Source: Bacteroidota bacterium
Lineage (GTDB): Bacteria > Bacteroidota > Bacteroidia > AKYH767-A > OLB10
Reading direction: 5' to 3'
Assembly: GCA_016699635.1 (NCBI GenBank)
Contig: CP064983.1
Coordinates: 2,267,331-2,331,330, forward strand
Length of the DNA: 64,000 nt
The notes below the pieces were generated by a model that worked only from the letters and a program-made list of their open reading frames with translations, had not been told where the DNA came from and did not search any database. Shown here in pieces: positions 1 through 64,000 of the stretch. A program made the position numbers and the translations under genes. Within the stretch, counting starts at the first letter, position 1. Each line of letters opens with the position of its first letter.

Positions 1-121
1 CTTAACGGCTGCCGTCTTACATAAATTACAGCAGACTTTGGGGGGTATTTAATTTTTTATAATTTAATAGAAAATTATACGCAAGTTCTAATCGGCTCAG
101 GTTTTGAAATACGTTCTACTT

Positions 122-736
122 TCATTTGTTCAAAAACTTATTAATTGCTTCAGTTCTATTCTGAACATGAAGCTTTTCATAAATTTTATGAATATGCTGT
201 TTTACTGTTCCGGTACTAATGAAAAGTTGTTCTGATATTTCTTTATATAACAGTCCCTTTGCAAGTAATGTTAGAATTTCAGATTCACGTACACTTAAAA
301 TGGCATTTGTTTTTTGCCCAGGTTTAAATGAATTTATCACTTTTCGTGCTATAATTGGACTCATCGGTGAACCTCCATCGTACATCTCTTTAACTGCTTC
401 CAGAAATTGTGCAGGTGTTGTTTTTTTTAGTAGATACCCACTTGCACCTGCTTGCAACGCATCAAATATTATTGTATCATCATCATAAACGGTAAAAATT
501 AGAAACAATTGGTTACAGTTGTTTTTTATTAAATACTTAATTGCTTCTATTCCATTTATACCAGGTAGATTGATGTCCATTATCACAATTTCTGGATTTA
601 ACTCAGGAATTTTATCAATAGCATCTTCAGCATTGCCAAATGTGCCACAACATTTGAACTCACCTGAAAGATCCAAGACACTCTTAAATCCGTCTCTTAT
701 TTCATGTATGTCCTCAACAATGCATACCTTAATCAT
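122..736 (-). CDS. Two-component response regulator, NarL/LuxR family (REC receiver domain + C-terminal HTH_LuxR)
   Basis: ORF translation has the receiver-domain signature (…VIMDINLPGINGIEA…) and a C-terminal LuxR-type HTH (…LTLLAKGLLYKEISEQLFISTGTVKQHIHKIY…). It lies directly downstream of a histidine kinase on the same strand. Confidence 0.85.
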   Translation of the reverse strand: MIKVCIVEDIHEIRDGFKSVLDLSGEFKCCGTFGNAEDAIDKIPELNPEIVIMDINLPGINGIEAIKYLIKNNCNQLFLIFTVYDDDTIIFDALQAGASGYLLKKTTPAQFLEAVKEMYDGGSPMSPIIARKVINSFKPGQKTNAILSVRESEILTLLAKGLLYKEISEQLFISTGTVKQHIHKIYEKLHVQNRTEAINKFLNK

Positions 737-781
737 GTTGCAATATTAATTATTTGAGGGGTAAATTAGATATAACTTTTG

Positions 782-2701
782 TTAACTAAATTCGATTCTT
801 GTGATAGTTCCTTTAGTAATTTCTGAAGTTACAAATACAGAACAGCCTATTTGCATTGCTCTTTTTTGAATGTTAATTAAACCATTCCCGTTTTTGTAAT
901 TAATATCATCGGGAGAAAATCCGATACCATTGTCTTTGATAGTTAGGTGATGCCTTTTTTCAATATAGTCGTATATAAGAATGATTTCGTTAGATTTAGA
1001 ATGCTTAATGCTGTTGTGCAAAGTTTCTTTTATTATGAGAAATAAATTTCTTTTTTGCTCAGGACTAAGTGTATAATCAGAAATCTCTTGATTTAATTTA
1101 AAATTAAATATTTTTCCGTTTAATTCTATAATTTCCATCGTATATCGCTTTAAATAATGAATAAAGTCTGATAAACTGCTGCTTTCAGGATTCATGCTCC
1201 AGATTATTTGTCGCATTGAGTCAACAAGTTCATTTGATAACTCACTGATTCGTTTTATTTCAGTTTTTCCCTCGGTCTTTTGAAGAGCTAGTTCGCTCAG
1301 TAATCGTATGGTTGAAAGACCTGCACCTAAATCATCATGTAATTCTGAGGCTACTCTTTTTCTTTCATTATCCTGTGTGTTGATTATAGTTTGCAGTCTA
1401 TCAATTTCATAGTTTTCTTTTATTTTATTCAATTGGCTCTCTATTATTATTTTTTCCTTAAATTGTATCTTTGACATATAGCTTAATCCTAGTGTAAAAC
1501 AAATTACTTCCAATATTATACCTAATTGCATATATAACATATGGTAATTAATAAATGGATTTGCTGATGGATAATAAAATAATGATAGAATCATGGTTAC
1601 CGTAGCACCGCTTACCATAAGTAAACTCCCTGTCGCTAAAATTTTTGACAGAGGACTTTTTATTAAAAAAGCACTAAGAATTATGATTATTGCAATTGGG
1701 GCCATTGTGATTCTGAAAATGTTATAGGCTTTATTTCGAATTTCGAAGAAATGATTTTGATATAAAAAAATATCAAAAATCAAATACGTGATGATTAGGT
1801 AGATTATTACCTGTATGGTTTTGTAAAGTATTGGAGAAATGTTTTTATAATCTACGAAACTTATTGCGAAAAAAAAATAAAACAGATAAGATAAAGTTTG
1901 CCAGGTAATATCTCGAAAGGGTTCTAATTGAAAAGAGTAGTAGGAGGTAACAGAATTGTCGTGATGACGTATAAAAAAGTATAAAAAAGTAAAAAGTAAA
2001 TAAAGGAAATAGTATATGAAAACTTTTTTGTGATTAAGTGTAAAATAGACAATGGAAAACAACATCATACAAATTAAGACGCCTAATAAAACATTTAATG
2101 GTAAATGATAATATTTGTAAGTGAGTTTATCGCCTTGCATTAATTTAAAAAGAACATCTTCGGTTTTGGAGGAGCTTTCTGTGTTTATAAATAACAAAAG
2201 TTTGTTAAATGGCTTGTAGTGTCCAGATATATTTATCCATAGCTTATATGAAGAATTAGGCATAAAGGTTAATGGAAAGATAAAGGAATTGCTTTTTGTT
2301 ACTACGTTTTTCAGATAATAATATTCTAGATCCCCTAACGATTCATTAAATAGGTAGATTGATGATGAAGGGAAGGCTCCTATATAAAAGTATCTGGTAG
2401 TTTTATGTGCTGAATTATTCTTCCATTCTGAATATATCCAGATGCCTTTTATAGATTTATCCTTAATAGTATAAGGTATATTAATCTTTACATCGGATTG
2501 TAATTTTGGAAAGAAATTCTGATCAGCAACTTGATTGAAGTGTAGTGTTAAACTTGAATCATAGAATAAGCTGCAACGAAAATAGGGTTCTTTCAAGTCA
2601 TCAGATATCAGGTTTGACTCACCTACATTAGACTTAGTATATCCGTTACGGCTTAATATCAGACAAGTAAATATGAAGAAACAAATATGAGTGATTCGCA
2701 T
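782..2701 (-). CDS. Sensor histidine kinase with a 7TMR-DISM-type periplasmic domain, a 7-TM region and a HisKA_3 + HATPase_c core
   Basis: Signal peptide, ~200-aa extracytoplasmic domain, multiple hydrophobic TM helices, coiled-coil linker. The HisKA_3-type H-box (…RKRVASELHDDLGAGLST…) and C-terminal ATPase motifs (…DNGIGF…GNGL…) are present. Paired with the LuxR regulator. Confidence 0.8.
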   Translation of the reverse strand: MRITHICFFIFTCLILSRNGYTKSNVGESNLISDDLKEPYFRCSLFYDSSLTLHFNQVADQNFFPKLQSDVKINIPYTIKDKSIKGIWIYSEWKNNSAHKTTRYFYIGAFPSSSIYLFNESLGDLEYYYLKNVVTKSNSFIFPLTFMPNSSYKLWINISGHYKPFNKLLLFINTESSSKTEDVLFKLMQGDKLTYKYYHLPLNVLLGVLICMMLFSIVYFTLNHKKVFIYYFLYLLFTFLYFFIRHHDNSVTSYYSFQLEPFRDITWQTLSYLFYFFFAISFVDYKNISPILYKTIQVIIYLIITYLIFDIFLYQNHFFEIRNKAYNIFRITMAPIAIIIILSAFLIKSPLSKILATGSLLMVSGATVTMILSLFYYPSANPFINYHMLYMQLGIILEVICFTLGLSYMSKIQFKEKIIIESQLNKIKENYEIDRLQTIINTQDNERKRVASELHDDLGAGLSTIRLLSELALQKTEGKTEIKRISELSNELVDSMRQIIWSMNPESSSLSDFIHYLKRYTMEIIELNGKIFNFKLNQEISDYTLSPEQKRNLFLIIKETLHNSIKHSKSNEIILIYDYIEKRHHLTIKDNGIGFSPDDINYKNGNGLINIQKRAMQIGCSVFVTSEITKGTITRIEFS

Positions 2702-2776
2702 TTTTGTAATGCGAATGTAATTGAAAAAATAACAGGTAATGATTTCTCATTACCTGTTTCATTGAGTTAATTTTAA

Positions 2777-3937
2777 TTAATTACTTGGAAACACGACTGT
2801 GTTGCCCCCTCCATGACTGTAAGTTTTAATATTGTCATTTGAACTGTCTGTACACTCTGTTATTGTATTGCCTGAGTCCACTTTTACAATATAATTATTT
2901 TCTGTTATGTTCAGATTTCCATGAACAGCGTCAAATGTACGTACAGCGCAGGCTTTATTCTGCTGTTCAAATAAGTAAACCGTTCTTGTTCCTCTGTTGG
3001 TAAAGGGAGGCCCCATTTGGGTGGAATTTGCGGTCATGGAAGATATATTAAATGTTGCCAGTATTGTGTTTTCACCTGATCGTGTCAACTGATTTGTAAA
3101 GGAATTCTGTATAGGGCGGTTATTTGTTTCGCTCACACCCCAGTTTATAGGTGGGAGAGATATTGTTTTTTGACGCATAGGTCCAATGCTTGGGTCGTTT
3201 CCTGTTATCGGTTCTATGATAACCCCAGATGTGTTAAAAAAAGATTTACACCATTCTCCTGAAATTTGTTGGTATGTGTGACCGGCTGCGTCAGCCCAAC
3301 TTCCTCCGATAATTTTAAATAATATTATTTCATTCATATTTTCCGGTGCTGGCTTTAAGTCAGGATTGATACAAGCGGATGGTAAATTTACTATATGTTG
3401 AGGTGTAATAAAATTTAGAATAGGACTCCATGTCATTGGGTCCATGTCTGTAGGGTGGTCAATTAATTTGCCATATCTGTAATATACTCTTTGTCCTGCA
3501 ATAAACTTGTTGTTAGGAAAGGTGACACTTACTTTTTTTTCATTTTGATTAGATGTCGATGTTATAGTTGCTTTAAAGTTGGGTTTTTTTAAAACTGCGG
3601 CAAGCTGGCTTGATGCTAAATTTGGCAAACTAGAAAGATCGGACTGTGTAGTAGAGTAAAAAACATACATCTTAATGGCATTAGTACATATGGATGAAAT
3701 ACTAGCAGGTGGAGTTTTGAATACTTTAGTAGTACAGCTAACAATTAAGGACGGATTTAATGGGAAATCATCAGGGTCAACAGTGTTAATTGCAACAGGT
3801 GCTGCCATTAATGCTAAAATTCCAGATGCAGAACTACAGTCTATTTGGGCGGATGTAGTATGATTCATTAGCAGTATAAAAGCCATTACAGAGGTAAACA
3901 ACTTTACTGAGAAATGTTTTTTTCTTATTTGTTTCAT
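2777..3937 (-). CDS. Hypothetical secreted protein (N-terminal signal peptide), function unknown
   Basis: 386-aa ORF with a cleavable-looking signal peptide (…VMAFILLMNHTTSAQ). No recognisable catalytic motif. Same strand and tightly spaced with the HK/RR genes. Confidence 0.5.
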   Translation of the reverse strand: MKQIRKKHFSVKLFTSVMAFILLMNHTTSAQIDCSSASGILALMAAPVAINTVDPDDFPLNPSLIVSCTTKVFKTPPASISSICTNAIKMYVFYSTTQSDLSSLPNLASSQLAAVLKKPNFKATITSTSNQNEKKVSVTFPNNKFIAGQRVYYRYGKLIDHPTDMDPMTWSPILNFITPQHIVNLPSACINPDLKPAPENMNEIILFKIIGGSWADAAGHTYQQISGEWCKSFFNTSGVIIEPITGNDPSIGPMRQKTISLPPINWGVSETNNRPIQNSFTNQLTRSGENTILATFNISSMTANSTQMGPPFTNRGTRTVYLFEQQNKACAVRTFDAVHGNLNITENNYIVKVDSGNTITECTDSSNDNIKTYSHGGGNTVVFPSN

Positions 3938-4027
3938 CTTAATATGTTTTAATTTGATTGTTATGAACTATTGCAAATGTTCAGCCCTTTTTTAAATAGT
4001 GCTATAGAACTTAAGTTAGTTTTTATA

Positions 4028-5257
4028 TCATCGCATCAGACATGATATTCCTGCAATTGGTTGAAATGTTTTTCTTTTCCAGTTTTTCTCATATTCCATA
4101 CGCATCCCGAAGTTTAGTAGTAAATTTTTACTGATTCGCCATTCACCGCCAAAAGAAATTGTAAATGGTGAAAGGGCTGTCCATTTTAATGTGCCTTCAA
4201 TGATTTCAAAGTTGCCTTCACCGACAAAATCACTTTTATTGAAGGCGTCTTTTACGGTTTTTAATTGCCGTTTCTCCAATAAAAGTTCTGAGAAAAAATT
4301 GATAGATGGTGTACCATACCTAAAATTTATTCCATAGGAGTAAATTTTATTGCTTACTAATGAAGTTGCTGTAATTTCATTCCCTGTGTCTAAATCCTTG
4401 ATTAAGAAATTTAATTGTTCATCATAAAATGATACTCTGAATAGGCCTGTAATAAGTATTTTGCTCCCTATTCCATATCCGGCATTAGTCCACATTGCCC
4501 ATCCTGATTGTCGGTTTATTCGTACAGATTTTAATGTGCCAGCACTATCAGTTGAATAAGTCCATATTTTCCCAGCCGCAACATCTACAAACGAACTATT
4601 CCAATTTTCAGCATTAAATTCTGTTGCTCGCGAAGTAATTTCGTTTTTTCTGGATTGATTTAATAATGCAGCTTCGTTTTCCAGAAGTGAAATTTGCATT
4701 TTTAGGTCAGATCGTTTGCCAATATCTGTGGTTGTATCAATTGTACTTTTTAATAGTATCATCCTTTGCTGCCAATCTTCAAACTGAGTATTATATTTTT
4801 GCTCAATGTCTTTATAATAAACCTCACTTCTTAAGGCATCATATTTCCGGTATAGATTAAACTTTATAGCTCCTCCAATTCGTCTATCATTATTTTCTGC
4901 CTGTACGGTTCCTGCAGAAATATCTGTTGATGCTAGGGTTCGCATCACATAACTAGCCGAACGATATTTACTTAAATCTCTGCGGTTATAAATAATTTCC
5001 CATACTGGCTGACCTTGTACTGCAATGTTCGGATTTAACTTCCAGGATTTGAATGACCAATCTACTTTTAAATCTTTTACGTCTGAAGTTTTTGAAATTT
5101 GTGAGGAGCTTACTCCCATCATGTCGAAAATGGATGATGATGCCACGTTGATTTCACGGGGTGTGATTTTAGCAGGTGACTCTGTTTGGATTATTTGTGA
5201 ATGAGCAAAGTTGTTTAAACAAAATAGAATTGATAAGAAAGAATAGAATTTACGCAT
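4028..5257 (-). CDS. Hypothetical secreted/outer-membrane protein with a central coiled-coil segment, function unknown
   Basis: 409-aa ORF. N-terminal signal peptide (MRKFYSFLSILFCLNNFAHSQ). Beta-rich C-terminal portion ending in aromatic residues. First gene of the putative 5257..122 operon. Confidence 0.45.
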   Translation of the reverse strand: MRKFYSFLSILFCLNNFAHSQIIQTESPAKITPREINVASSSIFDMMGVSSSQISKTSDVKDLKVDWSFKSWKLNPNIAVQGQPVWEIIYNRRDLSKYRSASYVMRTLASTDISAGTVQAENNDRRIGGAIKFNLYRKYDALRSEVYYKDIEQKYNTQFEDWQQRMILLKSTIDTTTDIGKRSDLKMQISLLENEAALLNQSRKNEITSRATEFNAENWNSSFVDVAAGKIWTYSTDSAGTLKSVRINRQSGWAMWTNAGYGIGSKILITGLFRVSFYDEQLNFLIKDLDTGNEITATSLVSNKIYSYGINFRYGTPSINFFSELLLEKRQLKTVKDAFNKSDFVGEGNFEIIEGTLKWTALSPFTISFGGEWRISKNLLLNFGMRMEYEKNWKRKTFQPIAGISCLMR

Positions 5258-6040
5258 AACTAATCAGATTAAATTATTGACAGTAAATGAGTAAAATTCG
5301 CACAGTAAGTTCTAATGTACAATATAACTTAGGTTAGTTTGTTTTCGGGTAATCTCTACTCACATACCAAAAATAGTTCATCGTGTGACATATAGTTTTT
5401 CAACTACACTTTGAGGAATACTTTTTTACGTTAAGTTGTTGAACGAATTATCTCTTGGTAGTCTTAGTGTGAAAATAGCAGAGTTTAACTATCTTAAAGT
5501 AGCTTTGATTTATAGTAATAAGACAAATTTTTCTGTACCAATGTTTTTCAACTTCTTGCCGATTTGAGATTTTGATTCTTGATAATTTTTGCAGTAAAAC
5601 TCTGACATAAATATTGTTCTTTTATTGGTACTCATCAGCTGAATGTAAGCATAGAATTGTTATTCAGCAGGTGGAGGATCTGTCTTGCATCCCCATGTAT
5701 TTCTGTGATTAGAAATGTTTTGTCATGACCACATCACCAAAGTTTCTTGTCTTGATTTTATCTTGTTCTATAGAAATTTTGATAGCCTTTGTTCTTAGTT
5801 CACCCTAGACAAACCAGATTTGAAAAATAGCACTTTAGGCATATTAGTTGAGATAATTATTATTGTGTTTATAGATTAATAATGTAATTCTGTCATGAAT
5901 TGTCATTCGAAATTACAAAATCAGAAAACGTTTATTTATATCTTATTCAAATTTATTTTTGTAGGGTTTATTGTCCTTTTTAGTAATTCAGGTTTAGTAA
6001 AAATAAGCTAGTGCATAAATAGGGTGGCTCTATAAAAATG

Positions 6041-6124
6041 TGCCCGAGAGGAGACTCGAACTCCTACAGGTTTTACCCCACAGGCTTCTGAGACCTGCGT
6101 GTCTACCAATTTCACCACCCGGGC
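6041..6124 (-). tRNA. tRNA-Leu (anticodon CAG), class II tRNA with long variable arm
   Basis: Reverse complement reads GCCCGGGTGGTGAAATTGGTAGACAC…CAGGT-CTCAGAA-GCCTG…GGAGTTCGAGTCTCCTCTCGGGCA. 7-bp acceptor stem, anticodon loop CU-CAG-AA, T-loop GTTCGAGTC. Confidence 0.8.
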
Positions 6125-6151
6125 AAATATTTTTTCAGCAATTAGTTTAAG

Positions 6152-6233
6152 TGCCCGGGACGAGATTCGAACTCGTACACCTATTGGCGCCACCCCCTCA
6201 AGATGGTGCGTCTACCAATTTCGCCACCCGGGC
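6152..6233 (-). tRNA. tRNA-Leu (anticodon GAG), class II tRNA
   Basis: Reverse complement reads GCCCGGGTGGCGAAATTGGTAGACGCA-CCATC-TTGAGGG-GGTGG…CGAGTTCGAATCTCGTCCCGGGCA. Anticodon loop UU-GAG-GG. Tandem with the preceding tRNA-Leu. Confidence 0.75.
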
Positions 6234-6335
6234 ATTATGGGCTGCAAAAGTAATAAATTTAACTTCTGTAATTTTAATCCCGCTGAATATTCCAATACAC
6301 TATTGCATAGCAATGCTGCTTTCTGCACTTGAAAT

Positions 6336-7463
6336 GTGTTCTTTATCTTTGCACTAATGTTTAATAAGTTTCATAACTCACTGAACACTCTTGCCGACCC
6401 ATTGTGGATTGCAGGTCCATGCAGTGCCGAAGATGAGGAGCATCTGACTGAATTAGCTATCAGGCTAAAGATTAGCGGTGCACATATTTTGCGTGCCGGT
6501 GCTTGGAAACCTCGCACCCGACCCGGTGCCTTTGAAGGCTTTGGCGCTCCTGCATTGAAATGGATCAGAGCAGCAGGAGATGTTTCCGGCCTACCGGTTA
6601 TTACCGAAGTGGCAAGCGCCAAACATGTGGAGCAGGCACTTGCTGCCGGCATTGATATGTTTTGGATTGGCGCACGTACAACTGTAAATCCATTTTTAAT
6701 TCAGGAAATTGCTGATGCTTTAAAAGGTGTAGATATTCCTGTGTTTGTAAAGAATCCCGTCAACCCTGATGTAAAATTGTGGATGGGTGCCATCGAACGT
6801 TTTATGCAAAATGGAATTAGTAGAATTGCTTCTATTCATCGTGGTTTTTCTAGTTTCGAAAACAGTACATATAGAAATAAGCCCAATTGGGAATTAGCCA
6901 TTGAACTCAGACGCTTGTTGCCCAACGTTCCCATTATTTGCGACCCAAGTCATATTAGCGGTGATGCTAATATGGTGCCAACACTGACACAAATTGCATT
7001 CGATTTACAGTATGATGGTGTGATGGTAGAAGTGCATTTAAATCCTGTAAAGGCATTGAGTGATGCAATGCAGCAAATCACACCTGAAGATTTTAGTCGT
7101 TTAAGAAAGCAGATTATTGTAAGACAACCTACGGCAAAGGATCCTGTTGAACTAAGTAAGCTGCACGATTTACGCGATCTGATTGATGAATTGGATAGTG
7201 AAATCATTGAAAAGATAGCGGGTAGAATGGAAGTGGCACGAAAAATAGGGCAGTATAAGGATCAGAATAATATGGCTATTCTGCAGTTAGATCGTTTTAA
7301 GGAAATTCTCAGAACAAGAACTGAAACAGGGTTACGAAACCAACTCACACCAGATTTTATTTTAAGATTATATAGCCTGATACATGAAGAGTCAATTGCG
7401 CAACAGGATAAGCAGATGACAAAACCGGAACTCAGAGCCTCATCAAAAGCAGAAAAACATTAG
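6336..7463 (+). CDS. Bifunctional 3-deoxy-7-phosphoheptulonate (DAHP) synthase / chorismate mutase (AroQ-type CM fused at the C-terminus)
   Basis: N-terminal ~260 aa match the KDO8P-like (class I-beta) DAHP synthase fold (…LWIAGPCSAEDEEH…ILRAGAWKPRTRPGAFEGFG…). The C-terminal ~90 aa are an AroQ chorismate mutase helix bundle (…IEKIAGRMEVARKIGQYK…). The likely true start is the ATG at 6357, since the ORF opens on GTG. Confidence 0.85.
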   Translation: MFFIFALMFNKFHNSLNTLADPLWIAGPCSAEDEEHLTELAIRLKISGAHILRAGAWKPRTRPGAFEGFGAPALKWIRAAGDVSGLPVITEVASAKHVEQALAAGIDMFWIGARTTVNPFLIQEIADALKGVDIPVFVKNPVNPDVKLWMGAIERFMQNGISRIASIHRGFSSFENSTYRNKPNWELAIELRRLLPNVPIICDPSHISGDANMVPTLTQIAFDLQYDGVMVEVHLNPVKALSDAMQQITPEDFSRLRKQIIVRQPTAKDPVELSKLHDLRDLIDELDSEIIEKIAGRMEVARKIGQYKDQNNMAILQLDRFKEILRTRTETGLRNQLTPDFILRLYSLIHEESIAQQDKQMTKPELRASSKAEKH

Positions 7464-7467
7464 ATGG

Positions 7468-8538
7468 GTGATTAATTTTGCTGATAGTAGTTACGTCCTG
7501 ACCCAAGGTAGAAAACAGGAGTTGATTGATTTTTTACAGGATTGTAATAATCAAAAGAGAAAAATATATGTGCTTTGTGATACGAATACTCAACAGCACT
7601 GTTTGCATTTGTTGCAGACATTGTTTCCGCAAACAAAATCTGCTTCTTTATATTGCATACAACAAGGAGAATCTTTTAAAACAATTGAAACGGTAACGGG
7701 ATTCTGGAAGTTTCTTTTACAACAACAGGCTGATAAGCATACTGTGATTATAAATCTGGGTGGAGGTGTAATTACGGATTTAGGAGGCTTTGCGGCTTCT
7801 CTGTTTAAAAGAGGAGTTGATTTTATTCATGTTCCTACAACCTTGCTGGCAATGGTTGATGCTGCTATTGGAGGTAAGAATGGTGTAAATATTGATGGCT
7901 ATAAAAATCAAAGTGGGAGTATTGTTTTGCCAAGATATGTTTATGTAGATACAGATTTTTTAGAGTCGCTTTCACAAGATGAAAAAGTCAATGGCTATGC
8001 AGAAATGATAAAACATGCACTTGTTGCCGATCAAGAATTTTATAAAGTACTTTCAGAGCAATGCAGTTTTGAAAAGTTACAAAGCATTGGAAAGGCTATT
8101 GCAATAAAACTAAGTATTGTTGCAATAGATCCATTTGAAAAGAAGGAACGTAAGTTGCTCAACTTTGGCCACACTATAGCTCATGCAATAGAGTCGTTAT
8201 ATTATTCGCAACAACAAGATATTTCACATGGTAAGGCAGTTGCTGCCGGGATAATTGTTGAATCTTACATCTCTAACAAAATGGGCTTTATTTCAGATGC
8301 TGAGCTAAAGCAAATCACTGACTTTATTCAATCACTGTTTAAGTTTGATGAAAAAGATATTGTTGTAGAAAAATTGTTGCCATTTATGATGGCTGATAAG
8401 AAAAACAAACAAGGGCAAATACGTTTCACATTGCTTGAGTCTATTGGTAAAGGTATTGTTGATATCGCTGTTCAGATTGCAATGATTGAAGAGGCATTGG
8501 TTTGGTTTTCTAAAAAGGATTCAGGTTATGGCGTATAG
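7468..8538 (+). CDS. aroB: 3-dehydroquinate synthase
   Basis: Conserved AroB motifs (…GGGVITDLGGFAASLFKRGVDFIHVPTTLLAMVDAAIGGKNGVN…). Immediately follows the DAHP synthase. Confidence 0.9.
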   Translation: MINFADSSYVLTQGRKQELIDFLQDCNNQKRKIYVLCDTNTQQHCLHLLQTLFPQTKSASLYCIQQGESFKTIETVTGFWKFLLQQQADKHTVIINLGGGVITDLGGFAASLFKRGVDFIHVPTTLLAMVDAAIGGKNGVNIDGYKNQSGSIVLPRYVYVDTDFLESLSQDEKVNGYAEMIKHALVADQEFYKVLSEQCSFEKLQSIGKAIAIKLSIVAIDPFEKKERKLLNFGHTIAHAIESLYYSQQQDISHGKAVAAGIIVESYISNKMGFISDAELKQITDFIQSLFKFDEKDIVVEKLLPFMMADKKNKQGQIRFTLLESIGKGIVDIAVQIAMIEEALVWFSKKDSGYGV

Positions 8539-9754
8539 AATTTCAAAAACTGACAGAAGTGTTGTAGGAGAAATTGTTGTTCCTGTTTCAAAGAGTGAAG
8601 CAGGGCGAGTTGCTATCATTAATGCTCTTAGAGGAATTAAACAGAATAGTGATTGTCATGCATCAGATACAGTTAAGTTGCAAGAACTGCTTTTTTCAGA
8701 AGAACAGATATTAGATGCAGCAGATGGCGGAACTACAGCCCGGTTTCTTATGGCTTACTGTGTTGTTAAGAATAAAACCGCTGTAATTACAGGAAGTCCT
8801 CGACTTCGGCAACGCCCAATGAGTGATTCTGTTGATTTGCTCAGGCAGATAGGAGCAGAGATTTCTTATTTAGAAGAAGAAGGTTTTCTTCCGATCAGAG
8901 TTCGGGCGGCAAAACTGAACTTTCCTGAAGTAGTTCAGACATCAGCAGAGAAGTCTTCTCAGCACATCAGTGCCTTGATGATGATTGCTCCTTTGTTTGG
9001 TAAAGATTTTACTATTGAACTGAATGGCATTTCAAGTTCATTGCCATATATTGAACTTACTGCGTATTTGATGCATCAGGCAGGCGTAAATGTGCTGATA
9101 ACAGAGAATCGAATTCAGATAAATGGAAGATATAACAATAGCATACTTTCTGCCGGTGGTGACTGGAGCGCTGCCTCATATTTTTTTGAAACTGTTGCAT
9201 TGGCTGATGATGCAGACATTACAATTAAAAATCTGAATATTCAGAGTAAGCAAGGTGATAAAATTATTGTCGAAATGATAAAGCCATTTGGCGTAGATAC
9301 TTATGTTGAGAAGGATAAAATTATTCTAAGGAAACAAAAGAAAATGGTGCCTGATTATTTTACACAGAGTTTTTTACATTTTCCCGATATTGTATTAAGT
9401 ATGGCAACTGTTTGTGGTGGACAAAATTGCAAAGCTGATTTACTACATCTACATAATTTAATTATTAAAGAATCTGACCGTGTTTCTGCCTTTCAAAGAG
9501 AGGCATATAAGTTAAACATCAAAACAGATTTCTGTGGTGGTTCAAAATTGAAAATCCTTGAAGAATCAAACCTCAAACCTTCAAAGCGTATTTTAAAAAC
9601 CTACAACGATCACCGGTTGGTAATGGCTTTTGCACCATTAGCATTAAAGACAGGTGAGCTTTTTCTAGATGATATTTCCGGTGTCTCAAAATCGTTCCCA
9701 GATTATTTTGAGCAGATGAAATCTTTAGGATTTAATATAGAAGAAGTTTTTTGA
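8528..9754 (+). CDS. aroA: 3-phosphoshikimate 1-carboxyvinyltransferase (EPSP synthase)
   Basis: EPSP-synthase fold motifs (…KSEAGRVAIINALRG…GGTTARFLMAY…LRQRPM…). The start ATG overlaps the aroB stop (ATGGCGTATAG), suggesting translational coupling. Confidence 0.9.
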   Translation: MAYRISKTDRSVVGEIVVPVSKSEAGRVAIINALRGIKQNSDCHASDTVKLQELLFSEEQILDAADGGTTARFLMAYCVVKNKTAVITGSPRLRQRPMSDSVDLLRQIGAEISYLEEEGFLPIRVRAAKLNFPEVVQTSAEKSSQHISALMMIAPLFGKDFTIELNGISSSLPYIELTAYLMHQAGVNVLITENRIQINGRYNNSILSAGGDWSAASYFFETVALADDADITIKNLNIQSKQGDKIIVEMIKPFGVDTYVEKDKIILRKQKKMVPDYFTQSFLHFPDIVLSMATVCGGQNCKADLLHLHNLIIKESDRVSAFQREAYKLNIKTDFCGGSKLKILEESNLKPSKRILKTYNDHRLVMAFAPLALKTGELFLDDISGVSKSFPDYFEQMKSLGFNIEEVF

Positions 9755-11242
9755 TTATTTCTTGTAAGCAACGGAGTATGGATTTACACCCAACTCGCAT
9801 TTATATCCCGGAACCAACTCAAGCGTGTTCATGTCTATCTGAGTTAAATTTCCATTACGTCCTGCGCATGCGCCACTATGATGTGGTGCTTCACCATTTG
9901 CATCAACATTTCTGTTTGCTACATAAACAACACCTTTGTCATCATCAACAGCAACACCATGTGGCTGCGTTCCTGTATGTATCTTTTTGATTAAAGTTAA
10001 ATTATTGTAATCTATCACTGCAACAGAACCGCGTTTTCCATTAATGATATCCTCAGTACATGTAACAAATAAATAGGGTTTCTTCAATGATAAAGAAAAC
10101 TCCTGTGGTAAGGTGCCTACCGGAATATTTGCAAGCAATGTATGCGTGTTGGCATCAAAAACACGCACTTCATTGGTGGCATCGCATGAAATAAAATATT
10201 TTGAATAATCAGGAGAGAAAATTATTTCATGGCCGTTGAGTCCGCCTCCATAAGAATAAGTCTGAATATTACTGAGCCATTGCGGAAAATCTGATGGGCT
10301 TCCGATAGTATCCACAACATAATAAGTGCTTCCATTTTGATTGGTGATATAAAGTTTATCTCCTGTGCTGTTAAAAGCCATACCATGCGGGTAGGCTAAA
10401 TTTATGATAGGTAAGGAGGTGAATGATGTCATCGGAAAATTTTCAAGATTCAACACTGCAATCCTGCCTGATGCACTCCAGTCAACACTATAAGCACGTT
10501 TACTGTCCGGTGAAATAACCAAGGTGCCCCACTGCCCGGGCATACCATTACTGAAATCAACCTGATCTACAAAGCTGTCATCAGAAGTTCTGTAGCGTTG
10601 TATGATTCCTGAACTAAAAAAAGCAATCAGAAAATATTTTTCATCCGGTGTAAGTCTGATCATGTGTGGTGCTTCAGTGAAGCCTGCAATATTTCCTACA
10701 TCAAACCATTTCATCAATAATCCTGATGATTCATCAAGAACTGCAACCTGATCGCAAGCCTGATTGGAGATGTAAACTTTTTTTCTGTTGTCGTCTTGCG
10801 GAAAAATATCCTGACCACATGCATTTTTTGCTCCATTGATTATCCAGTTTTTTATGGTTGACACTTCGCTGTGAGAAAGTGATGTTTCATTGTATGGCAT
10901 CTTTGGTTCATTTCCTGTAAATCCTAAATCAGAATAGATATTGCAGAAAGAAAATAATGTACTGTAATCTGCATTGCCCGGAATCACTACAGCACCTGCA
11001 TCATTACCTTTAATCATAGAAGCCCAATTGGTGAGATTTAGTCCGCTTGCAGCAGAATTAGAAAGCGTGTTGTGGCATCCTGCTGTTGCACATTTGTTGC
11101 TGATGATGGCAGTAATTTCCGGTGGATATTGCGAGCAACTATCGGTTGGTGGTGCCACCTCATCCATTTTGTCCCATGTGCAAGATGTGAACGACAGCGA
11201 AAATGCCATCAGTGTTGTAAATAGAAAAAATCTCTTAGTCAT
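9755..11242 (-). CDS. Lipoprotein with a beta-propeller (YVTN/YncE-like repeats). The N-terminal region carries a C-x4-C-H motif.
   Basis: Lipobox-type signal (…SLSFTSC). Repeated ~40-aa units of YVTN type (…VYISNQACDQVAVLD…, …LYITNQNGSTYYVVD…, …VYVANRNVD…). The N-terminal segment reads …SNKCATAGCHNTL…. Confidence 0.55.
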   Translation of the reverse strand: MTKRFFLFTTLMAFSLSFTSCTWDKMDEVAPPTDSCSQYPPEITAIISNKCATAGCHNTLSNSAASGLNLTNWASMIKGNDAGAVVIPGNADYSTLFSFCNIYSDLGFTGNEPKMPYNETSLSHSEVSTIKNWIINGAKNACGQDIFPQDDNRKKVYISNQACDQVAVLDESSGLLMKWFDVGNIAGFTEAPHMIRLTPDEKYFLIAFFSSGIIQRYRTSDDSFVDQVDFSNGMPGQWGTLVISPDSKRAYSVDWSASGRIAVLNLENFPMTSFTSLPIINLAYPHGMAFNSTGDKLYITNQNGSTYYVVDTIGSPSDFPQWLSNIQTYSYGGGLNGHEIIFSPDYSKYFISCDATNEVRVFDANTHTLLANIPVGTLPQEFSLSLKKPYLFVTCTEDIINGKRGSVAVIDYNNLTLIKKIHTGTQPHGVAVDDDKGVVYVANRNVDANGEAPHHSGACAGRNGNLTQIDMNTLELVPGYKCELGVNPYSVAYKK

Positions 11243-13510
11243 GACGGATGATTATTTTTTTTGTAATATTATTGGATTGTGCAGCAATAGTTATTAAGTA
11301 AATGCCATTTGCAAATTTTTCTGTATTTAATAACGTGCTACGAGAAAAAGTGTTTTGTGAATGAATAATTCTTCCTGATAAATCAGTAAGGGTAATTTGT
11401 TTTTTCAAGCCATTGGCATCATCAGTATCAATTATCAGATGTGAGTTAGCAGGATTGGGATAAACATTAACCTGATAATCTGACAAGACATTATTAATAG
11501 CAAGTGGACATCCCGGCAATGAATTTGAATAGAACGATAATCCACCTGCCTGATTGCCTACAATTATTTCAGGAGAGCTATCATTATTCAGGTCGGCCAT
11601 TGCGGGTGCAGCACGAGGTGGTTCATGAATTAAGTATGCATTATTACTAATCAGATGAAAAGTGCTTCCTGCAGTTGTGTTGATGCTGTCGTATAAAAAC
11701 AAATCTCCACTTTCTGAACCAACAAGAAGCTTTAAAGTTCCATTGTCAGAAAATAAATGTGGTACGCTGTAGCCATAAAATGTCTGTGCTGTGTTGGTAA
11801 CATTGATGTTGCCGAATGTAGGTGTTATGAGAGTAAAAATTGGTGTATTAACGGTTCCGGTATTCTGGAAGTAACTTATCTTACCGAATAATTCGCCTGA
11901 AATTAAATCTAAGAGTCCATCATTGTTGATGTCATAAAGTTGTGGGGTACTGTTGCTACCTACATCTAAATTCTGAAAATTAAATCCGCCTGTTGTTAAA
12001 GTATATTGAGGAATGTTTCCTGCGCCTGCTGTGTTGGTATAGTAATGAAAAGTGCCGTCTTCATTGCCAAGTAATAAATCGGCATCACCATCACCATCAA
12101 GGTCGCCAAAGGCAGGATAAATGTTTTTGTAATTATATTGCTGAAAAGAACCAAAGTTGTTTGACACCAGTGTAAACTCAGGACACTGTCCTGTGCAAGT
12201 ATTTTATACCAGGATAATGCAGCTTCATCGTGTGCAGGTCCACTTTGTGTGATAAAATAACCTTTGTTGCCAATAACAATATCTGTTTTTCCATCAGCAT
12301 CAACATCAAAAAATACAGGCATTGAAGCAGTGCCTACATCAATCATTTCATCTGTAAGAAATTTATTTTTCACATATTGAAAATCGGGAGAAGTATTGCT
12401 TCCTGCATTATGATAATACCAGTTGTTATTCAGATTTTCTGATTGCGACTCTGTGCAGGACGAAACAATCATATCTGTTATGCCGTCATTATCTGCATCT
12501 AGCAAGTAGGCACTTGGAAATGTTACGTAATTTACCGGGCCGCCATTTGACGGAAATGATGTATCCTGCCAGTCAATACTGTCTGAAGCATTATTTGAAG
12601 CGCCATTATGCAGATAAAGTAAGTTGTCTCCTAATAAATCACCATTCAGCAAATCTGCATCACCATCACCATCATCATCAAATGCAATCATACATGTTCC
12701 TGAATGACGATTGGATAAAACATCAGCATTACCACTTGTTAAAGGAATTCTTGGTAAACCAAGTATGGCACTGTTGGCATTACTGCTTAGCGACATGTGT
12801 CCCCATTTTGAATTGACTTCAGACAAAACAAGTGTATCTGTTCTGTTGAATAATTCTTTTGCCATGTTTTCATGATACTCAATAAAGTTTGCCGAAATCT
12901 GAAATGTCAATACATCAAGGTCTCCATCGTTGTTGATGTCAAATAATACAGGTTGATTTACCGGTGCTACATAAAGACTTGTTGTAAAGCAATTGCCACC
13001 GGCATTCAGATAACAAGTTTGCAATCCTTGATATTGTAAACTAAATGTCAATATTCCTGTTGTGTTAGAGTCGTTGTGATATACATCAAAACCTGAAACT
13101 GAACGATTGTAAGTAAAAATATCTTCGCGACCATCGCCATCATAATCAACAAGAAGGCAAAAGTTTGTCATGTTTTGCGGAAAAAGTTTTTCGTAAAAAG
13201 GATCATAGCGATAGTCAATATCCCCTGCACTGCCATAATTGATAAAAGTTCTTATCTTAAAAACACCGGGATAGGTTGACTCCGATTGTTTTTCAAAGGC
13301 AAACAAATCTTTTTTGCCATCATTGTTCATGTCAATAGCCTGAAACATGGCAGAGTTAAAACCTCCTGCCCATGCATTGCGAAGCGGTTGACCATTTTTA
13401 ATTACAATTGGCGATGTGTATTTTACGAAAGCCTGCGAAAATGCTGTTGTATTAATAAGCAGTAAAGAAAATAGAAAAACACAAAAATTTCTCATATTAA
13501 AATTTAACAA
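11235..13510 (-). CDS. FG-GAP/VCBS-repeat secreted protein with a T9SS C-terminal sorting domain, one apparent -1 frameshift
   Basis: Signal peptide. Repeated FG-GAP-like units with D-x-D/N-x-DGxxD calcium-loop motifs (…DMNNDGKKDLF…, …DYDGDGREDIF…, …FGDLDGDGDADLLLG…, …DINNDGLLDLISG…). C-terminal Por/T9SS domain (…VYPNPANSHLIID…ANGIYLITIA…). ORFs 11996..13510 and 11235..12167 join if one base is restored in the T4 run at 12202..12205. Paralogous to the next gene. Confidence 0.65.
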
Positions 13511-15774
13511 TCTTATGTGAACTGAAGTGATTGCTCTCAGTTACTTGAAGAACATAAATACCTTTAGTTAATCCCTCAAGACTTATGTTATTAATATAAC
13601 TTTGAAAAGAGCCTTCCATTACTACCTTGCCTGAAATATCGGATAGTTGATATTTGCCGTTATGCGGGTTGTTTTTATTCAACTCAAAAACAATATGATC
13701 TTTTGCAGGATTAGGATAGACTGTAATTTCTTTTTCAGGATGCAGGTTTTCTGCAATGCCTACCGGCAGGTTTTTTGAATAAATTGAAAGGCCACCTGCA
13801 TAGCATCCAGTAATCACTTCGTCCATGCCGTCACCGTTAAGGTCGGCCATATCGAATGAAGTCTGATAAGGTTCGAATACTGAAAACATACTTGTTGAAA
13901 CCTGATTAAATGTGCCGCCAAGGTTGCCATCAATGTTATCGTATTTTTGAATGTATCCGTTTTCATTTGAAACCAAAAGCTTCGACACACCGTTTTCTTT
14001 ATAAAAATGTGGATAGCTGAATCCATAAAACGATTGTGCATTTCCAACAAATACATTGCCTACTTTATTGGTAACATAGGTAAATGTAGGATTGGTTGAT
14101 GAGCCCGTATTCTGATAATAATAAATATACCCATATCGTTCACCGATGATAAGATCTAAGAGTCCATCATTATTAATATCAGCTAAAAAAGGAAAGCTGT
14201 TTGTTCCTACATCAATGTTCTGAAAGTTAAAACCATTAGGCGCAAGAGTGAATGTTGCAGGTGTTGTACCATTGTTCAAATAGTAGTGCAAAATACCATC
14301 TTTATCACCTAAAATCATATCATCATGACCATCACCGTTTAGGTCTCCAAATGTTGCATTTAATCCGGTTCTCCCTAATGAACGCAGGTTGTTGAAGTCG
14401 TCAGTCACAAATTCAAATTCAGGTAGTGCACCTGTAGTGATGTTATGATAATAAGATAATGCAGATTCATAATGACCGCTTGCCGAATCTTGAGTAAAGT
14501 ATCCGAAGTTGCCTATTATCAAATCTTTTTTTCCGTCATTGTCAACATCAAAAAAGCGTACGTATGCACCTGAACCTACGTCAATCATTTCATCAGTAAG
14601 AAAACGTTTTTTACAAACTGAAACTGATTGTTGGTGTTTGATCCAACATTTTATAGAACCATGAGTTTTGATAATCTTCTGTCAGATATTCTGTACAACT
14701 AGAAACAATTAAATCTTTTGCACCATCATTAACGGCATGAAAATAAAAAGGCGCAGGGAATGTTTTATAAACTGCAGGAACATTATACGATGGAAAAAGT
14801 GTGTCCTGCAGGTGAATGGAATCACTCACTCCCGGAATGCCGCTGTTTTCAAGATAAAGCAGGTTGTTGCCAAGAATATCACCATTTATCAAGTCAAGGT
14901 CACCATCACCATCCTGATCATATCCTATCATGCAGGAGCCATTGTGACGTGGTGTTTTTATCAGTGAATCGGGTAGTGGTGGCGGTGCCAGAAAGAAACA
15001 ATTATTAAAATCAAGAATAGCTGTATTGGAAACGGCACTTAAACCTACTTGTGCATAACACTGTCGCACCTGCCGATAGACTAAAGTGTCGCAACGGTTA
15101 TAAAGTTCTTTTGCATAATTTTCGTGATACTCAATTGTGCCACCAAGCAATGTGAAAGTTAAAACATCCAAATCACCATCACCATTTACATCATGCAAAA
15201 CAGGAATGTTAACATTGCTCACGTACAAGTTAGCATAAGCACCACCTAAAAATAAACTATGAACAAGAGGGTATGTTAAACTGAAAGAAAGATTATTTCC
15301 GGGAGTAACATCATTATGATAAACTTCCATACCACCTGAGTAGGAGTAAGTAAAAATATCTTCATTACCATCGCAATCATAGTCAACCAATATTACCCAG
15401 TCATGCAGATTTTGTGGAAAAAAACGCTCGTAAAATGGAGCATAGATATAATCAACCTGTCCTGCTGTTCCCTGATTGATAAAAGTTCTGATTTTATAGG
15501 AGCCCGGATAGGCTGCACCAAATTGTTTATCGAACATAAACAAATCCTTGATGCCATCATTGTTTAAATCAATGGTGCTGTAAAGTGGAGAGTTGATGCC
15601 ACCTGACCAGGGATTTTTAAAAGCCTGACTATTGACAAACACCTTAGGCGAAGTGTACTTGCTGTAGTTCTGTGCATGAGTAGTATTGGCAGTTGCAAAT
15701 ACGATAAGGCAAAGCATGGCATGTCTTAAAACATGGCTGATGTTGTTGATTTTCATTTTCTGATATTGAGTCAT
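13497..15774 (-). CDS. FG-GAP/VCBS-repeat secreted protein with a T9SS C-terminal domain, tandem paralog of the preceding gene, two apparent frameshifts
   Basis: Domain order and motifs match the adjacent gene (…DLNNDGIKDLFMF…, …DYDCDGNEDIF…, …FGDLNGDGHDDMILG…, T9SS CTD …VYPNPAKDHIVFEL…GIYVLQV…). ORFs 14611..15774 and 13497..14588 join across two single-base gaps in T-runs at 14607..14612 and 14649..14652. Confidence 0.65.
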
Positions 15775-15872
15775 GACCCTGAAAGGACATTCAAAAGTAG
15801 AAAAAAAATAGCGTCATAATCAGATTATTCACGAATTATTACAACTTTTGCATGAACATAAAATAGTCAGTC

Positions 15873-16365
15873 ATGCCATCATTTGATATCGTTAATGAAA
15901 TAGACATTCAGAAATTAGACAATGCCATTAATGTGGCAAAGAAGGAAATTGTTAACCGCTACGATTTTCATGGTTCTAAGACAGAAATTGATTTAGACAA
16001 GAAGGAAATGCAGTTAAAAATTGTTACTGAAGATCAGATGCGTATGGATGCTATTCGCGACATCATCATCAGCCGAAGCATGAAGCAAGGGGTTGACCCG
16101 AAATGTTTCGATTTTGGCAAAGAGCAGTATGCCTCCGGCAATATGGTTCGTAAAGATGTGAAAATAAAAAAAGGAATTGATAAGGAAACTGCCAAAACCC
16201 ATTGTGAAATATATTAAAGAAACAGGGATGAAGGTGCAGGCATCTATCATGGATGAGCAGGTGCGCGTTACAGGCAAAAAAATTGATGACTTGCAACAGG
16301 TTATTGCCGAAGTAAAAAACAAACCTGTGGAGTTGCCATTACAATATGTTAATTTCAGGTCGTGA
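15873..16365 (+). CDS. yajQ: YajQ-family nucleotide-binding protein (UPF0234), one apparent frameshift near 16195
   Basis: Matches the YajQ family throughout ([18 protein letters not shown]…, …[21 protein letters not shown]…NFRS). The two ORFs 15873..16217 and 16177..16365 are the N- and C-halves of one ~163-aa protein. Confidence 0.8.
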
Positions 16366-16424
16366 GCAAGTTGTTGATTGTATTAGATTGAAAAATTTTA
16401 TTCTGAAAAACAAATCAAAGAATT

Positions 16425-16850
16425 ATGAAAAAGGTAACAGGTATTGGAGGTGTTTTTTTTAAGTGTAAAGACCCTAATAAAATGCGTGAATGGTATAAGC
16501 AAAATCTTGGATTAAAAACCAATCCTTACGGAGCGGTTTTCGAGTGGTTTCAGGGAGCCGATAACTCTAAAAAAGGTTTTACAACATGGAGCCCGTTTGA
16601 TGATAAAACAAAATATTTTGAACCTTCATCAAAGGAATTTATGATTAACTACAGAGTTGAAAACATTGAGGCACTTGTTGCCGGGTTACGTAACTCAGGA
16701 GTAAATGTTGTTGATGAAATAGAAACCTACGATTACGGTAAATTTGTTCACATACTGGATCCGGAAGGAAATAAAATTGAACTATGGGAGCCCAATGATG
16801 TGGAGTATGAAAAGATGGGTAAGGAGATGAATAGTGAAACTACGAAGTGA
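16425..16850 (+). CDS. VOC-family (glyoxalase/bleomycin-resistance fold) protein
   Basis: 141-aa ORF with a tandem beta-alpha-beta-beta-beta VOC pattern (…GIGGVFFKCKDPNKMREWY…FVHILDPEGNKIELWEP…). Confidence 0.65.
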   Translation: MKKVTGIGGVFFKCKDPNKMREWYKQNLGLKTNPYGAVFEWFQGADNSKKGFTTWSPFDDKTKYFEPSSKEFMINYRVENIEALVAGLRNSGVNVVDEIETYDYGKFVHILDPEGNKIELWEPNDVEYEKMGKEMNSETTK

Positions 16851-16890
16851 TTTTTATTGGCTAAGCCGTTCTTTCCTCTCTCTCAAAAAA

Positions 16891-17712
16891 CTACTCTTTA
16901 CTAACATCCTGCACACCCAGCAGGTCTTTGATTTTATTCATTTCATTTTGGATGCGTGCAACCGTGTTCGATAGTTTTGGATTTTGCAATCCCGTATCAG
17001 GCATTTCATTGCTGATGTAGTTTACAAATCGCCACACTTCTTTTACATCATTAATTTTTACCTCATAAGGTTTGTAGGCAGGATTCAATGATTTAAGCAA
17101 TAATTTTTTATTGCTGCTGATGTGATTGTAAACTACTTTAAACACTATGCCATCATCGTGTGTGAGTATGATGTAGGCATTGCCATCTTTTATCTCCATC
17201 CAGTTTTCTACAAACTCTGCCGTAACAAACGATTTGTCCGGTATGGGCAGCATGCTGTCGCCACTAATCTGAAAGGTGCGGTATTTTCTGTCGTGCGAAA
17301 GGAAGGGCAGTTGAAATGTAGGTAGGTTGCGTATAAACTCCGGGTCGTTGTAGCCTGCAGTATATCCGGCTTTAGCTTTCACAGGCACCAACTCAATGTT
17401 TTCGCGGTTTCTGCTGTCAACCGTTGTTGCAAGAACCCTAAGCTTTGTGCCACGCACATAGGAGTCGTAGCCTAACTCCAGTTCGCGCAGTTGCAAGTCG
17501 CTGAGTTTACTCATGTCAACACGCAGCAAGGTGTCTATAGAAATTTTAAAATAATTAGAGAAATTTATCAGTGCCTCAACTGTAGGGTTGGCAATAGCGC
17601 CATTCTCATAGCTGTTTAATGTAGAGCGCGAAAATCCTAAGGCAAGTGATGCTACTTCCTGTGTACGCTTTTTGCGTTTGCGAAGTAGTTTTATGTTGGT
17701 GCAGAAATACAT
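16891..17712 (-). CDS. XRE-family HTH / S24 (LexA-like) peptidase-domain transcriptional repressor
   Basis: N-terminal HTH_XRE (…LLRKRKKRTQEVASLALGFSRSTLNSYENG…). C-terminal LexA-like S24 domain with the catalytic Ser motif (…ISGDSMLP…) and a Lys-containing segment (…GIVFKVVYNHI…KLLLKSLNPAYKPYEV). Divergent from purN. Confidence 0.7.
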   Translation of the reverse strand: MYFCTNIKLLRKRKKRTQEVASLALGFSRSTLNSYENGAIANPTVEALINFSNYFKISIDTLLRVDMSKLSDLQLRELELGYDSYVRGTKLRVLATTVDSRNRENIELVPVKAKAGYTAGYNDPEFIRNLPTFQLPFLSHDRKYRTFQISGDSMLPIPDKSFVTAEFVENWMEIKDGNAYIILTHDDGIVFKVVYNHISSNKKLLLKSLNPAYKPYEVKINDVKEVWRFVNYISNEMPDTGLQNPKLSNTVARIQNEMNKIKDLLGVQDVSKE

Positions 17713-17850
17713 GTTATGTGGTTTAATGAATTTACTACAAATTTAATATACAGGCTATATAATAACCAAATGAATGATTGTAATAATGCCAAAAAAATAT
17801 CTAAGCCTATCATTTACAGAATGCTATTTTTACACGCTCATAATTGTGCA

Positions 17851-18438
17851 ATGAACAAAAAGCGAATAGCCATATTAGCATCGGGGTCGGGCACCAATGC
17901 CGAAAATATTGCTGCTTATTTTAAGAACAATGAATATGCAGAAGTGGCATTGATTCTCACCAATGTGGCAACGGCAGGTGTGATAGTACGCGCACAGAAG
18001 TTAAACATTCCTTGTCTTTTTATGGACAAAAAAACTGTTAGCGATGCTAGTCTGATGCTTGATTTGTTAAAGCAACATAGCATTGATTTGGTTGTGCTTG
18101 CCGGATACCTAAAGCTGATGCCTGCCGAAGTTGTTTCAACTTTTCAGCATCGCATGATAAATATTCATCCTGCATTGCTGCCACTTTTCGGAGGCAAAGG
18201 CATGTATGGTCACAACGTTCATGAGGCAGTGTTGCAGGCAGGTGTTGCAGAAACGGGCATAACCATTCACTACGTAAACAGCCGCTTTGACGAGGGTGAA
18301 ATTATTTTTCAGAAAAGTATGCCTGTGCTACCTGACGACACGGCAGAGCGTATAGCGTCACGTATTCATCGTCTTGAATATGAGCATTACCCATCCGTAA
18401 TTGAGCATTTGGCAAAGGGTTTATTTAAGGATAATTAA
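17851..18438 (+). CDS. purN: Phosphoribosylglycinamide formyltransferase
   Basis: PurN motifs (…KRIAILASGSGTN…, …VVLAGYLKLM…, …INIHPALLPLFGGKGMYGHNVHEAV…). The start is taken at the internal ATG (MNKKRIAIL) and not the longer upstream ORF. Confidence 0.85.
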   Translation: MNKKRIAILASGSGTNAENIAAYFKNNEYAEVALILTNVATAGVIVRAQKLNIPCLFMDKKTVSDASLMLDLLKQHSIDLVVLAGYLKLMPAEVVSTFQHRMINIHPALLPLFGGKGMYGHNVHEAVLQAGVAETGITIHYVNSRFDEGEIIFQKSMPVLPDDTAERIASRIHRLEYEHYPSVIEHLAKGLFKDN

Positions 18439-18488
18439 CAAATCCGTATTCGATTATTTTTATTTCTTTGTCCGACTTTAAAAATAGT

Positions 18489-18893
18489 ATGCAGTTTTGG
18501 CTGGTAAAATCAGAGCCGTTTAAATATTCGTGGGAGCAGTTTGTTGCCGATGGAAAAACATTTTGGGACGGTGTGCGCAACAACGCTGCACGGCTGCATT
18601 TACTTGCCATGAAAAAAGGCGATCAGGTTTTGTTTTATCACAGCAATGAAGGCCTTGCCGTTATGGGTATTGCTAAAGTTGAAAAGACAGCATATACCGA
18701 TCCCACTGCTGACGATACACGTTGGGTAGGTGTGGAGTTGACACCATTCAAAGCATTGAAGAAGCCTGTAACATTGGCACAGGTAAAAGATGATGCACGG
18801 TTGAAAGATATTGCATTGGTGCGCATAGGCCGCCTGTCGGTAATGCCACTTAAAAAAGAAGAGTTTAATGTAATTTTAGAATTAAGTAAATAG
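18489..18893 (+). CDS. EVE (PUA-like) domain protein
   Basis: …MQFWLVKSEPFKYSWEQFVADGKTFWDGVRNNAARLHLLAMKKGDQVLFYHS… is the EVE-domain signature. Confidence 0.7.
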   Translation: MQFWLVKSEPFKYSWEQFVADGKTFWDGVRNNAARLHLLAMKKGDQVLFYHSNEGLAVMGIAKVEKTAYTDPTADDTRWVGVELTPFKALKKPVTLAQVKDDARLKDIALVRIGRLSVMPLKKEEFNVILELSK

Positions 18894-18898
18894 TTTTT

Positions 18899-21202
18899 AT
18901 GACGATAAAAAGATTTTTTTTAGCTGCTTTCTGTATGCTTGCCGTTTCTCTGGTAAATGCACAAACAGCCACCATCAAAGGGTTTGTTTATGCTGCAGAA
19001 AATGGTGAGCCTGTTCCCTTTGCAAGTGTTTTTCTGAAGGGAACAACCTTTGCCTCTTTTACAGACATTAACGGTTATTATTCCATGGTGAAAATTCCTC
19101 CAGGAAAATACCGCGTAATGGCAACAACATTAGGCTACGACACTGCTTTTGCAGATGTTGATCTTGTTGCCGATGAAATGGAAAACCGTAAATTAGTGAT
19201 GAAGAAAAAAAATGTGGAGTTGAAACAGGTTGAGGTATCGGCAGAGAGACAAACAAAAAAAACAGAAGTTAAAATTGCAGTAGAGTCTGTAACACCTCAG
19301 GAAATTAAATCTCTGCCAAGTCTTGGTGCCGAAGGTGATTTGGTACAGTACATGCAGGTAGTGCCCGGTGTTGTAAGCAGTGGCGATCAGGGAGGGCAAT
19401 TGTATATCCGCGGAGGAACTCCTGTACAAAACAAAGTGTTGCTCGATGGTATGGTCATCTACAATCCGTTTCATAGCATTGGCTTGTTTAGTGTGTTTGA
19501 TACAGACATTTTAAAAAATACCGATGTTTATACTGCAGGTTTTGGTGCGCAATATGGTGGACGCATTTCATCAGTGATGGACATCACCACACGCGATGGA
19601 AATAAAAAACGTATTGGCGGAAAAGTTTCTGCAGGCACATTCCTTTCTAAAGTTTTGTTAGAAGGTCCGATAAAGAAAGCTAAAGACGAAAATGACGGAA
19701 CAGCGTCTTTCATTCTTTCAGTAAAAAATTCCTACCTCGACCAGACTTCAAAAAGTATTTACAAATATGCTTCCGATGACGGCTTGCCGTATTCTTTCAA
19801 TGATATTTATGGAAAAGTGGTTGTCAACAGTGCAAGCGGAAGTAAGGTTAGCTTTTTCGGATTTAATTTTCAAGATAAAGTAAATTACAGCAAGGTAGCA
19901 AAATACGACTGGAGTTCTTCCGGTGGTGGAATGAACTTTGTGTTGGTGCCCGGTGCATCAAAAGTATTGCTGCGTGGTAACCTCGCTTTCTCCAGCTATA
20001 AAATTAAGCTTACAGAAGCCGAAGAAAAACCACGCTCCAGCTTAGTGAATGGATTTAACATGGGCTTTAACTGGCTTTACTTTTTAAATAATGACGAAAT
20101 TAATTATGGTATTGAAGTGCAAGGCTTCAAAACCGATTTCGAATATTTTAATTATGCCAAGAGACAAATCAATCAGACAGAAAACACTACTGAAATCGGA
20201 ATCTTCTTTCGCTACAAAAAAATCATCAATAAACTCATCATTGATCCTTCCGTTCGCTTGCAGTATTATGCATCCATCTCTGAATTTTCTCCTGAACCTC
20301 GCCTTGGAATTAAATACAACCTGAGCGACAACATCAGACTTAAAGCTGCCGGTGGACTGTATGCTCAAAATCTTATTGCTGCCAACAGCGACCGCGATGT
20401 GGTAAACTTTTTCTATGGTTTCCTTTCTGCACCTGATGATTTACCTTCTGAGTTTGATGGAAAATCCGTTAAGAAAAAACTGCAGCTTGCACGTCATGCA
20501 GTTGTTGGTGTTGAATATGATATCAGCAAACATTTTGATATTAACATCGAAGGCTACATTAAAGATTTTAATCAGCTTACCAATATCAACCGCGACAAGG
20601 TTTATGATGACACTGCAAACAACTTCGACAAGCCCGACTCCGTTAAGAAAAGTTTTATCATCGAAAAAGGATTTACACAAGGTGTTGACGTTGTTTTGAA
20701 ATATGAATACAGAAGAATGTATGCATGGCTCGTTTATTCTTTGGGATTCAGCACACGCAATACAGGCAACTACGAATATGCTCCACATTTCGACAGACGA
20801 CATAATATCAATATCATCGGCTCTTATAAGTTAGGTAAAAAACTCGACTGGGAAGTTGATGCCCGCTGGAATTTCGGATCAGGTTTTCCTGTAACTTTAA
20901 ATCAGGGATTTTATCCTTATCTCAATTTTCAGGATGGACTTGCTACTGACTATACTCAGAACAATGGCGAAATGGGTGTGCTCTACGGACCATTAAATGA
21001 GTCGCGATTACCGACCTATCATCGTCTCGATATTTCAATCAAGAAAATTTTCTATCTTGCCCGACACAGTGAGCTGGAAGTGGTGGCAAGTGTTGTCAAT
21101 GTTTATAATCGTAAAAATGTGTTTTATGTTGATCGCATCAGACACAATGTGGTAAATCAATTGCCAATAATGCCATCATTGGGAGCATCGCTCACGTTTT
21201 AA
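18899..21202 (+). CDS. TonB-dependent outer-membrane receptor with an N-terminal carboxypeptidase-regulatory-like domain
   Basis: Signal peptide. CarbopepD_reg-like domain (…TIKGFVYAAENGEPVPFASVFLKG…INGYYSM…). Plug domain and a long beta-barrel ending in a C-terminal Phe (…GASLTF). Confidence 0.8.
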   Translation: MTIKRFFLAAFCMLAVSLVNAQTATIKGFVYAAENGEPVPFASVFLKGTTFASFTDINGYYSMVKIPPGKYRVMATTLGYDTAFADVDLVADEMENRKLVMKKKNVELKQVEVSAERQTKKTEVKIAVESVTPQEIKSLPSLGAEGDLVQYMQVVPGVVSSGDQGGQLYIRGGTPVQNKVLLDGMVIYNPFHSIGLFSVFDTDILKNTDVYTAGFGAQYGGRISSVMDITTRDGNKKRIGGKVSAGTFLSKVLLEGPIKKAKDENDGTASFILSVKNSYLDQTSKSIYKYASDDGLPYSFNDIYGKVVVNSASGSKVSFFGFNFQDKVNYSKVAKYDWSSSGGGMNFVLVPGASKVLLRGNLAFSSYKIKLTEAEEKPRSSLVNGFNMGFNWLYFLNNDEINYGIEVQGFKTDFEYFNYAKRQINQTENTTEIGIFFRYKKIINKLIIDPSVRLQYYASISEFSPEPRLGIKYNLSDNIRLKAAGGLYAQNLIAANSDRDVVNFFYGFLSAPDDLPSEFDGKSVKKKLQLARHAVVGVEYDISKHFDINIEGYIKDFNQLTNINRDKVYDDTANNFDKPDSVKKSFIIEKGFTQGVDVVLKYEYRRMYAWLVYSLGFSTRNTGNYEYAPHFDRRHNINIIGSYKLGKKLDWEVDARWNFGSGFPVTLNQGFYPYLNFQDGLATDYTQNNGEMGVLYGPLNESRLPTYHRLDISIKKIFYLARHSELEVVASVVNVYNRKNVFYVDRIRHNVVNQLPIMPSLGASLTF

Positions 21203-21214
21203 TTTTGCAATGTC

Positions 21215-22118
21215 ATGCTGCGTATTTTATTGACAGGAAGTAATGGATTGCTGGGGCAGAAAATTGTTTATGCAGCTATAAAGCATAGCGACATACAACT
21301 GCTTGCAACTTCTAAAGGTGAAAACCGTTTGCATACAAAAGCAGGCTATGACTATGTTTCAATGGATATTACCAATGCTGATGAAGTAACTGCCATTGTT
21401 GAGAATTTTAAGCCGCATTGTATCATCAACACTGCTGCAATGACCAATGTTGATGCCTGCGAAAAAGATCAGGAAAATTGCTGGAAGATGAATGTAGAAG
21501 CAGTCAGGACAATGACTGAACTGTGTCAACTTCATGACATACATTTTATTCATCTGAGTACCGATTTTGTTTTTGATGGTGAAAAAGGGCAACTACAGCG
21601 AAGAAGATGCCCCCAATCCGTTGAGTCATTATGCCCGCAGTAAATTTGAATCGGAAAAAGTTGTGCAGCAAGCAGAAATAGATTCTGCTATTTTACGTAC
21701 AATCATCATTTATGGAGTAGTGGATGACAAGCAAAGAAGTAATGTTGTTATCTGGACAATAAACTCACTGCGTCAGCAAAAAAATATCAATGTCATCAGC
21801 GATCAGATGCGCTCACCTACACTTGCCGAAGATCTTGCTGATGCCTGCCTGCAGGCTGCATTAAAACGCGCAACAGGAATATATCATGTATCCGGCAGTG
21901 AAACTATGAGCATTCTTGAAATGGTAAACCGTACAGCAGATTTTTTTCAGCTGGATAAAAAATATATTCATCCCATCACTACTGCTCAACTCAATCAACC
22001 TGCAAAACGTCCTTTGCTAACAGGTTTTAATATTGATAAAGCAAAACGTGAATTAAACTTTCAGCCTCACACCTTGCAGCAAGGTTTGGAAATTGTAAAG
22101 AGTCAATTAGAAAATTAA
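21215..22118 (+). CDS. rfbD: dTDP-4-dehydrorhamnose reductase, one apparent frameshift near 21590
   Basis: Rossmann N-terminus (MLRILLTGSNGLLGQ…). RmlD motifs (…STDFVFDGEKG / …EEDAPNPLSHYARSKFESE…, …SDQMRSPT…). The two ORFs 21215..21643 and 21567..22118 together cover a full RmlD. Confidence 0.75.
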
Positions 22119-22124
22119 GTCAGA

Positions 22125-23694
22125 CTAAAAAGGATCTTCGTCAGGCATGTCGTTCATTTTTGAACCACGTGTGTAACGATTCTCTGCTTCAACATTCGGA
22201 TTAGGTATTCTAACCTTATTGCTTTCATCAGTATAGCCATATATTGCTTTATCTTGTGGTGTCTGATTTTCTAGCTCACGGTCTTTAAACTTAGTATATT
22301 GACCAATAAAGGTGAGTTTAACGGTATTTAAAGAACCATTTCTGTTTTTGGCAATAATAATTTCTGCAGTATTTTTTTGTTGAATGGCCTTCATCATCTA
22401 CATCCATACCATAATATTCCGGGCGGTAAATAAACATTACCATATCAGCATCCTGCTCAATAGCTCCTGACTCACGAAGGTCGCTCAATTGCGGGCGCTT
22501 AGAAGCTGTTCCGCGCTTTTCTACTTCACGACTCAACTGCGACAAACAAATTATCGGAACTTCTAATTCTTTAGCTATAGCTTTTAATGAACGCGAAATG
22601 GTACTGATTTCCTGCTCACGGTTTCCATTACGATTGTCTGTTCCTGCCACCATCAATTGCATATAATCAATAATGATGAGTTGTACTTTCTTTTCTGCAA
22701 CAAGTCTTCTGCACTTGGCACGAAGTTCAAAAACCGATAATGCCGGGGTATCATCAATAAAAATAGGTGCATCAGAAAGCGGAGCGATTTTGCTGTTTAG
22801 CTGTTGCCATTGATGTTCTGCAAGTTGCCCTTTTCTGATGGCTTCTGAAGTTATTTCTGCCTGTGAAGAAAGCAAACGGTTTACCAACTGAACACTTGAC
22901 ATCTCCAATGAGAAAAACGCAACCGGTCTGTTGAATTGTAATGCGGCATTGGCTGCTAACGATAGGGTAAAGGCTGTTTTTCCCATACCCGGTCTTGCAG
23001 CAACAATTATCAAATCAGATTTTTGCCATCCTGCTGTTATACGATCTAAGTCAGTAAAGCCACTTTCTACTCCTGTAATGCCTTGTGTTTGTTTTGATGC
23101 AATTTCTATTTCCCTAATGGCTTTGGTAATAAGAGAATTCATGTTTTCGTAATTTCTGCGAATGTTTCCTTCTGCAATTGAAAATAAATTTTTCTCTGCA
23201 TCGTCCAGCATCTTCAAAACATCTGATGTGTCTTCATAAGCACTCTTTATAGTTTCACTCGAAATACGAATCAACTCACGCTGAATAAATTTTTGAAGGA
23301 TAATCCGCGCATGATATTCAATGTTAGCCGCAGAAGCAATTCTGTTGGTCAACTGTGTAATATAAAATGCACCACCTACTAATTCTAAATCGCCTGCTTT
23401 TTTTAGCGCATGAGTTACTGTTAGAATATCTATGGGCTCAGCTTTATTAAAAAGATCATGTATGACTTTAAATATCTTCTGATGCGCTTCTTTATAGAAA
23501 GCTTCTGTATGTAAAATATCTATAACAGCAGTGAGTGCATTTTTTTCAAGCATTAATGCGCCTAATACTGCTTCTTCCATATCCACAGCCTGTGGTGGAA
23601 TTTTGCCTAATCCTAATGCAATCTGTTGATTTGTTAACGACTTGGGAGCTACTTTCTTTTTTGCACTCCTGCCTGCTTCCACATTTTCTTCCAT
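22125..23694 (-). CDS. dnaB: Replicative DNA helicase DnaB, apparent frameshift near 22390
   Basis: DnaB N-terminal domain and RecA-like core with Walker A (…AARPGMGKTAF…) and Walker B (…IIIDYMQLM…). The C-terminal segment (…IIIAKNRNGSLNTVKLTFIGQYTKF…) lies in a second ORF 22125..22397. Confidence 0.85.
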
Positions 23695-23791
23695 GCAGCA
23701 AATTTAGTCAATTGCCACGCCCCCTTCTCCGAAAATATTTTTAAATAATTTTCAACACGTATTTAACAGAAAAATTTTGTATGCAAAAAAA

Positions 23792-25752
23792 TTAATGAAC
23801 TGATAATATAGTGATTTCTGTTCTTCTGTTTTTTGCCTTTCCTTCCTCAGTTGTATTATCTGACACAGGTTTTGTTTCTCCATAACCCCTGGAAATCAAT
23901 CGCGATGCTTCAATGCCTGATGTAATAAGATAATCACAAACCGATTTTGCTCGCTTGTCAGACAACAGCATGTTTGCTTTGTCATCACCTACATTATCAG
24001 TATGCCCTCCAATTTCAAGTTTTGCAATGGCATTACTTTTAATAAAACTCACCAGTTTATTTAACTCTGTTTTTGATTCAGGTTTTAGTTCTGCAGAATT
24101 GGTGTCAAAGAAAATATTATTCAAAGCCATGGTGCTGCCATCTTTCACGGGTTTAAGTCTTACTATCAACTGCTTTGCATTTTAATATCCGATGGTTTAT
24201 CCATTTCAAAATGATCGGAGTAGAAAAGATATTTTCGCTTCGACACATTAAGCATATAATTTTTTCCATAAGGCAAGGTCACCATAAACTCTCCTGTGTT
24301 TTTGTCAGAATAAGATTCTACAACTGTCTTGCCCGATTCAATATCAATGATTTCAAATTTTGCATCGGCAGGTTTTTTTGTTTCATCATCATACACATAT
24401 CCTATTGCATAACTCACAGGGTCTGGTTTAATTTTATCATACAAGTCGAAACTGTAAATATCCAAACCTCCTAATCCACCTTCTCTGTTGCTGCTGAAAT
24501 AGGCTTTATCGCCCGAAGGACTTACAATCAATCCTGCTTCATTGGCAAATGTATTTATTGGATATCCTAAGTTTACTGCTTTGCCCCACTGACCATCAGC
24601 CTGGCGTTTACTCATAAAGATATCTGAGCCTCCCATGCCCGGCCATCCGTCAGAAACAAAATATAACGTTTGATTATCCGGGTGAATAAATACGGCTTCT
24701 TCTTTTCCTGCTGTGTTGATGTTGTTGTTTAGTTTCACCGGTGTACTCCATCCTTTTTCACTCACCTCACTCATAAAAATGTCCTGATCGTTGGTGCGGC
24801 TGTTGCTGCCACGAACAAAGTATAAGGTCTTGCCATCACTCGAAAAAGAAGGTTGCGATTCCCATGCACCTGTGTTCACTGGCGAGCCAAGATTGATTGG
24901 CTTTCCCCATACATCACCAAATTTTCTGGAGTAATAAATATCACATGAACCTTTACTTTCAGGTCGGTCACATGCCGTAAAAAATATCAGTTGGCCATCA
25001 GCACTGTATGATGGTGCTCCTTCATTTAACTCTGTATTTACCGGTGCACCCACATTTTTTGCCTTACCCCAACTGCTGTCCTGCTGCAAAGTGCTTATAT
25101 AAAAATCTTCCTGTCATTCGTAAATATCGCTCTTAATCTTTCGTGTAAATAACATTCGTTTACTATCTACTGTAATAGAAGGAAAATATTCATCCATATC
25201 TGAATTTATACCTGCACCTGCATTTACCGGTGAAAAAGGTACAGGATGTTGCAGTGCATCTTTTGCAAATTCACAGGATGCTATCAGGTTTTTTGCTTCT
25301 TCTTTCTTGTCAGGTTTTGCAGTTTCCATTTTCACAAATTCATTGAAGTGAACCAATGCATCATCATATCTTCCTGATTCCAATTCATACCTTCCTAATG
25401 CATAAAAATTGTTTGGGAAAAAACGAGGGTTTATTGCAACAGCTTTTTTATAAGCTTCAATAGCGGCAGGTATGTTATTGTTGTCGGCTTGCAAATCGCC
25501 AAGAAGCATGTATGCTTCAATAAAATTCGGATCAGCTTTAATGGCATTTTCTGTTTCGGAAATTGCTTTGGCTGTCTGCCTCGAATCATAATATTTTAAA
25601 GCCTGTTCAATATTTTTCACAGCTCTTGACGAAGTTGAAGTATAGGTTTGTTTTTGTGCAAATGCTGCACTGACAAAAAATGCAAATATTAAAACCAAAA
25701 ATTGTTTAATCATTACCTGATAATTTATTGCAAATATAAAAACAGAACGCAC
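23792..25752 (-). CDS. TPR-repeat / PD40 (TolB-like WD40) / OmpA-domain outer-membrane-associated protein, two apparent frameshifts
   Basis: Three collinear ORFs. 25114..25752 carries a signal peptide and TPR repeats. 24166..25089 carries PD40 beta-propeller repeats (…SADGQLIFFT…, …SSDGKTLYFV…, …SPSGDKAYFSS…). 23792..24169 is an OmpA C-terminal domain (…NIFFDTNSAELKPES…LEIGGHTDNVG…). Confidence 0.7.
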
Positions 25753-25979
25753 TTATTATATGAAAGTATGGTGTGAATCAGTGTGTCACAAAAATTATTT
25801 TATCAGAAACTGATATCGCCATTGAGTTGATAGTAGTTGTAATAGAATCAGAATACCGCATAAAAGTATTCAGAATGGTGATTTATGAGGAAGTTTTCTT
25901 ATTACTTTTGAGTTTTAAAATGAAATTTTAAATGTTCTTATTTGAATACTTATGTTAATGATAATTCATTCAAATTAAA

Positions 25980-26790
25980 GTGACAAAGTCCAGTAATATT
26001 TATATTCCAAACAATGAAGTCGAAAAGACATTCATAAAATGTATTTGGCGACTTTCAGAATATGATATTCAGGAAAGAAAAGAAATTATCCTTCCCAAAG
26101 GTACAGTTGAAATTATTTTTAATTTTTCTGATAAAATCAACTACTTCAGTCCTTCATATAAAATTGAAAAATCACTACCTGATGTCTTTGTAAATGGAAT
26201 TAATTTTAAGCCATTCGAACTTACTAAAACCAAACAACAAAAATTTCTGGGAGTACAATTGAACAGTATCGGGCTGCGATTACTTTTTTAAAATTCCGTC
26301 TTTTGAGTTGAATAACATTGTTTGCGATGGAAATGATATTTGTAAACAACTCAGTAACCTTGCTAATGATTTAAATGGAGAGGAGGAATTTAGTCAACAG
26401 GTTAAAATTATTTTATCGTGGATTAGAAACACAGTTTCTTTTAATCAAATTAAGTATGCAACAAGCCGTGCTGAAAAGTTAACAAGTTGTATTTGTTATA
26501 ATAATCTCACAGTAAAAAAGTTAAGTAAAGAAATAGGTTTGTCAGAACGCCAACTAAGCAGGTTCTCGAATGATTGGTTGGGGATGAGCACAGAACAATT
26601 TATTCATTACAGAAAGTATCTTAATTGCTTAAATCTGCTTCACCAATCAAAACAAAACCTCACAGCATTGGGCATGCAGGCAGGGTATTACGACCAATCA
26701 CATTTTATTCATCAGTTTAAATCATTTACTGACATGACGCCCCGCCAATACAGAGAAGCAAAGACAGATTTGCCTGGACATATTTATTAA
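25980..26790 (+). CDS. AraC-family transcriptional regulator, apparent frameshift near 26295
   Basis: C-terminal AraC HTH pair (…LTVKKLSKEIGLSERQLSRFS…, …ALGMQAGYYDQSHFIHQFKSFTDMTPRQYRE…). The upstream ORF 25980..26291 supplies the N-terminal effector domain. Confidence 0.65.
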
Positions 26791-26873
26791 GCACATGGAA
26801 TGTCCGAATTGTACAATTTTTATTTTTATTTCTTTTTGAATTTTGCTGTTAACTTTTTCTAAACAGCTAAATC

Positions 26874-27908
26874 ATGATTTATAAATTCTCACTCATTGAA
26901 AAAATACTTTTGTCAAACGACATCATTCCGCATCCCTTTGCTGATGCATCCTTTTCCGTAGGGCTGTCTCTGGCGTTAGGAAGTGCTATAAAGCTGAAAA
27001 TTGCAGATCAACTCTCTACAGACTTTAAAGAAGTGAGACAAATTGCAAAAGAAGCAAGTGTGAGTGAGGTAGGAGCAGAGTTGACTCTTGATTGTTTAGA
27101 TGCTTTAGGATATGTTCAGAAGAAGGGTTCTCAGTATGCTTTCACAAAAAGAGGGTTTAAGAATTTGTCAACGCAATCTCCTGATAATTTCAGGTATTTT
27201 ATTTTGTTCTGTGATAATTTGTATAAAGGTTATTTAAGCTTAGACGAAACTATTCGATTGGGTAAAAGTGCTAAGGCTGATTTATTGAGTATGACAGATT
27301 ATGATTGGGAGTTGTTTTCGAGAGCAATGATTGATATTTCTAAAACGAATTATAAAGAAGTAGTGGGCAAAATTCCGGTTTCAAAGTCTGCAACAAAACT
27401 CCTTGACCTGGGCGGCTTGCATGGCTTATACAGTATTGAACTCTGTAAACGAAATCCAAGTCTTAAAGCAACTATTGTTGATTTGCCTCCGGTAAAGAAA
27501 TATGCTGACGAATGTATTGCCAAGTATAATGCTTCAGGAAATGTTTCTTTTCTTCCTGCAGATTTTATGAAAGACGATATTCCAATGGGTGTTGATGTTA
27601 TTCTCGCATTTAATATTATTCACGGTTTCAATCCTTCAGAGAATGAAATATTAGCAAAGAAGGTATTTGATTCACTGAATGCAGGAGGCATTTTTATTAT
27701 TCTTGATCAGATTAAAGGTATTGGAGGAAACTCTCAGATGTCGAAGGCAACCACTTCTTATATGGCTTTAAATTTACTACATGAGGCAGGAGGAAAAACT
27801 TATTCCAAGTCAGAAATTGATATTTACACAAGTAAAGTTGGTTTCAGGAAGACAGAATTAAAAAAACTACATGCTCCGGGTTTTGGATTGATAATTTGCT
27901 ATAAATAA
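26874..27908 (+). CDS. Class I SAM-dependent O-methyltransferase (family 2, with N-terminal dimerisation/winged-helix domain)
   Basis: SAM-binding motif I (…LLDLGGLHGLYSIEL…) and post-I acidic residue (…IVDLP…). OMT-family C-terminal motifs (…DVILAFNIIHGF…, …GGIFIILDQI…). Confidence 0.75.
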   Translation: MIYKFSLIEKILLSNDIIPHPFADASFSVGLSLALGSAIKLKIADQLSTDFKEVRQIAKEASVSEVGAELTLDCLDALGYVQKKGSQYAFTKRGFKNLSTQSPDNFRYFILFCDNLYKGYLSLDETIRLGKSAKADLLSMTDYDWELFSRAMIDISKTNYKEVVGKIPVSKSATKLLDLGGLHGLYSIELCKRNPSLKATIVDLPPVKKYADECIAKYNASGNVSFLPADFMKDDIPMGVDVILAFNIIHGFNPSENEILAKKVFDSLNAGGIFIILDQIKGIGGNSQMSKATTSYMALNLLHEAGGKTYSKSEIDIYTSKVGFRKTELKKLHAPGFGLIICYK

Positions 27909-28015
27909 GGAGATTTCTTAAGGTAAGTTATTTTACAGAAGGCTACTTCGTAAATGGTAATACCGTTAGTTGAAAAGATACAATTTGCGCTACTTTGATT
28001 GGGTTTTGAAATAAA

Positions 28016-29407
<1,392 letters not shown>

Positions 29408-29477
29408 TGGATTTTATTTTTATTACTCACAAACTTAATAAAAACAACTTTTAAACTCAATGTTCAAAATCAAGCAG

Positions 29478-29512
29478 CAATAAAAAAAGCTGCTCTTGTG
29501 AAGCAGCTTTTT
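29478..29512. terminator. Hairpin flanked by A-run and T-run (bidirectional rho-independent terminator candidate)
   Basis: aaaaaaAGCTGCTcttgtgaAGCAGCTtttttt lies between the stop of the M43 protease gene and the next gene. Confidence 0.55.
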
Positions 29513-29531
29513 TTATCATTACTTATGTTTT

Positions 29532-31724
29532 TTAATTCACAGATATACGTTGTTTTTTCAAACCGTTTACTGTCTGCACCTCAAGCATGTAAATGCCTTT
29601 AGCCGGAGCATCAAGTTTTAAACGATAGGTTCCGTTTCCGGATGGTGTTAATTCTTTGTGCATCACAACAGCACCTTTAACATCAATTACACGTACCAAA
29701 ACATTTTCTTTCAGGTCGCTTTGCGGTACAATCAATGTAAATTCTCCTTGTGATGGATTTGGGAACACCACTAAATTGTTGCTCGGTGTCATAACTTCTC
29801 TTATTCCTGTTGAAGTACATACTATCGGAAATATTGCATGTGCTACATTTAAATCCCATGAGTTAGTGGCGTCAGAATAAGCATACCAAGTGCCTGTACT
29901 AAATTGTTCATAAGCTGTGCCCGGAATGGTATTTCCATCTCTGCTGGTGTAAATAGCTAAGGTATCACCTGCATTATATGTGAAATGTACACCAACGTAA
30001 TAATTACCAACGCCAATACTTACATTCGGATTAAAATCAATAATAGTTGGTAAAGTACCTGCTGCATCTGCAGCAATCTGATCGTAAGTAACATTTACGC
30101 TTCCAATTGCAGTTCCGGGCATACCACCGGTTCCGGTTGCATCCCAAACTCGAGCACTTGCCGTTTGTCCTGTACCTGATGATGTACCAACACCAAAGTA
30201 AATCAACGCACCATCTACAGTTGTATTAGGTGTTGTGTTGGAGTATTTGTCTGCTTTTGCTTGATCTGAATAGGTGTTTTGTCCTGAAACATATCCATTT
30301 GCTGGTGTAGTGCCGGCTAAATAAACAGTAGCTGTATCGCCTACTAAGTCAAAATTTGAAATAGTGTCGCATGTAGAAGTACCACCTGCTGTAACTACAA
30401 TGTAGTTGTTCTTTGTAAGTGTATTGCTTCCATTTGAATTAGTTGCAGTTAAAGAAACATTATAAGTTCCTGCAGTCGCATAAACTATATTACTTGGATT
30501 TTGTGCTGTTGAGGATGATGGAGTTCCACCTGGGAATGACCATGACCACGATGTTGGTGAATTGCTGCTTTGATCAGTAAAGTTTACACTGCCACCGGGA
30601 GCAATAGTTGTTGTATTTGCAGTAAATTGTGCTGTTGGTCCAGCTGAAGGTGCGCTGCAACCTAGTGATGTTGCTAAGGGTGCACGGTATGTTCCGTTAG
30701 CCATTGCAATTTGCATTCTTGATTTTTGTCCTGCAGTAAACATATTCAGACATTTGTCATAACAGTAGTCCATATAGTTCATCCACATATCTCCATTTGG
30801 ACCATTATTACATGTTACTAATGGAAAAGAAGGACATGGATAAGGCGGATTTTGTCCACCATAATTTGCAGTTTGTTGTGTTGGCGTGTCAGATACATAG
30901 TCATTTCCACAATTAGCATCGCCCCAAATATGACGCAGACCTAACCAGTGACCTATTTCATGCGTTGCTGTACGGCCTTTATTGTATAAAGCATCTAAGG
31001 TACCAACACGACCAAAAGATTTATACCAAACTACTACACCATCATTGGTGGCCGTACCGTAACTTCCTGTCAAACCTGTTAATGTACTGTTTAAAGGAAA
31101 TGTAGCATGGTAAAGCAATTGATTCCCTGAAGCGGAATAATCAGGAACAACCCAAATATTTAAGTATTGTGTAGGATCCCAAATGGTTGCCGGTTTTATG
31201 GTGCCGTCAATATAGGTTTTTGTATATGGAGGTGCAGTCCAGCCTTGTGTATTTCTGTTAATACGATCAATTCCATTTGTAGGATTACCACTTGGATCAC
31301 GTTGTGCCAAACAGAAGTTGATTTCGCAATCTGCAGCTACCGCACCAAACACAGAAGGAGTTGATGTGGTGTCAGGATTTTGTCTGCGGTAATCTTCATT
31401 CAAAACTGCAATCTGAGAATTAATTTGTGCATCGCTGATGTTTTGGTTTACACCCACATTGGTTCCATTATGAATTACGTGAACAACAACAGGAATGTTG
31501 TAAACCACCTGCATTTTATTTGCATTCGGCTCTTTCATTTTAGCGGCCATCCATGTTTCATATTCCAATGGAAGTTCACCGGTTCCGCATTGACGTTGTG
31601 TCATTGTCGGCTGCTCTTTGATATTGATGCCGGCTTTTCTTTGTGCATTAGCCGAAATAATTGTTGTTGCGGCTAATAATGTTAGTAAAACTTTTTTCAT
31701 TAATAATGATTTTATAATTTTCAA
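29532..31724 (-). CDS. Secreted zinc metalloprotease, M43 (pappalysin/cytophagalysin) family, with PKD-like domain(s) and a T9SS C-terminal sorting domain
   Basis: Signal peptide. Metzincin motif HEIGHWLGLRHIWGD. Beta-rich repeat region. C-terminal Por domain (…LVVFPNPSQGEFTLIV…GIYMLEVQT…). Confidence 0.8.
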   Translation of the reverse strand: MKIIKSLLMKKVLLTLLAATTIISANAQRKAGINIKEQPTMTQRQCGTGELPLEYETWMAAKMKEPNANKMQVVYNIPVVVHVIHNGTNVGVNQNISDAQINSQIAVLNEDYRRQNPDTTSTPSVFGAVAADCEINFCLAQRDPSGNPTNGIDRINRNTQGWTAPPYTKTYIDGTIKPATIWDPTQYLNIWVVPDYSASGNQLLYHATFPLNSTLTGLTGSYGTATNDGVVVWYKSFGRVGTLDALYNKGRTATHEIGHWLGLRHIWGDANCGNDYVSDTPTQQTANYGGQNPPYPCPSFPLVTCNNGPNGDMWMNYMDYCYDKCLNMFTAGQKSRMQIAMANGTYRAPLATSLGCSAPSAGPTAQFTANTTTIAPGGSVNFTDQSSNSPTSWSWSFPGGTPSSSTAQNPSNIVYATAGTYNVSLTATNSNGSNTLTKNNYIVVTAGGTSTCDTISNFDLVGDTATVYLAGTTPANGYVSGQNTYSDQAKADKYSNTTPNTTVDGALIYFGVGTSSGTGQTASARVWDATGTGGMPGTAIGSVNVTYDQIAADAAGTLPTIIDFNPNVSIGVGNYYVGVHFTYNAGDTLAIYTSRDGNTIPGTAYEQFSTGTWYAYSDATNSWDLNVAHAIFPIVCTSTGIREVMTPSNNLVVFPNPSQGEFTLIVPQSDLKENVLVRVIDVKGAVVMHKELTPSGNGTYRLKLDAPAKGIYMLEVQTVNGLKKQRISVN

Positions 31725-31915
31725 ATAAAAATTGAGACGGTAAATCTAAAAAAAAATCAAATTCGTGCAGCAAATTCAAAAACAAAATTTGAATTTATTT
31801 CGAATTATCTTTTCAATAAATTTTTTTCATCATTTTGTTGTTTACTACTGACTTTCAATTAAACATTTATGGTCGTTTTCTTCATTTTAAGGCTTGTTTT
31901 TCTCAACTTTGTGCC

Positions 31916-32571
31916 ATGTTTAATCAGATAGGTTTAATAATTTACAAAGAATGGAAATTAGAGTGGCGCAACCGAGCCGCTATGGCCGGTCTTATGGTTT
32001 TTATTCTATCAGGTGTTTATATCAGTTATCTCAGTTTTAAGAAAATTGTAGATGTTTCGGCTTGGAATGCTTTGTTCTGGCTGCTTATTTTGTTTATGGC
32101 TGTAAATGCACTTGCAAAAGCTTCATGGCAGAATCGCGTGGTCTTCAGTTATTCTATTATTCATTTCTGAATCCTTATGCCGTAATTTTAGGAAAGATAA
32201 TTTATAATGGTTTGATGTTGTTTCTTTTCGGCATCATCACTTTTTTTATCTATGGAATTTTACTGGGTAATCCTGTGCAGGACATAGGCATGTTTATCCT
32301 TACTGTTTTATTAGGGTGCTTTGGAATTTCATCTGTGCTGACTATGATTTCCGCCATTGCATCCCGTGCAGGGCATCAGTCAAGCCTCATGGCAATTTTA
32401 GGTTTTCCTGTTTTATTGCCTTTGCTGATTGTTTTAATTCATCTTTCTAAAAATGCTATTGACGGTATTGATTTTTCAGTGAATTTAAAATACCTAACCA
32501 TGCTAACAGCTTTGAATTTACTCGTACCTTCTTTAGCCTACATTTTATTTCCCTACCTTTGGCGCGAATAA
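31916..32571 (+). CDS. ccmB: Haem exporter permease CcmB (System I cytochrome c maturation), apparent frameshift near 32100
   Basis: CcmB-family N-terminal motif (…KEWKLEWRNRAA…). Six predicted TM helices spread over the two overlapping ORFs 31835..32170 and 32062..32571. Confidence 0.65.
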
Positions 32572-32607
32572 TTATCTTCATGTTGACATTAAAGTTCTTT
32601 TTTCATC

Positions 32608-33264
32608 ATGCATAATGTCTGGAAAATTGCTTGTGTAGCATTGCTCTATTTTACACTTTTTGCAGGCTTCCTTATGCCTGTACCTGAGTTGCCTATCCTT
32701 AATGAGTCTATCAGAAATTTATATTTCCATGTAACTATGTGGTTTGCCATGATTATTCACATGGTAGTAACAATTGTTTACAGCATACGCTATTTATCAG
32801 GAGGAAAGATTCAGTATGATCTAAAAGCCGAACAGTATGCCATTACAGGAATGGTGTTTGGTATTGCAGGTTTAATTACCGGAATGATTTGGGCACGTTT
32901 CACTTGGGGTGCTTTTTGGGTTAACGATACCAAACTCAATGGTGCTGCTGCTGCCATGCTCATGTATGCAGCTTATTTTATTCTCAGACAATCAACAGAA
33001 GACGAAACCAAACGTGCCAAACTCAGTGCAGTATATTTAGTTTTTGCATTCCCACTGATGATGGCTTTCATATACATCCTGCCACGCATGACAGATTCAC
33101 TTCATCCCGGCAATGGTGGCAACCCTGCTTTTGGACAATATGATCTTGACAATCAGATGCGACTGGTTTTTTATCCTGCAATTATCGGATGGACATTGCT
33201 TGGCGTATGGATAACATCTATTCGAATAAGAATTAAAAAATTATGGAATTCTCACGAAAACTAA
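32608..33264 (+). CDS. ccmC: Haem lyase/exporter subunit CcmC (cytochrome c assembly protein family)
   Basis: Polytopic membrane protein with a tryptophan-rich periplasmic loop (…FTWGAFWVNDTKLNGAAAAMLMYA…) and two conserved His candidates in flanking loops. Located between ccmB and ccmD/ccmE. Confidence 0.7.
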   Translation: MHNVWKIACVALLYFTLFAGFLMPVPELPILNESIRNLYFHVTMWFAMIIHMVVTIVYSIRYLSGGKIQYDLKAEQYAITGMVFGIAGLITGMIWARFTWGAFWVNDTKLNGAAAAMLMYAAYFILRQSTEDETKRAKLSAVYLVFAFPLMMAFIYILPRMTDSLHPGNGGNPAFGQYDLDNQMRLVFYPAIIGWTLLGVWITSIRIRIKKLWNSHEN

Positions 33265-33470
33265 AAATACTTTTTTCTGTTTTAATGTTGGTTGCAACAA
33301 ATGTGTTTGCACAAACAGAAAGTCGACTTGACGAAACTTTCCGCAGCAATGGAAAGATTTATGTGGTAGTTGCAGTGCTTGCTGTGGTGTTAACAGTATT
33401 GTTTATTTACTTAATCAGTATTGACAGGAAATTGAAAAAGACAGAAGATAAATTGAAGAATAAAAATTAA
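33243..33470 (+). CDS. ccmD: CcmD-like small membrane protein
   Basis: 75-aa ORF with one TM helix followed by a basic tail (…VVAVLAVVLTVLFIYLISIDRKLKKTEDKLK). Position between ccmC and ccmE is typical. Confidence 0.5.
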   Translation: MEFSRKLKILFSVLMLVATNVFAQTESRLDETFRSNGKIYVVVAVLAVVLTVLFIYLISIDRKLKKTEDKLKNKN

Positions 33471-33479
33471 AAAACAGAC

Positions 33480-33863
33480 ATGAAAAAATCTTATATCATA
33501 GCAATGGTGCTCATTGCAGTTGCATTTGCTGCTATTATCAGCACAGTGAGCGACTCCGGCACCTATGCCAATTTCACTGAGGCCTCATCACATGAAGGTA
33601 AGGTATTTCATGTGGTTGGTAAACTTAACCGCGATAAGCCTTATGAATACCATCCTGAAAAGAATGCCAATCTTTTTACTTTTTATCTTTATGATAACAA
33701 TGGCAATGAAAGAAAAGTGTTGCTCAACAAAGCCAAGCCGCAAGACTTTGATAAGTCAGAGCAGATTGTAATTATTGGTAAAATGAAAGGCGAAGAGTTT
33801 ATTGCTTCTGATATTTTGTTGAAGTGTCCAAGCAAGTACGCTGACGAAGCACAAAAGAGTTAA
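33480..33863 (+). CDS. ccmE: Haem chaperone CcmE, variant form with C-x-x-x-Y instead of H-x-x-x-Y
   Basis: N-terminal membrane anchor. OB-fold body (…GKVFHVVGKLN…). C-terminal flexible tail with LLKCPSKY, Cys codon at 33825..33827. Confidence 0.65.
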   Translation: MKKSYIIAMVLIAVAFAAIISTVSDSGTYANFTEASSHEGKVFHVVGKLNRDKPYEYHPEKNANLFTFYLYDNNGNERKVLLNKAKPQDFDKSEQIVIIGKMKGEEFIASDILLKCPSKYADEAQKS

Positions 33864-33907
33864 GTTGTTTTTAGCAGAACATAACTTTAGATAAGCAACA
33901 ATCTTAT

Positions 33908-36014
33908 TTATTTTTTCCGATTTTCGAAACGGCATAAACCTTCATCAAGATATTTAGTGTAGGTTTTTATGTCAGGTGTATAACCACGTGGTTCAGCAAG
34001 AATTTTTCCCTGATGATCTAATAAAACATAGTAAGGCTGCGAGTTAGTTTTGTAAACATTGGTTTGTAAATCGCTCCATTTATTACCGATAGTTCTTATT
34101 TTTTTACCTGTTGTTGCAGAAACATATTGTTTGTCTTCCGGTAGTTGCTCCTTGTCATCAACATAAAGTGAAATGGCGCATATTTATCCGAAAGCCTTTT
34201 CAGCACTTCAGGATCACTCCACACATTGTCTTCCATTTTACGGCAGTTAACACAACTCCATCCTGTAAAATCAACCATCACCGGCTTGCCTACAGTTTTA
34301 GCGTATGCCATACCTGCATCGTAATCATGATAGCAGTTTAAGTTATGTGGACAATGATTGCTTGATTTTTCTGTTACCCATTCTTTATAAAATTCAGGTG
34401 GAGGAAAGCCGCTGATCATTCTTAATGGTGCGCCCCATATTCCCGGAATCAGATACAATGTAAATGTTAATGATATGATGGCAAACATCAGTCGGGGTAC
34501 AGTGATATGTTTTACATCGCTGTCATGCGAAAATTTTAATTTGCCTAATAAATAAAAGCCAAGCATACCAAAAATGATTACCCAGATGGCAATAAAAATT
34601 TCACGCTTCAAAAATTCCCAGTGATAAGCGAGGTCAACATTCGATAAAAATTTAAATGCCAATGCCAATTCAATAAAACCGAGTGTAACTTTTACAGTAT
34701 TAAGCCATCCACCTGATTTAGGCATGGAGTTTAACCACCCCGGAAATGCAGAGAAAAGTCCAAATGGCAATGCAAGTGCCAAAGCAAATCCTGTCATTCC
34801 TATAATTGGACCTAAATAACTTCCATTGTGTGCAGCTTCTACTAACAGTGTGCCGATAATTGGTCCTGTACATGAGAATGAAACCAATGTCAAAGTAAAT
34901 GCCATAAAGAAAATTCCTATCAATCCGCCACGGTCGGAGGCGCTGTCGGCTTTGTTAACTAACCAGCTTGGTAATACAATTTCACATGCACCAAAGAATG
35001 AAAAGCAAAAATCAGGAACACAATAAAAAATGTCATATTAAAAAAGACATTGCTTGCCGTATCGTTGAGTGCATCACTACCTAATGTAACCGTGACTAAA
35101 AATCCAAGACCTACATAAATAATAATGATAGAAATAGAGTAGATTAATGCATTCATCAACCCCTTCTGACGTGAACCACTGCGCTTTGTAAAAAAACTTA
35201 CTGTCATAGGTATCATCGGAAAAACGCAAGGTGTAAGTAAAGCTAAAAAGCCACCTAAAAATCCTGCAATAAAAATTCCGAGCATGCTTTTATCTGTGGC
35301 AGTTGATGTTGAGCCATCACCGCAGCCCGGTTCAAGTTCTGATACTTGTGCTACTTCTGTAAATACACTGTCGTTTTGTGCTGCTGCCGTTGCTGAATCA
35401 ATATGTTCCGGTGGCATCACTGCCTGTGCAGTGTCTGTAACCACAGGTGTTGTATTGTTTACAGGAATTGCAAGTTCAGTTGTAGCACACGATTTTTTCT
35501 TGCCATCATTCAAATCAAATTTAAAGTCAACATCTGTTGGTGGCAGACATTTTTCATCATCACAAGCCATAAAGGTTACAAAACCTGTAATGCTGAATTT
35601 TTTTCTTGTGTTGATTTTTATTTTCTGCTTAAACTCTGTTTCACCATGAAAAAATTTCAGTTTCATCTGAAACTGCTGATCATATACTTCTTCGGCATGA
35701 CCTTCTTTTACTTTGCCAACTGTAGTGTATTCAGGAGAATGATTAAAAGTAAAACTTGTGGGTATAGGCCCATCAGCACCATTGATGGTTTGAGAATAGA
35801 TATGAAATTTATCTACCGTTACAGCTTTTAATATCAGCGTAGCTTCACAACTGTCTGTCTGTTCAACTCTGAAACTCCACTTGGCACCTTCAAAAATCTG
35901 CGCATTACTGCCTGTGCCGAAAAATAATATGATGGCAGTTAAAATAATTCTCAAACCTTGTTGCATAGTCAAATTTAACTTCACCGGATTAAAGCCCGGT
36001 TTTAAATGTGGCAC
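33908..36014 (-). CDS. dsbD: Thiol:disulfide interchange protein DsbD (N-terminal DsbD-alpha domain, CcdA-like TM core, C-terminal thioredoxin domain), two apparent frameshifts
   Basis: Signal peptide and periplasmic domain. TM core with conserved Cys (…LLTPCVFPMIP…, …SFSCTGPIIG…). C-terminal thioredoxin CxxC (…VDFTGWSCVNCRKME…). ORFs 34959..36014 and 34096..34923 plus an unlisted reading segment down to the TAA at 33908 are collinear. Confidence 0.7.
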
Positions 36015-36061
36015 AAAATAACAAAATCAAAGCATTGTGGAATGTAAGTTTTGTAACAAAG

Positions 36062-37899
36062 TCAGTTTATTTTGTCACCTCTGAGTAATCTGTAATGCCT
36101 TCGTGCTTCAGCAATGAATACGCTTGAAGGATATTTGTCTATAAACTGCTCATAAGTGCTTTTTGCCTTCTCAGTGTCCTTCAGATTGTTTTCATAAATG
36201 CCGCCAATTCTGAACAAAGCATCATCGGCCAATACTCCATCAGCATAATTTTTTACAATGTCGCTATAAAGCGTAATGGCTTTTTCAAAATCTCCTTTTG
36301 TCAAATAAATTCCAGCTTGTTTAAACCATACGTTGGCAGTAATTTTTCTTCCCGGATAAAGCACGAGAATGCTGTCTAATGTTTGCAATGCAAGATCATT
36401 TTTATGCTGAAATGCAAGTAATTCTGCACGTGAATAAATCTGCAGAGGCTCTGTTATAGAGTCGTCACCAATGTTATCAGAAATTAGCAGTGCAAGGTCA
36501 AGTGCATCGTTCGAAATCAGTTGCGAAGTAGCTTGTTTCAACACACTTAATTGTGCTTCTGCCCATTCAAATTCTCCCAGATAATAAGATAGTCGTGCAT
36601 TGCGGAATTTAGCTTCGCGACCAATGGCATCGTGTTTAAAATCTTTGTCAACCTGCGAGTAGGTGAGCGATGCTTCCCATAAGTCGCTATCTAAAATCAT
36701 TATGTCGCCCAATTCTAATTTTACCTCTGCAATATAGTTTGGCGATAGTGCAGGCATGGCAATTACCTCTTCAAGAATTTTACGTCCTTCGGCAACTTTA
36801 TCAAGATAAAAAGCTTCTAATTGTGCATGTTTAACCATCAGTGGTGCAGTAATTGAATTTTTACCCAACTCCTGCAGTGCTTCCGTAAATTGTTTTTCTA
36901 ATGCCAACAGTTCTGTTTGCGTGTAATGACTATCTGTTGTTTTTTCAAAGGCTGCACTAAGCATGGCAATTTTTGCTCTGATATAAAGCGGATGATTGCT
37001 TCCTTTTGCAACTATGTAATCAAAACATTTTTCTGCAACAGTCCATGCCTGGTTCGAAATACATATTTCGCCTAAAGAATAAATTCTGTTGCCCGTGTCA
37101 CCGGTTTTTTTATCCAAAGCTTTGGCTTGAATATAAGCCGATTCAAAATCTTTTTCCTGCATAAAGAGCCAATACAAAAACTCACTGTAAATGAGTTGTG
37201 ATGGCTCACGTTGAATTTTGCGAAGTAATGACAGCCGCAACAGATTAGCAAGATTTGAATCACTATCCTGACTTAGTTTGTATTGCAATACGGATTGTAC
37301 ATTAGCCTGAAACATGGTGTTTTCAGTCATGATGTCTAAGTATTCATCAATCATTTTCTGTGTTTCGCCTTTGCGGCCATACAACTCTGCAATATCAAAA
37401 CCAAAGTTGTTGTCAGGCACTAAACTTCTTCCTTTCAGAAAAGTTTCCAATGCTAAGTCAGGTTTGCCATTCATGATAAAACTGTTGGCAACTGCGTAAA
37501 TGTCACCTACGTCAGGGTGAAGGTTTTTTATGGCTGTTTCAAATTGCTTTTTTGCTTTTTCATTGTCGCCTTCCAATTCATACAACAAGCCCAAGTCAAC
37601 ATTGTATTTTCCTGCACCTGCACCACGTTTGGCCTGTTTTTTAATAAGCTTTTCTGCTTCTTTATAGTCTTTAATTTGTTTCAGACATTTCAGATAAGGC
37701 TCATAAGTGCCAAAGGGGTCAATGTTGTATTGCTTTTCATAATACACTGCTGCTTTATCAAACTCACCGGTTGATTCATATTGACGTGCCAGATCAAGAT
37801 TATTTAATCCCTGTGCTGAAGTAAACAAACTCAGCAACATTACAGGCATTATTAAAAATGCTGATTTTTTAAAAGCAGAAATAATCTTGTTGTAAACAT
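36062..37899 (-). CDS. Tetratricopeptide-repeat (TPR) protein, secreted. Probable start at 37899, with one apparent frameshift in the signal-peptide region.
   Basis: Multiple TPR units along 595 aa. An in-frame upstream extension plus an ATG at 37899 in another frame would give a normal signal peptide (MFTTRLFLLFKKSAFLIMPVMLLSLFTSAQG) if one T is restored. Confidence 0.6.
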
Positions 37900-37901
37900 G
37901 T

Positions 37902-39169
37902 TTAATCTATGCGGTCAAATCCTGTGTAGTGCTGTATGGCTTTGGGTATATGAATGTACTGTCCGTTATAATTGTTCTCTAAAAGTGCGGCTACAATTCT
38001 TGGCAATGCCAATGCACTTCCGTTTAATGTATGTGTCAATTGTGTTTTACCATCATTGCCTTTAAATCGTAATTTTAGTCTGTTACTCTGAAAACTTTCA
38101 AAATTAGAAACCGAACTCACTTCCAGCCATTTTTCCTGAGCAGCAGAAAACACTTCCAGGTCATAAGTAAGTGCAGATGCAAAACTCATATCACCACCAC
38201 AAAGTTTTAAAACGCGATAAGGCAACTCTAATTGTTCTAACAGCGAACAAACATAGTCTTTCATTTCCTCCAACACTTTGTAACTGTTGTCAGGATGCTC
38301 AATGCGCACAATTTCTACTTTATCGAATTGATGTAAGCGGTTTAAACCACGTACATCTTTACCATAAGAGCCTGCTTCACGCCTGAAACAAGGAGTATAG
38401 GCAGTTAGTTTTTGTGGGAAATCACTCTCTTTTAAAATCGTATTTCTGTAGATATTGGTAATGGGCACTTCTGCTGTGGGTATCAGATAAAACTGATCTT
38501 CTGTAACAAAATACATCTGACCTTCTTTGTCGGGCAACTGACCGGTTCCGAATCCTGAATCCTGATTGACCAATATAGGGGCTGCACTTCAAGATAGCCT
38601 GCAGCAACTGCTTTGTCCAGAAAAAAGTTGATTAATGCACGTTGCAGTCTGGCACCTTTGCCACTATAAACCGGAAAGCCTGCACCGGTTAGTTTTACAC
38701 CTGTTTCAAAATCTATAAGGTCGTATTTTGTGCAAAGTTCCCAATGCGGAATTTTAGCTGTTAACTTCGGCAATCCCGTCACCGTAAATACAATGTCATT
38801 GTCGGCAGCAGATTTTCCGGGAGATACTTTTTCAGAGGGAATATTTGGCAATTTTACCAACTCATCCTGCAGCAGATGTTCTGTAGTTTCTAATTCTGCC
38901 TGAAGTTTTTTAGATGTTTCTTTTAATACAGCATTTTTTTCTTTCAGTTGTTCTGCATCATCTTTTTTTCCTGCTTTCATGGCAATGCCAATCTCTGATG
39001 CCATTTTATTTTGTTGCGCAAGACAGGCATCGTTTTCTTTTTGCAACTGCCGTCTTTTTTCATCCAATTGTAGAATTAATGCTACAATTTCAGAGGCAGA
39101 AAAGTTTTTAATGGCAAGATTTTTGATAATATTATCAGGATTTTCTCTTATTTTTGAAAGTTCTAACAT
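37902..39169 (-). CDS. serS: Seryl-tRNA synthetase, apparent frameshift near 38575
   Basis: N-terminal coiled-coil tRNA-binding arm (ORF 38483..39169). Class-II core with motifs 2 and 3 (…FRREAGSYGKDVRGLNRLHQFDKVE…, …GSALALPRIVAALLEN…) in ORF 37902..38573. Confidence 0.85.
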
Positions 39170-39477
39170 AAACAGAATTAAGTCTGCAAAAGTAAATTGT
39201 AACCATTAACATTAAACCAAAATTATTGCAGCAGTTAGATTGGGAGAAGGAAAAAGTGAGTAATCGGGCTAAACGTAGTTTGTAGATCTGCTTTGAAGTG
39301 CACCTCATGTTGTAGGGTAAATTCTATCAGAATAACTACTTTTATGATAGAAGTTTAAGGTTTTCGTCTTTCTAATGAAAAATGATGAATAACTGTTTGT
39401 TAATAATTTGTTGATGAGTATATTTGTCTTCTTAAATAATTACATAAAAACCAATCATTCAAATTAATATTCAAATC

Positions 39478-42400
39478 ATGCAAAAGTTTTACTCATTTAC
39501 AGTTTGTTTTGCCCTTGCATTTTTATGCAGTATCAGCAATTCATCAGGTCAGCTTGTCATTAATGAGTCTTTTAATGGTACAACTTTTCCGCCATTGGGA
39601 TGGGGAACAGGTTACTCCGGAACAAGTTCCGATTTAGAAAACTATTGCGAGCGTGTTACAGTATCATCCAACCCTGTAGGAACACCTCCGGGAACACACA
39701 GTGGTGCAGGTATGGCACGCTATCGTTGCGGTTATATGACTCAAGCAGGTGAGAAAGCATATATTTCTTCGCGTGCATTGGATTTTACCAATATGCCCGT
39801 AGGTGGTACTACTGCAACTTTCTGGATGTATAGAGATGCTGTAAATACAGGATTTTTAGATAGTGTTACCGTTTATTTAAATGACTCCAATTTAATTGTT
39901 TATGATACTCCCGGAAATACCAATGGCGCGGCACTTCGATTAGCAATTCAACAGGTTGCACCTTTTGGCTTTGGAAATACAGTGCCCCGTTGGTGGAATA
40001 CTAATCCAATTAGTGGTGCTGCAGGATGGTTTCAATATCAGGTAACAATTCCAAATATTCCTGTTGTTACCGTAGCCTCACAGCGATTTCTGATTTTTGT
40101 TTTTACCAACAGACATACTGCAGCTAGCGGTGGAAATATTTATATTGACGATATCTCTATCAATACCTACCCAAAGGCACAGGCGTATGTTTCTACAAAA
40201 ATGTCTTTTCAGGGTACTGCATCAGTACCTCAAAACTCATTGAATAATTTAATTTATGGTGTTGAAGTGGTAATTGATGGCGGTGATGATGTAACTGCTA
40301 ACAACTACTACACAGTTGACTCATTAAACTTTAGCTACATTGGCTCTACCAATGCCTGTGGCGATGCACAAAATGCTAAATTGTGGTGGACAGGTGGAAC
40401 AGATGTGTTTAATGGTGTAGCCAATGCTATTCAGGTTGGTGCAACTATCCCTACCTTATGTGCAACAAACTATTCTTTTTTTCCGGTAAACACTTTCAGA
40501 CTCAACAATGGTAAAAACTATTTTTGGGTAACTTATGATATTAAACCCGTTGGAACATCCACACCGGGCAATTGTGTTGACGGTGAGTACAATATGATTC
40601 GTCTTACTAAAGGTGGCATACCTATGACCGGAACTCCTGTGCCCGGAACTTTGGCAGGTTGCCGGCCAATTGACGTGGCCTATTGTGGTGGTGCAACACC
40701 ATCATACGGTGTAGGTACATCATGGCTTGGTGGTTCCTATACAAACAACGATTATGTAGCACAGGTTATACTTAATGGAGAGGTTGGATATCCCGTAATC
40801 AATAATGCATTAAACTGTTGTGGTCCTAATATTGCACCTTGGTGGGGTGGTCCGGCACCTTTCAGTGCCCACCCGCCCGATTACGGAAAAATTCCCTGCC
40901 GTACCGGGAAAAACTACTGTGTTAATGGCAAATGGTATGACTTCCTATACCATTAGTTTAAAAGTAGGAACATGGTATAGTTCAAACTATATTGCAGCTT
41001 TTATTGACTTTAACCACGATGGTGTATTTACTACAGCAACAGAAAGAATTGCCATGTCACCTAATATGGCAGCTAATGGTACCTATACAACTACTTTCAC
41101 AGTGCCAACAACTGCCTATATAGGTACGACAACTTTACGTGTGCGTGAAGTTTATGCAAACTCAAATATAGATGCTTGTGCTTATGGAACCTACGGTGAA
41201 ACAGAAGATTATTCTGTTACTATAATTCCTACATGTAACTCATGCTACGGGCTTGGGTTATAATAAATTGTGGCTTGGTGGTTTTGATAATGATTGGGCT
41301 AACCCACTAAACTGGTGTCCTGCAAATCCGCCATTGATAACTGATGATGCACTTATACCAGGTAGCAGCCCTCACCGTCCTGTAATTAAAGAAGGTACTT
41401 TAGCTTATGCTAAAAAGTTAAGAATACAAGGTAATGATACGGTAACAGTTAATGTTTATAAAACAGGCCGCCTGACAGTTGCCGACTCATTAATTATTAA
41501 CGACCCTGCAACAGTACTTAGAGTTAACTCGCAATTTACTGATACTGCCCGTATTTCAGTAGGTAATTTGTTGCCTACTATTCCACCATATTATCCGTTG
41601 AATGCAGCAGCTTTAAAACAGCGTTGTCAGTTAGTTTATACTTCCACTGAGTTAAGTTCTTATGGCATGATTACCGGTGATGAAATTGATTCCATATTCC
41701 TATTGGTGTCAAATTTTACAGCTCCAGCGAACGCATATACAAACTTCAGCATCAGATGGTACTATACCAGTGGAGGATTTTCTTATGGTGGAACTGCAGG
41801 AACCAATGCATTGGCTGCATTTGCAATTGGAACCACACCGAATTTAGTTTATACCAATCCATCGCTAAGTGTTCCGGCAACAGGTCAGTATAAATTTGGT
41901 TTGTTGACACCTATTCCTGTTAACCTTGGATATTCTTTGGTAATAGATATATGTTATGATCACGTCATAGGTGGTGGGCAGCAAACCTGGTACACTACAA
42001 CAACTGGTACAAGACGTTATATGCAACTTTATGCAATTGCTCCTATCCCAAATGCATCTTGCGATTTTACTCCTACCATTCGTGCAATGGGTACAGCAAA
42101 TGCTGCCGGAGTCACTACATTTAATCTTGGTGGATTTCTTCAGGGAAGCTTACCTCACCTTTCTGTAGGATTAGCTTTATCTAGTACTCCTGCTGGTATT
42201 TTCGCACCGGGCACTACAATTACAGGAATTGCAGGTTCAACTATAACCATTTCAACACCAACTATCGGTGCTATGACTGCTGCAACTCAGATATCTTTTA
42301 AGGTTAATGGTGCATTAAGCATAAATTCAGGTGATGGTAACTGTTCTACATCACAACGCCCCAACCTTACTTTTAAATACAAACGTAAATACACTACATT

Positions 42401-43787
42401 TATACTATATGTAGGTGGTCACTGGAACAACTCCGGTACATTTACAGCAGGGCAGAGCGATTTTACTTTTAATGGTGCCAACCCACAAAATATTGATGGT
42501 ACCAATAACACAACTTTCATGGCAATGTCGGTAAGCAAGCCTGCTCTTATAGCGGTTAGATTAAATAGAGATGTAGTGGTTACAGATACACTAAATCTAA
42601 CTCAAGGCAGATTACAACTTAATAGTGTTGCCCCAACTGCAATCCGCTCTTTGAGTTTAATGAGTAATACGGGTTCAACTACAGCATTAACTAGAAATAC
42701 TGGTGTATTAATTGCAGAATCAAATCCACCAAACTATGGCAACTTCCGTTGGAAAATTGGAACACCTGCGGCTTATCCAACTACATTTACATTCCCGTTT
42801 GCTAACGCTGCAGGAACATACATTCCTGTTGACTATAAAGTAAATAATGGCGATGCTGATGTTACCTTAACAACTTATACAACAATACCTGCAAATACAC
42901 CAATACCAACAGGCGTGTCAGATATTTATATGAACACCTGGTTTGCACCGCCATTTACAGATAACAGCCCCTATATGGTTGACCGTTTCTGGCAGATAAA
43001 TGATGCAGGTACAGTTAGCAGCCGCGACCTTACATTAAACTGGACACCAACAGAGAATGCATCAGCAGGCTCGTCTCCTTATCGTGCACAGGTGTATAGT
43101 TCAAGTACTAATTGGGGTTATCCTTTTATCATCGGTCAGACAAATCCAACGGCAACATCAGTTTCTATTCCTGCAGCTACCTTCACAAACACATGGGCAG
43201 TTGTAAGAGAATTGCAACCGTTGCCTGTAGAATTACTTTCGTTTGAAGCTAAACCATATAAAGATCAGGAAGTAGTTTGTAACTGGACAACAGCTACAGA
43301 ATTAAACAACGATTTCTTTACTGTTGAACGCAGCAGCGATGGCCGTAACTTCGAAAAAGTGGGTACGGTAAAAGGTGCCGGTAATTCAACGCAACAACAC
43401 GACTATAAATTTATTGATACTAAACCTTACAGAGGGGTTTCTTTCTACAGACTGAAACAGACAGACTTTAACGGTAAGTCTGAGTCGTTTGAGAAAGTAG
43501 CTGTAAACTTGAGTTTGCCTGCAACACCAATAAGTGTTTATCCTGTTCCTGCTAACGAATATGTAGTATTCAGTGTTGACAGAAATCAGAATCTCGAAAA
43601 TGCAGTATTGTATGTTTATGACTTTACAGGACGTGCATTGATTCAGAAAAAAGTAGCAGAACTTAAAGGTACAGGAACCAATATCTTTATCCTACCTGTA
43701 AATACTTTAATCAATGGTTTGTATCATTTCGATTTAAAAGTTGAGGGAGCTTCATTAGGAAACGGTAAATTTATTGTAGAGAAATAA
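39478..43787 (+). CDS. Large (~1430 aa) secreted GEVED-domain protein with a T9SS C-terminal sorting domain, two apparent frameshifts
   Basis: Signal peptide (MQKFYSFTVCFALAFLCSISNSSGQ). GEVED-type segment (…LRVREVYANSNIDACAYGTYGETEDYSVTI…). C-terminal Por domain (…ISVYPVPANEYVVFSVD…GLYHFDLKVEG…). ORFs 39478..40956, 40820..41263 and 41253..43787 are collinear. Confidence 0.65.
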
Positions 43788-43815
43788 TTTTTTAAAAGAC
43801 AAAGTGCCCGTAAGT

Positions 43816-44475
43816 ATGATAAGTAAACAAACACTGTCATTCTTACGGGCACTTGCCGTTAATAACAACCGTGAGTGGTTTGCTGCAAATCATCACAAGT
43901 ACGAGGGTGCTAAAGAAGATTTTAATAATTACCTCAAACAAACGCTAACGGAATTGGCGAAGTACGATGTTTTGCTCAAAAGCCTTGAACCCAAAGATTG
44001 TGTTTTCAGAATTTATCGCGACATACGTTTTTCGCCCGATAAAACACCTTATAAAACAAATCTGGGTGCAGCTATCAATGCCGGAGGTAAAAGAGTAGAA
44101 ACTGCAGGAGCCTATCTGCACATTCAGCTTGGCAACAAGTCGTTTTTTGCCGGTGGACGGTGGATGCCTGATAGGGAAACTTTACGAAAAATAAGGCAGG
44201 AAATTGACTACAATACCGGAGAGTTTAAAGCTATTTTGAATGATAAAAACTTTAAAAAGTATTTCGGTACATTGGAAGATATAGCGCTTAAAAAAGCACC
44301 TAAAGACTATCCAAAAGACCATCCGGAAATAGCATTGCTTAGATACACAAGTTACATTGCCTCCATGCCATTGGCAGATTCATTAATCACGTCTGATAAA
44401 GGAATAAAAGAAATTGGTAAAGCTTATAAAGCATTGATGCCATTGCTGCATTTCCTGAATCGGGCTTTAGATTAG
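43816..44475 (+). CDS. DUF2461 (TIGR02453) family protein
   Basis: …LSFLRALAVNNNREWFAANHHKYE…FRIYRDIRFSPDKTPYKTNLGA… is characteristic of TIGR02453. Confidence 0.75.
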   Translation: MISKQTLSFLRALAVNNNREWFAANHHKYEGAKEDFNNYLKQTLTELAKYDVLLKSLEPKDCVFRIYRDIRFSPDKTPYKTNLGAAINAGGKRVETAGAYLHIQLGNKSFFAGGRWMPDRETLRKIRQEIDYNTGEFKAILNDKNFKKYFGTLEDIALKKAPKDYPKDHPEIALLRYTSYIASMPLADSLITSDKGIKEIGKAYKALMPLLHFLNRALD

Positions 44476-45710
44476 TTTGCAGCAACCGTTCTCATTTTTT
44501 GAGAAACAATTCTGATTATGTAAGTCATGATGATGAGTAGGCAGGCCATCAATATCCATAACGTATTGTAACCGAAGTTGGCTATGGTTTGTGTAGCAAG
44601 AATTGGCAAGGCTGTTTGTGCCGAACTCCATGCCATAGAGTATAATGCTGCATATTGTCCGCGACTGGCAACAGAACTTTTTAAATTCATATAAGAATTC
44701 ATGAATGGCATTGCAAGCATTTCTGAAAAGGAAACCAATACAATAATAAAAGTGAATGCTGCAAAACCACCAATAAAAGGAAGGCAAAGGTAAGTCGCTG
44801 CAAGCAGAAGTCCGCCAATTGATATTGTACGGTAAAGGTTCCATCGTTTTTCTATGCGATAAACCAAAATCATTTCTACAACGGCAACTATTAATCCGTT
44901 AAACATCATCAGTAAACCAATCTGTCTTTCGCTCAGGTGATGAATGTCTTTATAAAATAAAGGCATGGTTATAAAAAACTGAAAGAAACAAAGTGCATAG
45001 ATAAAAGCAGCTACAATAAAATAAAGATAAATTTTGTCTTTGTAAGGAGAAGCAATTTGCTGTGTTTGGCTTTTGCCGAGCACATGATGCACCTTTTTAT
45101 TATGCAGCATAAATAGTGTAAATGTTGCAGCGGCAATACAAAAACATCCATTTGTATAAAATAAATAATCGTAACTTATAGAAGCTAAAAAACCACCAAG
45201 AACAGGCCCTACTGAGAAACCAAGGTTTATAGCTAATCTGTTTATTGAAATGGAGCGTGTGTAGTTTTCCGGCTTACTATAAAAAGCAATTGCTGTCATG
45301 TTGGCCGGACGATATGATTCACTAAAAATACTTAGAAAAAAGAATGAAATACATAAATATAAATAGGAGTGAATAAAAGGGATGAGCATAAATAAGCAAC
45401 CACCTGTAAATAAACTAATGAGCATTACAGGACGGTAGCCAATTATGTCTGTCAGTTTACCACCGGTAAAAGCACCTGTAAAACTTCCTGCACCAAAACA
45501 TGCCATCACCACACCGGTTTGTTGCACTGTAAGTCCTAGTTTTTCTGTCAGATACACTGAGAGGAAAAAGATTACCATAGTACCGCTTCTGTTTATGAGC
45601 ATCACTGCGGAAAGCAACCACACATCGCGCGAAATGCCTCCATAGGCACCGGAAAAAAGTGATTTAACACGTTGCAACATGCGGCAAAATTGAAAGAAGT
45701 TGCCTTGCAA
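44472..45710 (-). CDS. MFS-family transporter
   Basis: 412 aa, 12 predicted TM helices, MFS signature loop between TM2 and TM3 (…GKLTDIIGYRP…). Confidence 0.7.
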   Translation of the reverse strand: MQGNFFQFCRMLQRVKSLFSGAYGGISRDVWLLSAVMLINRSGTMVIFFLSVYLTEKLGLTVQQTGVVMACFGAGSFTGAFTGGKLTDIIGYRPVMLISLFTGGCLFMLIPFIHSYLYLCISFFFLSIFSESYRPANMTAIAFYSKPENYTRSISINRLAINLGFSVGPVLGGFLASISYDYLFYTNGCFCIAAATFTLFMLHNKKVHHVLGKSQTQQIASPYKDKIYLYFIVAAFIYALCFFQFFITMPLFYKDIHHLSERQIGLLMMFNGLIVAVVEMILVYRIEKRWNLYRTISIGGLLLAATYLCLPFIGGFAAFTFIIVLVSFSEMLAMPFMNSYMNLKSSVASRGQYAALYSMAWSSAQTALPILATQTIANFGYNTLWILMACLLIIMTYIIRIVSQKMRTVAAN

Positions 45711-45786
45711 AGCAAGAAGAATAAAAATACTTATACACTGCTTTATTTAATGTAATTTTGTGGCATTCCAATTCAATCGGTTTATT

Positions 45787-46263
45787 ATGAAGGTAGCAAT
45801 TATTATGGGCAGCAAGTCAGACCTTGAAGTCATGCAGCAGGCAGCACAGGTGCTTGCCGATTTTCAGGTAGAACATCATATTCAGATTGTTTCGGCACAT
45901 CGTACACCGGAGTTAATGGTACAATTCTCAAAAGAAGCTTATGACAAAGATTTTCGTGTCATCATAGCAGGGGCGGGGGGAGCAGCTCATCTTCCGGGTA
46001 TGGTTGCATCATTAACAGCACTTCCTGTCATTGGTGTTCCAGTAAAGTCGAGCAATAGTATTGATGGATGGGACTCTATTCTTTCAATATTGCAAATGCC
46101 AAACGGAGTTCCTGTGGCTACCGTTGCCCTGAATGCCGCACAGAATGCACGTTTGCTAGCCATTCAGATTTTAGCGACATCTGATAATGCACTTTATAGA
46201 AAACTTGAGTACTATAAGCAGTCGTTAAGAGATAAGGTTATCCGATCCAATGAAGGACTGTGA
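45787..46263 (+). CDS. purE: 5-(carboxyamino)imidazole ribonucleotide mutase
   Basis: MKVAIIMGSKSDLEVM…AHRTPE…IIAGAGGAAHLPGMVAS…VIGVPV… are PurE hallmarks. Confidence 0.9.
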   Translation: MKVAIIMGSKSDLEVMQQAAQVLADFQVEHHIQIVSAHRTPELMVQFSKEAYDKDFRVIIAGAGGAAHLPGMVASLTALPVIGVPVKSSNSIDGWDSILSILQMPNGVPVATVALNAAQNARLLAIQILATSDNALYRKLEYYKQSLRDKVIRSNEGL

Positions 46264-46615
46264 TTTTTAATAAAATTTTGCTGACAGGAGCTTCGATTGC
46301 AGCCTCCGGTCATTGAAATACATCTATATAGACCTCCAACTGATTTTTTTATTGGTTATAAGTTTTTAAATTGTTGAAATATAACTTTATTAACTAATGC
46401 ATTATCAATAGATTGAAGATGATGATTGAATAGTTTCAAGGACAATTAAAAATATTTTCAATAACCATTTGCTAATAAAAAATCCTTTTCTATTTTTGCG
46501 TTCCCTTTTTTGAAGGGTAAAGTGTGTTCATTGACATCGTGGATTAATGGCGTAATAACTTCTGAAGCAGATTAGTAAATAAGTAATTTGTTTGGGAATC
46601 ATTGATATTTAAGAG

Positions 46616-46689
46616 GCCGATGTAGCTCAGTTGGCCAGAGCTACTGATTTGTAATCAGTGGGTCGGGGGTTCGAATCCCTCCATCGGCT
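46616..46689 (+). tRNA. tRNA-Thr (anticodon TGT)
   Basis: GCCGATGTAGCTCAGTTGG…ACTGA-TTTGTAA-TCAGT…GGTTCGAATCCCTCCATCGGCT. Cloverleaf with anticodon loop UU-UGU-AA. Confidence 0.85.
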
Positions 46690-46750
46690 CTTTTTTATTT
46701 ATACATTTTCAGTTTGTCAACAATTGGCTAAGGTAAAACTGAACATTATC

Positions 46751-46833
46751 GGGGAGTTACCAGAGTGGCCAAATGGGACAGACTGTAAATCTGTTGTCTT
46801 ATGACTTCGGTGGTTCGAATCCACCACTCCCCA
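46751..46833 (+). tRNA. tRNA-Tyr (anticodon GTA), class II
   Basis: GGGGAGTTACCAGAGTGGCCAAATGGG-ACAGA-CTGTAAA-TCTGT-long variable arm-GGTTCGAATCCACCACTCCCCA, followed by CCA. Confidence 0.85.
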
Positions 46834-46856
46834 CCAATGAAGCCGGCAAATAACAA

Positions 46857-46928
46857 GCGGAAGTAGCTCATTTGGTAGAGCGATAGCCTTCCAAGCTATA
46901 GGTGGCGGGTTCGAGCCCGTCTTCCGCT
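46857..46928 (+). tRNA. tRNA-Gly (anticodon TCC)
   Basis: GCGGAAGTAGCTCATTTGGTAGAGC-ATAGC-CTTCCAA-GCTAT-…GGGTTCGAGCCCGTCTTCCGCT. Confidence 0.85.
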
Positions 46929-46994
46929 CAAAAGGTCTGGGTTCGATCCCGATAGTTATCGGGACCGTCTTCCGCTCAAAAGGTCTGGGTTCGA
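46919..46994. repeat. 1.6-copy tandem repeat built from the 3' end of tRNA-Gly plus downstream sequence, with an embedded 20-bp palindrome
   Basis: GTCTTCCGCTCAAAAGGTCTGGGTTCGA occurs at 46919..46946 and again at 46967..46994. The copies are separated by the palindrome TCCCGATAGTTATCGGGACC. The first copy overlaps the last 10 nt of tRNA-Gly. Confidence 0.7.
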
Positions 46995-47054
46995 GTTGAA
47001 ACTTACGAATTGAAGTTATAATGGCTCACCTAATATTGGGAATTATGTACAAGG

Positions 47055-47126
<72 letters not shown>

Positions 47127-47354
47127 TCAACGGCTCAAAGAAGTTTGAGCGTTGATTTGAGTGCCCCAAAAAATATGGGTGTGAGTTCAACCCCGATAGC
47201 TATCGGGAGTCAACGGTTCAAATACTATGAATTATAGAGATAGAAAATACAGACGCACATTAATCAACTTTGAAATGAATTTAAAGTTAACAATTATTAA
47301 TTATATATATCTCACAAATCAATTATTTAAGTAACCTGTTTATTAAATAAAAAA

Positions 47355-48542
47355 ATGGCTAAAGAAAAATTTGATCGTTCCAAACCACACGTAAATATTG
47401 GAACTATTGGTCACGTTGACCACGGAAAGACCACCTTGACCGCTGCAATCACAACTGTGTTGGCAAATAAAGGTCTGGCAGAATTGCGTTCATTCGATTC
47501 TATCGACAACGCTCCTGAAGAAAAAGAACGCGGTATTACTATCAATACTTCGCACGTTGAGTACCAAACAGAAAACCGTCACTATGCACACGTTGACTGT
47601 CCCGGTCACGCTGACTATGTAAAGAACATGGTAACAGGTGCTGCACAGATGGACGGTGCCATTCTTGTAGTTGCTGCAACTGATGGACCAATGCCTCAAA
47701 CGCGTGGCGACATCCTGCTTGCACGTCAGGTAGGTGTACCTAAGATTGTTGTTTTTATGAATAAAGTTGACATGGTTGACGATCCTGAATTGTTAGACCT
47801 TGTTGAAATGGAAATCCGCGAACTTTTGTCGTTCTATGAATTTGATGGTAACAACACACCAATCATTCGTGGTTCTGCATTAGGTGGATTGAATGCTGAT
47901 GCTAAATGGGTAGATAAAATTATGGAATTGATGGCAGCAGTAGATACCTACATTCCAATTCCTCCTCGTCAGGTTGACCTTCCATTCCTTATGCCGGTTG
48001 AAGACGTGTTCTCAATTACAGGTCGTGGAACTGTTGCTACCGGTCGTATTGAAAGAGGTGTTATCAACTCAAACGATACGGTTGAAATTATCGGTATGCA
48101 AGATAAAAAGCTTACTTCAACTGTTACAGGTGTGGAAATGTTCCGCAAGATTCTTGACAGAGGTGAAGCAGGTGATAACGTTGGTTTGTTGTTACGCGGT
48201 ATTGAAAAAACTGACATCCGCAGAGGTATGGTAGTTGCAAAGCCAGGCTCAATTACTCCACACACTGAGTTTAAAGCAGAAATCTACGTTCTTAAGAAAG
48301 AAGAAGGTGGACGTCACACACCATTCCATAACAAATACCGTCCACAGTTCTACTTACGTACAACTGATGTAACCGGTGAAATCGTACTTCCTGAAGGACG
48401 TGAGATGGTTATGCCTGGTGATAACGTTACCATCACTGTGAAATTGATCGTGCCAGTAGCTATGGATCCAGGTCTTCGTTTCGCTATCCGCGAAGATGGA
48501 CGTACTGTAGGTGCCGGTCAGGTTACGGAGATAATTAAATAA
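47355..48542 (+). CDS. tuf: Translation elongation factor Tu
   Basis: Full-length EF-Tu (…[10 protein letters not shown]…DCPGHADY…NKVD…) with no visible frameshift. Canonical context downstream of the Thr-Tyr-Gly-Thr tRNA array. Confidence 0.95.
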
Positions 48543-48557
48543 TTGTATTGGAACAGT

Positions 48558-48578
48558 CAGCCCCGTTATGCGGGGCTG
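48558..48578 (+). terminator. Stem-loop after tuf (CAGCCCCG-ttat-CGGGGCTG). No U-tract, so it may be a weak terminator or an RNA processing signal.
   Basis: Perfect 8-bp GC-rich inverted repeat 15 nt after the tuf stop, preceding tRNA-Trp. Confidence 0.4.
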
Positions 48579-48643
48579 GCGAAAACCAATACACGGAAGC
48601 AACGGCTTTCGCAGGAGAACGGTTTAATTATCTATCATAAATT

Positions 48644-48714
48644 ACGAGTGTAGTTCAAGGGTAGAATAGCGGTCTCCAAAACCGTTGATGGGAGTTCGAA
48701 TCTCTCCACTCGTG
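48644..48714 (+). tRNA. tRNA-Trp (anticodon CCA)
   Basis: ACGAGTGTAGTTCAAGGGTAGAATAGCGGTCTCCAAAACCGTTGATGGGAGTTCGAATCTCTCCACTCGTG. Anticodon loop CU-CCA-AA. Lies between tuf and secE as in many bacteria. Confidence 0.8.
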
Positions 48715-48816
48715 CAGAGGAAGATTGAAGGTAAAATAGAAATTGCAATACTTGACAATATGTATTGTTTTAAAAATAGAACAGAAACTGGTAAAGCAGT
48801 TTAAACAATAAAACTG

Positions 48817-49008
48817 ATGAATAAAATCAGAGCATACGTACGGGAATCTTATCTTGAATTAACAACCAAGGTAACCTGGCCAACATGGGCCGAATTGCAA
48901 AATAGTGCAATCATTGTACTTGTTGCTTCGCTCATTATCGGACTGATTATATTTTTCATGGACTTCCTTTCACAAGGTATCATGAATATATTATATAAAA
49001 TGTTTTAA
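48817..49008 (+). CDS. secE: Preprotein translocase subunit SecE
   Basis: 63 aa, single C-terminal TM helix (…AIIVLVASLIIGLIIFFMDF…). Position upstream of nusG. Confidence 0.8.
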   Translation: MNKIRAYVRESYLELTTKVTWPTWAELQNSAIIVLVASLIIGLIIFFMDFLSQGIMNILYKMF

Positions 49009-49010
49009 TC

Positions 49011-49565
49011 GTGAATCTGATGACCGATACAGGAAAGAAGTGGTATGTGATTCGTGCTATCAGCGGCAAGGAAAAGAAAGTGAAGCAATATATAGAATCA
49101 GAAATAAGTCGTTTAGGCCTTTCTGATTATGTTGCTCAGGTGCTTATCCCAACTGAAAAAGTGTATCAGATTAAAGACGGTAAAAAAATAAGTAAAGAAA
49201 GAAGTTATCTGCCCGGTTATGTGTTGATTGAAGCCAATCTTGTAGGAGAAATACCTCACATTATAGAAAATGTAACAGGCGTTATCAGCTTTTTAGGTTC
49301 TAAAGGCGAGGCACCAGCACCATTACGTCAGTCGGAAGTAAACAGAATATTAGGTAAAGTTGATGAACTGGCAGATTCGGAAGAAGTGTTGAATATTCCG
49401 TTTGTAGTTGGAGAAACAGTGAAAGTAACTGATGGTCCGTTTAACAGCTTCTCAGGTGTGATTGAAGAGGTTCATGAAGACAAGAAAAAACTTAAGGTTA
49501 TGGTGAAAATTTTCGGCAGAAAAACACCACTTGAGTTAAGTTATATGCAAGTAGAAAAAGAATAA
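49011..49565 (+). CDS. nusG: Transcription termination/antitermination factor NusG
   Basis: NGN domain (…KWYVIRAISGKEKKV…) and C-terminal KOW (…GETVKVTDGPFNSFSGVIEEV…). Confidence 0.9.
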   Translation: MNLMTDTGKKWYVIRAISGKEKKVKQYIESEISRLGLSDYVAQVLIPTEKVYQIKDGKKISKERSYLPGYVLIEANLVGEIPHIIENVTGVISFLGSKGEAPAPLRQSEVNRILGKVDELADSEEVLNIPFVVGETVKVTDGPFNSFSGVIEEVHEDKKKLKVMVKIFGRKTPLELSYMQVEKE

Positions 49566-49664
49566 AAATCAATAAGCCGTGCTGTGCTGAAAAGAGTAAG
49601 TGATTTAGCTTCCTTATCACCAACTCCGAACAAAACAAACGGTAATTAAAATCAAAAAAATACC

Positions 49665-50102
49665 ATGGCAAAAGAAATAGGAGCCCTCATTAAATTGCAA
49701 GTAAAAGGTGGAGCAGCAAATCCTGCCCCTCCGATTGGTCCTGCATTAGGTGCTAAGGGTGTTAACATTATGGAGTTTTGTAAGCAGTTCAATGCTCGCA
49801 CTCAGGATCAGGCCGGAAAAGTGTTACCTGTAATTATTACTGTATATACCGATAAGTCATTTGAATTTATAATCAAACGTCCACCGGTATCAATACAATT
49901 GATGGAAGCAGCCAAGATTAAAACTGGGTCTGCTGAATCGAATCGTAAAAAAGCTGGATCGGTTAAGTGGGAACAAGTAAAAGCTATTGCTGAAGATAAA
50001 ATGCCTGACTTAAATTGCTTTACCATTGAATCTGCTATGAGCATGGTTGCAGGTACTGCACGTAGTCTTGGTATTACAATTGAAGGGCAAAAGCCTTATT
50101 AA
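49665..50102 (+). CDS. rplK: 50S ribosomal protein L11
   Basis: …[34 protein letters not shown]… is the L11 signature. Confidence 0.95.
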
Positions 50103-50207
50103 TTACTGCCGGACAACAAAGGTTGTTCAGCATGATTTGAAAAAGTAAATTAACAGAAGGAGTTTCGGTTTATAAACGGAACGTTATCACTTCACAAATT
50201 ATATAAA

Positions 50208-50906
50208 ATGGCAAAACTGACAAAAAACCAGAAGTTGGTTAATGCGAAGTACGACAGTGAAAAATCATATACACTGCAGGATGCTTCTAAGATTGTTAAA
50301 GACATCACGTTTACAAAGTTTGATGCATCAGTTGATCTGAGCATTAGATTAGGCGTTGATCCACGTAAAGCAAATCAGATGGTTCGTGGCATCGTTACCC
50401 TGCCGCATGGAACAGGAAAGACTGTAAAAGTATTGGTGCTTTGCACACCCGACAAAGAAGCAGAAGCAAAAGCTGCCGGTGCCGATTATGTTGGATTGGA
50501 TGAGTATATCACCAAAATCGAACAAGGTTGGGTTGATATGGATGTGGTAATTACCATGCCTGCGGTAATGGCTAAGGTAGGTAAATTAGGTCGTGTATTA
50601 GGTCCTCGTAACCTTATGCCAAATCCAAAGACAGGAACTGTTACTACTGATGTAGGTAAAGCTGTGACTGAAGTTAAGGGCGGTAAGATTGATTTTAAAG
50701 TTGACAAAACAGGAATCATTCATGCATCAGTTGGTAAAGTATCATTTGAGCCGAACAAACTTTTTGAAAACGCCAATGAGTTGCTTCAGAGTATTATCAA
50801 ATTAAAACCATCATCAGCAAAAGGTACTTATCTGAGAAGTGTTTCAATGAGCAGTACAATGAGTCCCGGTGTTAAGGTGGATACAAAATCAATTGCAGGT
50901 CAATAA
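50208..50906 (+). CDS. rplA: 50S ribosomal protein L1
   Basis: …[13 protein letters not shown]…[11 protein letters not shown]… is the L1 signature. Confidence 0.95.
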
Positions 50907-50928
50907 TCATATATAAATTATTCAACAA

Positions 50929-51426
50929 ATGACAAGAGAAGAAAAAAATATAGAAATAGATAGCCTGGCACAACAGTTCAGCGAGTTTCCAAACTTCTAC
51001 ATTACTAATGTAGAGAGCCTGAACAGTGATAAAACATCTAAGCTGCGCAGACTTTGTTACAGCAGAAATGTAAAACTGCGTGTAGCAAAAAATAACCTCA
51101 TCAAGAAGGCATTACAAAAGTTGGATCCAACTGCTTATGATACGTTGATTCCTGCATTAAAAGGTACTTCGGCAATTATGTTCAGTGAAGTATCAAACGT
51201 GCCTGCAAAACTTATAAAAGAGTTCAGAGCAAAAGACAGCGTTCCTGCAATAAAAGCTGCATGGATTGATTCATCAATCTTTGTTGGCGACAATCAGTTA
51301 GAGGTATTAGCAAATCTGAAATCTAAGAATGAACTTATTGCAGAGGTTATTGCATTACTTCAGTCACCTGCTAAAAATGTGGTTTCACAACTTACATCTG
51401 GGGCAGCAAACTGGCAGGTATATTAA
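50929..51426 (+). CDS. rplJ: 50S ribosomal protein L10
   Basis: Position between rplA and rplL. L10-like N-terminal domain (…FYITNVESLNSDKTSKLRR…). Confidence 0.85.
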   Translation: MTREEKNIEIDSLAQQFSEFPNFYITNVESLNSDKTSKLRRLCYSRNVKLRVAKNNLIKKALQKLDPTAYDTLIPALKGTSAIMFSEVSNVPAKLIKEFRAKDSVPAIKAAWIDSSIFVGDNQLEVLANLKSKNELIAEVIALLQSPAKNVVSQLTSGAANWQVY

Positions 51427-51523
51427 AAACATTAGAAGAGAAAAGGTTCTTAAGCTTCCACCTTTGAATCTTAAACTATAGTACAATTCAAATAAACATT
51501 TAAAACAATTAAAATTAAATAAA

Positions 51524-51898
51524 ATGGCAGATTTAAATGCATTCGCAGAACAGTTGGTAAACCTGACAGTAAAAGAAGTTCAGGAACTTTCAACCATTCT
51601 AAAAGACAAATACGGTATTGAGCCTGCTGCTGCAGCACCAGTTATGATACCGGTGGCGGTGGCGGTGGCGCAGCTGCTGCTGAAGAAAAACATCTTTGAT
51701 GTAATTCTTAAGTCAGGTGGTAATGCAAAACTGGCAGTAGTAAAGCTGGTAAAAGAATTGAGCGGACTTGGCTTGAAAGAAGCTAAAGACTTAGTTGATG
51801 GCGCTCCAAAACCGGTTAAAGAAGGTGTTTCTAAGGAAGAAGCAAATTCTATCAAGCAACAACTTGAAGAAGCCGGAGCTGAAGTTGAGATCAAGTAA
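51524..51898 (+). CDS. rplL: 50S ribosomal protein L7/L12. The reading frame has an internal compensated double frameshift in the hinge region.
   Basis: N-terminal dimerisation domain and C-terminal domain (…[67 protein letters not shown]) are canonical. The hinge reads …[15 protein letters not shown]… whereas an alternative frame across 51651..51697 gives …[13 protein letters not shown]…. Confidence 0.9.
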
Positions 51899-51917
51899 TA
51901 CCTCGGTTTAAAAAATC

Positions 51918-51960
51918 ATAGGCCTTTTCCAAATGGGGAAGGCCTATACCCCTTTTACAG
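51918..51960 (+). terminator. Strong hairpin plus T-rich tract in the rplL–rpoB intergenic region (attenuator/terminator candidate)
   Basis: ATAGGCCTTTTCC-aaat-GGGGAAGGCCTAT forms a ~13-bp stem including G·U pairs and is followed by ACCCCTTTT. An rplL–rpoB attenuator is known in E. coli. Confidence 0.55.
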
Positions 51961-52023
51961 CCTCTGCAATTGCACAGGCTTTTAGTACAACAAGGATTGA
52001 AATCAATATAAAAACAAATACAC

Positions 52024-55000
52024 TTGGCTGCAATCACATCAACGCCAGATAAAGGCGGTTCAAAAAGAATAAACTTCTCTAAGAATAAAAACTTAATTGA
52101 TTATCCTGACTTTCTCGACATTCAGTTGAAATCGTTTCAGGATTTTTTCCAGATCGAAACAACATCTGACAACCGTCAGAATGAAGGTCTTTATAAAGTA
52201 TTCGCAGAAAACTTTCCGATAACGGATTCACGAAATAATTTTGTGCTTGAGTTTCTCGATTATTTTATTGACCCGCCAAGATATTCTATTCAGGAATGTC
52301 TTGAAAGAGGACTCACACACAGTGTACCTCTAAAAGCTAAATTAAAATTGTACTGTACCGACCCTGAGCATGAGGATTTCGAAACTATTGTTCAGGATGT
52401 TTACTTAGGTACAATTCCGTACATGACACCAAAGGGAACCTTTGTGATTAATGGTGCAGAACGCGTTATTGTTTCGCAGTTGCACCGTTCACCGGGAGTA
52501 TTTTTCGACAAAGCCGTCATGCTAACGGAACAAAACTTTATTCAGCACGTGTAATTCCTTTCAAAGGATCGTGGATTGAATTTGCAACAGACATTAACAG
52601 TGTCATGTATGCGTACATTGACCGTAAAAAGAAGTTTCCGGTTACCACATTGTTCCGTGCAATAGGTTTTGAAAGCGATAAACAGATTCTTGAAATTTTC
52701 GGACTTGCTGACGAGATTAAAGTAAGCAAATCAGGATTAAAATCACATGTTGGCCGTAAGTTAGCTGCACGTGTTCTTAAATCGTGGGTTGAAGATTTTG
52801 TGGATGAAGATACCGGTGAAGTAGTTTCTATCGAGCGTAATGAAATTATTCTTGAGCGTGAAACCTTCCTTGAAGATCATCACATTGACCTGATTATTGA
52901 AGCCGGAGTAAAATCCATTATCCTTCATAAAGAAGATGGCAACTCTGCTGACTATGCAATTATTTACAACACGCTGCAGAAAGATACTTCCAACTCTGAA
53001 AAAGAAGCGGTTGAACATATCTATCGTCAGTTGCGTAATGCAGAACCACCGGATGAGGAAACAGCACGTGGTATCATCGAAAAACTTTTCTTCTCTGATA
53101 AGAGATATGATTTAGGTGAAGTAGGTCGTTACCGTATCAATAAAAAACTTAACCTCAATACACCTGAAGATGTGAAGGTGCTTACTAAAGAGGATATTAT
53201 TTTAATCATAAAGTACCTCATTCAGCTTATCAACTCTAAAGCTGATGTGGATGATATTGATCACTTATCAAACAGACGTGTACGTACAGTTGGCGAACAA
53301 TTATATTCTCAGTTTGGTGTAGGTTTTTCCCGTATGGCGCGTACCATCCGTGAGCGTATGAACGTTCGCGACAACGAAGTGTTTACGCCTGCTGATTTGA
53401 TTAATGCAAAAACATTGTCTTCAGTAATCAATTCATTCTTCGGAACCAATCAGTTGTCACAGTTTATGGATCAAACAAATCCGTTGGCTGAGATTACGCA
53501 TAAAAGAAGGCTCTCTGCCCTTGGACCCGGAGGTCTTTCGCGCGAGCGTGCAGGTTTCGAGGTACGTGACGTTCACTATACACATTACGGACGTTTGTGT
53601 ACCATTGAAACACCTGAAGGACCAAACATCGGTTTGATTTCTTCACTCTGTGTTTTCGCAAAAATCAACAATCTTGGATTCATTGAAACACCTTATCGTG
53701 TAATCGAAAACGGAAAAGTGGATTTGAATCGTCCTCCTGTATTTTTAACTGCAGAAGAAGAAGATAATAAAGTAATTGCACAGGCAAATGCACATATTGA
53801 TGCAACAGGAAACTTCCTTGATGCACGTGTTAAAGCACGTTATGAAGGTGACTTCCCTGAAGTAGATCCTGAGCATCTGCACCTGATGGACGTAGCACCT
53901 AATCAGATTGCATCTATTGCAGCATCATTGATTCCTTTCCTTGAACATGATGATGCAAACCGTGCACTGATGGGTTCAAACATGCAACGGCAGGCTGTGC
54001 CGTTGATGCGCCCGGAAGCCCCTGTTGTTGGAACAGGACTTGAAGGTCAGGTGGTGCGCGACTCACGTGTGCTCATCAATGCGCAACATGATGGGGTAGT
54101 TGAATATGTAGATGCCAATGAAATTCGTGTTCGCAGCATTCTTTCAGAAGATGAAAAACTGTTGAGCTTTTAGTGATGAGATTGAAGTTTATAATCTGAT
54201 AAAATTCCAGAAGACAAATCAAAGCACTTGTATTAACCTTAAGCCTATTGTTAGAAAAGGGGAGAAGGTTAGAGCAGGACAGGTATTGTGCGAAGGTTAT
54301 GCAACCAAAGACGGTGAATTGGCCTTAGGACGTAACCTTAAAGTTGCTTTCATGCCCTGGAAAGGAAATAACTTCGAAGATGCTATTGTGATTTCTGAGC
54401 GTGTTGTACGCGAAGATATTTTCACTTCTCTTCACGTTGATGAATATACGCTTGAAGTTCGTGACACCAAGCGTGGTCTTGAAGAACTTACTGCAGATAT
54501 TCCAAACGTTAGTGAAGAAGCAACCCGCGACCTTGATGATAACGGATTGATTCGTGTTGGTGCAGAAGTGAAAGAAGGAGATATCATTATCGGAAAAATC
54601 ACACCAAAAGGAGAAACAGATCCTTCACCCGAAGAGAAACTGCTTCGTGCCATCTTTGGTGATAAAGCCGGTGATGTTAAAGATGCATCACTGAAACTGC
54701 CACCATCTGTAAAAGGTGTTGTAATTGACAAGAAGTTGTTTTCACGTGCAGTGAAAGATAAAAACTCAAAGACTGATGATAAAGTAGTGTTAACCAAACT
54801 TGATGATGAGCAGGCAAGAGATCTATCAGCTATAAAAGCTAAATTGGTTGACAAACTGTTTATCCTCGTTAATGGAAAAACATCGCAAGGTGTGATGGAT
54901 ATCTTTAAAGAATTTGTTATTCCGAAAGGCAGCAAGTTTACTCAGAAGATGTTGCAGGAGTTGGATTATAATAACATCAACCCATCAAAATGGACAACCG

Positions 55001-55851
55001 ATAAAGATCGTAATGATCAGATAAAAGAGTTGTTGCACAACTACAACATTAAAGTAAATGATGTGGTAGGTTCCTATAAACGTAAGAAGTTTGCTATTCA
55101 GGTTGGTGATGAACTGCCAGCAGGTATTATGCAGTTAGCAAAAGTTTACATTGCTAAAAAACGTAAACTTACAGTAGGTGATAAGATGGCATACCGTCAT
55201 GGTAATAAAGGTATTGTTGCTAAGATTGTCCGTGAAGAGGAAATGCCTTTCCTTGAAGACGGAACACCTGTTGACATTGTACTTAATCCGCTTGGTGTAC
55301 CTTCCCGTATGAACCTTGGTCAGATTTATGAAACTGTACTTGGATGGGCAGGACAAAAGTTAGGTGTAAAGTTTGCAACACCAATATTTGATGGAGCAAC
55401 ATTAGATGAAATTGAACATTATGTAGATAAAGCAGGATTATCGAAATATGGTGCTACATACCTTACAGATGGTGGCACAGGAGAACGCTTCGATCAGCCT
55501 GCAACAGTTGGTATCATCTATATGCTTAAGTTAGGTCACATGGTTGATGATAAGATGCATGCCCGTTCAATAGGACCATACTCACTCATCACGCAACAGC
55601 CTTTAGGTGGTAAAGCACAGTTTGGTGGTCAGCGTCTTGGTGAGATGGAGGTATGGGCACTTGAAGCATTCGGTGCATCAAACATTCTTCAGGAATTGTT
55701 GACAGTTAAGTCTGATGACGTAGTTGGAAGAGCTAAAGCTTATGAAGCAATTGTTAAAGGAGATAACATGCCTACACCGGGAGTACCTGAGTCGTTCAAT
55801 GTATTACTGCATGAATTGCGTGGATTAGGTTTAAAAATAACATTAGATTAA
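52024..55851 (+). CDS. rpoB: DNA-directed RNA polymerase beta subunit, two apparent frameshifts (near 52510 and 54170)
   Basis: Three collinear ORFs (52024..52554, 52605..54173, 54286..55851) together cover RpoB. Conserved blocks include …[11 protein letters not shown]…, …[18 protein letters not shown]…, …[16 protein letters not shown]…, …GNKGIV…, …[15 protein letters not shown]…. The start is a TTG. Confidence 0.9.
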
Positions 55852-55920
55852 AAGAACATGTGCAGGGTTTTTGCTCTGCACATAACTTTTCTATCATAAA
55901 AATTATTCAACAAAAACAAA

Positions 55921-58900
55921 ATGGCAGCAAAACGCGATAATAAAATAAAAAGTAATTTTTCACGCATCATCATCAGCTTACCTTCACCGGAACACATTCT
56001 GGAGCAGTCAAGCGGTGAAGTGCTGAAACCAGAAACAATTAACTACCGCACGTATAAACCAGAGCGTGATGGTTTGTTTTGCGAACGCATTTTCGGTCCT
56101 GTAAAAGACTGGGAATGTCATTGCGGCAAGTACAAGCGTATCCGTTATAAAGGAATTGTTTGTGACCGTTGCGGTGTAGAAGTAACAGAAAAGAAAGTTA
56201 GACGTGAGCGCATGGGACACATACAGTTAGTTGTTCCTGTTGCACACATCTGGTATTTCCGTTCTTTACCTAATAAAATCGGTTATCTATTAGGATTACC
56301 TACAAAGAAATTAGATCTGATTATTTACTACGAACGTTATGTAGTAATTCAGGCAGGTATAAAAGCACAGGATGGTGTAAACTATCTTGACTTCCTCACC
56401 GAAGAAGAGTACCTGAATATTCTTGACAACCTTCCAAAAGAAAATCAGCATCTTGACGATACTGATCCGAATAAATTTATTGCAAGAATGGGAGCAGATG
56501 CTTTGTATGACCTGCTTTCACGCCTCGACCTTGATGAGTTATCCTATAAACTACGTCATCAGGCAAGCAATGAAACTTCGCAGCAACGTAAGAACGAAGC
56601 ATTAAAGAGACTCAACGTAGTTGAAGCTTTCCGTAATGCGAATCAGAATATTGAAAACCGTCCTGAGTGGATGATAGTAAAAGTTGTTCCTGTTATTCCA
56701 CCGGAACTTCGTCCATTGGTTCCATTGGATGGCGGACGTTTTGCAACATCCGATCTGAATGACCTTTACAGACGTGTAATTATTCGTAACAACCGTTTGA
56801 AGCGATTGCTTGAAATCAAAGCTCCTGATGTGATTTTGCGTAATGAAAAGCGTATGTTGCAGGAAGCAGTAGATTCTCTTTTCGATAATTCACGCAAAGT
56901 GAATGCCGTTAAAACTGAATCAAACCGTGCATTAAAATCACTTTCAGATTCATTAAAAGGTAAACAAGGACGTTTCCGTCAGAACCTTCTTGGTAAACGT
57001 GTTGATTATTCTGCACGTTCGGTAATTGTTGTTGGTCCTGAAATGAAATTGCATGAGTGCGGATTACCGAAAGATATGGCAGCAGAATTATTCAAGCCAT
57101 TTATTATCCGTAAACTTATTGAAAGAGGAATTGTAAAGACAGTTAAGTCTGCTAAGAAAATTGTAGATCGTAAAGATGCTATAGTTTGGGATATTCTTGA
57201 AAACGTATTAAAAGGACATCCTGTATTACTTAACCGCGCCCTACACTTCACCGTCTCGGTATTCAGGCATTCCAGCCAAAACTTATCGAAGGAAAAGCAA
57301 TTCAGTTACATCCATTGGTGTGTACAGCATTCAACGCGGATTTTGACGGTGACCAGATGGCTGTTCACGTTCCTTTGGGAAATGCTGCCATTTTGGAAGC
57401 TCAGTTGTTGATGCTTGCACCCCATAATATTCTTAACCCTGCCAATGGTGCGCCTATTGCAGTGCCTTCTCAGGACATGGTTCTTGGCTTGTATTACATG
57501 ACTAAGGGTAAGAAATCAACAGATAAAGAAAAAGTAAAAGGAGAAGGTTCTGTTTTCTATTCTCCTGAAGAGGTTACCATTGCGTTCAATGAAGGCCGTG
57601 TTGATTTACATGCATACATAAGAGTAAAAACATTCATCAAAGAAAATGATGAAATTGTAAAACGAGTGATAGAAACCACTGTTGGACGTATATTGTTCAA
57701 CGAAGTGGTTCCACGTCAGGCAGGATATATTAACGATGTACTTACAAAAAAGGCATTGCGTGATATCATCAGCCAGGTATTGAAGACCTGTGGAATTGCG
57801 CAGACAGCACGTTTCCTTGATGATATAAAAGATCTTGGATTTAAGATGGCATTTAAAGGTGGTCTTTCTTTCAACCTTAACGATGTATTGATTCCTGGTG
57901 CAAAAGCTGAATTGGTTACTAAAGCACAGTCAGAAGTAGAAGAGGTTCGTAACAGCTACAACATGGGATTCATTACCAATAACGAGCGTTACAATCAGAT
58001 TATTGATATCTGGACACGTACCAATACACGTATTACAGAAACGTTGATGAAGCAATTAATTGCTGATAAACAAGGTTTCAACGCAGTGTATATGATGCTT
58101 GATTCCGGTGCGCGTGGTTCTAAAGAGCAGATTCGTCAGTTAGGCGGAATGAGGGGATTGATGGCAAAGCCGCAAAAGTCAGGTGCATCAGGTGGTGAGA
58201 TTATCGAGAATCCGATTCTTTCAAACTTTAAAGAAGGATTATCAATTCTTGAATACTTTATCTCAACACACGGTGCGCGTAAAGGTCTTGCCGATACAGC
58301 GTTAAAGACTGCCGATGCAGGTTATCTGACCAGAAGGCTTGTTGACGTAGCACAAGATGTTATCATCACAGAACCTGATTGCGGAACATTACGTGGTCTT
58401 TCTGAAACAGCATTGAAAAATCAGGAAGAAGTTGTTGAGACATTATATGACAGAATTCTTGGACGTGTATCGTGTCACGATATCTATCACCCATTAACCG
58501 GTGAATTGGTTGTTCGTGCAGGTGATGAAATAAAAGAGGACGTTGCAACACAAATAGAAGAATCACCATTAGAATCCGTAGAAATCAGATCAGTATTGAC
58601 CTGCGAATCGAAACAAGGTGTATGTGCTAAATGCTATGGCAGAAACTTAGCTACAGGACGTATGGTTCAGAAAGGTGAGGCTGTTGGTGTTATTGCAGCA
58701 CAGTCTATTGGTGAACCGGGTACACAGCTTACACTTCGTACTTTCCACGTGGGTGGTGTTGCACAAAAAGGTGCATCAGAGTCACGACATGAGGCGAAGT
58801 TTGGTGGTGTTATCGAACTTGAAGAAATGCGTACGCTGCCTTATAAAGAAGGCGATAATAAATATGAAGTTGTTGTTGGTCGTTCGGGTGAATTCCGAAT

Positions 58901-60215
58901 TGTTGACCCAACAACTAAAGCAATATTAGCAACGAACAACATTCCTTATGGATCACATCTGTTTGTTAAAAATGGCGACACTTTGAAAAAAGGCGATGTG
59001 ATTTGCGAATGGGATCCATACAATGCGGTAATCATTTGCGAAGCTGATGGTAAAATTGGCTATGAACATCTTGAAGAAGGTGTTACATTCCGTGAAGAGT
59101 CTGATGAGCAAACAGGTTACAAAGAGAAAGTTGTCATTGACAGCCGCGATAAAACAAAGAACCCTGTTATTAAGATTCTTAACGACAAGAAAGAAGTTGT
59201 AAAAGCATATAACATTCCTGTTGGTGCTCACATTGTGGTGAATGAAGGTCAGAAAATTAAGGCAGGAAATGTATTGGTGAAAATTGTTCGTGCAAGTGGT
59301 AAGACTGGTGACATCACCGGTGGTTTGCCACGTGTAACAGAATTGTTTGAAGCAAGAAATCCATCGAATCCTGCTGTAGTAAGTGAGATTGACGGAGTAG
59401 TAGCTTATGGCGGAATTAAACGTGGTAACCGTGAGATTATCATCACATCTAAAGAAGGAGATGTAAAGAAATATCTTGTTCCGTTATCAAAACACATTCT
59501 TGTACAGGACAACGACTTTATCCGTGCAGGTGCTCCATTATCTGATGGTGCAATCAGCCCATCCGACATTCTTGCAATCAAAGGACCATCGCAAGTACAG
59601 GAATACTTAGTAAACGAGGTGCAGGAAGTGTATCGTTTGCAGGGTGTGAAGATTAACGATAAGCACTTTGAAGTTATCGTTCGTCAGATGATGCGTAAGG
59701 TAGTAATTGAAGATGCAGGAGATACACGCTTCCTCGAGAGAGAGTCTGTAAACAAGATTGAGTTTATGGAGGAGAACGATTGGATTATGGATAAGATGGT
59801 GGTAACAGAACCCGGTGATTCAGAATATCGTCCAGGTCAGATTATTACATTACGTAAATTACGTGACGACAACTCAATGCTTAAGCGCAAAGATCAAAAA
59901 GAGATTGAAGCACGTAATGCTATTCCTGCTACATCATCACCATTGTTGCAGGGTATCACTCAGGCATCATTGCATACTAAGAGTTGGATATCGGCAGCAT
60001 CATTCCAGGAAACAACTAAAGTTCTTAATGAAGCAGCAATTAATGGAAAAGTTGATTATCTGAACGGCTTGAAAGAAAACGTTATCGTTGGTCATTTAAT
60101 TCCTGCAGGAACAGGGTTACGTGAATATGAGCGTTTGATTGTTGGCTCACAAGAAGAGTATGACTTGCTTATGGCTTCAAAAGAATCAAGCAGCGAGCAG
60201 CCTATTAATATGTAA
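55921..60215 (+). CDS. rpoC: DNA-directed RNA polymerase beta' subunit, one apparent frameshift near 57240
   Basis: ORFs 55921..57411 and 57315..60215 are collinear. Zinc-binding [20 protein letters not shown] motif. Catalytic [15 protein letters not shown] in the second ORF. Restoring one C in the CCC run at 57239..57241 gives …[41 protein letters not shown]…. Confidence 0.9.
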
Positions 60216-60239
60216 AATTTAGATAGAGCATATTTAAAC

Positions 60240-60280
60240 AAACACCTTTCAGACCCAAGTCTGAAAGGTGTTTTACTTTT
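60240..60280 (+). terminator. Rho-independent terminator after rpoC
   Basis: Perfect 13-bp inverted repeat ACACCTTTCAGAC-ccaa-GTCTGAAAGGTGT followed by TTTTACTTTT. Confidence 0.8.
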
Positions 60281-60420
60281 AACAGGTAGTTAGTTTTTGA
60301 AATTGTATGCTCTAATTTGATTATACAATTTTAAAATGTAATAGATAAAATTTTTATTTTCGTATTTTGTTAACCCAAATGTAAATAACCATTGGTAGGT
60401 TAGTTTTAGAGATTAGAAAA

Positions 60421-61530
60421 ATGCTAAAAAAATTACCTGTTATCCTTGTGTTTATTGACTGGTATAAACCAGCATACAAAGGTGGAGGTATAATTTCCTG
60501 TTGTGATGCATTAGTAGAGCATCTGAAAGACAGATATTGCTTTAAAATAATTACACGAAACGCAGACTTGGGTTCCACCAAACAGCTTGAAGGAATTAAA
60601 AGTGATTGTTGGGTTCAACGTACTGAAAATGTAGAAGTATTTTATCTTTCAAAAGATAAGATTGGTGTTTTCAATATGAAATCATTGATTGAAAGTACGC
60701 CACATGACCTATTATACATTAATGGGGTATTTTCGTTTTATTTTAGTTTATTGCCTTTAATAATCAATAAGTGGCGTAAACTTCAACACCTAACATTGGT
60801 TGCTCCAATGGGGATGTTATGTTTAGGAGCACTTAAATTCAAGAATATTAAAAAGACTCTTTATCTTAAAACAGCTAAGTTGCTTAATTTGTATTCGGAT
60901 ATTTCGTGGCATCTGTCATCAGAATATGAAAAGAATGACCTTGAGAAAGTGTTGGGAAGCGAAGGAGAATTTTATGTTGCTCCCTATTTATTTAATCCGC
61001 CACAAACAGAATATAAAACGGCAAAGAAGGAAAATAATTTGCTGCGAATGGTTTTTATTTCACGGATATCACCCAAAAAAAATCTTTTAGCTTGCTTTCG
61101 TTATTTATCACAAGTTGATTTAAATGTGAAAGTGATTTTTGATGTTTATGGCCCGGTAGAAGATGAATCTTATTGGAATGAATGTTTGAATCAGATGAAT
61201 AAACTTGGAAAAAACATTCAATGTAGCTACCGTGGAGAATTGAAAGCTGAAGAGGTTATAAAAACATTTCAAAGTTATAATGTTTCTATTTTACCAACTT
61301 TCAGCGAAAACTTTGGGCAGGTTATACCGGAATCTTTACTTGCTGCATGTCCTGTAATTATAAGCGATCAAACACCATGGAATAAATTGGAAGAGCATTC
61401 TGCCGGGTGGGTGTTTTCTTTAAAAGAAGAAAATAGGTTTGTGGATATAATATGCACTCTTGCGAAAATGACAAATGAGCAATTTAAGGTTTATTCGGAA
61501 GGAGCTTATCAATATGCAAAAGGCTTTTAG
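60421..61530 (+). CDS. Glycosyltransferase, GT4 (group 1) family
   Basis: C-terminal GT-B nucleotide-sugar-binding half (…FISRISPKKN…YGPVEDESY…, …ESLLAACPVIISDQTPWNKL…). Confidence 0.65.
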   Translation: MLKKLPVILVFIDWYKPAYKGGGIISCCDALVEHLKDRYCFKIITRNADLGSTKQLEGIKSDCWVQRTENVEVFYLSKDKIGVFNMKSLIESTPHDLLYINGVFSFYFSLLPLIINKWRKLQHLTLVAPMGMLCLGALKFKNIKKTLYLKTAKLLNLYSDISWHLSSEYEKNDLEKVLGSEGEFYVAPYLFNPPQTEYKTAKKENNLLRMVFISRISPKKNLLACFRYLSQVDLNVKVIFDVYGPVEDESYWNECLNQMNKLGKNIQCSYRGELKAEEVIKTFQSYNVSILPTFSENFGQVIPESLLAACPVIISDQTPWNKLEEHSAGWVFSLKEENRFVDIICTLAKMTNEQFKVYSEGAYQYAKGF

Positions 61531-61734
61531 ATAGTGAACAATTAGTGTTGGAGTCTGTAAGAATGTTTGATGCTAAGCTGAATCAATAATTGTTTTCTAT
61601 ATTTTATTTTTAATGTATAATGAAATATATGATGACAAATTCATGCGTTAGTTTATCCAGAATGATAGTTGGATTTATTGCTGTTAAAATTCAAGCAAGG
61701 AGGTAACAATATTTTTTATTATTAAATTTGTACA

Positions 61735-62361
61735 ATGGAACTTAAAAAAATATTTGAAAATAATCAGAAATGGATTGATAGGAAACTGGCCACTGATGCG
61801 CAATATTTTGAAAAATTGTGCAAAGGTCAAAGTCCTGAAGTTTTATTTGTAGGTTGTTCTGACAGCAGGGTAACAGCAGAGGAGTTAATGGGATCGCAGC
61901 CCGGTGAAGTATTTGTACATCGCAATGTTTCAAATATGATTATCAGCATTGATTTAAACATGAATGCTGTTGTAGATTATGCTGTGAATTTTTTAAAAGT
62001 GAAACACATCGTAATCTGTGGCCATTATTTTTGTGGAGGAGTAAAGGCTGCTATGCAGGCACAGGATTTAGGCATACTCAATCCATGGCTAAGAAATATT
62101 CGTGATGTATATCGTATTCATAAAATAGAATTGAATAATATTCCTGATGAAAACGATCGTTATAATCGCTTAGTGGAGTTGAATGTTCAGGAACAATGCA
62201 TTAATCTGATTAAAATTGCATCGGTTCAAAAAGCATATAAGCAACGCAATTTGCAAGTACATGGATGGGTGTTCGATATGCAAACCGGCAAATTAATTGA
62301 CCTGAAAATTGATTTACCAAAAGAGTTGAAAGATATTATGGAGATCTATGATTTAGGGTAG
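61735..62361 (+). CDS. Beta-class carbonic anhydrase
   Basis: Zinc-ligand motifs CSDSRV (…VGCSDSRVTAEE…) and HxxCGG (…ICGHYFCGG…). Confidence 0.85.
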   Translation: MELKKIFENNQKWIDRKLATDAQYFEKLCKGQSPEVLFVGCSDSRVTAEELMGSQPGEVFVHRNVSNMIISIDLNMNAVVDYAVNFLKVKHIVICGHYFCGGVKAAMQAQDLGILNPWLRNIRDVYRIHKIELNNIPDENDRYNRLVELNVQEQCINLIKIASVQKAYKQRNLQVHGWVFDMQTGKLIDLKIDLPKELKDIMEIYDLG

Positions 62362-62501
62362 GTAGTTGCCTTAAGAATATCAAACATTCATGGTAAGATT
62401 TCCTCATATTTTAAATTTCTAATTTTCTTAACTGCAGTACATTCAGTAGCCATAAATAGAAAACAGAAAAGCGAACCATTACTGATTCGCTTTATATTAA
62501 G

Positions 62502-62575
62502 TGGTCCCGGAGGGATTCAAACCCCCAACCTTCTGATCCGTAGTCAGATGCTCTATTCAGTTAAGCTACGGAACC
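62502..62575 (-). tRNA. tRNA-Arg (anticodon ACG)
   Basis: Reverse complement reads GGTTCCGTAGCTTAACTGAATAGAGCA-TCTGA-CTACGGA-TCAGA-AGGTTGGGGGTTTGAATCCCTCCGGGACCA. Confidence 0.8.
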
Positions 62576-62626
62576 ATTTTTTTAGTGGCGCAAAGATAAC
62601 CAAATTAGCTTATTACAAAAGAGAAA

Positions 62627-63598
62627 TTATGAATTTCCTTTTGGTGGCTTACCGATTGACTCACGCATAGATGTGTCGGCCTGAATGTTTTCCATTTTGT
62701 AATAGTCCATTATGCCTAATTTACCACTACGAAAAGCTTCTGCCATAGCCATAGGAATTTGTGCTTCGGCTTCAATAACTTTGGCTCTTGCCTCTTGTGC
62801 TTTGGCAATCATTTCCTGTTCTAAAGCTACGGCTGCAGCCCTGCGCTCTTCTGCCATTGCCTGTGCTACCTTTAAGTCTGCAGAAGCCTGTTCCATCTGA
62901 AGTTTTGCTCCAATGTTTTCACCTACATCAATATCGGCAATGTCTATAGATAAAATTTCAAATGCCGTGCCTGCATCAAGACCTTTGTTTAATACAGTTT
63001 TTGAAATCTGATCGGGATTTTCTAATACACTTTTATGGTCATGTGCCGAACCAATAGTAGTTACAATACCTTCGCCAACACGTGCAAGAATGGTTTCCTC
63101 ACCTGCACCACCAACTAACTGATTGATGTTGGTGCGAACGGTAACACGAGCACGTACTACCAATTGAATTCCGTTTTTGCCCACAGCAGAAACAGGAGGG
63201 GTGTCAATAACTCGTGGATTTACAGAAAGCTGAACAGCGTCTGCAACATCGCGACCGGCCAGATCAATTGCTGCTGCCATTTTAAATGATAAGGGAATGT
63301 TTGCTTTATCAGCAGAAATTAGTGCTTTAATAACATTATTTACATTTCCTCCTGCCAGATAGTGTGTTTCTAAATCAGGAATGGTAACACTTAGACCTGC
63401 TTTAGTTGCAGTAATCATAGCATTAACAATTACACTTGGTGGTACTTTTCTGAAACGCATCAGGATTAAGTTCAGGATGCTGACTTTCACACCGGAGAAT
63501 GTTGCAGTTATCCAAAGGTTAACAGGAACAAAATACAAGAACAAAAAGAACAGGATAATACCTGCAACAACCAGAATGAGTAACGGAATACTTGCCAT
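62627..63598 (-). CDS. floA: Flotillin-like protein FloA (SPFH/band-7 family, UPF0365)
   Basis: N-terminal TM hairpin. SPFH domain. C-terminal Ala/Glu-rich coiled coil (…[36 protein letters not shown]…). Sits downstream of an NfeD gene as in Firmicutes yqeZ-floA pairs. Confidence 0.75.
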
Positions 63599-63616
63599 TT
63601 TTTTTAATTTTTAAGT

Positions 63617-63973
63617 TTATATTTTTTTTACAATAAGTTTGTTTGCCAATACTTCAATCACTTCAACTGTAGCGTTTGCTTCTATCATTTCGCCAAGTGA
63701 TTGCACCTCTACTTTTTTATTATGAAATACTGCTGTGCCCATAGGTCTCAATGCAGAAAGTGTTTTTCCATGATCTCCGGATTTTATATCCATTTCATCA
63801 ACACGCTCAATTTTAGAATCACTTGATTGTTGCAGGCTGAACCTGCGCCAAACATTGTAACGAAATGCAAGATAAATGGTAGATAGTGTTACAGTAAGTG
63901 TACTTAGTGCAACGATGGTGCCTGCAGTATTTCCCAGTTCATGAAAGGAATACCAGATGCCACCCAAAATCAT
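63617..63973 (-). CDS. NfeD-family membrane protein (C-terminal OB-fold domain). The N-terminus may extend beyond the ORF start or the window.
   Basis: TM segment followed by a beta-rich OB-fold-like tail (…GKTLSALRPMGTAVFHNKKVEVQSLGEMIEANATVEVIEVLANKLIVKKI). Forms an operon with floA. Confidence 0.6.
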   Translation of the reverse strand: MILGGIWYSFHELGNTAGTIVALSTLTVTLSTIYLAFRYNVWRRFSLQQSSDSKIERVDEMDIKSGDHGKTLSALRPMGTAVFHNKKVEVQSLGEMIEANATVEVIEVLANKLIVKKI

Positions 63974-64000
63974 TAATGCACCAATGATACCTGCAATTAA

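What the first reader, a model, noticed from the sequence alone, without database searches (positions are those of the whole stretch)
1..64000. Pervasive single-base indels, mostly in homopolymer runs, split essential genes: a sequence-quality artefact, not gene decay
At least 15 genes in 64 kb are split into collinear ORFs. Among them are genes that cannot be inactive in a living cell: rpoB (twice), rpoC, dnaB and serS. At each junction I inspected, the frame is restored by adding or removing one base. Most are in short homopolymers: AAA at 52510..52512 in rpoB, TTTT at 54168..54171 in rpoB, CCC at 57239..57241 in rpoC, T6 at 14607..14612 and TTTT at 14649..14652 in one FG-GAP gene, and TTTT at 12202..12205 in its paralog. 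Roughly one indel per 3 kb is the signature of an uncorrected long-read or other homopolymer-prone assembly. This matters for every downstream call. Apparent pseudogenes, truncated domains and odd start codons here should be treated as untrustworthy. Single-ORF genes can also hide compensating shifts, as the rplL finding shows.
Basis: seen in the sequence. Interest (0 to 1): 0.55.

Follow-up and report, generated by a model that had tools for sequence, protein, structure and literature searches.

The report
Assembly errors break essential genes
About a third of the genes in this 64-kb stretch of a metagenome-assembled Bacteroidota genome look broken, but only because of single-base sequencing and consensus errors: independent assemblies of the same species carry every one of these genes intact.

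Summary
The window belongs to a 3.25-Mb NCBI contig labelled "MAG: Bacteroidota bacterium". Eight independent assemblies of the same species (99.6-99.9% identical DNA) cover every base at least twice. Against them the window has 29 one-base indels (1 per 2.2 kb), one nonsense substitution and about 117 mismatches. The references agree with each other at every indel. With the reference bases, every broken gene becomes one open frame.

Seventeen of about 48 protein genes are split or truncated, including rpoB, rpoC, dnaB and serS. tuf and rplL stay single ORFs but hide compensated shifts. One tRNA-Gly lacks a base.

Nineteen of the 29 indels are homopolymer length changes, and the error rate rises with run length. 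Most of the rest are multi-base garbles at two palindromic motifs, GGCC (7 of 57 sites) and GWGCWC (5 of 25). This profile suggests an incompletely polished Nanopore consensus; the platform itself could not be verified.

Verdict: an artefact with no biological novelty. It is useful only as a quality flag.

The parts
12202..12205 (-). T4 in window, T5 in references. Splits FG-GAP/T9SS paralog B (753-758 aa elsewhere) into 11999-13540 and 11238-12203.
14607..14612 (-). T6 in window, T7 in references. First of two deletions in FG-GAP/T9SS paralog A (759 aa elsewhere).
14649..14652 (-). T4 in window, T5 in references. Second deletion in FG-GAP/T9SS paralog A.
16198..16200 (+). C3 in window, C2 in references. 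Truncates yajQ to 114 aa (163 aa elsewhere).
21582..21586 (+). A5 in window, A4 in references. Splits rmlD (300 aa elsewhere).
22372..22378 (-). T7 in window, T6 in references. Splits dnaB (522 aa elsewhere) near its C-terminus.
24180..24183 (-). T4 in window, T5 in references. Splits the OmpA domain off the TPR/PD40/OmpA protein (640-653 aa elsewhere).
25114..25114 (-). Substitution, T in window and C in references. On the coding strand this is TGG (Trp) to TGA, an in-frame stop in the same OmpA-TPR gene.
26284..26289 (+). T6 in window, T5 in references. Splits the AraC-family regulator (269 aa elsewhere).
28136..28137 (-). AA in window, A in references. Shifts the C-terminus of the Gfo/Idh/MocA oxidoreductase (463 aa elsewhere).
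29165..29169 (-). T5 in window, T6 in references. Splits the N-terminus of the same oxidoreductase.
32116..32119 (+). A4 in window, A5 in references. Splits ccmB.
34175..34178 (-). GAGCAC in references, G-GCGC in window (1-bp deletion plus a mismatch at a GWGCWC site). Shifts the DsbD-like gene.
35001..35004 (-). A4 in window, A5 in references. Second shift in the DsbD-like gene (686-702 aa elsewhere).
37865..37870 (-). T6 in window, T7 in references. Lies at the 5' end of the open frame of the TPR protein (called as 592 or 612 aa elsewhere, 595 aa here).
38578..38581 (-). G4 in window, G5 in references. Splits serS at profile position 197 of 418 (422 aa elsewhere).
40885..40886 (+). GG in window, G in references. 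First shift in the 1435-aa GEVED/T9SS protein.
41245..41247 (+). GGCC in references, GCTAC in window (two mismatches plus a 1-bp insertion). Second shift in the 1435-aa protein.
46916..46918 (+). C3 in window, C4 in references, at the 3' end (GGTTCGAGCCCC) of tRNA-Gly(TCC). The gene is 73 nt here and 74 nt elsewhere.
47706..47709 (+). GAGCAC in references, GGCGAC in window (a deletion and an insertion 3 nt apart). Changes the EF-Tu motif TREH to TRGD without breaking the ORF.
48496..48496 (+). Substitution, A in window and G in references. EF-Tu REGGRT becomes REDGRT. Probable substitution error.
51401..51402 (+). Missing C: GGCGG in references, GGGG in window. Frameshifts the C-terminus of rplJ (165 aa here, 174 elsewhere).
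51441..51444 (+). A4 in window, A3 in references, at the rplJ 3' end.
51648..51649 (+). GGCC in references, -ACC in window. First of three deletions in rplL.
51686..51690 (+). A5 in window, A6 in references. Second deletion in rplL.
51695..51697 (+). T3 in window, T4 in references. Third deletion in rplL. The three together remove one codon and scramble about 15 residues.
52507..52507 (+). G in window, GG in references. First rpoB frameshift.
54168..54171 (+). T4 in window, T3 in references. Second rpoB frameshift, which returns to the original frame.
55192..55193 (+). GGCC in references, TACC in window. RpoB motif GDKMAGRHGNKG becomes ...AYRHG. Substitution-type error at a GGCC site.
55636..55638 (+). 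TTC in references, CTT in window. RpoB GGQRFGEMEV becomes [10 protein letters not shown]. Probable substitution error.
57237..57239 (+). GTGCTC in references, GCGC-C in window (a mismatch plus a 1-bp deletion at a GWGCWC site). This is the rpoC frameshift.
61525..61528 (+). T4 in window, T5 in references. Truncates the glycosyltransferase C-terminus (369 aa here, 389 elsewhere).
18047..18049 (+). GGCC in references, GCTA in window. Three-base garble in purN with no frameshift.
31111..31112 (-). GGCC in references, GGTA in window, in the M43 peptidase gene.
33324..33325 (+). GTGCAC in references, GTCGAC in window (GWGCWC site), in or next to the small ccmD-like ORF.
42404..42407 (+). GGCC in references, ACTA in window. 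Four-base garble in the 1435-aa T9SS protein.
46210..46211 (+). GGCC in references, GTAC in window, in purE.
58764..58765 (+). TCAAAA in references, CAAAAA in window, in rpoC. Aligned as two mismatches, but could equally be a compensated deletion and insertion at an A run.

Best explanation
The broken genes are not biological. The window is part of a long single-contig metagenome-assembled genome whose consensus still carries uncorrected sequencing errors. I see three kinds.
1. One-base length errors in homopolymers, mostly deletions, with a rate that rises with run length.
2. Multi-base garbling, with or without a net 1-bp indel, at particular sequence contexts. These are chiefly the palindromes GGCC (especially ATGGCC on the + strand) and GWGCWC.
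3. Scattered substitutions, one of which creates a stop codon.

Each error in a coding region shifts or stops the frame, so a gene caller sees collinear fragments. Two or three nearby errors can cancel out and leave a single ORF with a scrambled internal segment, as in rplL and tuf.

Shown: the errors are absent from every independent assembly of the same species, and removing them restores every gene. Inferred: the platform. The contig length, the homopolymer deletions and the motif-specific garbling fit an incompletely polished Oxford Nanopore (R9-era) consensus. The motif errors may reflect DNA methylation at those sites.
For: - Source: exact protein look-ups place the window on a 3,254,474-bp NCBI contig labelled 'MAG: Bacteroidota bacterium'.
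- References: 14 loci from 8 independent assemblies cover every window base at least twice, at 99.57-99.92% identity.
- Indels: there are 29 unique 1-bp indels, and the references are unanimous at each.
- Repair: in the reference composite every affected gene is a single open frame.
- Replication: the intact proteins occur exactly on many contigs. Counts are rpoB 38, rpoC 36, dnaB 150, serS 89, rmlD 185, rplL 451, rplJ 236, tuf 37. The seven window fragments looked up are not in the collection.
- Homopolymer profile: the indel rate is about 0.02% for single bases, 2.3-3.7% for A/T runs of 5-7, and 1.6-14% for G/C runs of 4-5. Deletions outnumber insertions 19 to 10.
- Motifs: GGCC is the most error-prone 4-mer, 7 of 57 sites against a baseline of 0.76% (binomial p = 2.8e-7). 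GWGCWC is altered at 5 of 25 sites (p = 6e-6). ATGGCC is altered at 5 of 10 sites but its reverse complement GGCCAT at 0 of 9. That asymmetry points to a base-calling or polishing context effect, not to mutation.
- Invariant residues: the errors hit EF-Tu TREH (now TRGD) and REGGRT (now REDGRT). They also hit RpoB GDKMAGRHGNKG (now AYRHG) and GGQRFGEMEV (now [10 protein letters not shown]), compared with solved Bacteroidota RNA polymerases 9n9p and 8dkc.
- Literature: Nanopore consensus errors are dominated by methylation-motif errors and then homopolymer length errors (PMC6591954). R9.4.1 MAGs need short-read polishing to remove homopolymer indels that fragment gene calls (PMC9262707).
Against: - I could not retrieve the source record, its sequencing-technology field or its reads. 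The platform is therefore inferred.
- Only 12-20% of GGCC and GWGCWC sites are affected, and the effect is strand- and context-specific. The link to methylation is plausible but unproven.
- The first 12.2 kb has no indel at all (Poisson P about 0.001; P = 0.025 from homopolymer counts). The error process is uneven along the contig, and I cannot explain why.
- The references are other strains of the species, not the same DNA sample. Strictly, a private real mutation cannot be excluded at any single non-essential site.
Confidence: 0.96

Rival explanations
1. Genuine gene decay: this strain is a degenerating lineage, for example host-restricted or dying, whose genes are really being pseudogenised by frameshift mutations.
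For: About 35% of the protein genes are disrupted, a density seen in real genomes only during extreme reductive evolution. The references are not from the same sample, so strain-private mutations are formally possible.
Against: - Single-copy essential genes are all hit within 64 kb: rpoB, rpoC, dnaB, serS, rplJ, and invariant residues of tuf.
- The rest of the DNA is 99.6-99.9% identical to intact genomes. There is no accumulation of other lesions, deletions or IS elements.
- Lesions follow homopolymer length and specific k-mer contexts, with strand asymmetry.
- Clustered SNPs elsewhere are 40 synonymous to 13 non-synonymous, which indicates purifying selection.
Confidence: 0.01
2. Recoding: the frameshifts are real in the DNA but are bypassed by programmed ribosomal frameshifting or by transcriptional slippage at the homopolymers, as in some endosymbionts.
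For: Nineteen of the 29 indels lie in A/T or G/C runs. Such runs are the substrate for polymerase slippage.
Against: - The runs are short (3-7 nt). From my own knowledge, rescue by transcriptional slippage needs roughly 9 or more A/T.
- None of the sites is conserved even in 99.9%-identical relatives, which encode the genes in a single frame.
- Ten indels are not in runs of 3 or more.
- One lesion is a stop codon and one lies in a tRNA gene.
- No conserved slippery heptamer or stimulatory structure was looked for, because the comparative test already fails.
Confidence: 0.005
3. The errors are real artefacts but come from another homopolymer-prone source (454, Ion Torrent, or low-coverage PacBio CLR) rather than Nanopore.
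For: Length-dependent homopolymer indels are common to all of these platforms. The platform metadata could not be retrieved.
Against: - A 3.25-Mb single contig from a metagenome is not what 454 or Ion Torrent assemblies give.
- Multi-base garbling concentrated on GGCC and GWGCWC matches the methylation-motif error class described for Nanopore (PMC6591954).
- From my own knowledge, it does not match the near-random error of PacBio CLR consensus.
Confidence: 0.12

Closest known systems
Residual consensus errors of Oxford Nanopore R9-type assemblies: homopolymer indels plus methylation-motif errors (Wick et al. 2019, PMC6591954; Sereika et al. 2022, PMC9262707)
   Same: One-base homopolymer length errors with a length-dependent rate and a deletion bias. 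Localised multi-base miscalls at short palindromic motifs. Fragmented gene calls in an otherwise highly contiguous MAG. All are absent from short-read assemblies of the same organism.
   Different: The motifs here are GGCC and GWGCWC rather than the Dcm motif CCWGG described for Enterobacteriaceae; 0 of 27 CCWGG sites and 0 of 102 GATC sites are altered. Only a minority of motif sites are affected, which would fit partial polishing. The platform is not verified.
Pseudogene-rich genomes in reductive evolution (for example Mycobacterium leprae and recent insect symbionts; my own knowledge)
   Same: A high fraction of ORFs is interrupted by frameshifts and stops.
   Different: In those genomes the essential core genes stay intact, lesions are shared within the lineage, and genes carry multiple lesions and deletions. 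Here rpoB, rpoC, dnaB and serS are hit, lesions are private to one assembly, and each gene differs from an intact copy by only one to three single bases.
Programmed frameshifting and transcriptional slippage (prfB, dnaX; poly-A slippage in Buchnera and Blochmannia; my own knowledge)
   Same: An apparent frameshift inside an essential gene, at a homopolymer.
   Different: Those sites are conserved across relatives and have defined slippery or long poly-A sequences. Here no site is conserved even among strains that are 99.6-99.9% identical.

Membership tests
Long-read (Nanopore-type) consensus error | Variants are absent from independent, accurate assemblies of the same organism | tested here: met
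   All 29 indels and the nonsense codon are absent from 2-5 independent assemblies at every site, and the references are unanimous
Long-read (Nanopore-type) consensus error | Indel rate rises with homopolymer length, with a deletion bias | tested here: met
   About 0.02% for single bases, 2.3-3.7% for A/T runs of 5-7, and 1.6-14% for G/C runs of 4-5. Deletions to insertions 19:10
Long-read (Nanopore-type) consensus error | Systematic miscalls concentrated on short (methylation-type) motifs | tested here: met
   GGCC altered at 7 of 57 sites (p = 2.8e-7) and GWGCWC at 5 of 25 (p = 6e-6). GATC, CCWGG and GCGC have 0 altered. That these motifs are methylated is not tested.
Long-read (Nanopore-type) consensus error | Errors ignore protein constraint (invariant residues and essential genes are hit) | tested here: met
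   EF-Tu TREH and REGGRT, RpoB GRHGNKG and QRFGEME, and frameshifts in rpoB, rpoC, dnaB and serS
Long-read (Nanopore-type) consensus error | The record was produced on that platform, and raw accurate reads contradict the consensus | not testable with these tools
   The source record and reads could not be reached
Programmed frameshift / transcriptional slippage | The frameshift site is conserved in relatives | tested here: not met
   Relatives at 99.6-99.9% identity encode each gene in one frame
Programmed frameshift / transcriptional slippage | A long slippery run or heptamer at every site | tested here: not met
   Runs are 1-7 nt. Ten of the 29 indels are not in runs of 3 or more, and one lesion is a stop codon
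Genuine pseudogenisation / genome decay | Essential single-copy genes are spared | tested here: not met
   rpoB, rpoC, dnaB, serS and rplJ are disrupted
Genuine pseudogenisation / genome decay | Relaxed selection and multiple lesions accumulate across the region | tested here: not met
   Clustered SNPs are 40 synonymous to 13 non-synonymous, and there are no larger deletions or rearrangements over 64 kb

The most novel reading that the evidence does not exclude
The error pattern itself may carry biology. The garbling at GGCC and GWGCWC could mark the target sites of two active DNA methyltransferases (HaeIII-like and HgiAI-like specificities) in this widespread, uncultured wastewater Bacteroidota lineage. 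If so, part of its methylome and restriction-modification repertoire would be readable from assembly errors alone. A far less likely reading is that one or two of the indels in non-essential genes, such as the FG-GAP/T9SS paralogs, are real strain-private or phase-variable mutations.
Probability: 0.4. Interest if true: 0.2.

Novelty: not a real feature. Interest (0 to 1): 0.08.

Why it matters
It matters only as quality control. Extrapolated to the 3.25-Mb genome, this error density would mean about 1,500 indels and roughly a third of genes mis-called. Apparent pseudogenes, truncated domains, odd start codons, unusual residues in conserved motifs and 'novel small ORFs' from this contig should not be taken as biology.

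Single-ORF genes are not safe either. tuf, rplL and the C-terminal piece of rpoB carry scrambled or substituted residues without a frame break. Other findings raised from this window should be re-checked against the intact same-species loci fetched here (L001-L014).

The catalogue of 29 indels, one nonsense codon and the motif garbles gives an exact repair list for the window.

Tried and rejected
- **Source record.** Exact look-ups of the window's own tuf (P0001) and TPR protein (P0102) found no gene on record. The platform could not be read from metadata.
- **Source paper.** I searched the literature for the genome length 3254474. I then checked three activated-sludge long-read MAG papers (PMC7966762 Table 1, PMC8518188, and PMC8012365 including supplements). 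None lists this genome.
- **Origin of the clustered, mostly synonymous SNP tracts in dnaB, tuf, rpoB and rpoC.** The aim was to separate recombination from cross-species read contamination during polishing.
  - A genome-contig scan with intact RpoC returned only relatives of 85% amino-acid identity or less.
  - Neither the window haplotype nor the reference haplotype matched any of these notably better.
  - Two exact-pattern scans of metagenome contigs for the window's rpoC tract haplotype found nothing.
  - The question stays unresolved.
- **Extended GGCC motifs.** YGGCCR, TGGCCA and AGGCCT do not fit all seven altered sites. The only strong sub-context is ATGGCC on the + strand.
- **Rfam scan of the whole window.** It found only tRNAs.
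- **Recoding and genuine decay.** I considered both as explanations and rejected them for the reasons given under the rival explanations.

Full report
**1. What is in the window.**
Six-frame ORF listing and three-frame translation show many adjacent, same-strand, overlapping open frames. NCBIfam and Pfam profile coordinates show that these neighbours cover consecutive parts of a single family:
- rmlD, profile positions 1-110 then 108-279;
- dnaB, 2-403 then 399-433;
- serS, 1-197 then 197-417;
- a DsbD-like protein, 67-261 then 260-512;
- ccmB;
- a CHU_0125/PorE-type TPR-OmpA protein, in three pieces;
- a Gfo/Idh/MocA oxidoreductase;
- two tandem FG-GAP/T9SS paralogs;
- a large GEVED/T9SS protein, in three pieces.

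rpoB runs frame 1, then 0, then 1. rpoC runs frame 1, then 0.

**2. Where the window comes from.**
Exact protein look-ups place it on a 3,254,474-bp NCBI contig labelled "MAG: Bacteroidota bacterium" (tuf = QQR94447.1, rplL = QQR94452.1, the next protein = QQR94453.1). No accession number falls between rplL and the glycosyltransferase. This suggests, by inference, that the depositor's annotation treats rpoB and rpoC as pseudogenes.

Some of the window's intact proteins occur with identical sequence on 100-250 other contigs from JGI, ENA, Logan and NCBI (for example L1 on 201 contigs). The seven split-gene fragments looked up are absent from the collection of about 15 billion proteins.

**3. 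The decisive comparison.**
I used five intact window proteins as anchors and fetched 14 loci from eight independent assemblies of the same species. They are:
- JGI 3300007582, a 406-kb contig that spans the whole window;
- ENA ERZ27275391, ERZ27258490 and ERZ27275353, with k141_ contig names;
- GCA_018053375, GCA_049363855, GCA_017999695 and GCA_035432685.

Every window base is covered by at least two of them, at 99.57-99.92% identity. In all of them the genes are intact:

| Gene | Length in references (aa) |
|---|---|
| rpoB | 1275 |
| rpoC | 1431 |
| dnaB | 522 |
| serS | 422 |
| rmlD | 300 |
| FG-GAP paralogs | 753-759 |
| GEVED/T9SS protein | 1435 |
| DsbD-like | 686-702 |
| Gfo/Idh/MocA | 463 |
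| AraC regulator | 269 |
| OmpA-TPR | 640-653 |
| YajQ | 163 |
| glycosyltransferase | 389 |
| L10 (rplJ) | 174 |
| L7/L12 (rplL) | 125 |

These intact proteins recur with exactly these sequences on 36 to 451 contigs each.

**4. The catalogue of differences.**
The alignment gives 29 unique one-base indels, 19 bases missing and 10 extra in the window, or 1 per 2.2 kb. The references agree with each other at every one.
- 28 indels lie in protein-coding genes. One lies at the 3' end of tRNA-Gly(TCC), which is 73 nt here and 74 nt elsewhere.
- In the reference composite every affected gene is a single open frame.
- Seventeen of about 48 protein genes are split or truncated.
- tuf has a deletion and an insertion 3 nt apart. 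rplL has three deletions within 47 nt. Both remain single ORFs with scrambled residues: TREH becomes TRGD in EF-Tu, and the L7/L12 hinge [17 protein letters not shown] is replaced by out-of-frame sequence.
- One gene split is not an indel. At 25114 a substitution turns TGG into TGA in the OmpA-TPR gene.

**5. The error signature.**
Nineteen of the 29 indels change the length of a run of 3 or more bases. Three change a run of 1-2. Seven are complex.

The per-run indel rate rises from about 0.02% for single bases to 2.3-3.7% for A/T runs of 5-7 and 1.6-14% for G/C runs of 4-5.

Most of the complex events, and most of the multi-base substitutions, sit on two palindromic motifs in the reference.
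- GGCC is altered at 7 of 57 sites. It is the most error-prone of all 4-mers, against a baseline of 0.76% (binomial p = 2.8e-7).
- GWGCWC is altered at 5 of 25 sites (p = 6e-6).
- None of 102 GATC, 27 CCWGG or 58 GCGC sites is altered.
- The GGCC effect depends on context and strand: ATGGCC 5 of 10, GGCCAT 0 of 9 (Fisher p = 0.001 for ATGGCC against all other GGCC sites). That asymmetry is what a base-caller or polisher would produce, not mutation.

Substitution errors also hit residues that are conserved in solved bacterial RNA polymerases: GDKMAGRHGNKG becomes AYRHG and GGQRFGEMEV becomes [10 protein letters not shown], compared with 9n9p and 8dkc. In EF-Tu, REGGRT becomes REDGRT.

Published benchmarks describe these two classes for Nanopore data. 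Methylation-motif errors come first and homopolymer length errors second among consensus errors (PMC6591954). Homopolymer indels in R9.4.1 MAGs fragment gene calls unless short-read polishing is applied (PMC9262707).

Together with the 3.25-Mb single contig from a metagenome, this makes an incompletely polished Nanopore consensus the most likely source. I could not confirm the platform from metadata.

**6. What is not error.**
Fifty-three mismatches fall in short tracts inside highly conserved genes:
- dnaB, 23397-23485;
- tuf, 48431-48469;
- rpoB, 53327-53339 and 54429-54450;
- rpoC, 57338-57470 and 58661-58765.

Of these, 38 are at third codon positions, and 40 are synonymous against 13 non-synonymous. 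They therefore derive from a functional, selected gene. They could be private variation or recombination in this strain, or reads of a related organism absorbed during polishing. I found no donor, so this stays open.

Conversely, the 11 isolated mismatches between 510 and 14739 are all non-synonymous transversions. That looks more like error than like natural variation, but I could not settle it.

The first 12.2 kb has no indel at all (P about 0.001-0.025), so the error density is uneven.

**7. Rival explanations.**
Genuine decay is excluded, for four reasons:
- single-copy essential genes and invariant residues are hit;
- the surrounding DNA is almost identical to intact genomes;
- the lesions follow homopolymer length and k-mer context;
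- selection is visible in the real SNPs.

Recoding by programmed frameshifting or slippage is also excluded, for four reasons:
- no site is conserved, even in near-identical strains;
- the runs are short;
- ten indels are not in runs of 3 or more;
- one lesion is a stop codon and one lies in a tRNA.

A different homopolymer-prone platform remains possible (about 0.1), but it fits the motif garbling and the contig length poorly.

**8.
Both the observation and the interpretation hold. Details to correct:
- the first rpoB shift is G versus GG at 52507, not AAA at 52510-12;
- the rpoC shift is a garbled GTGCTC at 57237-57239, not a CCC length change;
- one split is a nonsense substitution;
- about a third of the indels are not homopolymer events;
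- the density is 1 per 2.2 kb rather than 1 per 3 kb.

**9. Verdict.**
This is a sequence-quality artefact with no biological novelty and low interest. Its practical value is a warning for every other call made on this contig, plus an exact repair list.

The only mildly interesting residue is the possibility, at about 0.4, that the GGCC and GWGCWC error hotspots report DNA methylation specificities of this uncultured lineage.

Noticed in passing
window 18047-18049, 31111-31112, 41245-41247, 42404-42407, 46210-46211, 51648-51649, 55192-55193 (GGCC); 33324-33325, 34175-34178, 47706-47709, 57237-57239, 57448 (GWGCWC): Multi-base garbles sit on reference GGCC (7 of 57 sites; ATGGCC 5 of 10, GGCCAT 0 of 9) and GWGCWC (5 of 25 sites). 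No GATC, CCWGG or GCGC site is altered. This may report DNA methylation motifs of the organism, or only a base-caller k-mer context effect.
   Followed up: partly
window 23397-23485, 48431-48469, 53327-53339, 54429-54450, 57338-57470, 58661-58765: Short tracts of clustered differences in dnaB, tuf, rpoB and rpoC, mostly at third codon positions (40 synonymous, 13 non-synonymous). They reflect real divergence, either recombination or a related haplotype absorbed during polishing. The window's rpoC haplotype was not found in JGI metagenome contigs.
   Followed up: partly
window 510, 3107, 3109, 3131, 7465, 8474, 8515, 12229, 14063, 14732, 14739: All 11 isolated mismatches in the first 15 kb are non-synonymous transversions, mostly G/T or A/C exchanges. 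That spectrum is unlike natural SNPs and suggests a further class of substitution error.
   Followed up: partly
window 1-12200: No indel at all in the first 12.2 kb, although it holds 111 long homopolymers (P about 0.001-0.025). The error density along the contig is uneven, and the cause is unknown.
   Followed up: partly
window 46857-46929: tRNA-Gly(TCC) lacks one C near its 3' end (73 nt here, 74 nt elsewhere). ARAGORN and Rfam still detect it, so RNA genes are affected as well.
   Followed up: yes
window 51524-61530 (protein accession order): The source's protein accessions run QQR94452 (rplL) then QQR94453 (glycosyltransferase), with nothing for rpoB or rpoC. The depositor's annotation probably flags both as pseudogenes.
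   Followed up: no
window 11235-15813: Two tandem paralogous FG-GAP/VCBS beta-propeller proteins with T9SS C-terminal sorting domains (753-759 aa when repaired), next to an NHL/lactonase-like 495-aa protein.
   Followed up: no
whole window; loci L001-L014: The species is very widespread in public metagenomes: identical L1, L10 and L7/L12 proteins occur on 200-450 contigs. Its rpoB falls in the same 90% cluster as 'Bacteroidetes bacterium OLB10'.
   Followed up: no
window 58764-58765: TCAAAA in references against CAAAAA in window, in rpoC. BLAST aligns this as two mismatches, but it could be a compensated deletion and insertion at an A run. The true indel count may be slightly above 29.
   Followed up: no

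What the first reader, a model, noticed from the sequence alone, without database searches (positions are those of the whole stretch)
33480..33863. CcmE carries C-x-x-x-Y in place of the canonical haem-binding H-x-x-x-Y
In E. coli CcmE, haem is covalently bound to the His of a C-terminal HxxxY motif. Here the equivalent flexible tail reads …DILLKCPSKYADE…. The Cys codon TGT is at 33825..33827 and the Tyr codon at 33837..33839, giving C116-x3-Y120. A CxxxY CcmE has been described as part of a variant System I, originally noted in archaea and some Desulfovibrio-type bacteria. In that variant system CcmH is absent and haem attaches to Cys. The gene context here fits a reduced system: ccmB-ccmC-ccmD-ccmE with no adjacent ccmA, ccmF, ccmG or ccmH. 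A dsbD reductant supplier is encoded convergently right next to it. Both the Cys and Tyr codons are unambiguous. They are not in homopolymers, so the indel errors found in this window (mostly homopolymer-associated) are unlikely to have created them.
Basis: partly seen in the sequence, partly recalled or inferred. Interest (0 to 1): 0.55.

Follow-up and report, generated by a model that had tools for sequence, protein, structure and literature searches.

The report
Cysteine-type haem chaperone CcmE (System I*)

Summary
ORF 33480..33863 (+) encodes a 127-aa CcmE ending ...DILLKCPSKYADEAQKS, with C116 (TGT 33825-33827), Y120 (TAC 33837-33839), no HxxxY anywhere and no other cysteine. A family profile places K-C-PSK-Y on E. 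coli K-H130-DEN-Y134 and on the KCP of Desulfovibrio vulgaris CcmE. The predicted fold is a membrane-anchored OB fold whose best structural match is E. coli CcmE. CPSKY is invariant in 120/120 close homologues, in 80/80 species-representative genome loci (more than 592 hits, mostly labelled Bacteroidota) and in all 130 full-length cluster representatives. It is also the majority motif of the published variant "System I*". The "reduced system" reading is only partly right. No ccmH was found, but ccmF directly follows this type of ccmE in 68/80 genomes. In the window's clade ccmF has moved next to rpsP-rimM. It is in the same MAG as a near-identical ccmBCDE locus, and 1.1 Mb away on the same contig in a sister lineage. 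It keeps its four haem-ligand histidines and WWD motif. The dsbD adjacency is seen only in the congeneric loci examined, not in two sister lineages. ccmA remains unlocated. Verdict: a new member of a known kind, of low interest.

The parts
31916..32571 (+). ccmB (haem-exporter permease). It is split into two reading frames in the window by a 1-nt deletion at about 32115, where an A5 run reads A4.
   Evidence: Pfam CcmB PF03379 E=7.7e-11 on the downstream part. tblastn with L001 CcmB gives 76-80% identity in two frames. The deletion shows up against intact 218-aa relatives.
32608..33264 (+). ccmC (218 aa), the haem-handling membrane protein that loads CcmE. H41 and H166 correspond to E. coli H60 and H184. 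The tryptophan-rich motif reads WGAFWVND.
   Evidence: Pfam PF01578 E=7.4e-15 and TIGR01191 ccmC E=2.1e-18 (below that model's cut-off). Alignment with E. coli CcmC.
33243..33470 (+). ccmD, alternative family (75 aa). It overlaps the end of ccmC by 22 nt and stops 9 nt before ccmE.
   Evidence: Pfam CcmD_alt PF20077 E=2.3e-17, 63.2 bits against a cut-off of 23.5. The same position is kept in related loci.
33480..33863 (+). ccmE (127 aa): N-terminal membrane anchor, OB-fold domain and a short flexible tail.
   Evidence: Pfam CcmE E=4.8e-10. AlphaFold2 model with mean pLDDT 81.9, helix 3-23 and five beta strands. Foldseek best match is 8ce8_E (E. coli CcmE), followed by 1lm0, 1j6q and 2kct.
33486..33548 (+). 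Predicted N-terminal transmembrane anchor of CcmE (residues 3-23).
   Evidence: Helix H3-23 in the model. The sequence SYIIAMVLIAVAFAAIISTVS is hydrophobic.
33822..33839 (+). K-C-P-S-K-Y motif. C116 (TGT 33825-33827) is the predicted covalent haem attachment site and Y120 (TAC 33837-33839) the predicted haem-iron ligand.
   Evidence: The profile alignment places it on E. coli KH130DENY134 (1sr3, 8ce8) and on D. vulgaris KCP (2kct). It is invariant in the homologues examined.
34096..36014 (-). DsbD-type thiol:disulfide reductase, convergent neighbour. It is broken in the window by 1-nt deletions at about 34175 and 35004. The 10 congeneric loci also carry dsbD at this position. It is a candidate supplier of periplasmic reductant but is not shown to belong to the Ccm system.
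   Evidence: Pfam DsbD_N, DsbD_TM and Thioredoxin_7. It is intact (686-692 aa) in congeneric loci. The deletions are located. In other lineages rplT or a DUF4397 gene occupies this position.

Best explanation
The ORF is the periplasmic haem chaperone CcmE of a cysteine-type cytochrome c maturation pathway (System I*), encoded in a ccmB-ccmC-ccmD-ccmE operon. The proposed mechanism follows the characterised systems. CcmC presents haem on the outer face of the membrane through its His41/His166 pair and tryptophan-rich loop. The membrane-anchored CcmE docks on CcmC. Its only cysteine, C116 in the flexible KCPSKY tail, forms a covalent bond (presumably a thioether) to a haem vinyl group, and Y120 ligates the iron. 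CcmD and the CcmB-containing ABC module release holo-CcmE. A CcmF encoded elsewhere in the genome then transfers the haem to CXXCH apocytochromes, apparently without CcmH.

Shown here: the identity and fold of the protein, the position of Cys116 at the His130 site, the invariance of the motif, the operon context, and the presence of an intact CcmF in a congeneric MAG and in a sister lineage. Inferred from homology: covalent haem on Cys116, the type of bond, the hand-over to CcmF, and the presence of ccmF and ccmA in this particular genome.
For: Identity of the protein:
- Pfam CcmE hit above the cut-off, and neighbouring hits to CcmB, CcmC and CcmD_alt.
- The profile alignment puts KCPSKY on E. 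coli KH130DENY134 and on D. vulgaris KCP.
- AlphaFold2 gives an OB fold with an N-terminal helix at pLDDT 82. Foldseek's best match is E. coli CcmE in the CcmABCDE complex, followed by Shewanella CcmE (rmsd 2.3) and D. vulgaris CcmE (rmsd 2.5).

Conservation of the motif:
- CPSKY is invariant in 120/120, 80/80 and 130/130 full-length homologues.
- C116 is the only cysteine (sequence).

Partner proteins:
- CcmC keeps both His ligands.
- ccmF lies directly downstream of ccmE in 68/80 species genomes.
- In the window's clade ccmF sits after rpsP-rimM, in the same MAG as a syntenic ccmBCDE locus (GCA_018266585.1) and on the same 2.1-Mb contig in GCA_015075335.1. Paired accession series in several other assemblies agree.
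- That CcmF keeps the equivalents of E. coli H173, H261, H303 and H491 and the WWD motif.

Literature:
- Cys-type CcmE from Desulfovibrio binds haem covalently and supports cytochrome c maturation in E. coli without CcmH or CcmG. CPSKY is the commonest variant motif (PMC3601427).
- The Cys of the CXXXY motif is required for haem attachment in Methanosarcina acetivorans (PMC9084895).
Against: No biochemistry exists for any Bacteroidota CcmE in the literature I could search. Sequence similarity to the solved CcmEs is low: a single-sequence search of the PDB found no CcmE and the profile E-values are only 0.004 to 0.3. ccmF and ccmA are not in the 64-kb window. The MAG that holds ccmF is only about 89% identical to the window at the nucleotide level, so their presence in this genome is inferred. 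No ccmA was found next to ccmB in any related locus. ccmB is frameshifted in the window. This is most likely a homopolymer sequencing error, but a real pseudogene cannot be formally excluded. The CcmC tryptophan-rich motif differs from the E. coli consensus (WVND in place of WVWD).
Confidence: 0.88

Rival explanations
1. A truly reduced CcmBCDE module, as the first reader leaned towards. On this view the organism lacks CcmF, and the Cys-type CcmE either receives exported haem for some purpose other than the normal CcmF route or hands it to an unknown synthetase.
For: No ccmF, ccmA, ccmG or ccmH lies in the 64-kb window. The three closest lineages all have ccmBCDE followed by an unrelated convergent gene. 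Six of 80 species loci also lack ccmF within at least 5.8 kb downstream.
Against: A congeneric MAG with the same ccmBCDE-dsbD-TPR-serS gene order carries an 809-aa CcmF on another contig. In the sister lineage ccmF is on the same contig as ccmE. CcmE and CcmF accession numbers pair up in at least four further assemblies. That CcmF keeps all four His ligands and the WWD motif.
Confidence: 0.05
2. A canonical His-type CcmE in which the true haem-binding residue is a histidine elsewhere and the Cys is incidental.
For: The protein has three histidines, H38, H44 and H58.
Against: None of them starts an HxxxY motif or lies in the C-terminal tail. H38 and H58 vary among the 28 aligned homologues, whereas C116 and Y120 are invariant. 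The profile alignment places C116 exactly on E. coli H130.
Confidence: 0.02
3. An artefact: a sequencing error in an error-prone assembly created the Cys codon, or the ORF is an unrelated OB-fold protein mislabelled as CcmE.
For: The window carries several 1-nt deletions that break ccmB, dsbD and serS. OB folds are common, and RPA and tRNA-synthetase OB domains also appear in the fold search.
Against: The same KCPSKY is present in every full-length homologue examined, with a single CPSKI exception. The ORF is full length and differs by 1-2 residues from database sequences. The Pfam CcmE hit is above its cut-off and the top structural match is CcmE. The synteny with ccmC and ccmD is conserved, and in most genomes so is that with ccmF.
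Confidence: 0.01

Closest known systems
System I* CcmE of Desulfovibrio (D. desulfuricans studied functionally; D. vulgaris OB domain solved, PDB 2KCT)
   Same: Both have Cys in place of the haem-binding His, within the same CPSKY motif, which is the majority motif of the variant (PMC3601427). Both share the OB-fold domain: Foldseek rmsd 2.5 A over 83 columns, with KCP aligned. No CcmH was found nearby.
   Different: Sequence identity is only about 23%. The phylum is different (Bacteroidota). The companion CcmD belongs to the CcmD_alt family. CcmF is about 160 residues longer than in E. coli, through an enlarged C-terminal periplasmic region. No ccmA is linked to the operon. There is no experimental work on this clade.
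Archaeal CcmE with CXXXY (Methanosarcina acetivorans C120; PMC9084895)
   Same: Both have a Cys-x3-Tyr tail. The Cys is required for haem attachment in M. acetivorans. Both pathways are streamlined and lack CcmH.
   Different: The archaeal systems lack CcmD and split CcmF into two genes. Here a CcmD_alt gene is present and the clade's CcmF is a single protein of 805-815 aa.
Canonical E. coli CcmE (H130-DEN-Y134; PDB 1SR3, 8CE8)
   Same: The architecture is the same: N-terminal anchor, OB fold and flexible C-terminal tail. The gene order ccmB-C-D-E is the same. The Tyr is at +4.
   Different: His is replaced by Cys. The protein is shorter (127 against 159 aa). ccmA, ccmF, ccmG and ccmH are not in the operon. 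According to PMC3601427 neither system tolerates swapping His and Cys, so the two are not interchangeable.

Membership tests
CcmE (Pfam PF03100) | Match to the family model above its curated threshold | tested here: met
   E=4.8e-10 and 40.1 bits against a cut-off of 24.6, covering profile positions 14-98 of 99. The NCBIfam proteobacterial equivalog models are hit only weakly, 27 bits against a cut-off of 126. This is expected for a divergent clade.
CcmE (Pfam PF03100) | N-terminal membrane anchor followed by an OB-fold domain | tested here: met
   The AlphaFold2 model has helix 3-23 and a five-strand barrel with pLDDT above 90 for residues 31-110. The Foldseek top hit is 8ce8_E, followed by 1lm0, 1j6q and 2kct.
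CcmE (Pfam PF03100) | Flexible C-terminal tail carrying [H/C]-x3-Y at the position of E. coli H130/Y134 | tested here: met
   The profile alignment gives illKCPSKY against vlaKHDENY (1sr3, 8ce8) and lmtKCP (2kct).
CcmE (Pfam PF03100) | Encoded together with ccmC and ccmD | tested here: met
   ccmB-ccmC-ccmD_alt-ccmE are on one strand with overlapping or near-abutting ends. The same order holds in related loci.
CcmE (Pfam PF03100) | Covalent, transient haem binding | not testable with these tools
   This needs haem staining or mass spectrometry of the expressed protein.
System I* (Cys-type Ccm pathway) | Cys replaces the haem-binding His of CcmE; CPSKY is the majority motif | tested here: met
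   C116-PSK-Y120. The motif definition comes from PMC3601427.
System I* (Cys-type Ccm pathway) | A CcmF haem-transfer protein with WWD motif and four His ligands in the same genome | tested here: inconclusive
   CcmF is not in the window. An intact one is present in a congeneric MAG with identical ccm-locus gene order and on the same contig in a sister lineage. For this genome its presence is inferred.
System I* (Cys-type Ccm pathway) | CcmH absent (frequent, but per PMC3601427 not defining) | tested here: inconclusive
   tblastn with E. coli CcmH gave no hit in the window or in the 98 related loci then held. The whole genome was not searchable.
System I* (Cys-type Ccm pathway) | CcmA ATPase partner of CcmB | tested here: inconclusive
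   No ABC ATPase lies anywhere in the window. None adjoins ccmB in related loci. The nearby ATPases there look like fused exporters or short stand-alone ABC ATPases rather than CcmA, judged from sequence only.
Canonical System I (His-type) | His at the haem-binding position of CcmE (HxxxY) | tested here: not met
   Cys occupies that position and there is no HxxxY anywhere in the protein.

The most novel reading that the evidence does not exclude
The Bacteroidota Cys-type pathway could be a mechanistically distinct sub-type of System I*, not just another host of it. Four observations point that way. The operon never carries ccmA. CcmC has a clade-wide W-to-N change in the core of its tryptophan-rich haem-binding motif (WVND). 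CcmD belongs to the separate CcmD_alt family. CcmF has an enlarged C-terminal periplasmic region that might stand in for CcmH. If so, haem loading or release of holo-CcmE may work differently, for example without a dedicated ATPase.
Probability: 0.1. Interest if true: 0.5.

Novelty: new member of a known kind. Interest (0 to 1): 0.2.

Why it matters
On its own it matters little. The Cys-for-His CcmE has been known since 2006, has been tested in Desulfovibrio and Methanosarcina, and these Bacteroidota proteins are already labelled CcmE in public databases. The by-product is modestly useful. The CPSKY form is the only form found here in a CcmE family mostly labelled Bacteroidota: more than 592 species-representative genomes, including cultured Chitinophaga and Albibacterium. 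The 2011 System I review names delta-proteobacteria, Chloroflexi and Firmicutes but not this phylum. Genetically tractable Bacteroidota could therefore serve as models for an open question about System I*: how a normally stable thioether between haem and CcmE is made and then broken.

Tried and rejected
- A single-sequence phmmer search of the PDB found no CcmE. Only the family profile did.
- tblastn of the window with CcmF from three Bacteroidota lineages, and with E. coli CcmA, F, G and H, found nothing. The genes that flank ccmF in relatives (DUF2520, HAD, UbiA, Maf, EamA) are also absent from the window.
- No ORF of at least 80 aa in the window contains CXXCH, so the window offers no client cytochrome.
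- The search for ccmA next to ccmB or ccmE in related loci turned up only fused permease-ATPase exporters (L022, L027, L030) and short stand-alone ABC ATPases. I did not classify the latter against a family model and did not take them for CcmA.
- The promoter and terminator scan of 31600-34200 gave counts no higher than shuffled sequence, with nothing informative.
- Literature searches for Bacteroidetes together with CcmE, CcmF or System I returned nothing relevant. Goddard et al. 2010 (PMC2906280) is not held.
- My first attempt to find the clade's CcmF by matching the 'longest contig' value in the homologue list failed. The cluster-member listing solved it.
- I rejected three readings: a sequencing-error origin of the Cys, a His elsewhere as the true ligand, and a non-CcmE OB-fold protein. 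See the rival explanations.

Full report
**1. The observation**

ORF 33480..33863 on the + strand encodes 127 residues ending ...GKMKGEEFIASDILLKCPSKYADEAQKS. In the DNA, TGT is at 33825-33827 and TAC at 33837-33839, so the protein has C116 and Y120. Neither codon is in a homopolymer. The three histidines (H38, H44, H58) do not start an HxxxY motif. C116 is the only cysteine in the protein.

**2. Is it CcmE, and is the Cys at the haem position?**

- Pfam CcmE (PF03100) matches residues 36-122 at E=4.8e-10, above the gathering score. NCBIfam's proteobacterial CcmE equivalog models match only weakly.
- A single-sequence search of the PDB found no CcmE.
- A profile of 28 family members (alignment A1) did find CcmE. 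It aligned the consensus "illKCPskY" with "lmtKCP" of the Desulfovibrio vulgaris CcmE OB domain (2kct, E=0.004). It also aligned it with "vlaKHDENY" of E. coli CcmE (1sr3 and 8ce8, E=0.24-0.31). C116 therefore sits on H130 and Y120 on Y134.
- An AlphaFold2 model (mean pLDDT 81.9) shows an N-terminal helix (residues 3-23), a five-strand barrel and a low-confidence tail.
- Foldseek against the PDB ranks E. coli CcmE in the CcmABCDE complex first. Shewanella CcmE (rmsd 2.3 A) and D. vulgaris CcmE (rmsd 2.5 A) also rank high, among other OB folds.

**3. How common is the motif?**

- All 120 best homologues, of 2945 with E<=0.001, carry CPSKY. Those that carry a name are called CcmE of Bacteroidia or Bacteroidota.
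The 80 loci kept are mostly labelled Bacteroidota: Flavobacteriales, Chitinophagales including cultured Chitinophaga species, Saprospiraceae, Sphingobacteriales, Bacteroidales and Albibacterium. A few MAGs carry labels from other phyla. All 80 have CPSKY.
- Among the best 150 representatives of 50%-identity clusters, 130 have CPSKY. Of the other 20, 19 are fragments or frameshifted sequences and one reads CPSKI. No His-type member appeared.

The Cys is thus a fixed family character of a CcmE family mostly labelled Bacteroidota, not a peculiarity of this window.

**4. What is known**

The 2011 System I review (PMC3601427) describes "System I*". In it, the CcmE of archaea and some bacteria has Cys in place of the haem-binding His. 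The Desulfovibrio operon matures cytochrome c in E. coli without CcmH or CcmG, and its CcmE binds haem covalently. CPSKY is the majority motif, found in 25 of 36 bacterial genomes examined. About one third of such systems still have CcmH, so absence of CcmH is not defining. The review names delta-proteobacteria, Chloroflexi and Firmicutes, but not Bacteroidetes. In Methanosarcina acetivorans the Cys of CXXXY is required for haem attachment (PMC9084895). My literature searches found no paper on Bacteroidetes CcmE. The curated families CcmD_alt (PF20077 and TIGR04391), which match the neighbouring gene, show that database curators have recognised an alternative CcmD family.

**5. Context in the window**

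The operon is:
- ccmB, 31916..32571;
- ccmC, 32608..33264;
- ccmD_alt, 33243..33470;
- ccmE, 33480..33863.

ccmC and ccmD overlap, and ccmD stops 9 nt before ccmE. Upstream, on the other strand, is an M43 peptidase. In related loci its homologue carries a type IX secretion tail domain. Downstream, convergent, is a DsbD-type reductase, then a TPR protein and serS.

CcmC keeps the two His ligands (H41 and H166, corresponding to E. coli H60 and H184). Its tryptophan-rich motif reads WGAFWVND where E. coli has WGTWWVWD. The same W-to-N change is present in the three other Bacteroidota CcmC sequences I aligned.

The window contains no ccmF, ccmA, ccmG or ccmH, no ABC ATPase, and no CXXCH-containing ORF.

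**6. Is the system reduced?**

No.

- Across the 80 species loci, ccmF starts within 1.5 kb downstream of ccmE in 68 and within 10 kb in 2 more. It is absent from at least 5.8 kb of downstream sequence in 6, and 4 loci are too short to tell.
- Relatives whose CcmE is 70-71% identical to the window's over the full alignment have ccmE-ccmF or ccmBCDEF.
- The three closest lineages (98%, 89% and 83% CcmE identity) all end the operon at ccmE, each with a different convergent neighbour: dsbD, a DUF4397 gene, or rplT.
- Searching with a neighbouring lineage's CcmF found a CcmF clade at 70-73% identity. These genes are not next to ccmE but follow rpsP-rimM, and are followed by the same DUF2520-HAD-UbiA genes that follow ccmF elsewhere.
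- The cluster-member listing ties this CcmF clade to the window's CcmE clade. The paired NCBI accession series are HCI58481/HCI58698, HMU77976/HMU77099, HMX97007/HMX97290, HMW10134/HMW10339, KXK45977/KXK45403 (Bacteroidetes bacterium OLB10) and MBS1764920/MBS1765025.

Two links are direct. First, contig JABTUO010000001.1 of GCA_015075335.1 carries ccmE near 0.85 Mb and ccmF near 1.98 Mb. Second, MAG GCA_018266585.1 carries a CcmE that differs from the window's at 2 residues, in a locus with the window's exact gene order, and carries CcmF on another contig. That MAG is about 89% identical to the window over 9.8 kb, so it is congeneric rather than conspecific.

The CcmF in question (P0126, 809 aa) keeps the equivalents of E. 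coli H173, H261, H303 and H491 and a GGFWAWDPVENAS motif.

The most economical reading is that ccmF was translocated away from ccmE in an ancestor of this clade. The pathway is a complete System I* apart from ccmA, which I could not locate.

**7. dsbD**

The neighbour has DsbD_N, DsbD_TM and thioredoxin-like domains and is intact (686-692 aa) in congeneric loci. Its adjacency to ccmE is present in all 10 congeneric loci but not in the next two lineages. I therefore treat it as a plausible but unproven supplier of reductant. A single free thiol on a periplasmic chaperone would benefit from a reducing pathway, but nothing here shows the link.

**8. Sequence quality**

Against the intact congeneric loci the window has 1-nt deletions at:
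- 32115 in ccmB, where an A5 run reads A4;
- 34175 and 35004 in dsbD;
- 38579 in serS.

Each breaks a gene that is intact in the relatives. None affects the ccmE coding sequence.

**9. Mechanism, novelty and score**

The mechanism I commit to, with its shown and inferred steps, is set out under the best explanation, at confidence 0.88. Three rivals are weakly supported or refuted: a truly CcmF-less module, a His ligand elsewhere in the protein, and an artefact.

This is a correctly observed member of a known variant (System I*), in a phylum where that variant is the rule. The exact protein family is already annotated as CcmE. Interest is low (0.2).

The residual novelty is the possibility that the Bacteroidota version is a distinct sub-type. 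The points in its favour are the absence of a linked ccmA, the CcmD_alt family, the WVND motif in CcmC and the enlarged CcmF. I give this about 10%.

Noticed in passing
window 32115; 34175 and 35004; 38579: Single-base deletions relative to intact congeneric loci split ccmB (an A5 run reads A4), dsbD (twice) and serS. They look like long-read sequencing errors rather than pseudogenes.
   Followed up: yes
window 32890..32931 (CcmC residues 95-108): The CcmC tryptophan-rich 'WWD' motif reads WARFTWGAFWVND. E. coli W125 is replaced by Asn here and in the three other Bacteroidota CcmC sequences aligned. I did not check whether this goes with the Cys-type CcmE in other phyla.
   Followed up: partly
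related loci L005-L095; window as a whole: No ccmA-like ATPase adjoins ccmB in any related locus that carries ccmB, and the 64-kb window has no ABC ATPase at all. The ATPase partner of CcmB in this phylum remains unidentified here.
   Followed up: partly
L090 10001-12430; L099 3001-5424; L112 3001-5430: In the window's clade ccmF has moved away from ccmE. It now sits after rpsP-rimM but keeps its usual downstream neighbours (DUF2520, HAD, UbiA). It is 1.13 Mb from ccmE on contig JABTUO010000001.1.
   Followed up: yes
P0126 / L090 (CcmF), residues about 545-809: Bacteroidota CcmF is 801-817 aa among full-length hits, against 647 aa in E. coli. Most of the extra length is an enlarged C-terminal periplasmic region followed by a final hydrophobic segment. 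It could conceivably replace CcmH functions, but this was not examined.
   Followed up: no
L005 8051-9667; L014 between 3576 and 5260: In one lineage (L005) a 538-aa gene with a type IX secretion C-terminal domain is inserted between ccmC and ccmD. L014 has a gap of similar size at the same place, whose content I did not check.
   Followed up: no
window 29532..31724 (-): An M43 metallopeptidase lies divergently upstream of ccmB. In related loci its homologue also carries PKD repeats and a type IX secretion tail domain. This neighbour is conserved in the window's clade (L001, L095, L100-L109).
   Followed up: partly
L022, L034, L040, L045, L046 (record titles): Contigs carrying Bacteroidota-type CPSKY ccmE, most of them with ccmF, sit in MAGs labelled Rhizobium, Bifidobacteriaceae, Akkermansia, Competibacteraceae and Synechococcus. 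These are probably binning contamination or mislabelling.
   Followed up: no
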